Shown here: positions 1-64,000 of the stretch, piece after piece | Layout of the letters: every line of letters begins with the position of its first letter | Position numbering within the stretch: position 1 is the first letter of the stretch | Assembly: GCA_964035575.1 (NCBI GenBank) | Contig: OZ037838.1 | Location: forward strand, 1,612,001-1,676,000 | Direction: 5' to 3' | Origin: Rhynchopus sp. YZ270_cl-10 | Taxonomy: Eukaryota | Length of the DNA: 64,000 nt | Notes under the pieces: model-generated | The model's database searches: none | Told to the model about the DNA's origin: nothing | What the model saw: only the letters and a program-made list of their open reading frames with translations | Position numbers and translations under genes: made by a program

Positions 1-695
1 TCAAATCTGATTCTTGGATAAGACACTGTGGTGGGGAGAAAAATGTGACCACCCCGCACTGCGGGCCTACAACAACAAAAAAGTATTTCTCCTGTTGTGC
101 GCGAAAAATTTTCGCGCGCAGCGCGAAAATTTTTTTTTCTATAATGGTGTGACCTATACAAGGGTAGTGGTATACCTTAGAAGGACCTTAGAAGGACCTT
201 TTTTACACCTTTTTTTTTGGGGGGTGCTAAAATTATTTTGTGTACATCTTTTTGGTGGTTTTTTGTGGCCAGAAATTTTCCCCAGAAATTTTTACCCACA
301 AAAAATCAAAAAAAAAATTTTTTTGATTTCGGTGCACCGGAGCCTGTACGTGCTGTGATGGGGTCACTTTGCGCTCAGAAATGAGTATTTTTGACCTAAA
401 ATGCATGTGTCAGTTTTTACAGGCCATTTTCAGGTTCTGTGTGCAAAATATGGTCAGTACTTGACTTCTGAAGGAAAAGTACAAAAGGAACGTGGGGCAG
501 TTTGCGTAGATGCGAATTTTACACCCCACCATTTGACGGGCGGAGCTCGTAGAACCCAACGAAGAGTGAGAAAAAAGGATACGCCGAAACAATAAAAGTA
601 GCGTACCGTGCGCCTGCGGCGCAAGCTAGTATCCCACCTTCCCATGACATAGTGTCGCAGGCTATCGCCGTCTCGGAACCCTCACTCGGCCCTTT

Positions 696-1316
696 GGTAC
701 TGGGTACTGGGTACTGGGTACTGGGTACTGGGTACTGGGTACTGGGTACTGGGTACTGGGTACTGGGTACTGGGTACTGGGTACTGGGTACTGGGTACTG
801 GGTACTGGGTACTGGGTACTGGGTACTGGGTACTGGGTACTGGGTACTGGGTACTGGGTACTGGGTACTGGGTACTGGGTACTGGGTACTGGGTACTGGG
901 TACTGGGTACTGGGTACTGGGTACTGGGTACTGGGTACTGGGTACTGGGTACTGGGTACTGGGTACTGGGTACTGGGTACTGGGTACTGGGTACTGGGTA
1001 CTGGGTACTGGGTACTGGGTACTGGGTACTGGGTACTGGGTACTGGGTACTGGGTACTGGGTACTGGGTACTGGGTACTGGGTACTGGGTACTGGGTACT
1101 GGGTACTGGGTACTGGGTACTGGGTACTGGGTACTGGGTACTGGGTACTGGGTACTGGGTACTGGGTACTGGGTACTGGGTACTGGGTACTGGGTACTGG
1201 GTACTGGGTACTGGGTACTGGGTACTGGGTACTGGGTACTGGGTACTGGGTACTGGGTACTGGGTACTGGGTACTGGGTACTGGGTACTGGGTACTGGGT
1301 ACTGGGTACTGGGTAC
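696..1316 (+). repeat. Perfect heptamer tandem array (GGGTACT)n, ~88 units
   Basis: Directly visible; the VLGTGYW/PVPSTQY ORFs are by-products of it. Confidence 0.97.
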
Positions 1317-1477
1317 ACAGTTTTTTGATCGAAAACAAGTCCACTCCACCACAGAGAAAGCTCGGGAAAAAGTCACGTTTTCCTTCAGGAAATGCCCTAA
1401 GGAAAACCACCATACCTTAGAAGGACCTTAGAAGGACCTTTTTTACACCTTTTTTTTAGAAAAATCACACCATATAA

Positions 1478-1908
1478 CATGGATGTCCAAAGTACTTGAA
1501 GTATATCAAGTACTTGATCCCCCAAAAAATCCAATACTTGATACTTCAAGTACTTGACACCCTATTTTTTTTTCTAGTACTTTTTTACTTGTTCTCCCTC
1601 TGTCAAGTACTTTTTTCACAAAAAAAAACGTCAAGTACTTGATCAAGTACAAAAAAAAAGTGGGTACTTGATCAAGTACTTGACGTTTTTTTTGCGAAAA
1701 CAAGTACTTGACAGACTCTGCCAGAGGGTAAAAAAGTAAAAAAGTACGAGAAAAAAAAAATAGGGTATCAAGTACTTGATTTATGTCAAGTACTTGATCA
1801 ATCTTCAAGTACTTGACTGTCATTTTGAGAGGAAAAAAAAGGGGGTCAAGTACTTCAAGTACCATAAAAAATCCAAAAAAAGTACTTCAAGTACTTTGGA
1901 CATCCATG
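1478..1908. mobile_element. hAT-like MITE with 26-bp TIR and 6-bp TSD
   Basis: CATGGATGTCCAAAGTACTTGAAGTA at 1478, with its reverse complement ending at 1908. ATATAA flanks both sides (1472-1477, 1909-1914). Interior is filled with TCAAGTACTTGA palindromes. Confidence 0.8.
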
Positions 1909-1968
1909 ATATAAGAAAATTTTGAGATTTAAAAATCAGAAAATCCTGATTTTTCCCGGATTTAAGGA

Positions 1969-2251
1969 CATGCTTGCCCAGTACCCAGTACCCAGTACCC
2001 AGTACCCAGTACCCAGTACCCAGTACCCAGTACCCAGTACCCAGTACCCAGTACCCAGTACCCAGTACCCAGTACCCAGTACCCAGTACCCAGTAACGGG
2101 GAACCACAGGGGGAACCACACGGGAACCAGGGAACCGGTCCCCGGGAACCGGTTCCCTGGTTCCCCCCGTATGGTTCCCGGGAACCGGTTCCCGGTTCCC
2201 CGGTTCCCGGTTCCGAAATGACCGGTTCCCCAAAGTTTCGGTTCCAATATG
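1969..2251. repeat. (CCCAGTA)n array (~17 units, inverse of the 696-1316 array) followed by a GGGAACCGGTTCCC palindrome cluster; probable chimeric TE subterminal repeats
   Basis: CATGCTTGCC then (CCAGTAC)n to ~2096; ACCGGT palindromes 2098-2247, ending ...CCAATATG; no matching TSD found. Confidence 0.7.
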
Positions 2252-3710
2252 AATATTTCCCTTTTTTTTATCTAGCTTTATTCCTAGCTTGTGTTTGAAG
2301 GAGAAATATCGGTACGGTCGCCACATCCTTCCAACAGGAGGATTGTATCAACGAAACAACTTTGCTTACCTACTGATCCTACTATGTTGCTTTTTTGCTT
2401 TCCGTGCTGATAGGGGCATCTATCAGTATTGTGTTTTTTTTAAGCCTTTAGACCCGAAGCCAGATTTTCGACCCACTTTTGTGTTTTGGTTTTTGGGGCT
2501 CTCCAACCGGTAAAGAAACCCCAGATGCAAATTTTTGATCGTACCTGGCCGCAATTGAAAGATTTTGAACACAGCTTTCAATGTCTAAAGGATTAACCTT
2601 TTTTTGAACCCACAATCGTGGGGTAAATTGACACTTTACCTTACCAGCAACTATAAACTTTTTTTTTGGGTGTGTTTTTGTCATATTTTTTTTTGCCGCC
2701 AGAACAATGAGTGGTTCATGGCGGTGCACGACACTACATGTCAGTGTGACATGTTACTTTTCTGACATGTCATTATTGGGGTGCGGGGGAGTACGCTTTG
2801 TGAGCGGACATCTGGGGGGATAGAGTGGTGGAAAAAGTAAATAAAAGAAATAATTTGTTTCCCATCACAGACATTTGTTTTGTGGTGATGTTTTTGTTTT
2901 ATTGTATGTGATTTTCATGCAATGCTCAAAGGAAATTGAACACCGTACCCCTACCCCTTCCATTTTTCTGGGGCGGGTTGGAGTAGAGCCACATTTCGCC
3001 GACAGGTCGAGGTGTGTGCGTTTCGCCACAACCTCTCCCTTTTGTCTTTATTGTTTTTATTGTTTCATTGTTTGCGGGGGTGGGGAAACAACAAGAGGGT
3101 AAGGTAGGAGTACGGTTTCTATTTTATTAAGGTGACTAAGCACGAGAGGCTTAGGCTCATCTTATAAACTTTTCTTTATTTTTCTTACCAGCACAAAAAA
3201 GAACATCATGCCATGATGGCCTCTTTGTTAGAAAGGGGACACAAAGCGAAGTGCCGCCGTACCTAGGAACGTCAAGATGGCATTGCGTTCTTGGGTAAGG
3301 GTGGGGGAAGCGAATCTTGGGCGCAGGTAAGGCGCACGAGTCTTACAATTGGTGTGGCTGAAAATCTAAAAACGTATCCTGACAAAGTGACCTTTTTTTT
3401 GGACTCAGCCACACCAATACTGGTTTTTCTTCTTTTTGTGTGCGTCTCGGGTTTGCTACTCGTGCTTTATTATCTTATGTCGTAGATATAAACAACAAAA
3501 AGGCATTTTTTTATTACCCACCTGATAGCCCTCACGTGAACTTGACTCCTGTTTGTCCGATGGTTTCCTTGGCAAAATCGACAAAACAAAGGTCCTTTAA
3601 GGATTGCAAGTTACATCCCTTACTCTCCTCGAGGTACGTCAAGAGTGTCTTCTACCCAAGATGCCACATCACAGCACATTAAACACAGAGGAATACGGAT
3701 AAATAAAACA

Positions 3711-4872
3711 ATGGATGTGACCTTTGTGCTGGAAGAGTCAGGCGTGACTGCGACAGTGGAGGTGCCGTGCGAGGCGGACGTTGCAGCGGCAAAGGAGGTT
3801 GCGTGCACGGCGCTTGCTGTCTCGCCTGCGTCTGTCGAGATGCGCATCGGCACGCAGGTGCTGGAGGGGACGTGCCGTCTGCAGGACACTGCGTTTGATG
3901 CAGGGGTGCAGGTTGTGCTTGCCCGCCGCTTTGCCGACATCAAGTGTCCTGCTGAGTACACTGTAGAGGATGGGATTGATATACATGACGGCGACGCACT
4001 GTTCACTGCGACGCATACGGGAGATGTGTCGCTGTCGCGTTGTGGAACGCTCTGCGTTTTTTGTCCGCACGGGAGTGGGCATGTTGGCGGCTTCGACACA
4101 GAAACCTTCGACACCGTCTTCTCATTTGAAGTGGACAATGAAGTACACAGTCGGCTTGCCATCTCGCAGTGCAAGACACGCTGCTACCTGGCGTGTGGGG
4201 ACTGCCTTCTCGAGGTTGCCCTTCCGGGTGGGGAGGTGGTCCGCAAAGTCGACAGCTCCTCGTACTCAGTGTTCGCGTGTGGCGGTGTTGTTGTCTCCCA
4301 AGGCACAGACGGCGTCTCTGTGTATGACAAATACCTGACGTTGCTCCGCTCTCTCTCGCACAAAGAGTGTGCGGGCTTTGCACTGTCTGACTGTGGTGGG
4401 TGGGTGGTCACCTGCTCCGACAAAGAGAAGAACGCACGTCTGTGGGATGTGAACACGGGTGAAGCTGTGGCATGTGCGGTGGCGGTACGAAGCAGTGGCG
4501 CTTTCACGATGTGCCTCTGTCTTTGCTGTGGCGGGCTCTGGCAACGTGCACCTCTTTGACTGGAGTGGTGCGGCTCTTCGCAGTGCTGATGTAGGTGCGG
4601 ATGTTGGGGACATGCAGTTCACACCATGTGGGAAGTACCTTGTGGTGAGGGTAGGGGTTGAGGAACCTCATGATAACGACAGTGATTGGGTCAGTTACAG
4701 TACATACCTGCACCAGTATGATGTGGCGACCATGTCTTGTGTGCGTGTGATGCCACAATGCACATTCTCCGACTCCGTTTCATTTGCGATATCGCCGTGT
4801 TCACGTGTTGTTGTGGTTACGCAACGACATGGCGTCATTGCGACAAGACATCTGTACCCACACAACAGGTAA
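3711..4872 (+). pseudogene. UBL-beta-propeller family copy 1, frameshifted
   Basis: Starts MDVTFVLEESG; frame changes near 4475 (family motifs continue in the 4459-4872 frame); last codons altered by the insertion at 4869. Confidence 0.85.
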
Positions 4873-7595
4873 ACGTTTTTTAAAAATAGGATGGAGCACC
4901 CCGGTCCGAAAAGGAATGCAGCCACCCCTGGCTTCAGGCTCGCGAACCCAGTATTGCAGTAACACTGGGTCTCACGGGCCAAAAACCGAACAAAGAAAAG
5001 GAAAATGTTTGGGTTCAGCGACAGCGCCAATGGGCTGACGCGAGGCTGAACCAACTTAAAATAAAATAAAAAATCTTGTATCAACTTGAAAAGGAAAAGC
5101 AATGAACAGCAACAGAGCCATTTGGGCTTACGCGTCGCTATAGTAACTGAAAAACAATGTTTTAAAAACAAGAATGTCGTTGACCAAGATTGAAATACAC
5201 GAAAAAGGTAAAATACTAAGAATTGCCTCATATTCCATGGGCATCGTTTCTGATGTTGTAGTTTGTCTGCTGAGTGATCACGCGCCCCCCCTACTAGGGA
5301 GGTCTTAGGTTCATGCTTCGGCTAGCATGTAAAAGCTACCATGTCGCCGAAGTTAGCGGTCCTCGTATTCCATGAGGTCTTTCAGATGTTGTTGTTTGAC
5401 TGCTGAGTGATCACGCGCCCCCCCTACTAGGGAGGTCTTAGGTTCAGGCTTCGGCTTGCACGTAAAGAACTACCATGTAGTCGAAGTTAGCGGTCCTCGT
5501 ATTCCATGAGGCATTTCTGATGATGTTGTTTGTCTGCTGAGTGATCACGCGCCCCCCCTACTAGGGAGGTCTTAGGTTCAGGCTTCGGCTAGCACGTAAA
5601 AGCTACCATGTCGTCGAAGTTAGCGGTCCTCGTATTCCATGAGGTCTTTCAGATGTTGTTGTTTGACTGCTGAGTGATCACGCGCCCCCCCTACTAGGGA
5701 GGTCTTAGGTTCAGGCTTCGGCTAGCACGTAAAAGCTACCATGTCGTCGAAGTTAGCGGTCCTCGTATTCCATGAGGTCTTTCAGATGTTGTTGTTTGAC
5801 TGCTGAGTGATCACGCGCCCCCCCTACTAGGGAGGTCTTAGGTTCATGCTTCGGCTTGCACGTAAAAGCTACCATGTCGTCGAAGTTAGCGGTCCTCGTA
5901 TTCCATGAGGTCTTTCAGATGTTGTTGTTTGACTGCTGAGTGATCACGCGCCCCCCCTACTAGGGAGGTCTTAGGTTCATGCTTCGGCTAGCACGTAAAA
6001 GCTACCATGTCGTCGAAGTTAGCGGTCCTCGTATTCCATGAGGTCTTTCAGATGTTGTTGTTTGACTGCTGAGTGATCACGCGCCCCCCCTACTAGGGAG
6101 GTCTTAGGTTCGGGCTTCGGCTTGCACGTAGAAGCTACCATGTCGCCGAAGTTAGCGGTCCTCGTATTCCATGAGGTCTTTCAAATGTTGTTGTTTGACT
6201 GCTGAGTGATCACGCGCCCCCCCTACTAGGGAGGTCTTAGGTTCATGCTTCGGCTTGCACGTAAAGAACTACCATGTCGCCGAAGTTAGCGGTCCTCGTA
6301 TTCCATGAGGCATTTCTGATGTAGTTTGACTGCTGAGTGATCACGCGCCCCCCCTACTAGGGAGGTCTTAGGTTCATGCTTCGGCTAGCACGTAAAAGCT
6401 ACCATGTCGTCGAAGTTAGCGGTCCTCGTATTCCATGAGGTCTTTCAGATGTTGTTGTTTGACTGCTGAGTGATCACGCGCCCCCCCTACTAGGGAGGTC
6501 TTAGGTTCATGCTTCGGCTAGCACGTAAAAGCTACCATGTCGTCGAAGTTAGCGGTCCTCGTATTCCATGAGGCATTTCTGATGTAGTTTGACTGCTGAG
6601 TGATCACGCGCCCCCCCTACTAGGGAGGTCTTAGGTTCATGCTTCGGCTAGCACGTAAAAGCTACCATGTCGTCGAAGTTAGCGGTCCTCGTATTCCATG
6701 AGGCATTTCTGATGTAGTTTGTCTGCTGAGTGATCACGCGCCCCCCCTACTAGGGAGGTCTTAGGTTCATGCTTCGGCTAGCACGTAAAAGCTACCATGT
6801 CGTCGAAGTTAGCGGTCCTCGTATTCCATGAGGTCTTTCAGATGTTGTTGTTTGACTGCTGAGTGATCACGCGCCCCCCCTACTAGGGAGGTCTTAGGTT
6901 CATGCTTCGGCTTGCACGTAAAGAACTACCATGTCGCCGAAGTTAGCGGTCCTCGTATTCCATGAGGTCTTTCAGATGTTGTTGTTTGACTGCTGAGTGA
7001 TCACGCGCCCCCCCTACTAGGGAGGTCTTAGGTTCATGCTTCGGCTTGCACGTAAAGAACTACCATGTCGCCGAAGTTAGCGGTCCTCGTATTCCATGAG
7101 GTCTTTCAGATGTTGTTGTTTGTCTGCTGAGTGATCACGCGCCCCCCCTACTAGGGAGGTCTTAGGTTCATGCTTCGGCTAGCACGTAAAAGCTACCATG
7201 TCGTCGAAGTTAGCGGTCCTCGTATTCCATGAGGCATTTCTGATGTAGTTTGTCTGCTGAGTGATCACGCGCCCCCCCTACTAGGGAGGTCTTAGGTTCA
7301 TGCTTCGGCTTGCACGTAAAAGCTACCATGTCGTCGAAGTTAGCGGTCCTCGTATTCCATGAGGCATTTCTGATGATGTTGTTTGACTGCTGAGTGATCA
7401 CGCGCCCCCCCTACTAGGGAGGTCTTAGGTTCATGCTTCGGCTAGCACGTAAAAGCTACCATGTCGCGAAGTTAGCGGTCCTCGTATTCCATGAGGCACT
7501 TCAGATGTTGTTCTTCTTTTTCTTCTTGTTCCGAGTCTTTGCCGCAGTCCACTGCGTTGCCCGGGGTCACCTCGTGGAGGTGCTCGGTAAAACCC
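4869..7595 (-). mobile_element. Non-autonomous non-LTR-type (SINE-like) insertion, ~2.7 kb
   Basis: Target duplication CATCTGTACCCACACAACAG at 4849-4868 and 7596-7615; the normal family 3' end (TGAGTGATGTGTGACC) resumes after it; HDV-like fold at the minus-strand 5' end; no ORF and no poly(A). Confidence 0.8.
5230..7510. repeat. ~133-bp tandem array, ~17 copies, internal to the retroelement-like insertion
   Basis: TGAGTGATCACGCGCCCCCCCTACTAGGG recurs at 5271, 5404, 5538, 5671... Confidence 0.95.
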
Positions 7596-7596
7596 C
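7531..7596 (-). ncRNA. Putative HDV-like self-cleaving ribozyme
   Basis: Minus strand reads GGGGUU-UUA-CCGAGC-ACC-UCCACGA-GGU-GACCCC-GG-GCAAC-GCAG UGGA CUGC-GG-CAAA-GACUCGG. P1, P2, P3, L3, P1.1, P4 and a J4/2 C can all be assigned, and it begins at the TSD junction. Confidence 0.72.
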
Positions 7597-8122
7597 ATCT
7601 GTACCCACACAACAGTGAGTGATGTGTGACCAGGGGAGGGGAGGGAGGCTGGTGATGAATGGTCACGCACCAAAAGGTACACTGCCAGGACAAGGTATTG
7701 TATCTCGAGTCACTTCTTCTTGCACTTTCTTTTTACAAGACATGTGCACATTTCTAATGAACGTTCTCAGTATCCACGAGTCGTTTTTTCCTCCCGTGCT
7801 CCCCATCTCTCACGCACATTTCATACACATCAGGAAAATCGTGGTGTGACTGAGAATGTGTGATAATTTTGTGGAAACTAGCGCGTTTGATGACTGTGCG
7901 ATTCGAATGTGATCAAGGTGACTAAGCAGGAGAGGCTTAGGTTCATCTTATAAACTTTTCTTTCTTTTCGCCTGAGCTGGACGTTATGCACAGACACTGC
8001 TTCAAATTGCTTGCTTTGTCAGAGTTTGTTGAAACACGTATTTAACCCACCAACCTTCTTATTTGTCGTTGCGAAGTGACACCACCAACCATCACATCAA
8101 ACACAACAGACCCCTTAACAAT

Positions 8123-9244
8123 ATGATGGATGTGACCTTTGTGCTGGAAGAGTCAGGCGTGACTGCGACAGTGGAGGTGCCGTGCGAGGCGGACGTTGCA
8201 GCGGCAAAGGAGGTTGCGTGCACGGCGCTTGCTGTCTCGCCTGCGTCTGTCGAGATGCGCATCGGCACGCAGGTGCTGGAGGGGACGTGCCGTCTGCAGG
8301 ACACTGCGTTTGATGCAGGGGTGCAGGTTGTGCTTGCCCGCCCTCGCTTGGCCGACATCAAGTGTCCTGCTGAGTACACTGTACCACCGCGTACGGGAGA
8401 CTTTTCGCTGTCGCGTTGTGGAACGCAATGCGTCTATAGTTACGGGAGTGGGCATGTTGGCGGCTTCGACACAGAAACCTTCGACACTGTCTTCGAGTTT
8501 AAAATGGGCAATAATATAGTGCATGGTGCGCCTGCCATCTCGCAGTGCAAGACACGCTGCTACATGGCATGCAAGGAGGAAGGCCTTCTCGAAGTTGCGC
8601 TTCCGGGTGGGGAGGTGGTCCGCAAAGTCGACGGCACCTCGTGCTCAGTGTTTTCCTGTGGCGGTGTTGTTGTCTCGAAGGGAGAAAGTGGCGTCTCTGT
8701 GTATGACGAAGACCTGACGTTGCTCCGCTCTCTCTCGCATGAAATGTGCAATAGAGTGGCAGTGTCTGACTGTGGTGGGTGGGTGATCACCTCCTCCCAC
8801 AAGGAGAACAAGGCACGTCTGTGGGATGTGAACACAGGTGAAGCTGTTGCATGTGTGCCTCTGGGGTGGCGGTACGCAGTGGCGCTTTCACAGTCTGCCT
8901 CTGTCTTTGCTGTGGTGGTGAACGAAAGCGTGCACCTCTATGACTGGAGTGGTGCGGCTCTTCGCAGTATTGCTGTGCACGGGGATATCGAGTACATGCA
9001 GTTCACCCCGTGTGGGAAGTACCTTGTGGTGCGAGTAAAGTTTTCGGATTATGTTGACGATGAAGGTTGGCCTATTTACGATACATACCTGCACCAGTAT
9101 GATGTGGCAACCATGTCCCGTGTGCGTGTGATACCATGCAACAGTTCATGGTTTGCGATATCGCCGTGTTCGCGCGTTGTTGTGGTTATGCAATCAGGTG
9201 ACGTCATTGTGACGAGACATCTGTATCCACACAACAGTGAGTGA
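8123..9244 (+). CDS. UBL-like domain + 7-bladed beta-propeller, copy 2
   Basis: Intact ORF; WD-like motifs RLWDVNTGE, LYDWSG, QFTPCGKYL, AISPCSRV. Confidence 0.85.
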   Translation: MMDVTFVLEESGVTATVEVPCEADVAAAKEVACTALAVSPASVEMRIGTQVLEGTCRLQDTAFDAGVQVVLARPRLADIKCPAEYTVPPRTGDFSLSRCGTQCVYSYGSGHVGGFDTETFDTVFEFKMGNNIVHGAPAISQCKTRCYMACKEEGLLEVALPGGEVVRKVDGTSCSVFSCGGVVVSKGESGVSVYDEDLTLLRSLSHEMCNRVAVSDCGGWVITSSHKENKARLWDVNTGEAVACVPLGWRYAVALSQSASVFAVVVNESVHLYDWSGAALRSIAVHGDIEYMQFTPCGKYLVVRVKFSDYVDDEGWPIYDTYLHQYDVATMSRVRVIPCNSSWFAISPCSRVVVVMQSGDVIVTRHLYPHNSE

Positions 9245-9579
9245 TGTGTGACCAGGGGAGGGAGCGTTTTGATGAATATAGTACCAAAAAAATCCAAGAC
9301 CCTCAAAACACCCCCAAGAAACTCCCCTTTCATCCCTGTTGCTGCTTTTCACTTGTTTTCCTGCCACAAGTCGCCCACCTCACACGCTGCCCATGCGGCA
9401 CTCTCGTGTGGGTGCCAGATCGCGATGCTGAGCTTTATTTTCCTTTCGTCACCTCTCACAACGAGAACCACCACAAACATGCAACACAGAACAACACCTC
9501 TCCTCCACCCACCTCATCACTCCCTCCGTTTGTGGTGGAGCAAACGTGCTTATTTTTACCTTCTCACGAACGCAAAACA

Positions 9580-10457
9580 ATGGATGTGACCTTTGTGCTG
9601 GAAGAGTCAGGCGTGACTGCGACAGTGGAGGTGCCGTGCGAGGCGGACGCTGCAGCGGCAAAGGAGGTTGCGTGCACGGCGCTTGCTGTCTCGCCTGCGT
9701 CTGTCGAGATGCGCATCGGCACGCAGGTGCTGGAGGGGACGTGCCGTCTGCAGGACACTGCGTTTGGTGCAGGGGTGCAGGTTGTGCTTGCCCGCCGCTT
9801 TGCCGACATCAAGTGTCCTGCTGAGTACAATTTCGAGAGGTCGTCTAATAACCCAATGATCTCGCTGTCGCGTTGTGGAACGCTCTGCATCTATGTTTGT
9901 GATACGAATGTTGTTGGCTTCGACACAGAAACCTTTGCCTCTGTCTTTGAGTTCAGCATACCCCATATTGTGAGTCGGTGGCCGGCTGCCATCTCGCAGT
10001 GCAAGACACGCTGCTACCTGGCATGCGAGGAAGGCCTTCTCGAGGTTGCACTTCCGGGTGGGGAGGTGCTCCGCGAAGTCGACGGCTCCCCTTACGCAGT
10101 GTTCGCGTGTGGTAGTGTTGTTGTCTCACGCAGCTTAGACGGCATCTCTGTGTATGACGAAGACCTGACGTTGCTCCGCTTTCTGTCGTACGAAGGGTGC
10201 TATGAGGTGGAACTGTCGGACTGTGGTGGGTGGGTGATCGCTCACTCGAACAAGGAGAAGAACGTACGTCTGTGGGATGTGAACACAGGTGAAGATGTGG
10301 CATGTGTACCGCTGGAGGAGGCGTGGGCGGTGACGATTTCCCGGTCTGCTTCTGTCTTTGCTGTAGAGGTGGAGGTGGGACAGTGCGTGTGCCTCTTTGA
10401 TTGGAGTGGTGCGGCTCTTGGCAGCATTGATGTGGAGGAGTATGTAGACGCAATGCT
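9580..10457 (+). pseudogene. Family copy 3, 3'-truncated
   Basis: Homology stops after SIDVEEYVDAM; last two blades are missing and it runs into the leader of copy 4. Confidence 0.8.
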
Positions 10458-10552
10458 GCGTGTTGATGTGTCAGATCCGAGTGTACATGCAATACAATCA
10501 ACCCACACCTCATCTCCTCCCAACAGAGCTGGAACAAGAAGAAGACAAAACA

Positions 10553-11683
10553 ATGGATGTGACCTTTGTGCTGGAAGAGTCAGGCGTGACTGCGACAGTG
10601 GAGGTGCCGTGCGAGGCGGACGCTGCAGCGGCAAAGGAGGTTGCGTGCACGGCGCTTGCTGTCTCGCCTGCGTCTGTCGAGATGCGCATCGGCACGCAGG
10701 TGCTGGAGGGGACGTGCCGTCTGCAGGACACTGCGTTTGATGCAGGGGTGCAGGTTGTGCTTGCCCGCCGCTTTGCCGATATCAAGTGTCCTGCTGAGTA
10801 CAGTGCAGAGGCGCCACCTGGGAGTTGTCGGAAGCATATTAATCGTTTAACGCTGTCTCCTTGTGGAGCACTCTGCCTCTTTACACAGAATCCAGCTTAT
10901 ACCACCGGATTCGATACTGAAACCTTCAGCACTGCCTTCAGGTTCAAAGTAGACATTGAGATGTCTGGTGCGCCTGCCATCTCACGGTGCAAGACACGCT
11001 GCTACCTGGCGTGTTGGAAAGGTCTGCACGAGGTTGCGCTTCCGGGTGGGGAGGTGCTCCGCAAAGTCGACGGCCCCTCGTTCCAAGTGTTCGCGTGTGG
11101 CGGTGTTGTTGTATCCCAAGGCGAAGACGGGGTCTCTGTGTATGACGAAGACCTGACGTTGCTCCGCTCTCTCTCGCACGAAGGGTGCGGGAAGGTGGCA
11201 GTGTCGGACTGTGGTGGGTGGGTGATCACTTCCTCCTCCAGTGAGAAGAACGCACGTCTGTGGGATGTGAACACAGGTGAAGCTGTGGCATGTGTGCCTG
11301 CGGATGCGAGACACGTTGCGCTTTCACGGTCTGCCTCTGTCTTTGCTGTGGCGAGTTCTGGCAAAGTGCAGCTCTATGACTGGAGTGGTGCGGCTCTTGG
11401 CAGCTTTGCAAAGGAGCAGTATCACGTCTGTGCCGTGCAGTTCACTCCGTGTGGGAAGTACGTCGTTGTTGGGTTTGAGGATGGTGCACCATTTTTTGAT
11501 CCGTTTCGTGAGGAGTACACTCTGCACCAGTATGATGTGGCGACCATGTCTTGTGTGCGTGTGATACAGGACAGCAATGGTGTATTTGCGATATCGCCGT
11601 GTTCACGTGTGCTTGTGTTCAAGGCAGCAGGAGGTGCCGCAGGATGTGGCGCCCTTGTCACAAGGCATCTGTACCCCTACTGA
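10553..11683 (+). CDS. UBL-beta-propeller family copy 4
   Basis: Intact ORF with all family motifs. Confidence 0.85.
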   Translation: MDVTFVLEESGVTATVEVPCEADAAAAKEVACTALAVSPASVEMRIGTQVLEGTCRLQDTAFDAGVQVVLARRFADIKCPAEYSAEAPPGSCRKHINRLTLSPCGALCLFTQNPAYTTGFDTETFSTAFRFKVDIEMSGAPAISRCKTRCYLACWKGLHEVALPGGEVLRKVDGPSFQVFACGGVVVSQGEDGVSVYDEDLTLLRSLSHEGCGKVAVSDCGGWVITSSSSEKNARLWDVNTGEAVACVPADARHVALSRSASVFAVASSGKVQLYDWSGAALGSFAKEQYHVCAVQFTPCGKYVVVGFEDGAPFFDPFREEYTLHQYDVATMSCVRVIQDSNGVFAISPCSRVLVFKAAGGAAGCGALVTRHLYPY

Positions 11684-11978
11684 GTGATGCAGTCCACCCT
11701 GTGTGGGAAGTACCTCCTCGCTGTCGCTGAGTACTGCGGTGTGTTGCGATCGTGCGTTGCATCAGTATTTGCGTTGCACCCTCGACCTACTAGCCTGTGA
11801 GGGAATTCACTTTGAGACATTTTGAGAATACGACACACCACCCTATTCCTTTCTCTTTCACTTTTGCCTTGTTTAAACCCTCGAAACTACAGACACAATG
11901 GAAATGTCTAAATACCCAAAACAAAGCAACCCACACACCTCCTCCCCAACAGAAGTGGAACAAGAAGAAGACAAAACA

Positions 11979-13109
11979 ATGGATGTGACCTTTGTGCTGG
12001 AAGAGTCAGGCGTGACTGCGACAGTGGAGGTGCCGTGCGAGGCGGACGTTGCAGCGGCAAAGGAGATTGCGTGCACGGCGCTTTCTGTCTCGCCTGCGTC
12101 TGTCGAGATGCGCATCGGCACGCAGGTGCTGGAGGGGACGTGCCGTCTGCAGGACACTGCGTTTGATGCAGGGGTGCAGGTTGTGCTTGCCCGCCGCTTT
12201 GCTGACATCAAGTGTCCTGCTGAGTACAATGTAGAGGTGCCCACTGGTGGACAGGGGCTGGATCTGATTCGTTTTTCGCTGCCTCCTTGTGGAGCACTCT
12301 GCCTCTTTACACATAAGGAAGGCTATTTCACCGTCCTCGATACAGAAACCTTCAGCCCTGCCTTCAAGTTCACAGTAGACGTTAGTGTGTGCGGTCCGCC
12401 TGCCATCTCACGGTGCAAGACACGCTGCTATCTGCCGTGTAGGGATGGTGTGCACGAGGTTGCGCTTCCGGGTGGGAATGTGCTCCGCAAACTCGACGGC
12501 CCCTCGTACTTAGTCTTCGCGTGTGGTGGTGTTGTTGTCTCCCAAGGCAAAGACGGCGTCTCTGTGTATGACGAAGACCTGACGTTGCTCCGCACTCTCT
12601 CGCACGAAGGGTGCAACCTGTGGGGCGGGAGCATGGCAGTGTCGGACTGTGGTGGGTGGGTGATCACTTCCTCCCTCAGTGAGATGAATGCACATCTGTG
12701 GGATGTGAACACAGGTGAAGATGTGGCATGTGTGCCTATGTCAAGGTGCATTGTAGCGCTGTCAAGGTCTGCCTCTGTCTTTGCTGTGGTGGACAATGTG
12801 GATGGGGCACGGAGTGTGCAGCTCTACGACTGGAGTGGTACGGCTCTTCAGAACGCCACTATGTCTGGACGTGCGGTTGGCCTGCAATTCACCCCGTGTG
12901 GGAAGTACCTTGTGGTCCGTGTACAAGAGTATGGAGCAGTATATGGAGAGCTGCACCAGTACGATGTGGCGACCATGTCCTGTGTACTTGTGATCCCTGA
13001 TGCTACCGGTGCGTCATTTACGATATCACCGTGTTCACGTGTGGTTGTGTTTGTATCATCCAACAACGCCACTATTGCGACAAGACATCTGCACCCCCAC
13101 AACGAGTGA
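11979..13109 (+). CDS. UBL-beta-propeller family copy 5
   Basis: Intact ORF with all family motifs. Confidence 0.85.
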   Translation: MDVTFVLEESGVTATVEVPCEADVAAAKEIACTALSVSPASVEMRIGTQVLEGTCRLQDTAFDAGVQVVLARRFADIKCPAEYNVEVPTGGQGLDLIRFSLPPCGALCLFTHKEGYFTVLDTETFSPAFKFTVDVSVCGPPAISRCKTRCYLPCRDGVHEVALPGGNVLRKLDGPSYLVFACGGVVVSQGKDGVSVYDEDLTLLRTLSHEGCNLWGGSMAVSDCGGWVITSSLSEMNAHLWDVNTGEDVACVPMSRCIVALSRSASVFAVVDNVDGARSVQLYDWSGTALQNATMSGRAVGLQFTPCGKYLVVRVQEYGAVYGELHQYDVATMSCVLVIPDATGASFTISPCSRVVVFVSSNNATIATRHLHPHNE

Positions 13110-13543
13110 TGTTTATGCTTTGGCACCATGTGAAATGGGTGTGGTGACTTGCCCCCTTGTATACCGTGGAGGCGGAAGAACTGGTGTCGTCAACAGAAGC
13201 CTGCGTCTTGCCACCACACACCTATCCAGTGATGGCAGATCTGCATCCACGAGCAAGACACCGCAGACCACCTTGTCGCAGCCGAACACCACATTGCCTC
13301 CCGCCAGGCCGCCCTCGTCGCCCTCCACACAGAGATGTGCGCCATGGTGAGACCTATTCATGTGCTCACTGCCGTTCATTTTTGTCCTGTACCCCAGAAC
13401 TTCTACCCCAACCCAAAACAATATGTTCAAAAAACGACCCCCATCCCTCGTCCCTTCTTTCCACGTGTCCACCCTCTCAGCTCCTTCAACTGTCCACTAA
13501 ACAGAACATTCAATTGCATCACACCAACAGAACTCTTGAAACA

Positions 13544-14683
13544 ATGATGGATGTGACCTTTGTGCTGGAAGAGTCAGGCGTGACTGCGACAGTGGAGGTG
13601 CCGTGCGAAGCAAACGTTGCAGCGGCAAAGGAGGTTGCGTGCACGGCGCTTGCTGTCTCGCCTGCGTCTGTCGAGATGCGCATCGGCACGCAGGTGCTGG
13701 AGGGGACGTGCCGTCTGCAGGACACTGCGTTTGATGCAGGAGTGCAGGTTGTGCTTGCCCGCCCTCGCTTTGCCGACATCAAGTGTCCTGCTGAGTACAG
13801 TGTAGAGTCGCCACCTGGAAGGCCAACTGGTGGGCATCGGAAGAATCTGAATCGTTTAACGCTGTCTCCTTGTGGAGCACTCTGCCTCTTTACACAGAGG
13901 CCAGGTCATGTGACAGGCTTCGATACAGAAACCTTCAACCCTGCCTTCAAGTTCGAAGTAGACCTCGAGGTGCGCGGTGTGCCTGCCATCTCACGGTGCA
14001 AGACACGCTGCTACCTGCCGTGCTGGGAAGGTATGTACGAGGTTGCGCTTCCGGGTGGGAATGTGCTCCGCAAAGTCGATGGCCCCTCCTCCTCAGTGTT
14101 CGCGTGTGGCGGTGTTGTTGTATCCCTTGGCGAAAGGAGCGTCTCTGTGTATGACGAAGACCTGACGTTGCTCCACACTCTCTCGCACAAGGGGTGCGCC
14201 CAGTGGTGCGGGAACGTGGTAGTCTCTGACTGTGGTGGGTGGATAATCACCCCCTCCCTCAGTGAGATGAATGCACGTCTGTGGGATGTGAACACAGGTG
14301 AAGATGTGGCATGTGTGCCTGCGGATGGGAGTCATGTAGCGCTTTCACGGTGTGCCTCTGTCTTTGCTGTGGTGTGCTCTGACAAAGTGCAGCTCTACGA
14401 CTGGAGTGGTGCGGCTCTTGGCAGCTGTGAAAAGGAGCAGTCTCGCGTCTGTGCCGTGCAGTTCACTCCATGTGGGAAGTACGTCGTTGTTGACTTTGTA
14501 CGTGGTGAACTATTTTGTGAAGAGTACACTCTGCACCAGTATGATGTGGCGACCATGTCCTGTGTGCGTACGTTCCCGGACGTCGCTCCCTTGGCATTTG
14601 CGATATCGCCGTGTTCACGTGTGGTACTATTTACGAACTTGGGACGAGACACTATTGTGACGAGGCATCTGTACCCCTACTGA
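13544..14683 (+). CDS. UBL-beta-propeller family copy 6
   Basis: Intact ORF; start placed at the family ATG. Confidence 0.85.
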   Translation: MMDVTFVLEESGVTATVEVPCEANVAAAKEVACTALAVSPASVEMRIGTQVLEGTCRLQDTAFDAGVQVVLARPRFADIKCPAEYSVESPPGRPTGGHRKNLNRLTLSPCGALCLFTQRPGHVTGFDTETFNPAFKFEVDLEVRGVPAISRCKTRCYLPCWEGMYEVALPGGNVLRKVDGPSSSVFACGGVVVSLGERSVSVYDEDLTLLHTLSHKGCAQWCGNVVVSDCGGWIITPSLSEMNARLWDVNTGEDVACVPADGSHVALSRCASVFAVVCSDKVQLYDWSGAALGSCEKEQSRVCAVQFTPCGKYVVVDFVRGELFCEEYTLHQYDVATMSCVRTFPDVAPLAFAISPCSRVVLFTNLGRDTIVTRHLYPY

Positions 14684-15191
14684 GTGATGTTTTGCGAGAG
14701 GTTGTGTTTGTGCAGCTTCTCGCAGGCCGTCCACCCCAGAAGCACCTCCTCGCTGTCGCTGGGCAATTGCATCAGTGTTCGTTTCACTCCCCCCTGAATG
14801 CGTATCGCACTCTACCTCGCTACTACATTCATGTAAGGAGGATTGGCCTGGAAGGTGCTCCACATAGCTGCTCTTAAGGGTCGTGGTGGTCTATGTGAGG
14901 TGCGTTCATTGTTGCGAAGGTGTCTCGGGGGAGATGTGTTCCGTATTGTGAACACCTGAAGTGTCAAATGAAGAATAGCACCGCACCCACCTCGTACCTC
15001 CCTCTCGTAGCCTTCTAGCCTGTGAGGGAATTCAGTTTCAGATATCTTGAGGATAACTTTATCTTTTTTTACTCGTTAAAACCCTCTTCTGTTGGTGGAA
15101 ACTACAGACACAACGAAACCATCGCAATGACACAAAACAACCCACACCTCATCTCCTCCCAACAGAGGTGGAACAAGAAGAAGACAAAACA

Positions 15192-16349
15192 ATGGATGTG
15201 ACCTTTGTGCTGGAAGAGTCAGGAGTGACTGCGACAGTGGAGGTGCCGTGCGAGGCGGACGTTGCAGCGGCAAAGGAGGTTGCGTGCACGGCGCTTGCTG
15301 TCTCGCCTGCGTCTGTCGAGATGCGCATCGGCACGCAGGTGCTGGAGGGGACGTGCCGTCTGCAGGACACTGCGTTTGATGCAGGGGTGCAGGTTGTGCT
15401 TGCCCGCCGCTTTGCTGACATCAAGTGTCCTGCTGTGCACAGTCTGTCGGAAAACTTTCGTAACTTGCGTAACTCCTCGTTGTCTCCTTGTGGAACGCTC
15501 TGTCTCTATTTCCACTCGAAAGATTACAATATCTGTGCCGGCGTCGGCTTTGACACAGAAACCTTCGAGACTGCCTTCAAGTTTGAAATCGTACTTGGTG
15601 GGCTTGGTCCAGCTGCCATCTCACGGTGCAAGACACACTGCTACATGGCATTTAGGCATTATCTTGCTAAGGTTGCCCTTCCGGGTGGGGAGGTGGTCCG
15701 CAAAGTCGAAGGCCTCTCGACGTCGGTGTTCGCGTCTGGCGGTGTTGTTGTCTCGCAGGGCACAGCTGGCGTCTCTGTGTATGACGAAGACCTGACGTTG
15801 CTCCGCACTCTCTCGCACGAAGGGTGCAACGAGGGGACCGACGTGGCAGTCTCTGACTGTGGTGGGTGGGTGATCACCTCCTCCTTCACGGAGCAAAACG
15901 CACGTCTGTGGGATGTGAACACAGGTGAAGCTGTGGCATGTGTGCCTGCGGATGGGTGGGGTGCAGTGGCGCTTTCACGGTCTGCCTCTGTCTTTGCTGT
16001 GAAGTGGTCTGGCAAAGTGCAGCTCTATGACTGGAGTGGTGCGGCTCTTGGCAGCTTTGCAAAGGAGCAGTCTCGCGTCTTTGCCGTGCAGTTCACTCCG
16101 TGTGGGAAGTACGTCGTTGCTGGGTCTGTGAGTGGTGAGTATGACGGTTCTGAAGAGTGCACCCTGCACCAGTATGATGTGGCGACCATGTCCTGTGTCC
16201 ATGTGATACCAAATGCCAACCAAGCTATGTTTGCGATATCGCCGTGTTCACATGTGGTTTTGTTTGAGTCAGGAGAAAGTGACGACCTTGTGTCACAGCA
16301 TCTGTACCCCTACTTGAGTGATGTTTCGGAAGAAAACAGAGAAGAGTAG
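15192..16349 (+). CDS. UBL-beta-propeller family copy 7
   Basis: Intact ORF with a short C-terminal extension LSDVSEENREE. Confidence 0.85.
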   Translation: MDVTFVLEESGVTATVEVPCEADVAAAKEVACTALAVSPASVEMRIGTQVLEGTCRLQDTAFDAGVQVVLARRFADIKCPAVHSLSENFRNLRNSSLSPCGTLCLYFHSKDYNICAGVGFDTETFETAFKFEIVLGGLGPAAISRCKTHCYMAFRHYLAKVALPGGEVVRKVEGLSTSVFASGGVVVSQGTAGVSVYDEDLTLLRTLSHEGCNEGTDVAVSDCGGWVITSSFTEQNARLWDVNTGEAVACVPADGWGAVALSRSASVFAVKWSGKVQLYDWSGAALGSFAKEQSRVFAVQFTPCGKYVVAGSVSGEYDGSEECTLHQYDVATMSCVHVIPNANQAMFAISPCSHVVLFESGESDDLVSQHLYPYLSDVSEENREE

Positions 16350-16766
16350 CCCTCATGAGCACAACAGCGTGCAGCTCTATGATTGTAGCAGTGCGGCTCT
16401 TTGCAGCTTTGATGAAGCATGGGCACGTCTGGACGCGTATCCTCCTCTCACCCGTACTTCAGGACGCGCGTTTTGGGGGTTTTCGGGACTTTTGGGGTTT
16501 GAAAAAAAAGGATGAACGGAAGAAACTACTGATGGACTGAGCGATCAACAAACAATGAATAAATAAAGATGGGAGGTATTTCATTTTTATATTTTGCGGG
16601 TAACGACACACCACAGTATTCCTCACTTCACTTTTTTATTGTTCAAACCCTCGTTTGTTCTGTGCTGGTAGAATTGACAACAACGAAAACATCACAAACA
16701 CACAAAACAAAGCAACCCACACCTCATCTCCTCCCAACAGAGGTGGAACAAGAAGAAGACAACACA

Positions 16767-17326
16767 ATGGATGTGACCTTTGTGCTGGAAGAGTCAGGCG
16801 TGACTGCGACAGTGGAGGTGCCGTGCGAGGCGGACGTTGCAGCGGCAAAGGAGGTTGCGTGCACGGCGCTTGCTGTCTCGCCTGCGTCTGTCAAGATGCG
16901 CATCGGCACGCAGGTGCTGGAGGGGACGTGCCGTCTGCAGGACACTGCGTTTGATGCAGGGGTGCAGGTTGTGCTTGCCCGCCGCTTTGCCGACATCAAG
17001 TGTCCTGCTGAGTACACTGTACCACCGCATACGGAACACTTTTTTTTGTCGCTGTCTTCTTGTGGAACACTTTGCGTTTATTCCCATAATGGCGTGTCCA
17101 CGCGTGTTGGTGGCTTCAACACGGAAACCTTCGAGACTGCGTTTGAGTTGGAAATCGATTTATCTGGTCGAGGTCCGCCTGTCATCTCTCGATGCAAGAC
17201 ACGCTGCTACATGGCGTGCAAGGAAGGTCTGCACGAGGTTGCGCTTCCGGGTGGGGAGGTGCTCCGCAAAGTCGACGGCAACTCAATAGCAGTGTTCGCG
17301 TGTGGTGGTGTTGTTGTCTCCCAAGG
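16767..17326 (+). pseudogene. Family copy 8, 5' half (interrupted by element A)
   Basis: Breaks at VVVSQG and resumes as EDGVSVYDED at 42121. Confidence 0.92.
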
Positions 17327-17800
17327 TAGGGGGTCTCCTGGTCAGTACATTAGCTGTCCGAAAAATTAGTAAATAAATAAAAAATGCTCTATGTGCTCAG
17401 AAACGGCACAGGGGTCCCCCAGAAAACATTTTCTGCACAATTCGTCACAACCCGCACTGGATTAGTGCCTTTTTTTGGGCCTAAAATTCAAAAATTCAAA
17501 AATGGCTTTGTACAAGGGCGTTTTTTGCGTGTTTTTTCATGATTTTTCAAAGTCGCCAAAAATCATGTAAAATACGGCTTCCCACCCAACATTCTCCCCA
17601 CAGCGTCGTTCTGACACCCATATGCCCCAAAAAAACAGGTTTTTTTATATTTTTTTCCACACCCAATGCATCATAAAAAATACACATTTCCACCAAACTC
17701 TACTAACCCACCGCACCCACAGAAAAATTTCTTAACTATGTGTACCTAAGTGTTCAAAGCGACGCGTTTTTAAAAAAAAGTAAAACAAAATCATAAAAAA

Positions 17801-17880
17801 TGGGGTAAAACGCCACCTGGGGTCACAAGGCCCAGGCTCCTACCTTTACAGGTAGGGGAGCTGTTGAGTGACCCATCGGA
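17801..17880. promoter_or_regulatory. Conserved 80-bp structured block preceding each 122-bp array (also 24861-24940 and 26885-26964)
   Basis: Near-identical in A, B and C; GGGTCAC/GTGACCC outer stem and CCTACCT-TTAC-AGGTAGG hairpin; function unknown. Confidence 0.5.
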
Positions 17881-17909
17881 AAATGGGTCAATGTCTATTC
17901 ATGAAATCT

Positions 17910-20900
17910 TTTGAGCCGTACTGTATTGTGCCAATTGGTCGCCAGCTAAAATGTCACTAATCAAACCAGTCTTTACATCTGTAACCTGTCTTATGGGTGC
18001 ATGCTGCGTGCGCTGGCTGCAATTGCGATATTTTGAGTCGAATTATATTGTACTAATTGGTCGCCAGCTAAAATGTCACTATTCGAACCAGTTCTGTCTT
18101 CTGTAACGTGTGTTATGGGTGTATGCTGCGTGCGCTGGCTGCAATTGCGATATTTTGATTCAAATTGTATTGTACTAATTGGTCGCCAGCTAAAATGTCA
18201 CTATTCGAACCAGTTCTCACATCTGTAACCTGTCTTATGGGTGTATGCTGCGTGCGCTGGCTGCAATTGCGATATTTTGAGTCGAATTATATTGTACTAA
18301 TTGGTCGCCAGCTAAAATGTCACTATTCGAACCAGTTCTCACATCTGTAACCTGTCTTATGGGTGCATGCTGCGTGCGCTGGCTGCAATTGCGATATTTT
18401 GAGTCGAATTATATTGTACTAATTGGTCGCCAGCTAAAATGTCACTATTCGAACCAGTTCTCACATCTGTAACCTGTCTTATGGGTGTATGCTGCGTGCG
18501 CTGGCTGCAATTGCGATATTTTGAGTCGAATTATATTGTACTAATTGGTCGCCAGCTAAAATGTCACTATTCGAACCAGTTCTCACATCTGTAACCTGTC
18601 TTATGGGTGCATGCTGCGTGCGCTGGCTGCAATTGCGATATTTTGAGTCGAATTATATTGTACTAATTGGTCGCCAGCTAAAATGTCACTATTCGAACCA
18701 GTTCTGTCTTCTGTAACGTGTGTTATGGGTGTATGCTGCGTGCGCTGGCTGCAATTGCGATATTTTGATTCAAATTGTATTGTACTAATTGGTCGCCAGC
18801 TAAAATGTCACTATTCGAACCAGTTCTCACATCTGTAACCTGTCTTATGGGTGCATGCTGCGTGCGCTGGCTGCAATTGCGATATTTTGATTCAAATTGT
18901 ATTGTACTAATTGGTCGCCAGCTAAAATGTCACTATTCGAACCAGTTCTCACATCTGTAACCTGTCTTATGGGTGCATGCTGCGTGCGCTGGCTGCAATT
19001 GCGATATTTTGAGTCGAATTATATTGTACTAATTGGTCGCCAGCTAAAATGTCACTATTCGAACCAGTTCTGTCTTCTGTAACGTGTGTTATGGGTGTAT
19101 GCTGCGTGCGCTGGCTGCAATTGCGATATTTTGATTCAAATTGTATTGTACTAATTGGTCGCCAGCTAAAATGTCACTATTCGAACCAGTTCTCACATCT
19201 GTAACCTGTCTTATGGGTGCATGCTGCGTGCGCTGGCTGCAATAGTGATATATAGATTCAAATTGTAATGTACTAATTGGTCGCCAGCTAAAATGTCACT
19301 ATTCGAACCAGTTCTGTCTTCTGTAACCTGTCTTACGGGTGCATGCTGCGTGCGCTGGCTGTAATTGCGATACTTTGAGTCAGATTGTATTGTACTAATT
19401 GGTCGCCAGCTAAAATGTCACTATTCGACCTAGTTCTCACATCTGTAACGTGTCTTATGGGTGTATGCTGCGTGCGCTGGCTGCAATAGTGATATATAGA
19501 TTCAAATTGTAATGTACTAATTGGTCGCCAGCTAAAATGTCACTATTCGAACCAGTTCTCACATCTGTAACCTGTCTTATGGGTGCATGCTGCGTGCGCT
19601 GGCTGTAATTGCGATATTTTGAGTCGAATTGTATTGTACTAATTGGTCGCCAGCTAAAATGTCACTATTCGAACCAGTTCTCACATCTGTAACGTGTCTT
19701 ATGGGTGTATGCTGCGTGCGCTGGCTGCAATAGTGATATATAGATTCAAATTGTAATGTACTAATTGGTCGCCAGCTAAAATGTCACTATTCGAACCAGT
19801 TCTCACATCTGTAACCTGTCTTATGGGTGCATGCTGCGTGCGCTGGCTGCAATTGCGATATTTTGAGTCGAATTGTATTGTACTAATTGGTCGCCAGCTA
19901 AAATGTCACTATTCGAACCAGTTCTGTCTTCTGTAACGTGTGTTATGGGTGTATGCTGCGTGCGCTGGCTGCAATTGCGATATTTTGAGCCGAATTGTAT
20001 TGTACTAATTGGTCGCCAGCTAAAATGTCACTATTCGAACCAGTTCTCACATCTGTAACGTGTCTTATGGGTGCATGCTGCGTGCGCTGGCTGCAATTGC
20101 GATATTTTGAGTCAAATTGTAATGTACTAATTGGTCGCCAGCTAAAATGTCACTATTCGAACCAGTTCTGTCTTCTGTAACGTGTGTTATGGGTGTATGC
20201 TGCGTGCGCTGGCTGCAATTGCGATATTTTGAGCCGAATTGTATTGTACTAATTGGTCGCCAGCTAAAATGTCACTATTCGAACCAGTTCTGTCTTCTGT
20301 AACGTGTGTTATGGGTGTATGCTGCGTGCGCTGGCTGCAATTGCGATATTTTGAGTCGAATTGTATTGTACTAATTGGTCGCCAGCTAAAATGTCACTAT
20401 TCGAACCAGTTCTGTCTTCTGTAACGTGTCTTATGGGTGTATGCTGCGTGCGCTGGCTGCAATTGCGATATTTTGATTCAAATTGTATTGTGCTAATTGG
20501 TCGCCAGCCAAAATGTCACTTTTCGAACCAGTTCTTAGATCTGTATCCTGTCTTATGGGTGCATGCTGCGTGCGCTGGCTGCAATAGTGATATATAGATT
20601 CAAATTGTAATGTACTAATTGGTCGCCAGCTAAAATGTCACTATTCGAACCAGTTCTGTCTTCTGTAACCTGTCTTATGGGTGCATGCTGCGTGCGCTGG
20701 CTGTAATTGCGATACTTTGAGTCAGATTGTATTGTACTAATTGGTCGCCAGCTAAAATGTCACTATTCGACCTAGTTCTCACATCTGTAACGTGTCTTAT
20801 GGGTGTATGCTGCGTGCGCTGGCTGCACTTGCAATATTTTGAGTCAGATTGTATTGTACTAATTGCTCGCCAGCTAAAATGTGACTATTCGAACTAGTTC

Positions 20901-23065
20901 TGTCTTCTGTAACGTGTCTTATGGGTGTATGCTGCGTGCGCTGGCTGCACTTGCAATATTTTGAGTCAGATTGTATTGTACTAATTGGTCGCCAGCTAAA
21001 ATGTGACTATTCGAACTAGTTCTGTCTTCTGTAACGTGTCTTATGGGTGTATGCTGCGTGCGCTGGCTGCACTTGCAATATTTTGAGTCAGATTCTATTG
21101 TACTAATTGGTCGCCAGCTAAAATGTCACTATTCGAACCAGTTCTGTCTTCTGTTACCTGTCTTATGGGTGTATGCTGCGTGCGCTGGCTGCACTTGCAA
21201 TATTTTGAGTCAGATTGTATTGTACTAATTGGTCGCCAGCTAAAATGTCACTATTCGAACTAGTTCTGTCTTCTGTAACGTGTCTTATGGGTGTATGCTG
21301 CGTGCGCTGTCTGCACTTGCAATATTTTGAGTCAGATTGTATTGTACTAATTGGTCGCCAGCTAAAATGTCACTATTCGAACTAGTTCTGTCTTCTGTTA
21401 CCTGTCTTATGGGTGTATGCTGCGTGCGCTGGCTGCAATTGCGATATTTTGATTCAAATTGTATTGTACTAATTGGTCGCCAGCTAAAATGTCACTATTC
21501 GAACCAGTTCTGTCTTCTGTAACGTGTGTTATGGGTGTATGCTGCGTGCGCTGGCTGCAATTGCGATATTTTGAGCCGAATTGTATTGTACTAATTGGTC
21601 GCCAGCTAAAATGTCACTCTTCGAACCAGTTCTCACATCTGTAACCTGTCTTATGGATGCATGCTGGGTGCGCTGGCTGCAATTGCGATATTTTGATTCA
21701 AATTGTATTGTACTAATTGGTCGCCAGCTAAAATGTCACTATTCGAACTAGTTCTGTCTTCTGTAACGTGTCTTATGGGTGTATGCTGCGTGCGCTGGCT
21801 GCACTTGCAATATTTTGAGTCAGATTGTATTGTACTAATTGGTCGCCAGCTAAAATGTCACTATTCGAACTAGTTCTGTCTTCTGTAACGTGTCTTATGG
21901 GTGTATGCTGCGTGCGCTGGCTGCACTTGCAATATTTTGAGTCAGATTGTATTGTACTAATTGGTCGCCAGCTAAAATGTCACTATTCGAACTAGTTCTG
22001 TCTTCTGTAACGTGTCTTATGGGTGTATGCTGCGTGCGCTGGCTGCAATTGCGATATTTTGAGTCGAATTGTATTGTACTAATTGGTCGCCAGCTAAAAT
22101 GTCACTAATCGAACTAGTTCTCACATCTGTAACCTGTCTTATGGATGCATGCTGCGTGCGCTGGCTCCAATTGAGATATTTCGAGAAGAATTGTATTGTA
22201 CTAATTGGTCGCCAGCTAAAATGTCACTATTTGAACCAGTTCTGTCTTCTGTAACCTGTCTTATGGGTGCATGCTGCGTGCGCTGGCTGCAATTGCGATA
22301 TTTTGAGTCAGATTGTATTGTACTAATTGGTCGCCAGCTAAAATGTCACTAATCGAACTAGTTCTCACATCTGTAACCTGTCTTATGGATGCATGCTGCG
22401 TGCACTGGCTCCAATTGAGATATTTCGAGAAGAATTGTATTGTACTAATTGGTCGCCAGCTAAAATGTCACTATTTGAACCAGTTCTGTCTTCTGTAACG
22501 TGTGTTATGGGTGTATGCTGCGTGCGCTGGCTGCACTTGCGATATTTTGAGTCAGATTGTATTGTACTAATTGGTCGCCAGCTAAAATGTCACTATTTGA
22601 ACCAGTTCTGTCTTCTGTTACCTGTCTTATGGGTGTATATGCTGCGTGCGCTGGCTCCAATTGAGATATTTTGAGAAGAATTGTATTGTACTAATTGGTC
22701 GCCAGCTAAAATGTCACTATTCGAACCAGTTCTCACATCTGTAACCTGTCTTATGGGTGCATGCTGCGTGCGCTGGCTCCAATTGAGATATCTTGAGAAG
22801 AATTGTATTGTACTAATTGGTCGCCAGCTAAAATGTCACTATTCGAACCAGTTCTGTCTTCTGTAACCTGTCTTATGGGTGCATGCTGCGTGCGCTGGCT
22901 ACAATTGAGATATTTTGAGCCGAATTGTATGGTACTAATTGGTCGCCAGCTAAAATGTCACTATTCGAACCAGTTCTCACATCTGTAACCTGTCTTATGG
23001 GTGCATGCTGCGTGCGCTGGCTGCAATTGCGATATTTTGATCCGAATTGTATTGTGCTAATTGGT
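17910..23065. repeat. 122-bp tandem array of element A, ~42 copies
   Basis: CTAATTGGTCGCCAGCTAAAATGTCAC recurs every 122 bp. Confidence 0.96.
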
Positions 23066-23617
23066 TATGAAGGGACGTGTCTTATTCTTGCGGTATATTT
23101 TGGATGATATCGGCTACGCTGCGGTGCTCGCAACAGCTGGGGGTGGTGGTGGAGATGTGATGCAGGTGCTGACATTGAGGTAAAGAACAAGGACGCTGCG
23201 TGTTGAGAAGGTGTCGGTCAGAGCAGATGCGGAAGTGTGTGTCACAGACAACAATCGAAACACATGTCTTACCCTTGCGGCACATCACACCGAGACTGTA
23301 CGCACTCTTCTGTGCCTGCCTGAGGTGGATTGTGTGAATCAGTCAAATACGAGCGGCTTCACTCCACTGCATGGCGCAGTGTCACAGAAACACCCAGATG
23401 TGTCGAAGTTGCTCATTGATGCAGGGGCAGACATCGAAGCCGTTAATTACATAGGCACCTCTTCACTGTGCTTGTGAGGTTGGGGCACTCGAAATTGTGG
23501 AGATGTTGGTGAAAGCAGGTGCGGACGAGAGTGTGGTGGACAACAAGAGTCACACATCTCTCAACATTGCGGCATATCGTGGGCATACCGAGACTGTGCG
23601 CTATCTTGTGGGCTTGC
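23066..23617 (+). pseudogene. Degenerate ankyrin-repeat gene fragment carried inside element A
   Basis: GFTPLHGAVSQKHPDVSKLLIDAGADIE and SLNIAAYRGHTETVRYLVGL motifs; frameshifts; cut by a TIR at 23618. Confidence 0.8.
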
Positions 23618-23860
23618 TAGGGGGTCTCCTGGTCAGTATATTAGCTGTCCGAAAAATTAGTAAATAAATATAAAATGCTCTATGTGCTCAGAAACGGCAT
23701 AACTTGACATGTGTTTATGGAATTGGTCCCGTACCAAGGTGTCTTGTTCGGTGTGATTTGTGCTGAAATGGATAGATTCTGAGGGTAAATGCTGCAAGCG
23801 CTAGGTATTCCGTGACGCAAATAAATTGACATGTGTTTGTGGAATTGGTCCCGTACCACA
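23618..23860 (+). mobile_element. Second, internal left end (A') of the same family, internally deleted
   Basis: ~82 bp almost identical to the end starting at 17327, then ~1.3 units of the C-type 122-bp repeat. Confidence 0.85.
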
Positions 23861-23877
23861 ACCGCAACCGCAATAAT

Positions 23878-24391
23878 TAGGGAAGACGGCTGGCAAGCGG
23901 AAGAGAGATGAGAGTGATGCAGAGAGTGATGCAAAGAAGCAGAAGAAGTCCACTGCAAAGAATGCTGCTGCGAACAGCCAGGGGAAAGAGGAGTCTGCGA
24001 GTGGGGTGAAGCGCAGCAGTGATGACGGCGCCGATGCCGAGTGGCCCGGACTCGATATCGCTATGGCTGTGAGCAAGCAGGAGTCCGCAGGCCCGGCGGC
24101 AGGGACGACACGTGCCAGTGGGTTGCCACATGGAATACAGGATACGGGGTTTCTGCACCAGGAAGAACTTCTGGTGCACAACATGTAGAGGGTTCTCCCC
24201 ATTGCGCTGGACGATGTGGAAGATTCGACCTATGGATTCTCCTCTTTGCACATGGTGGGATACGAAACCTCCTTAGCAGTGTCGCCGCCAGGATTCCAGG
24301 CCAATGATGTGACGTCGCTCACCTCGCGCCCTATCGCAACTCGGGGAGACGGAGCATGTGCGTTGCATGCGTTGCTGGGGAGGCATTTGTT
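23878..24391 (+). pseudogene. OTU-like deubiquitinase cargo gene, 5' part
   Basis: Basic/low-complexity linker, then IATRGDGACALHALLG (OTU GDGxC motif); in-frame stop near 24186; split by element B. Confidence 0.65.
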
Positions 24392-24964
24392 TAGGGGATG
24401 GCTAGCTACCATGAACCCCTGTCCAAAGTATTAATATTTCTCGAAAATTCTCTAAGTACACAGAAAACACACGGGTGTGCCCCAAAACACATTTTTTCCA
24501 GTGTCCCGCAGTGTCCCACCACTTTTTTTCGCTTTTTGTGGGAAAAAAAATACAAAAAAAAATACATGGTTCTGTAGGGGCCGAGTACAATGGCGTTTTT
24601 CACGTGATTTTCATGATTTTTCAAAGTGGCCAAATATCATGTAAAATACTGCCTCCCACCCAACATTCTCTCCACAACGTCGTTCTGACACCCATATGTC
24701 CAAACAAAAGATGTTTTTATATATTTTTTTCCACACCCAGCGTATCATAAAAATGCACATATCCACCAAAATCCACTAACCCACCGCAGGCAAATTTCTT
24801 AACGATGTGTACTTCTGAATTGATGCTGAGGGATTATGCGGCAACCGCTGCGTAGTTCTGTGGGGTAAAACGCCACCTGGGGTCACAAGGCCCAGGCTCC
24901 TACCTTTACAGGTAGGAGAGCTGTTGAGTGACCCATCGGACAATCGTTTGAGGGGTCTTGGTGA

Positions 24965-26312
24965 AGAATTTCGAAAATTGATAAAAACGAAAAAGCGTCT
25001 CACAAATTAACCCAGATTCTGCTCCAGATGTGATGTCTTGGTCTGTTTCTGCCTGAATTGTGTAAGGGGGCCCGATTTTGTTGCGGAAAATTACGAAAAT
25101 TATTGAAAACCAATAAGCGCCTCACAATTGAACCCAGATTCTGCTCCAGATGCGATGTTTTGGTCTGTTTCTGCCTGAATTGTGTAAGGGGGCCCGATTT
25201 TGTTGCGATAAATTACGAAAATTGATGAAAACAAATATGCGTCTCACAATTGAACCCAGATTCTGCTCCATATGCGATGTTTTGATGTGTTTCGACCTGA
25301 ATTGTGTGAGGGGGCCCGATTTTGTTGCGGAAAATTACGAAAATTGATGAAAACTAATATGCGTCTCACAATTGAACCCAGATTCTGCTCCAGATACGAT
25401 GTTTTGATGTGTTTCTGCCTGAATTGTGTAAGGGGGCCCGATTTTGTTGCGGAAAATTACGAAAATTGATGAAAACAAATATGCGTCTCACAATTGAACC
25501 CATATTCTACTCCAGATGCGATGTTTTGATGTGTTTCTGCCTGAATTGTGTAAGGGGCCCCGATTTTGTTGCGGAAAATTACGAAAATTATTGAAAACCA
25601 ATAAGCGCCTCACAATTGAACCCAGATTCTGCTCCAGATACGATGTTTTGATGTGTTTCTGCCTGAATTGTGTAAGGGGGCCCGATTTTGTTGCGGAAAA
25701 TTACGAAAATTGATGAAAACAAATATGCGTCTCACAATTGAACCCAGATTCTGCTCCAGATTCGATGTTTTGATGTGTTTCTGCCTGAATTGTGTAAGGG
25801 GGCCCGATTTTGTTGCGGAAAATTACGAAAATTATTGAAAACCAATAAGCGCCTCACAATTGAACCCAGATTCTGCTCCAGATTCGATGTTTTGATGTGT
25901 TTCTGCCTGAATTGTGTAAGGGGGCCCGATTTTGTTGCGGAAAATTACGAAAATTGATGAAAACAAATATGCGTCTCACAATTGAACCCAGATTCTGCTC
26001 CAGATTCGATGTTTTGATGTGTTTCTGCCTGAATTGTGTAAGGGGCCCCGATTATGTTGCGGAAAATTACGAAAATTATTGAAAACCAATAAGCGCCTCA
26101 CAATTGAACCCAGATTCTGCTCCAGATACGATGTTTTGATGTGTTTCTGCCTGAATTGTGTAAGGGGGCCCGATTTTGTTGCGGAAAATTACGAAAATTG
26201 ATGAAAACAAATATGCGTCTCACAATTGAACCCAGATTCTGCTCCAGATGCGATGTTTTGATGTGTTTCTGCCTGAATTGTGTAAGGGGGCCCGATTTTG
26301 TTGCGATAAATT
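24965..26312. repeat. 122-bp tandem array of element B, ~11 copies
   Basis: CTCACAATTGAACCCAGATTCTGCTCC recurs every 122 bp. Confidence 0.95.
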
Positions 26313-26424
26313 AGTAGGCAGATTGAGAATGCGCTAAGAACGTATGTGGAGGAGAGTGTGGATACACTGATGGACGCTGGCGTATCCGCTGTGAAGAAGT
26401 TTGTTAGCTGTGGTGTGTTCCCTA
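26313..26424 (+). pseudogene. Upstream in-frame piece of the USP cargo gene
   Basis: RQIENALRTYVEESVDTLMDAGVSAVKKFVSCGVFP joins in frame to RCVEKCVGAEVAG at 36090 once element C is removed. Confidence 0.75.
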
Positions 26425-27034
26425 TAGGGGGTACCGTGGTCAGTATATTAGCTGTCCGAAAAATTAATAAATAAATAAAAAATGCTCTATGTGCTCAGAA
26501 ACGGCACAGGGGTCCCCCAGAAAACATTTTCTGTACAACTCGTCACGCCCCGCACTGGATTAGTGCCTTTTTTTGGGCCTAAAATTCAAAAATGCAAAAA
26601 TGACTTTGTACAAGGGCGTTTTTTACGTGTTTTTTCATGATTTTTCAAAGTCGCCAAAAATCATGTAAAATACTGCTTCCCACCCAACATTCTCTCCACA
26701 ACATCGTTCTGACACCCATAGGTCCAAAAAAAACAGGTTTTTATATATTTTTTTCAACAACTGGTGTATAATAAAATTCCACCAAAATCCACTATCCCAC
26801 CTCACCCACAGGCAAATATCTTAACTATGTGTACCTGTGTGAATTGATTCTGAGTGATAATGCAGCAACCGCTGGGTAGTTCTATGGGGTAAAACGCCAC
26901 CTGGGGTCACAAGGCCCAGGCTCCTACCTTTCCAGGTAGGGGAGCTGTTGAGTGACCCATCGGACAATCGTTTGAAGGGTCTTGGAGGTTATGGTGTCGG
27001 GGGTGTCACTGTTCGTTTGTGTGGAGATTTGAGA

Positions 27035-27772
27035 AGTGTTTGTGCAATTGGTCCCGTACCAAGGTTTCTTGTTGGATGTGATTTGTGCTGAAATGGATGG
27101 ATTCTGAGGGTAAATGCTGCAAGCGCTAGGTATTCCGTGGCACAAATAAATTGACATGTGTTTGTGGAATTGGTCCCGTACCAAGGTTTCTTGTTGGATG
27201 TGATTTGTGCTGAAATGGATGGATTCTGAGGGTAAATGCTGCAAGCGCTAGGTATTCCGTGGCACAAATAAATTGACATGTGTTTGCGGAATTGGTCCCG
27301 TACCAAAGTGTCTTCTTGGATGTGATTTGTGCTGAAATGGATGGATTCTGAGGGTAAATGCTGCAAGCGCTAGGTATTCCGTGGCACAAATAAATTGACA
27401 TGTGTTTGCGGAATTGGTCCCGTACCAAAGTGTCTTCTTGGATGTGATTTGTGCTGAAATGGATGGATTCTGAGGGTAAATGCTGCAAGCGCTAGGTATT
27501 CCGTGGCACAAATAAATTGACATGTGTTTGTGGAATTGGTCCCGTACCAAAGTTTCTTGTTTGGTGTGATTTGTGCTGAAATGGATGCATTCTGAGGGTA
27601 AATGCTGCAAGCGCTAGGTATTCCGTGGCACAAATAAATTGACATGTGTTTGCGGAATTGGTCCCGTACCAAAGTTTCTTGTTTGGTGTGATTTGTGCTG
27701 AAATGGATGGATTCTGAGGGTAAATGCTGCAAGCGCTAGGTATTCCGTGGTGCAAATAAATTGAAATGTGTG
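27035..27772. repeat. 122-bp tandem array of element C, ~6 copies
   Basis: AATTGGTCCCGTACCAA recurs every 122 bp. Confidence 0.95.
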
Positions 27773-27897
27773 GATTATTAACTTGACTTTGTTTTGCTTT
27801 TCCTCCTTGTTTTTTTTTTTTTTGTAATATCTTGTATTTGAATTTCATTAACTCTTCAGAGTGTACACAGTGGATTCATTGTATTTTCTTCAAAAAA

Positions 27898-28095
27898 ATG
27901 AGCAAGGAAGGAACCTGTGAACACTGTTGTCGCAGTTTTGGTAACCTCTATAAGCATAGAAGCAGTGAGACTTGCCAAGGGATGACGTGGGTGTCCTCCG
28001 ATGTCATAGCAGCGAGACTTGTGCGAAAAAGACATGTGTTTTGTAGGGATGGTTTGTGGCTGATCCCCAGCGAACATGGTTTCGATCATGTATGA
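27898..28095 (+). pseudogene. Short zinc-finger-like N-terminal fragment
   Basis: MSKEGTCEHCCRSFGNLYKHRSSETC (CxxC...H...C) shortly after the array; followed by an orphan right-end-like GGACCCCCCTA ending at 28165. Confidence 0.35.
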
Positions 28096-28878
28096 TTTCC
28101 AGTGACGTGTTACCTCCTTCCGACACGACCCTCCTCTAGAAATTTGGTCGGCTAGGACCCCCCTAGACTAATTGGTCGCCGCCTGAAGTATCCGTAATTG
28201 AATTAGTTCTGTGTTCTGTGATCAGTCTTATGAGTGTGTGCTGCATGCGACAATTGAAAGATCTGAAACAAAATTGTATTGTGCTAATTGGTGGCCACCC
28301 GAAGTTTCCGTGATTGAACTAGTGGCTTCGCTTTGGGTGCCGTGACCGCCCTTTCTTTGTTGTAAATGTACTGAGGCTACTGACAATTCGTGTACCACGT
28401 GTGCCTGGTGCACGAATTGCTATCAATGAAGTGCCGAACTCCGCAGTTGGATAACCGAGGAATTCTCACATTCCGCCGGAGTCCCCCAACTTGAGCTGGG
28501 TTGGGGACCCGGGCTCGACCGAGTTTCAGCGAAACCCCCCAAAACCTATATAATCCCCTGTGGAGGGGGAAATTTTTTTTTGGGCTGACCGAGCCAGACC
28601 GATCCTGACCGAGCCAGCCCCTCGTGTTTTAATTCTATATAGAACCCGGTAAGAGGAGGGTGTTCAAATTTCCCGTTTTTCCCTTTTCTCCCGTTTTTCC
28701 CTTTGTCTTTGCCATTTTTTTTTCCAAAAAAAAAAATTTTTTTTTTTTGACAAGGCAATTTCAGGGTTTTATATAGGAATTTTTTCCTGAACAAACAGGG
28801 GCAAAAACTGAGGATTCATTTTTTCTCACCCACCCACCCAAAATCAAAGTTGTTTCGATCGTTTCAGTCAGGGTTCTA

Positions 28879-29395
28879 CTGGGGGGGGGCTAATAAAGTA
28901 TACGGTGCTAATAAAGTATACGGTGCGGAAACCCATTTTGAGCGTGTAAATCTGTGAAATAAAGTATACGGTTTTTGTGTACATTTTTCTTACTAAAAAA
29001 ATTTTTCAGCAAGTTTTGCACAAAAAATCGAAAAAAAAATTTTTTGATTTCGGTGGTCCGGATTCTGTGCGTGCTGTGATGGGGTCACTTTGAGCTGAGA
29101 AACGAGTATTTTTGACCTAAAACGCGTGTATCAGTTTTTACACGATTGGTGCTGATGGGGTTCAGATTTGTGAAAATTTAAGTCACCAAAAAATTGTTCA
29201 TTTTTCCACATTGACCCCACCACTGGCTGGGATTGGCCCAAAAATGCCAATGGTGGTGTTTTCGCGAGGTTTCGGCCACTAGAAACCCCAAAATAACAGT
29301 GTTTTTTTTTTTTTTTCCCTTTTTCGTTTTTTGGCCATTTAAGCAGTAATTCCCGCCGAATAAAGTATACGTATACTTTAATAGCTCCCCCCCAG
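28879..29395. mobile_element. MITE with TA target duplication (Tc1/mariner-like)
   Basis: TA|CTGGGGGGGGGCTAATAAAGTATACG ... CGTATACTTTAATAGCTCCCCCCCAG|TA; interior 29020-29140 is similar to 300-420. Confidence 0.7.
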
Positions 29396-32300
29396 TAGGT
29401 CCAAAAAAAAATAAGGGAAACGGAAAATGTGCTTTGAAAAAAATTTTCCGCGCTGCGCGCGGAAAATTACTACCCTAACAGCCCTAAAAAATGGATGCTA
29501 CCCACACGTAACGTCAAGTCGAAGACATCCTTCGCATAATGGAAAGGGATTATCCGATTCCCAACGAACTGCCGGACAATCTCCTAGGGGAGATCATCCA
29601 AGAATGTGTGTCACGAAAGAATCGTGCACTCGAACCTCACCTATGGTGATGATGATCTGTGACAGTCGCCTATCTAGATCGACTAGAAAAGCTCCATGAA
29701 GATTTTTTTATTCAGGAGCAGGGGCTTATATAGCGTCACCCAAAGGTTCCTGGCGAAGCCACGGTACGCAACATTTTTAAAAAATGTTGACATAAAATGG
29801 CACTGACGTTAGTAATTATCGTCAGTTTCCGTAAATTTTACTTAGGTATTTTGCTAAAACGAAAGTTTCTGGCGAAGCCACGGTACGCAACATTTCAAAA
29901 AAATTCCCTTAAAATTGCACATATTTACAACCAAACTATGTCATGGGAGGGTGGTTGCAATCTTGCGCCGCAGGCGCACGGTACGCTACTTTTTCTTTCG
30001 CCATGCTGTATGTTTCCTTTTGCCACCGGGCCGTCCTTCCATTTGCCCGGGCTGTGGTTTCTTCGGTACGTATTTCTTTGGCATTTTGTGTTTTTTTCCT
30101 GTTGTGGCGGGTTCCTACGTCACGAGTCGTGTTCTAAGCCAGTAAAACGCCAAAAAAAAAAAAATTTTTTTTTAGGTCCGAAAAGGGGAATTTTTTTTTT
30201 TTTTTTCAATAACTGAGGATTGCCCTCAGTTCTGACCCCCTATATAAAAGTCTGGGCAATTTTCAGGTGAAAAAAAAATTTTTTTTTCGAAAATTTTTTG
30301 GCCCCCTGGGTTGGGTCTTGGGGCACCGAAAAATGCCAAAAAGCGCAAAAATCGGCTGTTTTGACCATCTGTGGTTACACCATCGTCACGTCTCTGTACA
30401 AGCCTATTCTATACCCAAAAGTGGATAGGCAAGGCCGTGTTTGACCAAAAAAAAAATTTTTTTTTTTCAAAAAAATCGAGTTTTCGTCACCTGTGGGTGG
30501 TCGTAGGATCGAAATTTGTGAAAAATTTTCACTTTTTTTTTTTGACCCAAAAAATTTTTTTTCGACAAGGCAACGGGAAAAATGCCTAAGGGGAAAGGGG
30601 AAAAAAGGGAAAAACGGGAATTTGGAGGATCCTCTATTTTGAGGATCGTTTTCACAGTCACATTTTACCTTAGCAAAATCTGAAAAAAAAAATTTTTTTT
30701 CGAAAAATTTTTGGACCCCTGGGGTGGGTCTTGGGGCACCGAAAAACAGGGCGTTCGCTATCGCCATCGTTTTTTCCTGATCGTGGCGAAATGCCAAAAA
30801 CCCCGAAATTTTCGTTTTTTTACTAGTGCTTAAAATAGGTCAAAAAAAATTTTCCCGCCGGAGAGAAGTTAGTTCGTGGGGTGAATCCCTGGTACTGAAT
30901 GGTCAAAAAAAATTTGCTATTTGCGCGTGATCCCTTCCCCAGCACAAGTGATATTACAGCTGAACTTTCCTGATACTAAAACCAGCAAAACGATGGAGAA
31001 TTTCATCAATCCCCCCTCACTGAGGGTCTCTTTGTGTTGTTTAATCAAACAGATGTACAAGAGAGGCATCTGTCATATGAGACTTCATCCTTATTTTGAT
31101 TATTTTCAACTCTCTGCCGTTGAAAGTAGAGTTGACACGAGCAGTGACACCTTCTATAACAGGGGGTACGGTACACCTTCAGCAGACTGCAGGATTGAGG
31201 AGCGAGCGGGAGTGCTGGGGAAACTTCCTCTCACGGCAGGCGGGTTTGCGGATGATTTTGAGTACAGTGGACATGCACCCCTCTGCGACCCCCCCTCCGG
31301 GGGGGTCTACAGGGTGGTGGGGAGAAATCTCTCTCTCTCTTTTTTTTTTTTTTTCCCCCTTTTTTTATTTATTTATTTATTTATTTATACAGGGTTTCGC
31401 CCCGGTGGGGCGAAGCCCTGGGGCGAAATAAAATGTCATTTTTTCAGGAAAAGATTTTTTTAACGAAAAAAAATATTTTTCGCCCCGGGGCGAACGCCCT
31501 GCCGAAAAATGCAAAAAAAACGTAAAAATCGGGTGTTTTGAGCATCTGTGGTTACACCATATACACGTCTGTAACCCCACATAGGCCCATTACCATGGTT
31601 TCGTTAGCTCTTGTGGCATGCCCTCCTGCAGTTTCCTGCTCATCGGCGGCCTCTAGTCCGTGTGGACTTGGGCCACTACCAGCTTCCGGAGGAGCGACGC
31701 TCACGTGCGAGCGTCGGACCGGTCACTGCTCTGGGTGCCATGTGCTTTAGCCAATTCTTGACGAGGATGGGGGTGCAGACCGCCAAGTCCGGACGGTCGG
31801 AGGGAACCTTCCCCACCGCACGTCAGTTCTCCTAAGCTCCTTGTGACTTGACTCGTGCCGGTGCTGGTGTCTCTTCTTGTGACCCACCGAGCACGCAGCC
31901 AACAGTGCGTCAAACCCTCAAGATCCTGTAGCACCGAGGGTGTGTGAACCCCAATCGTCTGCGTCAGGACATACGCCGTCTGCCATCAAGCGGAGGGTGC
32001 TCCAATACTCCTCAGACACGAAGGAGCAATCACAGCGATCACGAACCACGCGATTGAGGCGGTTTCACAGGTGGTCAGCGGGGGAAGCATACGAGGCTTC
32101 ACAAAGCAACACCGCTTCCGGAGATGACCGGCTCCCCTCTTCCTCAACATGCACCAGAGCCCTATTTTTCACAAGCGGTCCCGAAACCTTAAAGTTTGCG
32201 CAAGCCCTGGAGTCATCCGATGACGCAAGGCAAGTCACTCTCCCAAAGCGATGGCATTGGATGGCAGTATCCGAAGTCAGACCTCCGGGAAATATTGAAT

Positions 32301-33007
32301 CCTTAATGGACGACTTCAATGTGATCGCTGCCTTCTCCCTCTACGTCCCACCCTTCAAGAACACGGAGACTCGCAAGCTGCAAGTAATTTGAGGTTGTTT
32401 CTGCGAGCCCCGACCTAAACCGTTCATCTTCAGAGATATGTACAGTGTGCGCACTACTTTCCGCAGGAAGAACGGGCCCATTTTGGGCTCCGACCTCAGA
32501 GGCCGTTTTCGAAGACAGCTACAGTGGGATATTTTGGTTCCTCAATTTTTTATAACAAAAGCGAAAATCTGCCTATGTGCTTGAAAAATGCTGTGCATTT
32601 TTGGTAGAATTTTTTAAAAATTGCTATACTCCCCTATGACTGGACCCAACTCCCCTCACTCTTTTTTTGGTCAAAAACACCCCAAATTTTTCTACCGTTT
32701 TTTCCGTTTTTTCCGTTTTTGACCTTTTTAGACACCCTCCTTTAAAAAAAAAAATCTAAGATCTTAAGAAAAAAACTAAGATCTTAACAAAAAACACTAA
32801 GATCTTACTTAATTAAAAAAAAACACTAAGATCGGTCATATCTTAATTAAGATCTTTTGTAATCCATGTAGACACCCTCCAGAGTCGAGTTTTTTTTTTT
32901 TTTTTTTGACATGTGGTGTTCGCGAAGTCGATATTGACAGGGCGCTGACAAGTCGGGGACCGATTTCCGAAAGCACCAACATAGCGAAAAAAATAAAAAT
33001 CAAAAAA

Positions 33008-35977
33008 CACGGGTTGCCTACGATCGTAGTACGATCTCTTACGATCGCAGCTCTTTTTTGATCGCACTACGATCGTACTACGATCAAAGTACGGTCGTAG
33101 TACGATCGTACTTACGATCGTATTATGATCGTACGATCGTACTACGATCGTAACGATCGTAGTACGATCGTAATGATCGTAGTACGATCGTAGTACGATC
33201 GTACGATCTTCCTTCTAAGGTGCTCGCTCTCCATACCTAGACCCTCGAATTTTTTTTTTTGCCCCTATATTGGGCTAATTTCGACGATTTGAGGCCATTA
33301 AAAGCAAAATTTGGCACTTTTGAGCATCTAGGGGGGTCTAAAACGCGGTTCCGCGAACCCAAAATTTCGTGATTTTTACCAAAAACAAGTCGATTTTTGA
33401 AAAAATCTCAAAAAAAAAAATCCCAATTTTTTTTTTCACAAGTGTTTTTGAGGCCTGCTCACTACACCCTAGGTACCCTTCTGGGACCAAAAAGTCAAAA
33501 AAAGCAAGAATTGGGCTGTTTTGAGCATCTAGAGTTAATTCCCCAGTCATTTTCTGTACCACCAGTGCATTTTGTATGGGCCAGCGCCTTGTCAAAAAAT
33601 CAAAAAATCTCAAAAAAAAAAATTTTTTTTCGGGAAAATTTCGACCCCTGAGTTGGGTTTTTGGGCACCAAAAAGTGCAAAAAAACGCAAAAATCGGGTG
33701 TTTTGACGATCTGGGGGTAACTATATGCACTACTACAGGGGCCCACAATATCGACTTTTCCTTAGCAAATTCCTTGGAGTATTGCATGCCTTGAAGTGTT
33801 GCATTTTGTCCCCACTGAGTGTGCACTCAGAAAACACTCATCAATAAAACGACCTTTCTGTTCGGTAAAAAATAGTTATTTTCTATTGTAGTAGTGGGTT
33901 TGTCGTGCAGTGATGTTCTTTGTACCTGGAGAGTGGGCCGAGTGCAAGGTATGTTTTTAACCCCCCGGTTTTCTCCCTTTTCGACATGTCCGCTATTTTT
34001 TTTTTTTTTTGAAAACTTGGTTGTATTAGTGTAGCCACCCTAGAGTGTGCTCCACTATACTAAACATTTTTATGTCACCGCAGACGAGCGCGATGATCTC
34101 TCTTGTGTGGCAGATGTCACACTGATGTCGCTGATACTACTACCCACCGGGCCATCATCAGATGGGGGTGGCGGGGCGGAGGGGGGGGCATTGATGACGG
34201 ATTTCTTCCGTTTTTTGGCAGTTTTGTCGCATGCTCTGGGGGAAGACGAGCGTTTTCTTTTTGAAGAACGTGTTGATGGATTCTGTTTACGGGAGGGGGG
34301 AGAAACAGAACGCTTTAGTTTTAAAATACGGTTGGGCTCAGGGTCACCCTCAGCAGGCGGCACGTCATTCGCGGCAGGCCGATCTCCCGCTGCGAGGACG
34401 TCGTCGATCATGTCACCCTCCGATGTGCCAGCAGAGGAGGTTGGAGGTGAAGACCACCTAGATGCTCTAGCTGATATGCTAGGGCCGTAGGCATCGAGTG
34501 GTGCAGTTCCCCATGCCGCGTCAGCGAGCCATCGGACGGACCTTGACAGCTGTGACCTGATAACAGCGATGCTATCGACACCTAGACGGGCACGTTTTTT
34601 TTTTTTTTTTGTCAACAAAAATGTCACTTTTACGTGGGGTACGGGGCGGCTTCTTGTTTGTTTGTTTTTTTGTTGTAGTCTCTACTTTTACATTCAATTT
34701 CTCTTATCAGGTACCCGAACCGACGACCCTTCATCGTGACAGCGAAGCAGTGCCCACGGAAGAGCTGGTGCAATTATTTCAAAACCAGGTGGCGATCGTA
34801 AAAGTCGGGTTTATATACCAACTTTTCCATTAACCCACCCCAGACCACCCTAATTATTATGAAACTCTTAGTCAGTCACTGCTATAGCCATTTAACCCAG
34901 GGAGCATAGCTAGTGCAAGAAATTCGACTTCGGGATCCGGAAAGTCTGTCCTCTGCTTGCGGAGGACTAGACACAAGAAAATATTGCGTTCCCCCAGAAT
35001 ACTAATTTTTGTCACAGTAATTTTTGCCCAGGGCATGCTCTTGAAGCATGGCGGCTTGGTGTGAGAAGGGGCAGTGTGTTGTTTTGTTCTAGATTTCAAC
35101 GGTTGTTAGAACGAGTCAAGTGGATGCTTATCTAAACACTGACTTTAGTACAGACCCGAGAGATCACACATGACTTTGAGGAAAGAACAAAGCAATGCAT
35201 CTGTACCCGCACGCCAGGTTGTAGTTACTTCAGAATTTTCTTGAGTTTGCATGAACGAGGAGGGGGTGATTCATTCTTCGGGAACGCTTAGTATACCATG
35301 GAATGATCATCTCAAAAAAACAGTGGGGGCTGAATTCATATCCCTTAGAATTGCGAATTCAGCCTTTGCAGAAGGTACGTCTTACTTGTACTTGTACTTG
35401 TATGCCGTGTCACCCTTCTCAACCTTACCGGTTCACAGCTCGCAAGAGCAATGTAACCCTTCTCGCTATTGCAAACTTAAGAATTTTCTGCTGTAACTTA
35501 CCAAAATCGATTTTCTTTCACCCCAAACACCCGCAACACCCCACCTGCTACTTCGGTAGCCTGTGTTGTTGGGAGTTGGTTCTCATGTTGATCCCCAGTG
35601 ACTGTCTAGCACTGCTTCTTCTGAGCCCAACGTTGTTTGGCCTGTCGACGTAATAAATACGAAGACAGGGCGGCGGTGCCAACAATTTTCCAATGATGTA
35701 ACGTTTTATCTGATTGATTATCGTTTGATATACCTTGTGTGTGCTTCATGCACACCATGCAAGGAATATCGAACGGTATTTCAAGCGATATTCGTTATTT
35801 CGTTTGGCAAACGTACTACGATCGTACTACGATCGTAATGATCGTACTACGATCGTACTACGATCGTTTACGATCGTAGTACGATCGTAGTTGATCGTAG
35901 TACGATATTTTACGATCGTTACGATCGTTTTTTGGTACGATCGTAAACGATCGTACTACGATCGTAGGCAACCCGTG
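33008..35977 (+). mobile_element. Element D: defective hAT-like transposon nested in C
   Basis: TIR CACGGGTTGCCTACGATCGTAGTACGATC at both ends; TACGATCGTA subterminal clusters at 33019-33210 and 35813-35966; AAAAAA on both flanks. Confidence 0.8.
35114..35365 (+). pseudogene. Possible remnant of a hAT C-terminal dimerisation domain
   Basis: SQVDAYLN...DP...L*GKNK...YPHARL, then (after a frameshift) VIHSSGTLSIPWNDHLKKTVGAEFISLR; resemblance judged by eye only. Confidence 0.4.
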
Positions 35978-36089
35978 AAAAAAAAAAAATTTTTTTTTTT
36001 TTTGGAAAAAAACGGCCCAAAACGACAAATTAGTTTTTAGGACAAAAATTTCCTCACAAATCGTTAAGCATGGAACCCCCTATTCCCTA

Positions 36090-39000
36090 GGTGCGTAGAG
36101 AAGTGTGTTGGCGCCGAGGTAGCTGGGGATACGGCTGCGGAAAACGCGATGAGTGCTGTGGTAGAGTTGTGTGGAGCTGTGACTTGTGGTGACGGCGACT
36201 ACTTCGCGTTGACTGCAACAGACATGCAGTCGTTGCACAAGCGGCACGCGGCGGCGAAATGGGACGCTTCCATTGTGGAGAATTTGCGCAGGAACTGTGA
36301 TGGGGACGTAGCGACGGAAGACCGTGGTCCGCTCGCACAGTACGCGATGGAGACGTACACGGCGCAACAGGCCCGGAATGTGCTGCACGACATCGCAGAC
36401 GCATCGGACCAGGAGGAGCAGGAGCGGATCAAGGCGTCGTTAAACAGTACAGTGGACAAGTTACCTGCTGTGAACGAGGTGTTGAGCTGCATAAAAGCGT
36501 CGGAGGTCGCATATTCCGCATTCACCTCTGCTTACAAGCGTATGAGCAAAGGAGCGAGGTTTGACTGGAACATTGTCAAGATTCCTGACGCACTGCCCAA
36601 GGTTGTGCGCACACGCCTCAAGCTGTTCCTCACGCCTCTGGAGGACGCCGTCGCGGACAAGTTTTCCCAAGATGGCTGCAGGCTACTCTCTGATTGCAAG
36701 AACCTGACTGTTCCTTCGTCAGGAGTCAGCATGCGGTCAGGCCGTCAGGGCGTTCCTCCTTCACCTGTCACGGTGGAGCAGTATTTAGTGCAGTCTGGGT
36801 GGGGCCACGATGACCTGAAGCGCTTCGCTGCGATGACCGAGAAGTGGCAACATGACAATAAGGTCATGAAGACGTACGCGAGAGCGGTGGGCGGGTACAT
36901 TGCGGTGCAGCATCTTCTCGGTCTTCTGGGAACACAGGACCAGCGTGATCGCCGATACGTCAAGAACTTGTCTTGGAAGAAGGCAATAACTGAGCAGTGG
37001 GAGTTGGGGAGAAGCAGTGGCGAACAAGTGGTGAGGAAGAGTGGGTTCCTGAGCATGGCAGTGTTGCAGACCCTTGTGTACGACTGCACTGGCAAAAGGT
37101 GGGAGCTCAGCCGCACACAGGAGGCTTTGGTGAGGGATAAGTACATCCTCATCTGTTCGTACGCAAATCCGACCAGCATGGCGGGAGACCCGAAGAGGAG
37201 AGAAGGGGACTACTTCGCAGGCGTTCGCGAAGAGGACCGGTCAACAAGGGATGGGTGTCTGCGATACCGTCTGCACTCCTCGCAACACGGCACCGTCGGG
37301 TATCGCGACGTCGAGGGGAGGTTCCCCCATTCGGTGATGTACGTTGCGAGGGAGAAAAAGACGCCAGAAGAACCTGTGCGGCAACAGCCGGTCAAGAATT
37401 TGAAGAAACCCGGATTTATTCAGCAGTTCAACACCTCGCAGGCTAAGCAGCAGCAGAAGGACAAGGTCGAGAACAGGAAGCGCGAAGAAGAGGTGGCCGA
37501 AACGGCACGCAAGTACTCTTCGCAAGTTGCGCAGCTCCCGTACCGGTTTCTCTTCCCCTCAACTTTGCACGAAGAGTGCGGCGAAGGACGCAACAAGCAG
37601 TTGCTGGAAGAGCACCGACTGGCGGATCCTGTGACACAGGAAGGTGCGTGGGCGTGCCTCAACTGGGTGCGCCAGTCGGTGACCTCGTGCGGAGAGCCGA
37701 ACAGGAAGATGACGAGGTTTTCCTGGGAGCAAATGCTGCACTTTCAGCAAATTGCGACCTTGCGGAGCAAAGCGGTGTGGAACGAAGACCCGAAGGAACT
37801 GAGCCTGCACTGGAGAGGTCTGTTTGACGTGGCTTGCGTGAGGCACGCAGTGGCATCCTTGTTTCCTGACTGGATATGCTCCTCCATACCGCTTCATCGG
37901 GAGGAGGGGAACCAGCAGGCGACATTGTGCAAAGATGCGCACCTGCACGACACGGTCCGCGCCCTCATGTTTGAGAGAGACGGGCATTGGGTGGTGGTTT
38001 TGGTTGTGTCGTATTCCCCAGAGATCGACCTCGGGGACCCAAACACTGAGACGACCGGATTTGTGGTGAAGGACACGGACAGGGCTGAGAAGCGTTTCGG
38101 CCTGTTGGACGACGCCATCGACCACGCCACCAGAGGGCAACCATTTTCCTGGGAAGCTCCGCTGGTACTTGCCGTGAAGCGGGGAAACTTCAAGGGAAGG
38201 TTCCACACTGCTGCCACCCTGCAGGTGTACGCCATCCGGAAGGTGAACCGCAGAGTGACGGACGCTGTGCTGGCGGATGAGGCACGTGCTTGGGCAGCCC
38301 GTTGCTTGGAGACGTTGACGGAGACGCTGAATGCAGAGATTCAGCACGTGATGAATGCGGCACGTGAGGCTGTGAGTATCCGTGTTGATGAACTTCGGGA
38401 CTACCTGTGGCAGCGGAGGCGAACGCCGCACGTTGTGTCTTCCTTGTGTGACTTGGTGCGCAGGGGCATGGGTAGTGCTGTGCAGTGTGCGAAGCTGCGC
38501 GGTGGCAGCGACACAGTCCTGAGGAATTTGCTGGAGGACACAGTGGGTGCTACGAACGAACGCACGAACGACATGTCTGAGTCTGAAGATGACCGATCAG
38601 GAGCGGTGAGCTGCGAATTGTTCCCTGTGTCGGAGCCACCACCAGCAGCACCAGCAGCACCAGCAGCACCAGCAGCACCAGCAGCACCAGCAGCACCAGC
38701 AGCACCAGCAGCACCAGCAGCACCAGCAGCACCAGCAGCACCAGCAGCACCACCACCAGTACCAGCAGAAAGTCCGAGGAAGCGGAGGAGAGCTGGGACT
38801 GATGCATCCCAGAATGTTGCAAAGAAGCGTAAGTCTGCACCGAAGAAGCACGGTCAGCAGCAACAGAAGCAGCAGCCACCACAGAAGCCACAGCAACCAC
38901 AGCAGCCACAACAGCCACAGCAGAAGCCACAGCAACCACAGCAACCACAACAGCCACAGCAGAAGCCACAGCAACCACAGCAGCAGCAGAACCCACACCA

Positions 39001-40036
39001 GCCAGGCGTTGGGGAGGCGGAGGAGATGGAGCAATTGCAGGCTGCCCTTGATGCAACGCTCCACCAGCCTCCACCAGTGCCGAGGGGGTTCCATAACTTC
39101 GGCGTGACGTGTTTCATCAACTCTGTTTTACAGTGTTTAGTGTACACGGACTCGTTTGTGAAGTCCCTCTCGGATGCTGGCCCTTTTTCGAGGGCAATAC
39201 GCGAAGTGGTGGCTCAGTCAGTGACTGCGGATGCACAAGATGTGATCCGCCCTACGAGCATACGCGACGCATTAAATGCGAAGGAGCCTCGGTTCACGGC
39301 TACGCAGCAAGACTGCCACGAGTTTTTTCTTGTGCTGACGGACGCCCTCGAGGTGGAGGCAAGACGTGGGAAAGTTAAACATCCCACCAACGAAGTGCTG
39401 GATCATGAGACTTTGTCTGTGGCCTCGGCACGAGTAGTGAACTCTTACCTCGAGAGTTCTAATTGTCCAGCAATGGGTTTTCTTTATCTACAGTATGTCC
39501 AGACAGCCACTTGTTTTGGCTGTGACACTAAGTGCCTCACCGTCACCCCCTCACACAATATGATATTGCACTTCCCCACGCGGGACACCGGTTCATTGCC
39601 AGTGGCATTGGGTGCGTTACTTCAGCACCTCTCTAGGGTGGAAGAAATGCACGCAGAGCAGGAGTACAAGTGCCTGACCTGCCACCCGCAGACCTTCGCA
39701 GCCAGAATGGTGACACGTGTGATGCGGCTGCCAAATGTTTTGGCAATGCAATTGGCGAGGTTTCACGACCCGCTCAATAAGATCGAGACGATCGTTGAAC
39801 TTCCGCATGAGTTGGACATGGCACCATACGTGCACTCTGACTCTCTAGAGGTGCAACTTCGGTATGACCTGTATGGTGTTGTCTGTCACCACGGACACAG
39901 GATGGGGCACGGCCACTACAGTGCATACGTGAAGTCAGAGGGTACGTGGTATCATTGCAATGATTCAAGTGTGACAAAGAACCCGAGGCTTCTCTTTTCA
40001 GAGGCATACCTTCTTTTTTATCATCGTCGGGGGTGA
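36090..40036 (+). CDS. Large cargo protein with a C-terminal USP (peptidase C19) deubiquitinase domain; 5' end disrupted
   Basis: Cys box GFHNFGVTCFINSVLQCL, QQDCHEF, His box YDLYGVVCHHGHRMGHGHYSAYVK, WYHCNDSSV, AYLLFY; PAA and Q-rich linker; 1295-aa ORF from 36149. Confidence 0.9.
38636..38990 (+). repeat. Coding low-complexity repeats: (CCAGCAGCA)n Pro-Ala-Ala and a Gln/Pro tract
   Basis: Directly visible. Confidence 0.9.
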
Positions 40037-41031
40037 TTCTTTTTGGTGCATCGAGACGTTACGTGTTCTTTATAAGATTGTCTGATGGAGGCAGTATCGG
40101 CGACAGTGGGGGAAATAGAGGGGGGTATGAGTTCAGAGAGACTGGGGTTATTGTCTCAGGACCGAGTCAGGTAGTTGAACTTCATCCTTTTTTAAATAGT
40201 GTGGATCTTTGCAGTCGTCGGTTATGTCTGAAAATTCTTAAGTCCACTTTGTGAGGGCCTTTCATTAACATTAAAGGCCACTTTTGTTTTTTTTTTTCAC
40301 GAATTGTTTCTCTCTCGCCTTGTCTTCATTTCAAGTTATGCCACACCCCTCTCAGCAGCCTGCTGATCAGAGTAAATGTTAAAGTATCAGCCTTTCTAGG
40401 TGTTCTTGAGTGAACAATGCAAGCATCCTCTCCAAAGCTTTTCTGTTGCGATTCTTTCTATTTGTTCCGATTTAGCCTTTTCACAAGTTGTGTAATAGTT
40501 GCAAGCACTCTGTTTTGTCAGTTTCTCTTCCTTCTTCGACCAACAAAGATACCACACCACCCCAGACCCTTTCCAATTTTTCATTTCCTCTATTCTTCCC
40601 ATCCAAGCCCTCCCCACACAATTCTGTTCCAGATGTAAATCTTGCCATAATTAAACCATTTCTGTAATCTGTGATCGTGCCGCAGGCGCAAGCGGCACTT
40701 GAAACATTTGAAACAACATTGTATTGTGCTAATTGGTCGCCACCTGAAGTATCCGTAATTGAACTAGTTATCAAATCTGTGGTCAGTCTCATGGACGAAT
40801 CATTGAATGCTGCATGCGCTGCCGACAATTGAAACGTTTGAAACAATATTGTATTGTACCAATTCACGCGAGAGCCCCCAACCCCAAAATTCTGGGAGGA
40901 AAAAAAGGGGGAAACAAAAAAAAAATAAAAATAAAAATAAAAAAAATGCCGGAAAACGCCTAAGTACAAAATAATACTTTGGACAGCTTTTTGTGAAGGA
41001 ATTACCCTAGCTATCCACCCCCTAATTTGTT

Positions 41032-41790
41032 GCATGGCGAGATTGTGTGCCGAGGTCTGCCAGATGTGACGGAGTCACAGCTCAGGGACAGGCCTTGGCA
41101 TCATGCCAGGGTATATGCGTTGAGAGAGCTCGTCAAGCATAGTGGCTTGTTCTTGAGGTGTGCCCGACAGTTTTGCGGCTTGACTCCAAGCTCGATAAGC
41201 ACTGTGCGGACGCGAAGGCCGAGTTGACCAGACTCGAGTCGCTACGAGGTGCTCTCATTTTCGAGCACGTCAAGGCTAGGGATTTGTGTGCTGAAGATTC
41301 GCAGTTCTTACTGGAAATGAGGACGCTGCATGAACTTCATCGCGAGATGAGTCACGCGGACTTCATGCCACACGTGAATCCGGATTTGTGCAATGAGGGT
41401 TACAAGACGTGTGACCACATTCGTGAACGTGTGCGCGACGTTGCTGTTGCTGATCTCTTCCCGCAGGATGAGGCTGTTCAGCGTCAGACAGATGTGATCA
41501 CGCGCAAGCAGGAGGAGTTCTATTCCTCAAGAGGCGTACAGGAAGAAGTTCGTCAGTCGGGACTATTACCTGTCTGTGAAGAAATCGAGGCAGTGGCAGT
41601 GGCGTTCGACAAAAGGGTGCTATTGGTCCACGAGGACACCAATACTTGTGTTGTGATGAATCCGGAAGCGACCCATGTTCGCGTCATCCTGCAACAAGGG
41701 GATACAGCAGCACCTGAGAAGTGCCATTTCTCCCTGCTGAAACAAAACTCGCGCACGCCACCAAATTTCCAGTGTCCGCAGTGTCGCACC
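41032..41790 (+). pseudogene. OTU-like cargo gene, 3' part
   Basis: Continues in frame across the TSD (HLLHGEIVC...); frameshift near 41160; EIEAVAVAFDKRVLLVH...VRVILQ...CHFSLL resembles the OTU C-terminal His motif. Confidence 0.65.
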
Positions 41791-42120
41791 ACTTATTTTT
41801 TTCGCATTTTGAGGGGGGGGAAATGCAAAATGAAAACAAAATTTTGGTAGATTCACAGAATTCAGATTTTTGCTAAGGTGCTGGCAGCTGGCCCCAAAAA
41901 AAAAAAAAAAATATTTCCCCCCCACATTTTTTGGTCCAGGGTCACAAAAAAAAATCTCCGATTCCTGAAACCCCAAATCCTGGCGGAAACCCTGCCGGGG
42001 GGGGAAAAACAAAAAAAAAAAATTTTGTTTTTTTTGACAAAAACGGCCAAAAACGACAAAATAGTTTTTACGACAAAAATTCCTTCACAAATTGTACAGG
42101 ATGAGACCCCCTACCCAAGG

Positions 42121-42667
42121 TGAAGACGGCGTTTCTGTGTATGACGAAGACCTGACGTTGCTCCGCACTCTCTCGCATGAAGGGTGTGTGCGTTTGGCAG
42201 TATCTGACTGTGGTGGGTGGGTGATCACCTCCTCCACAACAGAGCAGAACGCACGTCTGTGGGATGTGAACACAGGTGAAGCTGTGGTGTGTGTGCCTGC
42301 AAAGGGGTGCGATGGGGTGGCGCTTTCACGGTCTGCTTCAGTCTTTGCTTTGGGATACGCTCACGTAGTGGAGATCTATGACTGGAGTGGTAAGGCTCTT
42401 GGCAGCTTTAAAAAAGCTGGGTCTTCTGTTATCTCTTCCATACAGTTCACTCCGTGTGGGAAGTATCTCGTAGTTAGGTGTACGAAGGCTTTTCATGACG
42501 GATATTCCCTGCACCAGTATGATGTGGAGACCATGTCCTGTGTGCGTGTGTTCTCCAAACCCGACTTCTCTCCCGCATCATTTGCAATATCGCCGTGTTC
42601 ACGTGTGGTAGTGTTTACGAACGCGGGACGAGACACTATTGTGACGAAACATCTGTACCCCTACTGA
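42121..42667 (+). pseudogene. Family copy 8, 3' half
   Basis: Resumes exactly after the TSD; very similar to copy 12. Confidence 0.92.
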
Positions 42668-43209
42668 GTGATGTTTTGCGAGAGGTTGTGGCATACTTCA
42701 ACTCTCCCCCTTTTTATGCTTCCCGTTTTTCTGTATGGGTGAAGATAGCTATTGAGACCATAGTGTTTTCGACCAGATTTTATTCTCTGCCCCGTATCCA
42801 AAACGTAAACGCCACTTTCAATCGGAACCTCATGAGCACAACAGCGTGCAGCTCTATGATTGTAGCAGTGCGGCTCTTTGCAGCTTTGATGAAGCATGGG
42901 CATGTCAGGGCGTGCAGTCCACCCTGTGTGGGAAGTACCTCCTCGCTGTCGCTGAGTACTGCGGTGTGTTGCTATCGTGCGTTGCATCAGTATTTGCGTT
43001 GCACCCTCGACCTACTAGCCTGTGAGGGAATTCATTTTGAGGATAACGACCACACCACCCTTTACCTCTCTTTTTCACTTTTGCCTGTACAAACCGCATT
43101 CCTATTGGTGGAAAGTATAAACACAACGAAGCCATCACAAACACACAAAACAAAACAACCCACACCTCATCTCCTCCCAACAGAGGTGGAACAAGAAGAA
43201 GACAAAACA

Positions 43210-44313
43210 ATGGATGTGACCTTTGTGCTGGAAGAGTCAGGTGTGACTGCGACAGTGGAGGTGCCGTGCGAGGCGGACGTTGCAGCGGCAAAGGAGGTTG
43301 CGTGCACGGCGCTTGCTGTCTCGCCTGCGTCTGTCGAGATGCGCATCGGCACGCAGGTGCTGGAAGGGACGTGCCGTCTGCAGGACACTGCGTTTGGTGC
43401 AGGGGTGCAGGTTGTGCTTGCCCGCCGCTTTGCCGACATCAAGTGTCCTGCTCAGTACACTGTACCACCGGATACGGAACCCTTGTCGCTGTCTTCCTGT
43501 GGAGCACTTTGTGTTTATTCCCATAATGGCGTGTCCACACGTGTTGGTGGCTTCGACACAGAAACATTCGAGACTGCTTTTGAGTTTGAAATCGATTTAT
43601 CTGGTCAAGGTCCACCTGTCATCTCACAGTGCAAGGCACGCTGCTACATGGCGTGCAAGGAAGGTCTGCACGAGGTTGCGCTTCCGGGTGGGGAGGTGCT
43701 CCGCAAAGTCGACGGCCCCTCCTCCTCACTGTTCGCGTGTGGCACTGTTGTTGCCTCGAAGGGCATCCACCACGTCTCTGTGTATGACGAAGACCTGACG
43801 TTGCTCCGCTCTCTCTCGCACGAAGGGTGTGTGCACTTTGCACTGTCTGACTGTGGTGGGTGGGTGATCACCTCCTCCAGGAAGGAGGAGAACGTACGTC
43901 TGTGGGATGTGAGCACAGGTGAAGCTGTTGCATGTGTACCTGCGGAGGGGTGGTGCGAAGGAGTGGCGCTTTCACGGTATGCCTCTGTCTTTGCTTTGGG
44001 ATGCGCTCACGTAGTGGAGATCTATGACTGGAGTGGTGCGGCTCTTGGCAGCATTGAAAGAGATGGGCCTTCTATTATGTCTTCCATGAAGTTCACTCCG
44101 TGTGGGAAGTATCTCGTAGTTAGGTGTGCGCAGGGATATTATCACGGATATTCAGTGCAACAGTATGACGTGGCGACCATGTCCTGTGTGCGTGTGTTCT
44201 CCCATCCCGACGTCTCTCCCGCATCATTTGCGTTATCGCCGTGTTCACGTGTGGTAGTGTTTACGAACGCGGGACGAGACACCATTGTGACGAGGCATCT
44301 GTACCCCTACTGA
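43210..44313 (+). CDS. UBL-beta-propeller family copy 9
   Basis: Intact ORF; start placed at the family ATG. Confidence 0.85.
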   Translation: MDVTFVLEESGVTATVEVPCEADVAAAKEVACTALAVSPASVEMRIGTQVLEGTCRLQDTAFGAGVQVVLARRFADIKCPAQYTVPPDTEPLSLSSCGALCVYSHNGVSTRVGGFDTETFETAFEFEIDLSGQGPPVISQCKARCYMACKEGLHEVALPGGEVLRKVDGPSSSLFACGTVVASKGIHHVSVYDEDLTLLRSLSHEGCVHFALSDCGGWVITSSRKEENVRLWDVSTGEAVACVPAEGWCEGVALSRYASVFALGCAHVVEIYDWSGAALGSIERDGPSIMSSMKFTPCGKYLVVRCAQGYYHGYSVQQYDVATMSCVRVFSHPDVSPASFALSPCSRVVVFTNAGRDTIVTRHLYPY

Positions 44314-45234
44314 GTGATGTTTTGCGAGAGGTTTTGTTTGTGCAGCTTCTCGCAGGCAGTCCAGCTGCGATACTTCAGGTGTACGTCAAGCATCTTTTGT
44401 TTTTTCTTCATTAAAACGTTGCATCGTGAGCAGTGAACCACTGGTATGCTACATCGTGTGCAGGTGACAGCATCTCATATGGTTATTATTCTCTTGCTCT
44501 GACTCATGTCTATGTCACCAGTCTCTTCAGGTGTAAGCGTACAACTAACAAACTCTCCCCCTTTTTTGCTTCCCGTTTTCCTGTGGGTGAAGATAGCTGT
44601 ACTGTGTGTTGCTATCGTGCGTTGCACCCTCGACCTACTAGCCTGTGTGAGGGATTCATTTTCATATATTGTGAGGATAACGACCACACCACCCTTTACC
44701 TCTTTTTTTTCACTTTTGCCTTTGTCAAACGAACTCCCATTGGTGGAAAGTCTAGTCACAACGAAACCATCACAAATAAGTAAGAGAAAACCGAATGGAG
44801 TGGGAACGCTAGTGAGAGCGCAGCGGAAACGATAGTGGGAACGCAACGAGCTTTTTTCATAATGTTTTATTCTTCCCCACAAAATATCACGCGCAGAGAA
44901 ACACTCGTTTTTCACACAGCGCGTCCGTTTGTTTGTTTTTCTCAAACGACACCTTTTTTCAAAAAATTTTCCCCGGTATCACAGATGATACTAATTTCCA
45001 TGGATACACATGAAAAGGAGTTCCGTGCTATTCACAGAACTCGATAGGCGATTGAGCTTATCTAACAACAACCAAAACAAAAGAAAGTACAAAGAAGAGA
45101 ATAAAAAATGCAGGAAAAATAGACAAAGAGAAAAACAAGGAGATTTTGACAAAGTGAACAATAAAACACACAAAACAAAACAACCCACACCTCATCTCCT
45201 CCCAACAGAGGTGGAACAAGAAGAAGACAAAACA

Positions 45235-46317
45235 ATGGATGTGACCTTTGTGCTGGAAGAGTCAGGCGTGACTGCGACAGTGGAGGTGCCGTGCGAGGCG
45301 AAGGTTGCAGCGGCAAAGGAGGTTGCGTGCACGGCGCTTTCTGTCTCGCCTGCGTCTGTCGAGATGCGCATCGGCACGCAGGTGCTGGAGGGGACGTGCC
45401 GTCTGCAGGACACTGCGTTTGGTGCAGGGGTGCAAGTTGTGCTTGCCCGCCGCACTGCCAACATCAAGTGTCCTGCTGAGTACACTGCAACGCATACAGG
45501 AAGCATAACACTGTCGCGTTGTGGAACGCTCTGCATCTATGGTAACGGGAGTGGGGATGTCGTTGGTGTCGACACAGAAACCTTCGACACTGTCTTCTCG
45601 TTCGAAGTAGACTCATCAGAAATGTGGGGTCCGCCTGCCATCTCGCCCTGCAAGACACGTTGCTACGTTGCGTGTGGAGATTGGCTTCTCGGGGTTGCGC
45701 TTCCGGGTGGGGAGGTGCTCCGCGAAGTAGACGGCGACTCGTACGCAGTGTTCGCGTGTGGCAGTGTTGTTGTGTCGAAGGGCAAAGACGGCGTCTCTGT
45801 GTATGACGAAGACCTGACGTTGCTCCGCACTCTCTCGCACGAGGCGTGTGTGGGCTTGGCAGTGTCTGACTGTGGTGGGTGGGTGATCACCTCCTCCGAG
45901 AACGTACGTCTGTGGGATGTGAACACAGGTGAAGTTGTGGCATGTGTGCCTACGCATGCGAGACACGTGGCGATTTCAAGGTCTGCCTCTGTCTTTGCTT
46001 TGGAGGTGGGGGACAACACCGTGCACCTCTATGACTGGAGTGGTGCGGCTCTTCGCAGTGTTGATATGGGTGCGGGTGTCAGGGGCATGCAGTTCACACC
46101 GTGCGGGAAGTACGTTGTGGTGCAGGTGGTTAAGAGTACGGATGCACAGTTACGTGCCTGGTACCTGCACCAGTATGAGCTGTCGAGCATGTCCTGCGTA
46201 CATGAGATTACGAACATCAAAGGTGCATGTGCGATATCGCCGTGTTCACGCGTTCTTCTTGTGGCGAAGCATCGAGTTATCGTTACAAGGCATCTGTACG
46301 CACAGAACAGTGAGTGA
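45235..46317 (+). CDS. UBL-beta-propeller family copy 10
   Basis: Intact ORF. Confidence 0.85.
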   Translation: MDVTFVLEESGVTATVEVPCEAKVAAAKEVACTALSVSPASVEMRIGTQVLEGTCRLQDTAFGAGVQVVLARRTANIKCPAEYTATHTGSITLSRCGTLCIYGNGSGDVVGVDTETFDTVFSFEVDSSEMWGPPAISPCKTRCYVACGDWLLGVALPGGEVLREVDGDSYAVFACGSVVVSKGKDGVSVYDEDLTLLRTLSHEACVGLAVSDCGGWVITSSENVRLWDVNTGEVVACVPTHARHVAISRSASVFALEVGDNTVHLYDWSGAALRSVDMGAGVRGMQFTPCGKYVVVQVVKSTDAQLRAWYLHQYELSSMSCVHEITNIKGACAISPCSRVLLVAKHRVIVTRHLYAQNSE

Positions 46318-47704
46318 TGAATATAACCCAGGGTATCAACAAAACAGCCCAAGACCCTCAAAACACCCCCAAAAATGGAAAAAAATATATTCACAACAAG
46401 GTGTGAAGACTCGGGTCGACTACGGGAGTTGGGCAGTGTGCAGGAGCGATCCGACACGCAACTCTTGATGTGCCTCATCGGTAGTAGTGCGACTGTGTTC
46501 GACTACGCGATGTCATGATGGCAGTGGGCTTCGTGCTTGACACTCCATTCTCGCCTATGTGTACCAACCCCCTGAAAAGCCTAAGTGTAGTGCGTCGCGT
46601 GTACGACTACGTTAGGTAAGTAGGCAGGTCGATCCTGACTCTGGTGGCATACTTTAGCTGTATGTCAAGCATTTTTTGTTAACCAAAAGAAAACCGACGC
46701 AGGAGCTTTCTTGGAACTGTTTTATTCTCCTCACCCCAACACCAACATCACATTCAGAAAAACACTGTTTTTTCGTTTTTATTCGCTTTCTTTTCTTCTT
46801 CCTCACACTTTGTTACTGTGAAGAAACATTTTTTCGTTTGCGCAGGAAAAATGACTGGGGATTGTTGGTGGCTCCGTGACGCTACAGAGCCGGCACACTC
46901 GTTGAGTGCCTCACAAAACCTAAAATTACTTCTTTGCTTTTATCTATTGTCTTCACGCTTTATCGTTGTTGGGTTGGGAAAAAAAATTCTTCTTCTCTTT
47001 GTTGCATGGGTCTGTTTTTTCACTAAAAAAGTTGCAACGGGAGCAGTGCGGTTCGGGTTGACTCATCTTATCATCCAATTTTCTACGTGTGTAACCCCTG
47101 TGTGTTTTCTTTTAATTCGTGTGTTATGTCGCCAAATGTTTAAGCAGGTGCAGTGCGACTCGGGTCGACTGCGGGAGGTTGTTGGCAGTGGTAGCGTGTG
47201 CAGGTACAACCCGACACGCAACCTCTGATGTGCTTCAACATGCAGCTACCACCTTCTCCTTTTCTTGTCCTCCGTGGGGATGTTTCTCTCCCCCGGAGTA
47301 ACTTTGAGCTATTATTGACTTAGCGTTATAGTGTCTTTATTGTTGTCCCATTTCCTGGTCGCGATAGCTCGCGAACTTTCCTGCAGTCAACGCAGGGGGT
47401 CAACGACGTGATACAGGATATGGGTGGTTCAGTGATTCCACAGAACCGACACCATTGATGTGTCTCAACCAAAACCAAAATCATTTTAACAAAGAGAGAG
47501 TTTTTGAAGTAAGGAAAGAAAATGCCCATGCGGTCTCGTGTGGGTGACAGATCTCGATGCTGATTATCATTTTTCATTTGTCACCTCTCACAACGAGAAC
47601 CACCACAAACATGCAACACAGAACAACACCTCTCCCCACCTCACTCCCTCTGTTTGTGAAGGAAACGTGCTGATTTGCACCTTCTCACGAAGCAACGCAA
47701 AACA

Positions 47705-48808
47705 ATGGATGTGACCCTTGTGCTGGAAGAGTCAGGCGTGACTGCGACAGTGGAGGTGCCGTGCGAGGCGAACGTTGCAGCGGCAAAGGAGGTTGCGTGC
47801 ACGGCGCTTGCTGTCTCGCCTGCGTCTGTCGAGATGCGCATCGGCACGCAGGTGCTGGAGGGGACGTGCCGTCTGCAGGACACTGCGTTTGGTGCAGGGA
47901 TGCAGGTTGTGCTTGCCCGCCGCTTTGCCGACATCAAGTGTCCTGCTGAGTACAACGCCTGTGTGGGAGGAGGATTGTCACTGTCGCGTTGTGGAACACT
48001 CTGCCTCTATAGTTATGGGCAGCATGTTGATGGCTTCGACACAGAAACCTTCAGCACTGCCTTCGCTTTTACTCTAGTTCGCAGTTTGAAGTGCGGTCCG
48101 CCTGCCATCTCACGGTGCAAGACACGCTGCTACCTGGCGTGTATGTGGCACCTTCTCGAGGTTGCGATTCCTGGTGGGGAGGTGGTCCGCAAAGTCGATG
48201 GAACTTCATACGCAGTGTTCGCGTGTGGCGGTGTTGTTGTCTCCCAAGGTGAAGACGGCGTCTCTGTGTATGACGAAGACTTGACGTTGCTCCGCTCTCT
48301 CTCGCATAAACGGTGCAGGGACGTGGCAGTATCGGACTGTGGTGGGTGGGTGATCACCTCCTCCTCCGAAGAGAACAGCGCACGTCTGTGGGATGTGAAC
48401 ACAGGTGAAGCTGTGGCGTGTGTGCCGACAGATGGGCTCATGGCACTTTCGCGGGCTGCCTCTGTCTTTGCCGTAGTGGACAATGTGGACGAGGCACGGA
48501 GAGTGCAGCTCTACGACTGGAGTGGTGCGGCTCTTCAGAACGCCACTATCTCTGGAGATGTCTTTGGCGTGCAATTCACCCCGTGCGGGAAGTACCTTGT
48601 GGTCCATGTACAAGAGCTTAGTTACAATAATCACCTACGGAAGATCATAGACCTGCAACAGTATGATGTTGCGACCATGTCCTGTGTACTTGTGATCCCT
48701 GATGCCGGTGTGTCGTTTGCGATATCACCGTGTTCACGTGTGGTTGTGTTTGCATCATCCGACAGCAACAACATTGTAACAAAACATCTGTACCCCCACA
48801 ACGAGTGA
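47705..48808 (+). CDS. UBL-beta-propeller family copy 11
   Basis: Intact ORF. Confidence 0.85.
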   Translation: MDVTLVLEESGVTATVEVPCEANVAAAKEVACTALAVSPASVEMRIGTQVLEGTCRLQDTAFGAGMQVVLARRFADIKCPAEYNACVGGGLSLSRCGTLCLYSYGQHVDGFDTETFSTAFAFTLVRSLKCGPPAISRCKTRCYLACMWHLLEVAIPGGEVVRKVDGTSYAVFACGGVVVSQGEDGVSVYDEDLTLLRSLSHKRCRDVAVSDCGGWVITSSSEENSARLWDVNTGEAVACVPTDGLMALSRAASVFAVVDNVDEARRVQLYDWSGAALQNATISGDVFGVQFTPCGKYLVVHVQELSYNNHLRKIIDLQQYDVATMSCVLVIPDAGVSFAISPCSRVVVFASSDSNNIVTKHLYPHNE

Positions 48809-49570
48809 TGTTTATGCTTTGGCACCATGTGAAATGGGTGTGGTGACTTGCACGAATTGAATTTTTTTTGTTAATTTTGGTGCTCCGGATTCTTTATATT
48901 CTGGAAGACTACTAAGTGCTTGACTTCTGAAGGAATGGAAACGTGCAAAGTGAACGTGGCAATTCGCGTCGCTGCGTACTTGTGCTGCGACCCCACTATT
49001 TGACGCCCCAAAGACATATCCCGAGGGGTACCCAGGTTTCGGGGTGTTTAGAGGGACTTGCGGAACTTAGAGCCATGTTTCAAAAAGGGTATCAGGACCT
49101 TACCAGCCCAAGGTGCCAAGTCCTTTGACACTTTTTCAGTGTGCCCGTTTTGGGGCCAAAAAAGGTAGGTTGGTGTCAAAACAGGGCGAGGGCTAAGGGG
49201 GTACTTTTTTGGGTGGTGTGTTTTTTGGGGGGAATATGTGGTCAAAAAAACGCTTTGAAATGCATTTTTGTGAATAAGAAAAAAAACGTGTTGGCAGCTT
49301 TTGATACCCCCTCCCCCCCACAACAAACGGACTAGCAAAAATAAAGACAAAAACAAACAAACTTAATCCACTCCACCCTCCCCCCCCTTACCCCCCTCCC
49401 CCCCACACACACACCCATGCACAAAACCAGAAGCGGTTCGAACCCATATCCGCTCTCGCCCCTTCCCCTCTCCCCCTCCTAATGGAAACATCACGGACAC
49501 ACAAAACAAAACAAAACAACCCACACCTCATCTCCTCCCAACAGAGGTGGAACAAGAAGAAGACAAAACA

Positions 49571-50695
49571 ATGGACAACACAGCTCTTGAAACAATGATG
49601 GATGTGACCTTTGTGCTGGAAGAGTCAGGCGTGACTGCGACAGTGGAGGTGCCGTGCGAGGCGGACGTTGCAGCGGCAAAGGAGGTTGCGTGCACGGCGC
49701 TTGCTGTCTCGCCTGCGTCTGTCGAGATGCGCATCGGCACGCAGGTGCTGGAGGGGACGTGCCGTCTGCAGGACACTGCGTTTGATGCAGGGGTGCAGGT
49801 TGTGCTTGCCCGCCGCTTTGCCGACATCAAGTGTCCTGCTGAGTACACTGTACCACCACGCACGGAACCCTTGTCGCTGTCTTCCTGTGGAGCACTCTGT
49901 GTTTATTCCCATAATGGCGAGTCCACGCGTGTTGGTGGATTCGACACAGAAACCTTCGAGACTGCTTTTGAGTTTGAAATCGATTTATCTGGTCGAGGTC
50001 CGCCTGTCATCTCACGGTGCAAGACACGCTGCTACATGGCGTGCAAGGAAGGTCTGCACGAGGTTGCGCTTCCGGGTGGGGAAGTGCTCCGCAAAGTCAA
50101 CGGCGACTCAATAGCAGTGTCCGCGTGTGGTGGTGTTGTTGTCTCCCAAGGTGAAGACGGCGTCTCTGTGTATGATGAAGACCTGACGTTTCTCCGCTCT
50201 CTCTCGCATGAAGGGTGTGTGCGCTTTGCACTGTCTGACTGTGGTGGGTGGGTGATCACCTCCTCCACAACAGAGCAGAACGCACGTCTGTGGGATGTGA
50301 ACACAGGTGAAGCTGTGGTGTGTGTGCCTGCAAAGGGGTGCAAGGTGGCGCTTTCACGGTCTGCTTCAGTCTTTGCTTTGGGATACGCTCACGTAGTGGA
50401 GATCTATGACTGGAGTGGTGCGGCTCTTGGCAGCTTTAAAAAAGCTAAGTCTTCTGTTCTCTTCTCCATGCAGTTCACACCGTGTGGGAAGTATCTCGTA
50501 GTTAAGTATGCCAAGGGATATTATCACGGATATTCCCTGCACCAGTATGACGTGGCGACCATGTCCTGTGTGCGTGTGTTCTCCAACCCCGGCTTCGCTC
50601 CCGCATCATTTGCGATATCGCCGTGTTCACGTGTGGTAGTGTTTACGAACGCGGGACGAGACACCATTGTGACGAGGTATCTGTACCCCTACTGA
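49571..50695 (+). CDS. UBL-beta-propeller family copy 12
   Basis: Intact ORF; a doubled leader gives ATGs at 49571 and 49595. Confidence 0.85.
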   Translation: MDNTALETMMDVTFVLEESGVTATVEVPCEADVAAAKEVACTALAVSPASVEMRIGTQVLEGTCRLQDTAFDAGVQVVLARRFADIKCPAEYTVPPRTEPLSLSSCGALCVYSHNGESTRVGGFDTETFETAFEFEIDLSGRGPPVISRCKTRCYMACKEGLHEVALPGGEVLRKVNGDSIAVSACGGVVVSQGEDGVSVYDEDLTFLRSLSHEGCVRFALSDCGGWVITSSTTEQNARLWDVNTGEAVVCVPAKGCKVALSRSASVFALGYAHVVEIYDWSGAALGSFKKAKSSVLFSMQFTPCGKYLVVKYAKGYYHGYSLHQYDVATMSCVRVFSNPGFAPASFAISPCSRVVVFTNAGRDTIVTRYLYPY

Positions 50696-51203
50696 GTGAT
50701 GTTTTGCGAGAGGTTGTGTTTGTGCAGCTTCTCGTAGGCAGTCCAGCTGCGATACTTCATTGTATGTCACTATTGTGTCAAGCATCTCTTGTTTTTTCTT
50801 CACTAAAAAGTTGCATCGTGATCAGTGCGACTCGAGTCGCCTCTGGTATGCTACATCGTGTGCCTGTACAGCATATCATTATGTTCTTATCCTCTTGCTC
50901 TTTCACTCATGTGTTATGCCACCAAATGCTTCAGGTGGAAGCGTACAACTAACAAACTCTCCCCCTTTTTTTTGCCTCTCGTTTTCCTGTGTCGGTTCTA
51001 GATGGCTATTGTGAGATCTGGGTGAGGAAGCGTTCCAACTTTTCAATATCTCCCCCATTTTTCTATTCACGATTTTTCGCCCACCCCCGTTTTGGAATCA
51101 ACATGTGGTGGAAGCTATAGACCAAGAAACCATTGCACAAACGTACAAACAACCCACACCTCATCTCCTCCCAACAGAGGTGGAATAAGAAGAAGACAAA
51201 ACA

Positions 51204-52334
51204 ATGGATGTGACCTTTGTGCTGGAAGAGTCAGGCGTGACTGCGACAGTGGAGGTGCCGTGCGAGGCGGACGCTGCAGCGGCAAAGGAGGTTGCGTGCA
51301 CGGCGCTTGCTGTCTCGCCTGCGTCTGTCGAGATGCGCATCGGCACGCAGGTGCTGGAAGGGACGTGCCGTCTGCAGGACACTGCGTTTGATGCAGGGGT
51401 GCAGGTTGTGCTTGCCCGCCCTTGCTTGGCCGACATCAAGTGTCCTGCTGAGTACAGTGTAGAGGCGCCACCTGGTGGACAGCGGATGGATATACATAAC
51501 TTTTCGCTGTCTCCTTGTGGAGCACTCTGCCTCTTCATAGAACGTACAGCCAATATGAACCTGCCAACTCTTTGCTATGTCACCGGCCTCGATACAGAAA
51601 CCCTCAGCTCTGCCTTCAGGTTCAAAGTAGACATTGAGGTATACTGTGCGCCTGCCATCTCACGGTGCAAGACACGCTGCTACCTGATGACGGATTGTCT
51701 TGCCAAGATTGCGCTTCCGGGTGGGGAGGTGCTCCGCAAAGTCGATAGCAGCTCGCACACAGTGTTCGCGCGTGGCAATGTTGTTATATCCCAAGGGAAA
51801 AGCGGCGTCTCTGTGTATGACGAAGACCTGACGTTGCTCCGCTCTCTCTCGCATGAAGGGTGTCTCAACGTGGCACTGTCTGACTGTGGTGGGTGGGTGA
51901 TCACCTCCTCCTACAGTGAGCACAACGTACGTCTGTGGGATGTGAACACAGGTGAAGCTGTGGCATGTGTGCCTGTTGGGAATCACGTGGCGCTTTCAGC
52001 AACTGCCTCTGTCTTTGCTGTGGAGTGCTCTGACAAAGTGCAGCTCTATGACTGGAGTGGTGCGGCTCTTCGCAGCTTTAAAAAGTGTCATGGTCATATG
52101 CTTGTTGGCCTGCAGTTCACTCCGTGTGGGAAGTATCTCGTAGTATGGGTGATGGATATGGATGCTGAAAAATATTTACTGCACCAGTATGATGTGGCGA
52201 CCATGTCCTGTGTGCGTGTGATACCGGACTGCGACAGCTGCCGTGAGTTTACGCTATCGCCGTGTTCACGTGTGGTACTCTTTACGAACAGGAGACGAGA
52301 CAGTATTGTGACGAGACATCTGCACCCCTACTGA
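51204..52334 (+). CDS. UBL-beta-propeller family copy 13
   Basis: Intact ORF. Confidence 0.85.
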   Translation: MDVTFVLEESGVTATVEVPCEADAAAAKEVACTALAVSPASVEMRIGTQVLEGTCRLQDTAFDAGVQVVLARPCLADIKCPAEYSVEAPPGGQRMDIHNFSLSPCGALCLFIERTANMNLPTLCYVTGLDTETLSSAFRFKVDIEVYCAPAISRCKTRCYLMTDCLAKIALPGGEVLRKVDSSSHTVFARGNVVISQGKSGVSVYDEDLTLLRSLSHEGCLNVALSDCGGWVITSSYSEHNVRLWDVNTGEAVACVPVGNHVALSATASVFAVECSDKVQLYDWSGAALRSFKKCHGHMLVGLQFTPCGKYLVVWVMDMDAEKYLLHQYDVATMSCVRVIPDCDSCREFTLSPCSRVVLFTNRRRDSIVTRHLHPY

Positions 52335-53027
52335 GTGACGTTTTGCGAGAGGTTGTGTTTGTGCAGCTTCTCGCAGGCAGTCCACCCCAGAAGCACCTCC
52401 TCGCTGTCGCTGAGCAGCAGCGTCTATCAGACTGAGTGATGACAGGGTCCCTATCTGCAATGCAACCCCTGTGAAAGAGAACACCGACGCAGGAGCTTTT
52501 TATTGGAAACTGTTTTCTTCTCCGCCAACACACAGAAGAAGATTTTCCACACAACGTTTTTTTCCAACTGTAAATCTACAACAACGGAAAACAGCATCAC
52601 ATATGATAGTGTTTTCCATGGATACACATGGAAAGGGGTTCCGTGCTATTCACAGAACTCGATAGGCGATTGAGCGTATCTAACAACAACCAAAACAAAG
52701 AAAGTACGAGACTAAAAACAAGAAATGCAGTAAAAACAGACAAAGAGAAATGAAACAGTTTGTGACAAAGGTACAATAAAATGCTTCTCCTTTTTTAAGT
52801 TTCTGGCAGCTTTCTGATTTTTTTTCCTCATAATCCTGGTCGCGATGTACGCAACTTTCCTGCAGTCAACGCAGGGAAAGAAGAATCAACGATGTGACAC
52901 AGCATACGGGCAGAACCGGCACCTTTGTGTGTCTCAACCAAACTAATTCTATTCCCACATCCTTCCACGTCTACCAACGTACCACATCACAGTGCGTTGA
53001 ACACAAAGGATCCTGATACAGAAAACA

Positions 53028-53977
53028 ATGGATGTGACCCTTGTGCTGGAAGAGTCAGGCGTGACTGCGACAGTGGAGGTGCCGTGCGACGCAAACGTTG
53101 CAGCGGCAAAGGAGGTTGCGTGCACGGCGCTTGCTGTCTCGCCTGCGTCTGTCGAGATGCGCATCGGCACGCAGGTGCTGGAGGGGACGTGCCGTCTGCA
53201 GGACACTGCGTTTGATGCAGGGGTGCAGGTTGTGCTTGCCCGCCGCTTTGCTGACATCAAGTGTCCTGCTGAGTACGAGTACAGTCTGCAGAGGGCAAGC
53301 GACAACTTGTCACTGTCACGTTGTGGAACGCTCTGCGTCCATACGGGGTGTAGGCATGTTGAAGGCTTCGACACAGAATCCTTCGACGCTGTATTCACGT
53401 TTGGATTGGGCAATGGAGTGTTCGGTCCGCCTGCCATCTCGCAGTGCAAGACACGCTGCTACCTGGCGTGTTGGGAAGAAGGTCTGCACGAGGTTGCGCT
53501 TCCGGGTGGCGAAGTACTCCGCAAAATCGACGGCTGCTCAATAGCAGTGTTCGCGTGTGGCAATGTTGTTGTGTCGAAGGGCAAAGACGTCGTCTCTGTG
53601 TATGACGAAGACCTGACGTTGCTCCGCACTCTCTCGCACGAAGGGTGTATGGGTGTGGCAGTGTCTGACTGTGGTGGGTGGGTGATCACCTCTTCCGACA
53701 AGGAGAAGAACGCACTTCTGTGGGATGTGAACACAGGTGAAGCTGTTGCATGTGTGCCGGCGGGCTGGCGCAAAGGAGCGGCGCTTTCACGATGTGCCTC
53801 TGTCTTTTCTGTGGGGGTGGACAACACCGTGAGGATCTATGACTGGAGTGGTGCGGCCCTTCGCATCGCTCAGTTGCGTCCTTTGCGATATCACCGTGTT
53901 CACGTGTTGTTGTGGCATTGGAAGAGGATAGCGACGAGATTGTGACAAGGCATCTGTACCCGCACAACAGTAAGTGA
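53028..53977 (+). pseudogene. Family copy 14, internal deletion of blade 6 with frameshift
   Basis: Jumps from DWSGAALR to SFAISPCSRV out of frame near 53870. Confidence 0.85.
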
Positions 53978-54172
53978 TGTGTGACCAGGGGAGGGGAGAG
54001 AGGGTGGTGATGAATACAACCCAGGGTATCAACAAAACAACCCAAGACCCTCAAAACACCCCCAATAAACTCAGCCCTGTTGCAACACGTATTCCCCCTT
54101 TTTATTTGTCATCCCTCCTTGCGAAGTGACACCACCAACCATCACATCAAGCACAACAGAGCCCTTAACAAT

Positions 54173-55264
54173 ATGATGGATGTGACCTTTGTGCTGGAAG
54201 AGTCAGGCATGACTGTGACAGTGGAGGTGCCGTGCGAGGCGAACGTTGCAGCGGCAAAGGAGATTGCGTGCACGGCGCTTGCTGTTTCGCCTGCGTCTGT
54301 CGAGATGCGCATCGGCACGCAGGTGCTGGAGGGGACGTGCCGTCTGCAGGACACTGCGTTTGGTGCAGGGGTGCAGGTTGTGCTTGCCCGCCGCTTTGCC
54401 GACATCAAGTGTCCTGCTGAGTACAGTACACGGATGGGGGTGCAATACTTGTCGCTGTCTCGTTGTGGAACGCTCTGCATTTACCGTGACCTGCTTGACC
54501 GCGTTTGTGGCTTCGACACAGAAACCTTCAGCACTGCCTTCGAGTTCACACTGGGTTCGTATGGTCCTCCTGCCATCTCACGGTGCAAGACACGCTGCTA
54601 CCTGGCGTGTGAGGATTGGCTTCTCGAGGTTGCGCTTCCGGGTGGGGAGGTGCTCCGCAAAGTCGACGGCTCCTGTACGTCGGTGTATGCGTGTGGCGGT
54701 GTTGTTGTCTCCCAAGGTGAAGACGGCGTCTCTGTGTATGACGAAGACCTGACGTTGCTCCGCTTTCTCTCACACAAATATCAGCGGCCCCGTTTCATTG
54801 CAGTGTCTGACTGTGGTGGGTGGGTGATCACCTCCTCTGATGTGGACAGAATTGCATCTCTGTGGGATGTGAACACAGGTGAAGCTGTTGCACGGGTACG
54901 TGCGGATCGGAGGCGTGTGGCTCTTTCACGGTCTGCCTCTGTCTTTGCTGTGGATTGCTCTAAAAAAGTGCAGCTCTATGACTGGAGTGGTGCGGCTCTT
55001 GGCAGCTTTGACAAGGAGCAGTGCCAGGTCTACTGCATACACTTCACTCCGTGTGGGAAGTACCTCGTTGCTGGGTTTGAGAGAGGTGAATCATTTTGTG
55101 AACAGAAAACTCTTCACCAGTATGATGTGGCGACCATGTCCTGTGTGCGTGTGATACAGGACAGTTTCAGTGAGTCGTTTGCGATATCGCCGTGTTCACG
55201 TGTGGTTATGTTTGGTTCATCAAAAAGTGACGAACTTGTCACAAGACATCTGTACCCCTACTGA
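54173..55264 (+). CDS. UBL-beta-propeller family copy 15
   Basis: Intact ORF. Confidence 0.85.
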   Translation: MMDVTFVLEESGMTVTVEVPCEANVAAAKEIACTALAVSPASVEMRIGTQVLEGTCRLQDTAFGAGVQVVLARRFADIKCPAEYSTRMGVQYLSLSRCGTLCIYRDLLDRVCGFDTETFSTAFEFTLGSYGPPAISRCKTRCYLACEDWLLEVALPGGEVLRKVDGSCTSVYACGGVVVSQGEDGVSVYDEDLTLLRFLSHKYQRPRFIAVSDCGGWVITSSDVDRIASLWDVNTGEAVARVRADRRRVALSRSASVFAVDCSKKVQLYDWSGAALGSFDKEQCQVYCIHFTPCGKYLVAGFERGESFCEQKTLHQYDVATMSCVRVIQDSFSESFAISPCSRVVMFGSSKSDELVTRHLYPY

Positions 55265-55994
55265 GCGATGCAGTGCACCCTGTGTGGGAAGTACCTCCTC
55301 GCTGTCGCTGAGTACTGCGGTGTGTTGCTATCGTGCGTTGCATCAGTATTTGCGTTGCACCCTCGACCTACTAGCCTGTGAGGGAATTTATTCACTTTGA
55401 GACATTTTGAGGATAACGACCACACCACCCTTTACTTCTCTTTTTCACTTTTGCTTTGTTAAAACCCTCTTCTGTTGGTGGAAACGACTACCCCCTTTTC
55501 TGTGACTACACCCTTTAGTTAACGATTTGTGCTATCGACTCTACGGACGACTGTTTGCGATATCGCGCTCACTCAGTGTTCACGTGTGTTGCGTTTGTAT
55601 CGTCAGTACCGGGCAGCATCACGACGAGATGATATGCACTTCACGATAGCGGCTTTGCTTTGGAAAGACCCCCACTTTGCTAAAATTTTCATATTCGCTA
55701 TTATTTTTGTCAAAAAAAAAAAGTGTCACTTGTTGTTCCTCCTCACCCACACCCTCTTTTCGTAGTTGTTTGACGCTTCCACACACACTATCTCTCACTT
55801 GTTGGGTGGTGTCGCGGGGCACGGTTGGGCGAGTAAACGACGTGACACTCTCCGTTGCCACAAAAGTAGTGCACAAAAAGCAACCCTTGCGAGATGTGTA
55901 CTTTTTGTCTGTCCTCCATTGCGACCATCTGTTCCACCATCTCCATCACCCCAGACCACACACGCTCCCTCCCTCCCCCACACACACATTAACA

Positions 55995-56924
55995 ATGGCA
56001 ACCGCAGACCTCAACCAACGCGGCCTGCAGGAGGTATCCGATGCGATCGACAACGTTGTTGACTACACTTCGGCTTCATTAGATTCGAACTCCGAAAACG
56101 TGTCACGTGTTGTGTCCTACGCTGAAGCTGCCTTTGCGGCCGTGTCGCGTGTGTACACGGAGCATCGCGAGACAGTGCGGTTCTTTGCACATCTGTCTGT
56201 TGTGTTTTATGGCCCGCTGTTTGAGAAGTGCATTCTTGCGGGCAAGACGTACACCAACGTGACGCATCCGTTGATCAAAGAGAACCTTGCTGGGATAAGC
56301 GAGGAGTATTGGAAGGTGCGTGCGGAGAAGCGGCGGAATGGTGGAGACATCACACCGTTTGTGCTGCTGGAGGCGGTCGATCCGCGCAAAATCGAGCAAT
56401 GTGCGAAGGGCGTGCTTGCGGGCGTGGCGGCGTGCCTGATCGGCCTCCAGGCGCCGCATCTGCAGATCTTTGCGTCGGGCTTCAGCATCGGTGAGTACGT
56501 CAGCAGTGCACTGCAGAAGACTGCGGCACCGTGCATTCAGAGGCGTGCCGAGGAGGCGGAGGAGGCAGGGACCATACCAGTAGGCAGCACAAAGTGGTTC
56601 GAAATGGCGATGAAAGTGTTCTGCATGATTGCCGGTGTGTACGCAGCGTCGATCGTGCGCCGCCCGCTTGCAGCAGCAGCAGCCATCGCAGAGTCCAGCG
56701 GCGTGGTGACCAGCGTAGTAGCGACGAAGCTCGGCATGGACCAGGCGACGAGGCCGCTTTTTGTGTTTCAGCACAGCCTCACGCTGCTTGGGATCTACCA
56801 CGTCCTTGTGCTCGGTGGGCATGAACGGCTTCCAACCGCAGTCAAGTGGATTCTAGCAGTACCACTCTCCTGCGAGTCCTTCCTGGGCTTGGCGTCGTCT
56901 GTAGCATCCTTTGGTGCACAGTGA
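55995..56924 (+). CDS. Hypothetical protein (~309 aa), Ala-rich with hydrophobic segments, possibly membrane-associated
   Basis: Long GC3-rich ORF after an AACAATG start context like that of the family genes. Confidence 0.7.
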   Translation: MATADLNQRGLQEVSDAIDNVVDYTSASLDSNSENVSRVVSYAEAAFAAVSRVYTEHRETVRFFAHLSVVFYGPLFEKCILAGKTYTNVTHPLIKENLAGISEEYWKVRAEKRRNGGDITPFVLLEAVDPRKIEQCAKGVLAGVAACLIGLQAPHLQIFASGFSIGEYVSSALQKTAAPCIQRRAEEAEEAGTIPVGSTKWFEMAMKVFCMIAGVYAASIVRRPLAAAAAIAESSGVVTSVVATKLGMDQATRPLFVFQHSLTLLGIYHVLVLGGHERLPTAVKWILAVPLSCESFLGLASSVASFGAQ

Positions 56925-57297
56925 GAAGGGGGGAGGGGGGAGGAGGCCCGGGAGGGGAGGGAGCATTGTGGGGCGGAGGTGGGGAGAACAGAGGGAGGGG
57001 TGCATACACAACAATTTTGACAGCAAAACTCCATTAAAGCCTATTTCTCTTGATCCCCTCTAATTTACAACATTTCCCCCCCGACGTACAGCTGCTTCAG
57101 CAGCTTTTCTCCGGCTAGGCGAAGCTGCACCATGACGCATCAACAGCCATCCCTACGCAACCCCGTTGTGCGATGCATCACCCCGCTGTAGTAATCGTTC
57201 CAGACGTTTTTGCATACTTTCTGCACCACATTCACCCCCAAAAGCCCTTCCCTAATCCTCTCTCCACACAGACCACACCACCTCTGCCTTATGCACG

Positions 57298-59499
57298 ATG
57301 AGGCGCTCTCGGCATGGCAGCACGGCGACGTCCTTTGTGACACAACAGCATACTCACGGGACGGAGCCAGGGGAGATGGGGACTGTAGCGACGTTGCCGT
57401 GTTTGTTGGACCGGCACAGCGTGGCGTCGCATGACTGTCGTGTGAGTGGGGACCATGGGCTGCTGTGTGCGCATCTGCAGCGTGAGGAGATCACCTTGTC
57501 GAGGGCAACGCAGAGGGCGAATAAGACTGCGGCGGCGCTCACTGAGCGTAGTGTCACGAATGCCGTCAATACCAACACAAACAACGCACGGCAACGCCTT
57601 CGTGAACAGGTCCTCCGTCGCCATGAGCGCAGGATGAACGTAGCAGATGCATCTGCAGCGCTGACCCGTCCTCCCCTCCACCCCCGCCCGCCCCGTGGAC
57701 GTCGAGAGGACCCCGTGGCTAGAACAGAGGTCTCAAGCGAGTCTGCGTCGGACGGAGGTAGTGTGGCGCAGCGTGCGGAGGAGGTGGTGACGCTGTCGCA
57801 GAATGTGCAAGGGGATGCGCTGAGCCAGCAGATCGGGCTGCTCAGGGATGTGTGTGGGGGGATCAAGAAGGCGGACCACCTTGGTGCAGATGTGACGGTG
57901 TTTGAAAGCCTCGCGACGCAGCTGGAGGTGCAAAAATGCGAGCAAAAAGGTGCCACAGAAACGCAGAAGGTGCGTGCAAACCCAAGACGACACCGTGTTG
58001 AAGTTTCGAAGAGAATGATGCACAACTTTGTAAAAAAGCGGATCCAGCATGTCCGTGGGCTGGATCGCGACCAATTGGAGGCACATCAACAGAACCTTGA
58101 AGTCACATCACCTCGACGTGACTTTGTCACACAGAATATGGCAGGATGCACCCTTCCGAGACAGTGCGAGACACATGAGGAACATGCCATGCGGGCTTGC
58201 AATGTACGCGAGACACATCGACGCTTTTTGCACACTCGGCAACAGGACGTACGCACCCGCCTTGTCGCCTGCCTCTGCAAACGTGAAGGCAACGACGCGC
58301 CGCTTCTCTTCCGCGACGACGGAGACGGTGCACGCATACAGCACCCTACCTCCTTCGAAGAAAACAGCATCATGTTTGCCCCTGAGAGCAAACGCATCGC
58401 TGCCACCATCCGCAGAGACGCCCGCGCACGATGCCTCGCAAAGTTGATAAAGGTTGTGTCCGTGACAGAGCGTGTCCGGCGCATCTTTGTAAAGAGTTTA
58501 GCAGAGTTCGCAGCGACCGCAGATCGAGACAACACGACAGCAGCGGCAGCAGGGGTGGAGGAGGAGTCACCTGGGTTCGTTCATTTGGTGCGCGCTACAG
58601 TGAATTTTCATAAAACGCTTTCGGATCGGGCGAGAGAACGCATGCAGCTTGCTGTGCGGGCGAGGCATCAGAGGTACTTACATACGCAGGCAGATCGGGT
58701 GAAGCATTTCTTGTCGCAGTGTCGTCTGCGCGATTTTGTGCGGTATATGATAAGAACGTATCGCAAGCGTGCGATGCGCTGCCAGCACGAAATGAAAGGC
58801 TTCATCCTTGCGTACAAACGCCGCACCACCCTCTGGATGGCGCAGCTCTGCCAGCTCGAACGCTGGGTCCTCTTTGTCGAACGAACCTACTTCCGCGTAC
58901 GAAATGCGTCCGACTTTAAACGCTCCCTACAACTCGTCAGCACCGTCAAACGCAAAAAGAAACGTGTCCCTGCAGCACGCTGGATCCTCCCAGACGTGAA
59001 GGAGGCATTCGAAGGCCGGCAGATCGAACTCCGCATTCCTCTAGAAAACAAATGGCGTGCGGTACGTGCAGTGCATGCAAAGCAAAGGGACCTGCTGTAC
59101 GCACGCCTCCATGTATGGCTTGAGACGTCGCAAAGAGAGCGTGGAGAGCGTCCGTTGCTGCCGTTGTTGATCGATCGTGGTGCGATGTTTGACATACTGC
59201 TGCAGCTGCGGCAGGAGCTCGAGGTGTCGACCAAGCTGAAAGTGCAGACTGCGTTCAAACTTCGCTTGCAGATCGCTCTGTCAGCGTCAGTCGCCGCGCT
59301 GGTCATCATCCACTCCAGCACCGTCAACGTTCCCGGACGACGCTTCAAGCTGATCCGCAAATCTCTCTCCTGTGCCTTCGCCATGCGACCGATGCATCCC
59401 CTCGCACCTCCCCAGCCAACAAAATCGCTCTTCCCCGTCATCCAGTCCGTGCAAGAAAGGGAAAAGGAAAGGTTGAAAATGCTGGCACCGGAAAATTGA
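57298..59499 (+). CDS. Hypothetical basic, helical protein (733 aa); start uncertain
   Basis: 2.2-kb non-repetitive ORF; no motif recognised. Confidence 0.7.
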   Translation: MRRSRHGSTATSFVTQQHTHGTEPGEMGTVATLPCLLDRHSVASHDCRVSGDHGLLCAHLQREEITLSRATQRANKTAAALTERSVTNAVNTNTNNARQRLREQVLRRHERRMNVADASAALTRPPLHPRPPRGRREDPVARTEVSSESASDGGSVAQRAEEVVTLSQNVQGDALSQQIGLLRDVCGGIKKADHLGADVTVFESLATQLEVQKCEQKGATETQKVRANPRRHRVEVSKRMMHNFVKKRIQHVRGLDRDQLEAHQQNLEVTSPRRDFVTQNMAGCTLPRQCETHEEHAMRACNVRETHRRFLHTRQQDVRTRLVACLCKREGNDAPLLFRDDGDGARIQHPTSFEENSIMFAPESKRIAATIRRDARARCLAKLIKVVSVTERVRRIFVKSLAEFAATADRDNTTAAAAGVEEESPGFVHLVRATVNFHKTLSDRARERMQLAVRARHQRYLHTQADRVKHFLSQCRLRDFVRYMIRTYRKRAMRCQHEMKGFILAYKRRTTLWMAQLCQLERWVLFVERTYFRVRNASDFKRSLQLVSTVKRKKKRVPAARWILPDVKEAFEGRQIELRIPLENKWRAVRAVHAKQRDLLYARLHVWLETSQRERGERPLLPLLIDRGAMFDILLQLRQELEVSTKLKVQTAFKLRLQIALSASVAALVIIHSSTVNVPGRRFKLIRKSLSCAFAMRPMHPLAPPQPTKSLFPVIQSVQEREKERLKMLAPEN

Positions 59500-60116
59500 A
59501 GAGAGAGGCGGAGGGAGGGGGGGAGGGAGGGAGGGAGGGGGGGATGGGGTTTTCGAAAAAGCAAATAGAATGTGTGAATACGCTGTTGTTGGGCCGAATT
59601 TACATTCGCGAATATCCCGCAGATTTTGTGTGTGTAATTGTTTTCTTGTTTTTAGGGTGGGTTTTGACAAACACCAAACCTAGGATTTCGAAGTATTTTT
59701 TTTTCTTTGCACGGAGGCGCAGGTCCAGCTCATGGAAATGAAAATAATTGTCTCGTGTGTTCTCATTTGTATTCACTGTCATTAATGAATGGTACAACCT
59801 CACAGCTCTGTGTACATTCTTTCTTTGATGGGCAGACTCGGTGCTTTACATTTCACGTCAAATTACTTTTTTAGGGACAAATACTTTGTGGTGGGAAATG
59901 AGTCAAACGTCTGACTTTTCTTTTATTCCCCTCCCCTTCTATTGCACACACCTCATTTCTGTACTTCGGGCAAAGGGTTTTTTGTGATGACGTGGATAGC
60001 GTACCGACCAAAAGACGAATGGGATTTTTATTATTTCTCATCTCACATCCTTCCAAGTACCCCAACATACCACGTCACAGTGTATAAAACGTTAAGGAAT
60101 CCTGATACAGAAAACA

Positions 60117-61331
60117 ATGGATGTGACTTTTGTGCTGGAAGAGTCAGGCGTGACTGCAACAGTGGAGGTGCCGTGCGAGGCGGACGTTGCAGCGGCAAAG
60201 GAGGTTGCGTGCACGGCGCTTGCTGTTTCGCCTGCGTCTGTCGAGATGCGCATCGGCACGCAGGTGCTGGAGGGGACGTGCCGTCTGCAGGACACTGCGT
60301 TTGATGCAGGGGTGCAGGTTGTGCTTGCCTGTCCTCGTTTGGCCGACATCAAGTGTCCTGCTGAGTACACTGTACCACAGGATACGGGAGACTTGTCGCT
60401 GTCTCCTCGTGGAACACTTTGCGTTTATTCCCATAATGGCGTGTCCACGCGTGTTGGTGGCTTCGACACAGAAACTTTTGACACTGCGTTTGAGTTTAAC
60501 ATCGATTTATCTGGTCGAGGTCCGCCAGCCGTCTCACAGTGCAAGACACGCTGCTACATGGCGTGTGAGGATTGCCTTCTCGAGGTTGCGCTTCCGGGTG
60601 GGGAGGTGCTCCGCAAAGTTGAGTGCACCTCGATGGCAGTGTTCGCGTGTGGCAGTGTTGTTGTCTCCCAAGGCATAGACGGCGTCTCTGTGTATGACGA
60701 AGACCTGAAGTTGCTCCGCTCTCTCTCACACGAAGAGTGCTGGCACGCGGCAGTGTCGCCCTGTGGTGGTTGGGTGATCACCTACTCCGTAAAAGAAGAG
60801 AACGTACGTCTGTGGGATGTGAACACAGGCGAAACTGTGTCATGTAGAGAACAGGCGGAGTGGTGGCGTGGCTGCTGGTGCATTGGTGTGGCGCTTTCGC
60901 GGTCTGCTTCTCTCTTTGCTACGGGGGAGTCTTACGGAGTACAGCTCTATGACTGGAGTGGTGCGTCTCTTCGCAGTGTTGCTGTGGATGGGAGCATCGG
61001 GGGCATGCAGTTCACACCGTGCGGGAAGTACCTTGTGGTCAGGGTGGTTGTTTTTCTGGAACATTCAGGATATAGTACGGATCATGAGTTTGATCCGGAT
61101 TACGATGATGATTGTTGCGCTATTGACTATATGGAACTCCGCCAGTACGATGTTGCGACCATGTCGTGTGTGCATGTCATACAAGAAGCCTGTGAGTCGT
61201 TTGAGATATCTCCGTGTTCACGTGTGGTTGTGTTTGCGGAGGTGCCAAGGTGTGAGTCAGACGAGGGCGGTGAAAATGCAACAACGAGTTTCATTGTAAC
61301 AAGGCTTCTGTACCCACACAACAGTGAGTGA
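60117..61331 (+). CDS. UBL-beta-propeller family copy 16
   Basis: Intact ORF with a long acidic loop in blade 6. Confidence 0.85.
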   Translation: MDVTFVLEESGVTATVEVPCEADVAAAKEVACTALAVSPASVEMRIGTQVLEGTCRLQDTAFDAGVQVVLACPRLADIKCPAEYTVPQDTGDLSLSPRGTLCVYSHNGVSTRVGGFDTETFDTAFEFNIDLSGRGPPAVSQCKTRCYMACEDCLLEVALPGGEVLRKVECTSMAVFACGSVVVSQGIDGVSVYDEDLKLLRSLSHEECWHAAVSPCGGWVITYSVKEENVRLWDVNTGETVSCREQAEWWRGCWCIGVALSRSASLFATGESYGVQLYDWSGASLRSVAVDGSIGGMQFTPCGKYLVVRVVVFLEHSGYSTDHEFDPDYDDDCCAIDYMELRQYDVATMSCVHVIQEACESFEISPCSRVVVFAEVPRCESDEGGENATTSFIVTRLLYPHNSE

Positions 61332-61497
61332 TGTTTCTCGTGAGGGGGGAGGGGTAGTATATTGTTTGGGACAGTGTCTTCAAATTGCTTTCTTTATCAG
61401 AGTTTGTTCAAAGTAATTAACCCACCAACCTTCTTATTTGTCGTTGCGAAGTGACACCACCAACCATCACATCAACCACAACAGACCCCTTAACAAT

Positions 61498-62607
61498 ATG
61501 ATGGATGTGACCTTTGTGCTGGAAGAGTCAGGCGTGACTGCGACAGTGGAGGTGCCGTGCGAGGCGGACGTTGCAGCGGCAAAGGAGGTTGCGTGCACGG
61601 CGCTTGCTGTCTCGCCTGCGTCTGTCGAGATGCGCATCGGCACGCAGGTGCTGGAGGGGACGTGCCGTCTGCAGGACACTGCGTTTGATGCAGGGGTGCA
61701 GGTTGTGCTTGCCTGTCCTCTCTTTGCCGACATCAAGTGTCCTGCTGAGTACATTTTAGAAATACGAACGACGTCGTTGACGCTGTCGCGTTGTGGAACG
61801 CTCTGCGTCTATAGTCAAGGGGGTGGGCATATTGGCGGCTTCGACACAGAAACCTTCGAAACTTCCTTCGCGTTCACAATTGGTCGTTCTGTGTACCGTG
61901 CGCCTGCCATCTCGCAGTGCAAGACACGCTGCTACATGGCGTGTGAGGATTGCCTTCTCGAGGTTGCGCTTCCGGGTGGGGAGGTGATCCGCAAGGTCGA
62001 CGGCTCCTTGCAGTCTGTGTTCGCGTGTGGTGATGTTGTTGTCTCCCGTGGCGAACACGGCGTCTCCGTGTATGACGAAGACCTGACGTTGCTCCGCACT
62101 CTCTCGCATCACAAAGGGTGCTGGCTCGTAGCAGTGTCTGACTGTGGTGGGTGGGTGATCACCTCCTCCACGAGGGAGGAGAAGGTAAGTCTGTGGGATG
62201 TGAACACAGGTGAAGCTGTGGCATGTGTGCCTGTGGATGCGTGGTGTGTGGCACTTTCACGATCTGCCTCTGTCTTTGCTGTGGAGTGCTCTGGCAACGT
62301 GCAGCTCTATGACTGGAGTGGTGCAGCTCTTCGCACTATTGATGTGGGTGGGGATGTCGAGGGCATGCAGTTCACCCCGTGTGGGAAGTACCTTGTGGTG
62401 AGGGTAGAGGGTACGGATTCTGATGATGACACAGATGACGATCACAATACACCCCTGCACCAGTATGATGTGGCGACCATGTCCTGTGTGCGTGTGATAC
62501 CAAATGTCCAACGGTTTGCGATATCGCCGTGTTCACGTGTGGTTGTGGTATTGGAAGAAGATGGCAACATTGCGACGAGACATCTATACCCACACAACAG
62601 TGAGTGA
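61498..62607 (+). CDS. UBL-beta-propeller family copy 17
   Basis: Intact ORF. Confidence 0.85.
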   Translation: MMDVTFVLEESGVTATVEVPCEADVAAAKEVACTALAVSPASVEMRIGTQVLEGTCRLQDTAFDAGVQVVLACPLFADIKCPAEYILEIRTTSLTLSRCGTLCVYSQGGGHIGGFDTETFETSFAFTIGRSVYRAPAISQCKTRCYMACEDCLLEVALPGGEVIRKVDGSLQSVFACGDVVVSRGEHGVSVYDEDLTLLRTLSHHKGCWLVAVSDCGGWVITSSTREEKVSLWDVNTGEAVACVPVDAWCVALSRSASVFAVECSGNVQLYDWSGAALRTIDVGGDVEGMQFTPCGKYLVVRVEGTDSDDDTDDDHNTPLHQYDVATMSCVRVIPNVQRFAISPCSRVVVVLEEDGNIATRHLYPHNSE

Positions 62608-62787
62608 TGTGTGACCAGGGGAGGGTGGTGATGAATATAACCCAGGGTACCAACAAAAACACCCAAGACCCTCAAAACACTCCCAAAAGCTCTCTTTTTA
62701 GCCTTGTTGCACATATTCTCTCTTCTTGTCATTGCGAAGTGACACCACACTAACCATCACATCAAACAAAACAGACCCCTTAACAAC

Positions 62788-63947
62788 ATGATGGATGTGA
62801 CCTTTGTGCTGGAAGAGTCAGGTGTGACTGCGACAGTGGAGGTGCCGTGCGAGGCGGACGCTGCAGCGGCAAAGGAGGTTGCGTGCACGGCGCTTGCTGT
62901 CTCGCCTGCGTCTGTCGAGATGCGCATCGGCACGCAGGTGCTGGAGGGGACGTGCCGTCTGCAGGACACTGCGTTTGATTCAGGGATGCAGGTTGTGCTT
63001 GCCTGTCCTCGCTTTGCCGACATCAAGTGTCCTGCTGAGTACCGTACATGGCAGAGCTTATCCCACTTCTCGTTGTCTCCTTGTGGAACGCTCTGCCTCT
63101 ATTTGCACTTTAAAGGTTTCAATCTCAGTGTCGGTTCCAGTTTTGGTGCCATCGGCTTTGACACAGAAACCTTCGAGACTACCTTCAAGTTTGAAACCGA
63201 ACTTGGTGGGCTAGGTCCAGCTGCCATCTCACGGTGCAAGACACACTGCTACATGGCGTTTAAGCATTATCTTGCCAAGGTTGCGCTTCCGGGTGGGGAG
63301 GTGGTCCGCAAAGTCGACGGCCTCTCGACGTCGGTGTTTGCGTGTGGCGATGTTGTTGTCTCGCAAGGCACAGACTGCGTCTCTGTGTATGACGAAGACC
63401 TGACGTTGCTCCGCTCTCTCTCACACGAAGGATACAGGAAGGTGGCAGTGTCGGGCTGTGGTGGTGGGTGATCACCTCCTCCTTCACGGAGCAAAACGCA
63501 CGTCTGTGGGATGTGAACACAGGTGAAGCTGTGGCATGTGTGCCTGCGGATGGGAGTCATGTGGCGCTTTCACGGTGTGCCTCTGTCTTTGCTGTGGAGT
63601 GCTCTGGCAACGTGCAACTCTACGACTGGAGTGGTGCGGCTCTTGGCAGCTTCGATAAAGGGCAGTTTCGCGTCTCTTGCATGCGCTTCACTCCGTGTGG
63701 GAAGTACGTCGTTGTTGCGTTTGTGAGCGGTAGGTATGACGGTTCTGAAGAGCACACCCGTATGACACACCAGTATGATGTGGCGACCATGTCCTGTGTG
63801 CATGTGATACCAAATGCCTACGAAGCATTTGTGATATCGACGTGTTCACATGTGGTTTTATTAGAGTCAGGAGAAAGTGACGACCTTGTGTCACAGCATC
63901 TGTACCCCTACTTGAGTGATGTTTCGGATGAAAACAGAGAAGAGTAG
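62788..63947 (+). pseudogene. Family copy 18, 1-bp frameshift near 63463 (real or a sequencing error)
   Basis: TGTGGTGGTGGGTG vs family TGTGGTGGGTGGGTG; close paralog of copy 7. Confidence 0.75.
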
Positions 63948-64000
63948 CCCTGATGAGCACAACAGCGTGCAGCTCTATGATTGTAGCAGTGCGGCTCTTT

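Follow-up and report, generated by a model that had tools for sequence, protein, structure and literature searches.

The nematode F-box and MATH-BTB adaptors form birth-and-death families in which a constant docking domain is joined to a substrate domain under selection, and the capture of foreign proteins has been proposed for them (PMC4334554). In the Podospora anserina HNWD genes het-d and het-e, the d-a loop and the b-c turn on the top face of the propeller are under positive selection, and the genes undergo concerted evolution (PMC1805685). Rsa4/NLE1 and Ytm1/WDR12 are single-copy conserved ribosome assembly factors with an integral ubiquitin-like (UBL) domain at the N-terminus and a WD40 propeller after it; this UBL is a handle for one fixed machine, Rea1/midasin (PMC8122580). 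Midnolin, encoded by a single gene, combines a UBL with a substrate-catching domain and brings non-ubiquitinated proteins to the proteasome; it needs a C-terminal RPN1-binding helix, and the hydrophobic face of its UBL lies on RPN11 (PMC13031973).

No description of a UBL-WD40 repertoire family was found in the literature searched, and the main text of the D. papillatum genome paper contains neither "WD40" nor "ubiquitin". To our knowledge, very little is known about the recognition of viruses and intracellular bacteria by free-living euglenozoan flagellates. We propose, at an even balance of confidence and doubt, that the locus described below is a tandem germline UBL-WD40 repertoire, in which the top face of the propeller has been diversified by positive selection and which supplies binders of foreign ligands that feed one fixed host partner.

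Organisation of the array and its relatives

The window, i.e., the whole analysed stretch of 64,000 nucleotides from Rhynchopus sp. YZ270_cl-10, contains 18 intronless UBL-WD40 copies, all on the + strand, of which 13 are intact and 5 broken. The start motif MDVT[F/L]VLEES occurs 18 times from 3711 to 62791, and the constant blocks listed in an earlier sequence-only reading are present in the same order across the copies. The intact copies are located at 8126..9244 (372 aa), 10553..11683 (376 aa), 11979..13109 (376 aa), 13547..14683 (378 aa), 15192..16349 (385 aa), 43210..44313 (367 aa), 45235..46317 (360 aa), 47705..48808 (367 aa), 49598..50695 (365 aa), 51204..52334 (376 aa), 54176..55264 (362 aa), 60117..61331 (404 aa, with a long acidic loop in blade 6), and 61501..62607 (368 aa). 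The copy at 47705..48808, P0001, is the modelled reference; its UBL occupies codons 1-72, the closing strand 7D lies at about 79-84, and blades 1-7 span 91-361.

Two of the broken copies carry frameshifts (3711..4869, at about 4475-4495, and 62791..63911, near 63450-63465). The copy at 53028..53968 has lost most of blade 6 and is also frameshifted, and the truncated copy at 9580..10465 retains the UBL and blades 1-5, beyond which it continues into the leader of the copy that follows. A single copy is divided between 16767 and 42114: its 5′ part (16767..17326, +) and 3′ part (42114..42667, +) are split by a 24.8-kb insertion at 17327..42113. This insertion is composite and resembles a mobile element: its inverted ends are 11 bp long, and 7 bp of the target are duplicated. 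It stands outside the repertoire; it contains satellites and an ORF encoding a USP deubiquitinase (36149-40036), and none of its 10 ORFs or ORF parts matched a transposase or OTU. The array has undergone gene birth and death. In the assembled DNA, each repertoire gene is present in complete form, and four sequencing runs cover the intergenic single-copy DNA evenly.

A protein search returned 417 matches, and 96 of the 120 matches listed are on one 2.7-Mb contig; UBL-WD40 genes probably number hundreds genome-wide. On the tree, the copies form a young, star-like clade nested among older and more divergent UBL-WD40 relatives, including the pair P0151/P0153, which are 85% alike and have short branches. 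Pattern scans of viral contigs, JGI metagenome contigs and phage genomes, with a reach limited to close relatives, revealed no relatives. All atlas leads were below 0.9 and pointed to generic WD40 proteins for the whole protein and to unnamed clusters for the UBL.

The propeller and the N-terminal domain

In the AlphaFold2 model of P0001, where most of residues 80-360 have a pLDDT above 90, seven four-stranded blades form a ring closed by the N-terminal strand, as in WD40-type seven-blade propellers. A fold search aligned about 266 residues to G-beta/WDR61/WDR5 (VIA Z about 28, rmsd 2.4-2.5 Å), and a profile search matched WDR61 and WDR5 with E from 5e-9 to 2e-8. The seven blade-like turns counted earlier from the letters are confirmed as blades by the model and the fold search; within a copy, they are unlike one another.

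The assignment of the N-terminus to a UBL-type, beta-grasp domain is supported by sequence homology. Searched alone, one UBL had no match in the PDB and none in Pfam beyond chance, and a profile with divergent relatives was needed. The profile of nine UBLs aligned without gaps to residues 8-71 of ubiquitin, with single-domain matches at E 1.5e-4 and 2.3e-4. The Pfam ubiquitin and Rad60-SLD models matched three of these nine members (best E for ubiquitin 2.9e-4); the three are relatives, and the window's own copy is not among them. The model of residues 1-70 is of low confidence (pLDDT 40-50), and its DSSP order of strand-strand-helix-strand-strand fits a beta-grasp.

The hydrophobic patch L8-I44-V70 is a feature of the UBLs of Rad23/Dsk2-type proteasome shuttles. 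In the aligned UBL, these residues are replaced by E9, R45 and A71, which are kept in 100%, 100% and 97% of 117 proteins, respectively. A Rad23-type contact with the proteasome is therefore unlikely, and the domain does not match a shuttle UBL of this type. Nor is it a conjugatable ubiquitin-like modifier, since there is no C-terminal diglycine: the UBL ends in VVLARR or VVLACP and runs on into the propeller. Of the suggested targeting to the ubiquitin/proteasome system, the homology to ubiquitin stands, whereas the canonical proteasome-binding patch is missing.

A MIDAS-binding glutamate (E114/E80) marks the Rsa4/Ytm1 (NLE) family. The N-terminal NLE model (PF08154) matched none of the nine UBLs at E up to 1 under a weak-hit filter, which weighs somewhat against the array being a set of adaptors for many different endogenous clients, for example with a UBL that an AAA ATPase would grip as in Rsa4/Ytm1, expanded via subfunctionalisation. 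The order of a UBL and then a WD40 propeller is the same as in Rsa4/Ytm1 (PMC8122580), and the older relatives, such as the short-branch pair P0151/P0153, speak for such an origin. However, omega above 1, the 5 broken copies out of 18 and the star-like burst fit housekeeping poorly, and we regard this explanation as quite unlikely.

Effector families commonly combine a diversified binding face with a large copy number. The giant-virus BTB-WD40 families are also alike in design, at the level of fold matches with 8-14% identity. Export of the proteins as effectors against prey or hosts, one form of the effector role raised by the sequence-only reading, is nevertheless very unlikely in our estimation: it is weakened because the proteins lack a hydrophobic N-terminal segment, beginning at UBL strand 1 with a median maximum 19-residue hydropathy of 1.37.

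Variation, selection and exchange between copies

The first ~75 codons had been described as almost identical even at silent sites. Indeed, over codons 1-71 the mean pairwise nucleotide identity of the 18 copies is 98.0% (minimum 95.3%), with 97.6% at third positions; the mean for the propellers of the 13 intact copies is 74%. For 117 proteins with DSSP-defined classes, entropy is 2.53 bits in top coil (46 positions) versus 0.33 bits in bottom coil (56 positions), with p about 1e-16, and 1.64 versus 0.40 bits at the top and bottom strand ends. Counted in strand-based classes, where the first top and bottom classes were drawn after the entropy profile was seen, the 117 proteins have 75-114 distinct sequences at each of the 14 top loops versus 6-26 at each of the 13 bottom turns. 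Length is fixed in 12 of the 13 bottom turns. The variable segments are the D-A and B-C loops of the top face, where they had been placed before, and there is no scatter over the whole structure.

Selection was analysed with 13 DNA sequences, using one tree or blade trees, which treat each blade as recombination-free. Over 275 codons, a partition-free site model in which both dS and dN could vary gave 2dlnL of 45.5 on one tree and 40.4 on blade trees; null simulations with recombination (n=8) gave 4-19 and 1-4, respectively. With multi-base changes allowed, the values were 37.2 and 28.4, and those of the corresponding nulls (n=10) were 3-11 and 1-6. In the first of these analyses, without multi-base changes, the posterior on blade trees exceeded 0.9 for 30 of the 68 codons of the top, 8 of the 158 in strands and 2 of the 49 at the bottom. 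A class of positively selected codons exists, and most of them are on the top face. By partition, omega is 1.8-1.9 for the top, 0.44-0.6 for the bottom and 0.65 for the strands. The dN/dS above 1 expected for the loops was thus found for this class, but the coil set defined by DSSP only has an omega of 1.3-1.4 and loses significance under the multi-base model. For 17 gap-free codons in loops of near-fixed length, omega is 1.14 and not significant. The UBL has an omega of 0.51, not significantly below 1 (2dlnL 3.1); its near-constant sequence was confirmed, whereas strong purifying selection on it was not, the silent sites being frozen too. Positive selection is located on the propeller, the putative substrate-binding part, and not on the presumed docking part, the UBL.

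Neutral or selfish amplification, with a framework frozen by conversion, loops that drift by indels and the replacement of blocks, and an omega above 1 that is an artefact of alignment, multi-base changes and recombination, is in our view improbable. Silent divergence climbs in the loops as well, multi-base codon differences in the top loops amount to 12-35 per pair even among close pairs, and the DSSP-only set loses significance under the multi-hit model, all of which would speak for it. Against this, the partition-free test far exceeds the nulls with recombination and multi-base changes, and columns agreed by two alignments give an omega of 1.9-2.1 under the multi-hit model (2dlnL 11-12). 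Moreover, purifying selection acts on the strands and on the turns of the bottom face, and 13 of the 18 reading frames have stayed open through many indels.

Divergence at fourfold sites is 0.025 in the UBL, 0.11 in the bottom turns, 0.22 in the strands and 0.32 in the top loops, climbing toward the loops; neither this climb nor the broken copies had been mentioned in the earlier reading. The incompatibility test (p=0.001) and the barely correlated distance matrices of the blades indicate mosaic histories along the gene. Because silent divergence drops to 0.025 in the UBL and the blades differ in history, gene conversion likely keeps the UBL and framework constant, rather than selection alone; since the omega of the UBL is not significantly below 1, its constancy may owe much to conversion. 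Swaps of whole blades as cassettes are rare (15 blade-pairs with at least 95% identity in 6,786 protein pairs x 7 blades). The share of non-consensus bases in the top loops is similar for A (0.38), C (0.39), G (0.35) and T (0.42), and adenine-biased mutagenesis of the diversity-generating retroelement type was rejected. The assembled contigs give no sign of a diversifier, be it somatic or adenine-biased; therefore, the term "antibody-like" used for this repertoire is an analogy only.

Top-face selection and concerted evolution also mark the HNWD genes (PMC1805685), and the repertoire could serve self- or allorecognition or intragenomic conflict, as HET-E/D do, with variable endogenous or conspecific proteins of mating, kin discrimination or selfish elements as ligands. 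Members of the family came to light in ENA assemblies only. However, Pfam scans of 6 copies from the window and of 11 full-length relatives matched no effector domain of the NACHT, death or toxin kind, and hundreds of differing adjacent paralogues would fit broad surveillance more than a few allelic specificities. We consider this role unlikely.

Proposed function and known systems

Under the proposed binding of foreign ligands, the top face of each copy would bind a different, probably foreign, protein in the cell, most likely in the cytosol, with viruses, intracellular bacteria and prey as candidate sources. The shared UBL and bottom face would pass the target to a single host partner common to all copies, for which a machine of degradation or extraction is the most plausible candidate. 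Docking on the UBL would use a non-canonical surface, since other residues stand in place of the familiar hydrophobic patch. Conversion would homogenise the UBL and framework, and the divergent, indel-rich loops would escape it. A more specific version, to which we give only tentative credence and which seems rather doubtful, is a euglenozoan intracellular immunity, where several hundred germline binders, held to one scaffold by gene conversion, would route viral or bacterial proteins via the non-canonical UBL directly to a machine that degrades or unfolds them, with no part for F-box, BTB or cullin. If true, the UBL would be a third kind of docking domain, beside F-box and BTB, in diversifying adaptor families. 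As the UBL is a single constant domain of 72 residues, one pull-down with it should be enough to identify the effector machine that all members share. The family is also a natural library on one propeller scaffold with 14 tolerant loops, which is of interest for binder design.

Like the nematode F-box and MATH-BTB adaptors, this is a large birth-and-death family with a constant N-terminal domain, presumably for docking, and a selected, putative substrate face. It differs from them in the homogenised silent sites of the constant part, the unicellular host and the UBL in place of F-box or BTB; it does not match a cullin adaptor of this type, as the N-terminal domain is ubiquitin-like and the Pfam scans of 6 copies and 11 full-length relatives found no F-box or BTB. 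The Mimiviral BTB-WD40 proteins, the top viral fold matches, are likewise an expanded adaptor-plus-propeller family, although they have BTB instead of the UBL, and the similarity (8-14% identity) is at the fold level only. Midnolin is a precedent for joining a UBL to a part that catches substrates; its C-terminal helix has no counterpart in the present model, and its UBL uses a hydrophobic face, whereas the patch of the ubiquitin type is replaced here. The array shares an N-terminal UBL followed by a WD40 propeller with Rsa4/Ytm1, and differs from them in its diversified face, its repertoire and the unmatched NLE profile. A positively selected top face and concerted evolution are common to this family and HNWD, whereas the Pfam scans found no NACHT or death domain and the blades are not highly similar internal repeats, so that the family does not match a fungal HNWD NLR. 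In HNWD, repeats are swapped blade for blade in and between about 10 genes and are carried on NACHT/HET proteins; here, whole paralogues exchange at homologous positions, the loops vary in length, and the genes likely number hundreds.

Composition of the array and its relatives

In a six-frame motif scan of the 64-kb window, every one of the 18 gene starts lies on the + strand, and the constant blocks follow one another in the order described in the sequence-only reading. Thirteen copies are intact, with single-exon frames of 360–404 codons; the other five, also on the + strand, are broken. Named by start position, copies 3711 and 62791 carry frameshifts, 9580 is truncated, 53028 has most of blade 6 deleted, and 16767 is split by a 24.8-kb insertion and resumes at 42114. 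Spacers between copies are mostly 0.1–1.4 kb. Codons 1–71 have 98.0% DNA identity over all 18 copies, and the silent-site constancy noticed earlier is confirmed by 97.6% identity at third positions. The 60 bases upstream of the starts have merely 41% identity in a gap-free comparison; the propeller DNA averages 74% among the 13 intact copies. The proteins are rich in cysteine (median 19 per protein in the family alignment), with near-invariant cysteines in the A–B turns of most blades and at positions 20, 32, and 55 of the ubiquitin-like domain (UBL); C32 is retained even in the most divergent relatives.

The insertion (17327–42113) has 11-bp inverted ends and a 7-bp target duplication. It carries extra copies of its own left end (23618 and about 26425) and right end (about 35978–36093), as well as 122-bp satellites. 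A transposase was sought in it and none was found. Its ORF 36149–40036 encodes 1295 aa with a C-terminal USP deubiquitinase domain (Pfam UCH, E = 4e-44). By eye, the middle of this ORF (37500–38300) resembles a Ulp1-type peptidase and the ORF at 41143–41850 the C-terminal half of an OTU peptidase; Pfam matched neither in the insertion ORFs. A 133-bp satellite (17 copies, 5226–7512) lies between the first two genes, followed by a gene 3′-end fragment at about 7596–7660. Perfect 7-bp arrays on opposite strands can be noted at 696–1316 (89 units), flanked by a duplicated 46-bp segment (172–217, 1412–1457), and at 1977–2095 (17 units). Two unrelated single-copy genes within the array, 55995–56924 and 57298–59499, have no Pfam match; the protein collection contains just two relatives of the former, among them a Rhynchopus euleeides protein (52% identity), and on this one gene the source organism is probably a diplonemid.

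Searching with one copy gave 417 protein matches with E up to 0.001. The 120 matches listed all come from ENA or the window itself and show 66–76% identity, excepting the query and one partial match; a single 2,712,987-base contig accounts for 96 of these 120, and a 456,684-base contig for another 18. The remaining 297 may include unrelated WD40 proteins. On the UBL, single contigs reach a depth of 25,000, apparently a ceiling, where single-copy DNA of that run lies at about 82; this fits hundreds of copies, depth being no copy count. The first 83 residues gave 30 matches among 1.84 billion representatives; of the 18 examined, three were unrelated repeats, and the others were family members, fragments, and divergent UBL-WD40 proteins with UBL identity down to 28–42%. 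All eight divergent members looked up came from ENA, as did five further relatives from a second search with four divergent queries. In a tree of 43 proteins, where the long branches of older relatives are unsure, the array forms a clade, young and with poor resolution, that branches from within older UBL-WD40 relatives. Two divergent UBL-WD40 proteins from different contigs, P0151 and P0153, closely resemble each other and differ at scattered positions; they may be a conserved, non-diversifying orthologue pair useful toward the ancestral function.

Fold and position of the variable segments

The AlphaFold2 model of the copy at 47705–48808 (+, 367 aa), built with 119 aligned family members, has pLDDT mostly >90 for residues 80–360 and comprises seven blades with a closing strand at 81–84. 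Fold searches with it returned G-beta, WDR5, and WDR61, in agreement with the seven turns counted from sequence. In WD40 geometry, attachment via the closing D strand is on the bottom face, opposite the top loops. Since the closing strand is the D strand, the UBL is predicted to join the bottom face, away from the variable loops.

The UBL itself is modelled with low confidence (pLDDT 40–50). A profile of nine divergent UBLs aligned without gaps to ubiquitin 8–71, and Pfam ubiquitin and Rad60-SLD matched three of the nine weakly, which upholds the UBL-type assignment. In this register, ubiquitin L8, I44, and V70 correspond to E9, R45, and A71, nearly invariant across the family; the diglycine is absent from the family UBL. 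Judged by sequence comparison, the N-terminal domain is an integral, non-canonical UBL.

Entropy was calculated for 117 of the 120 proteins, excluding three with a failed start pattern; loops were taken from the DSSP of the model, with one short strand, 133–136, added by hand. Top coils reach 2.53 bits vs. 0.33 in bottom coils, and top strand ends 1.64 vs. 0.40 in bottom strand ends, placing the variable segments in the D–A and B–C loops, as had been proposed. Because the 117 proteins are the closest matches to a single copy, diversity is, if anything, understated. Length varies in 14 of 14 top loops and is constant in 12 of 13 bottom turns, by our strand assignment, drawn after the entropy had been seen.

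Selection and origin of the pattern

Codon models for the 13 intact copies put omega at 1.78 in top loops (2dlnL 23 against omega 1); strands came out at 0.65, bottom turns at 0.61, and the UBL at 0.51, this last value not differing significantly from 1 (2dlnL 3.1). Support for top-loop selection is lowered by the DSSP-only top coils (omega 1.48, 2dlnL 7.0) and by the DSSP set with multi-base changes allowed (1.3–1.4, not significant). It is also lowered by two further sets without a significant value, the loops of near-fixed length (1.14) and the top strand ends (1.03). Columns agreed by two alignments gave 1.9–2.1 with multi-base changes allowed (2dlnL 11–12). A partition-free mixture over dS and dN sidesteps the circularity of the loop partition. 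Allowing omega >1 in it gained 45.5 on one tree and 40.4 on blade trees, where eight null simulations with blade-level recombination reached no more than 19.1 and 4.3. With multi-base changes the gains were 37.2 and 28.4 (maxima of 11.0 and 5.5 in ten null simulations); the highest multi-base rate tried gave 23.7 and 15.5, without null calibration. On blade trees, posterior 0.9 was passed by 30–33 of the 68 top codons, 8–9 of the 158 in strands, and 2 of the 49 at the bottom; one tree with multi-base changes left just 7–12 top codons. We regard positive selection on the top face as well supported, though not proven; dN/dS above 1, which the earlier reading required in the loops, is supported for a class of mostly top-face codons. 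Neutral amplification, as an account of the family, is improbable.

At fourfold-degenerate sites the copies differ least in the UBL (0.025); bottom turns stand at 0.11, strands at 0.22, and top loops at 0.32, with divergence dropping as distance from a loop grows. Protein-level selection is unable to freeze silent sites; therefore, we infer gene conversion. Requiring unbroken homology, it would even out the UBL and framework, and divergent, indel-rich loops would block it. Adjacent sites are more compatible than shuffled sites (p = 0.001; 13 DNA copies), and blade-wise distances show weak correlation, in the 13 DNA copies as well as in the 117 proteins. Whole blades are rarely common to different copies, and loops contain many multi-base differences even between close pairs. 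A comparison of non-consensus bases by base indicated no adenine bias in top-loop variation. The array appears to be a germline birth-and-death family rather than a somatic system; the antibody analogy holds for one diversified face on a constant scaffold and does not extend to a somatic mechanism, none being evident.

Possible function and known systems

The family combines one variable face under selection with an opposite, constant face bearing the UBL. The propellers may be cytosolic binders of fast-changing, probably foreign ligands, with all copies docking on one putative host partner. We give intracellular non-self surveillance about an even chance. Allorecognition or internal conflict, as the role of such binders, is unlikely, and service as endogenous adaptors is slightly more so. 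Export as effectors is very unlikely; hydropathy indicated no hydrophobic leader in family proteins. The lack of the hydrophobic patch in the UBL speaks against a Rad23-type proteasome contact.

Outside most subscription journals, no published account of an expanded UBL-WD40 family was found for diplonemids or any other protists. A term search of the main text of the D. papillatum genome paper found neither WD40 nor ubiquitin (PMC10161547); its supplements on gene-family evolution may be relevant to novelty. F-box and MATH-BTB adaptors are a precedent for the proposed function (PMC4334554), HNWD propellers show selection at the same two loops (PMC1805685), and midnolin is a UBL adaptor in ubiquitin-independent degradation (PMC13031973). 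Rsa4 and Ytm1 share the architecture of the array proteins, and their UBL is described as a handle for an AAA ATPase (PMC8122580). Such a repertoire logic has precedent; what appears new is the docking domain, the scale, and the lineage.
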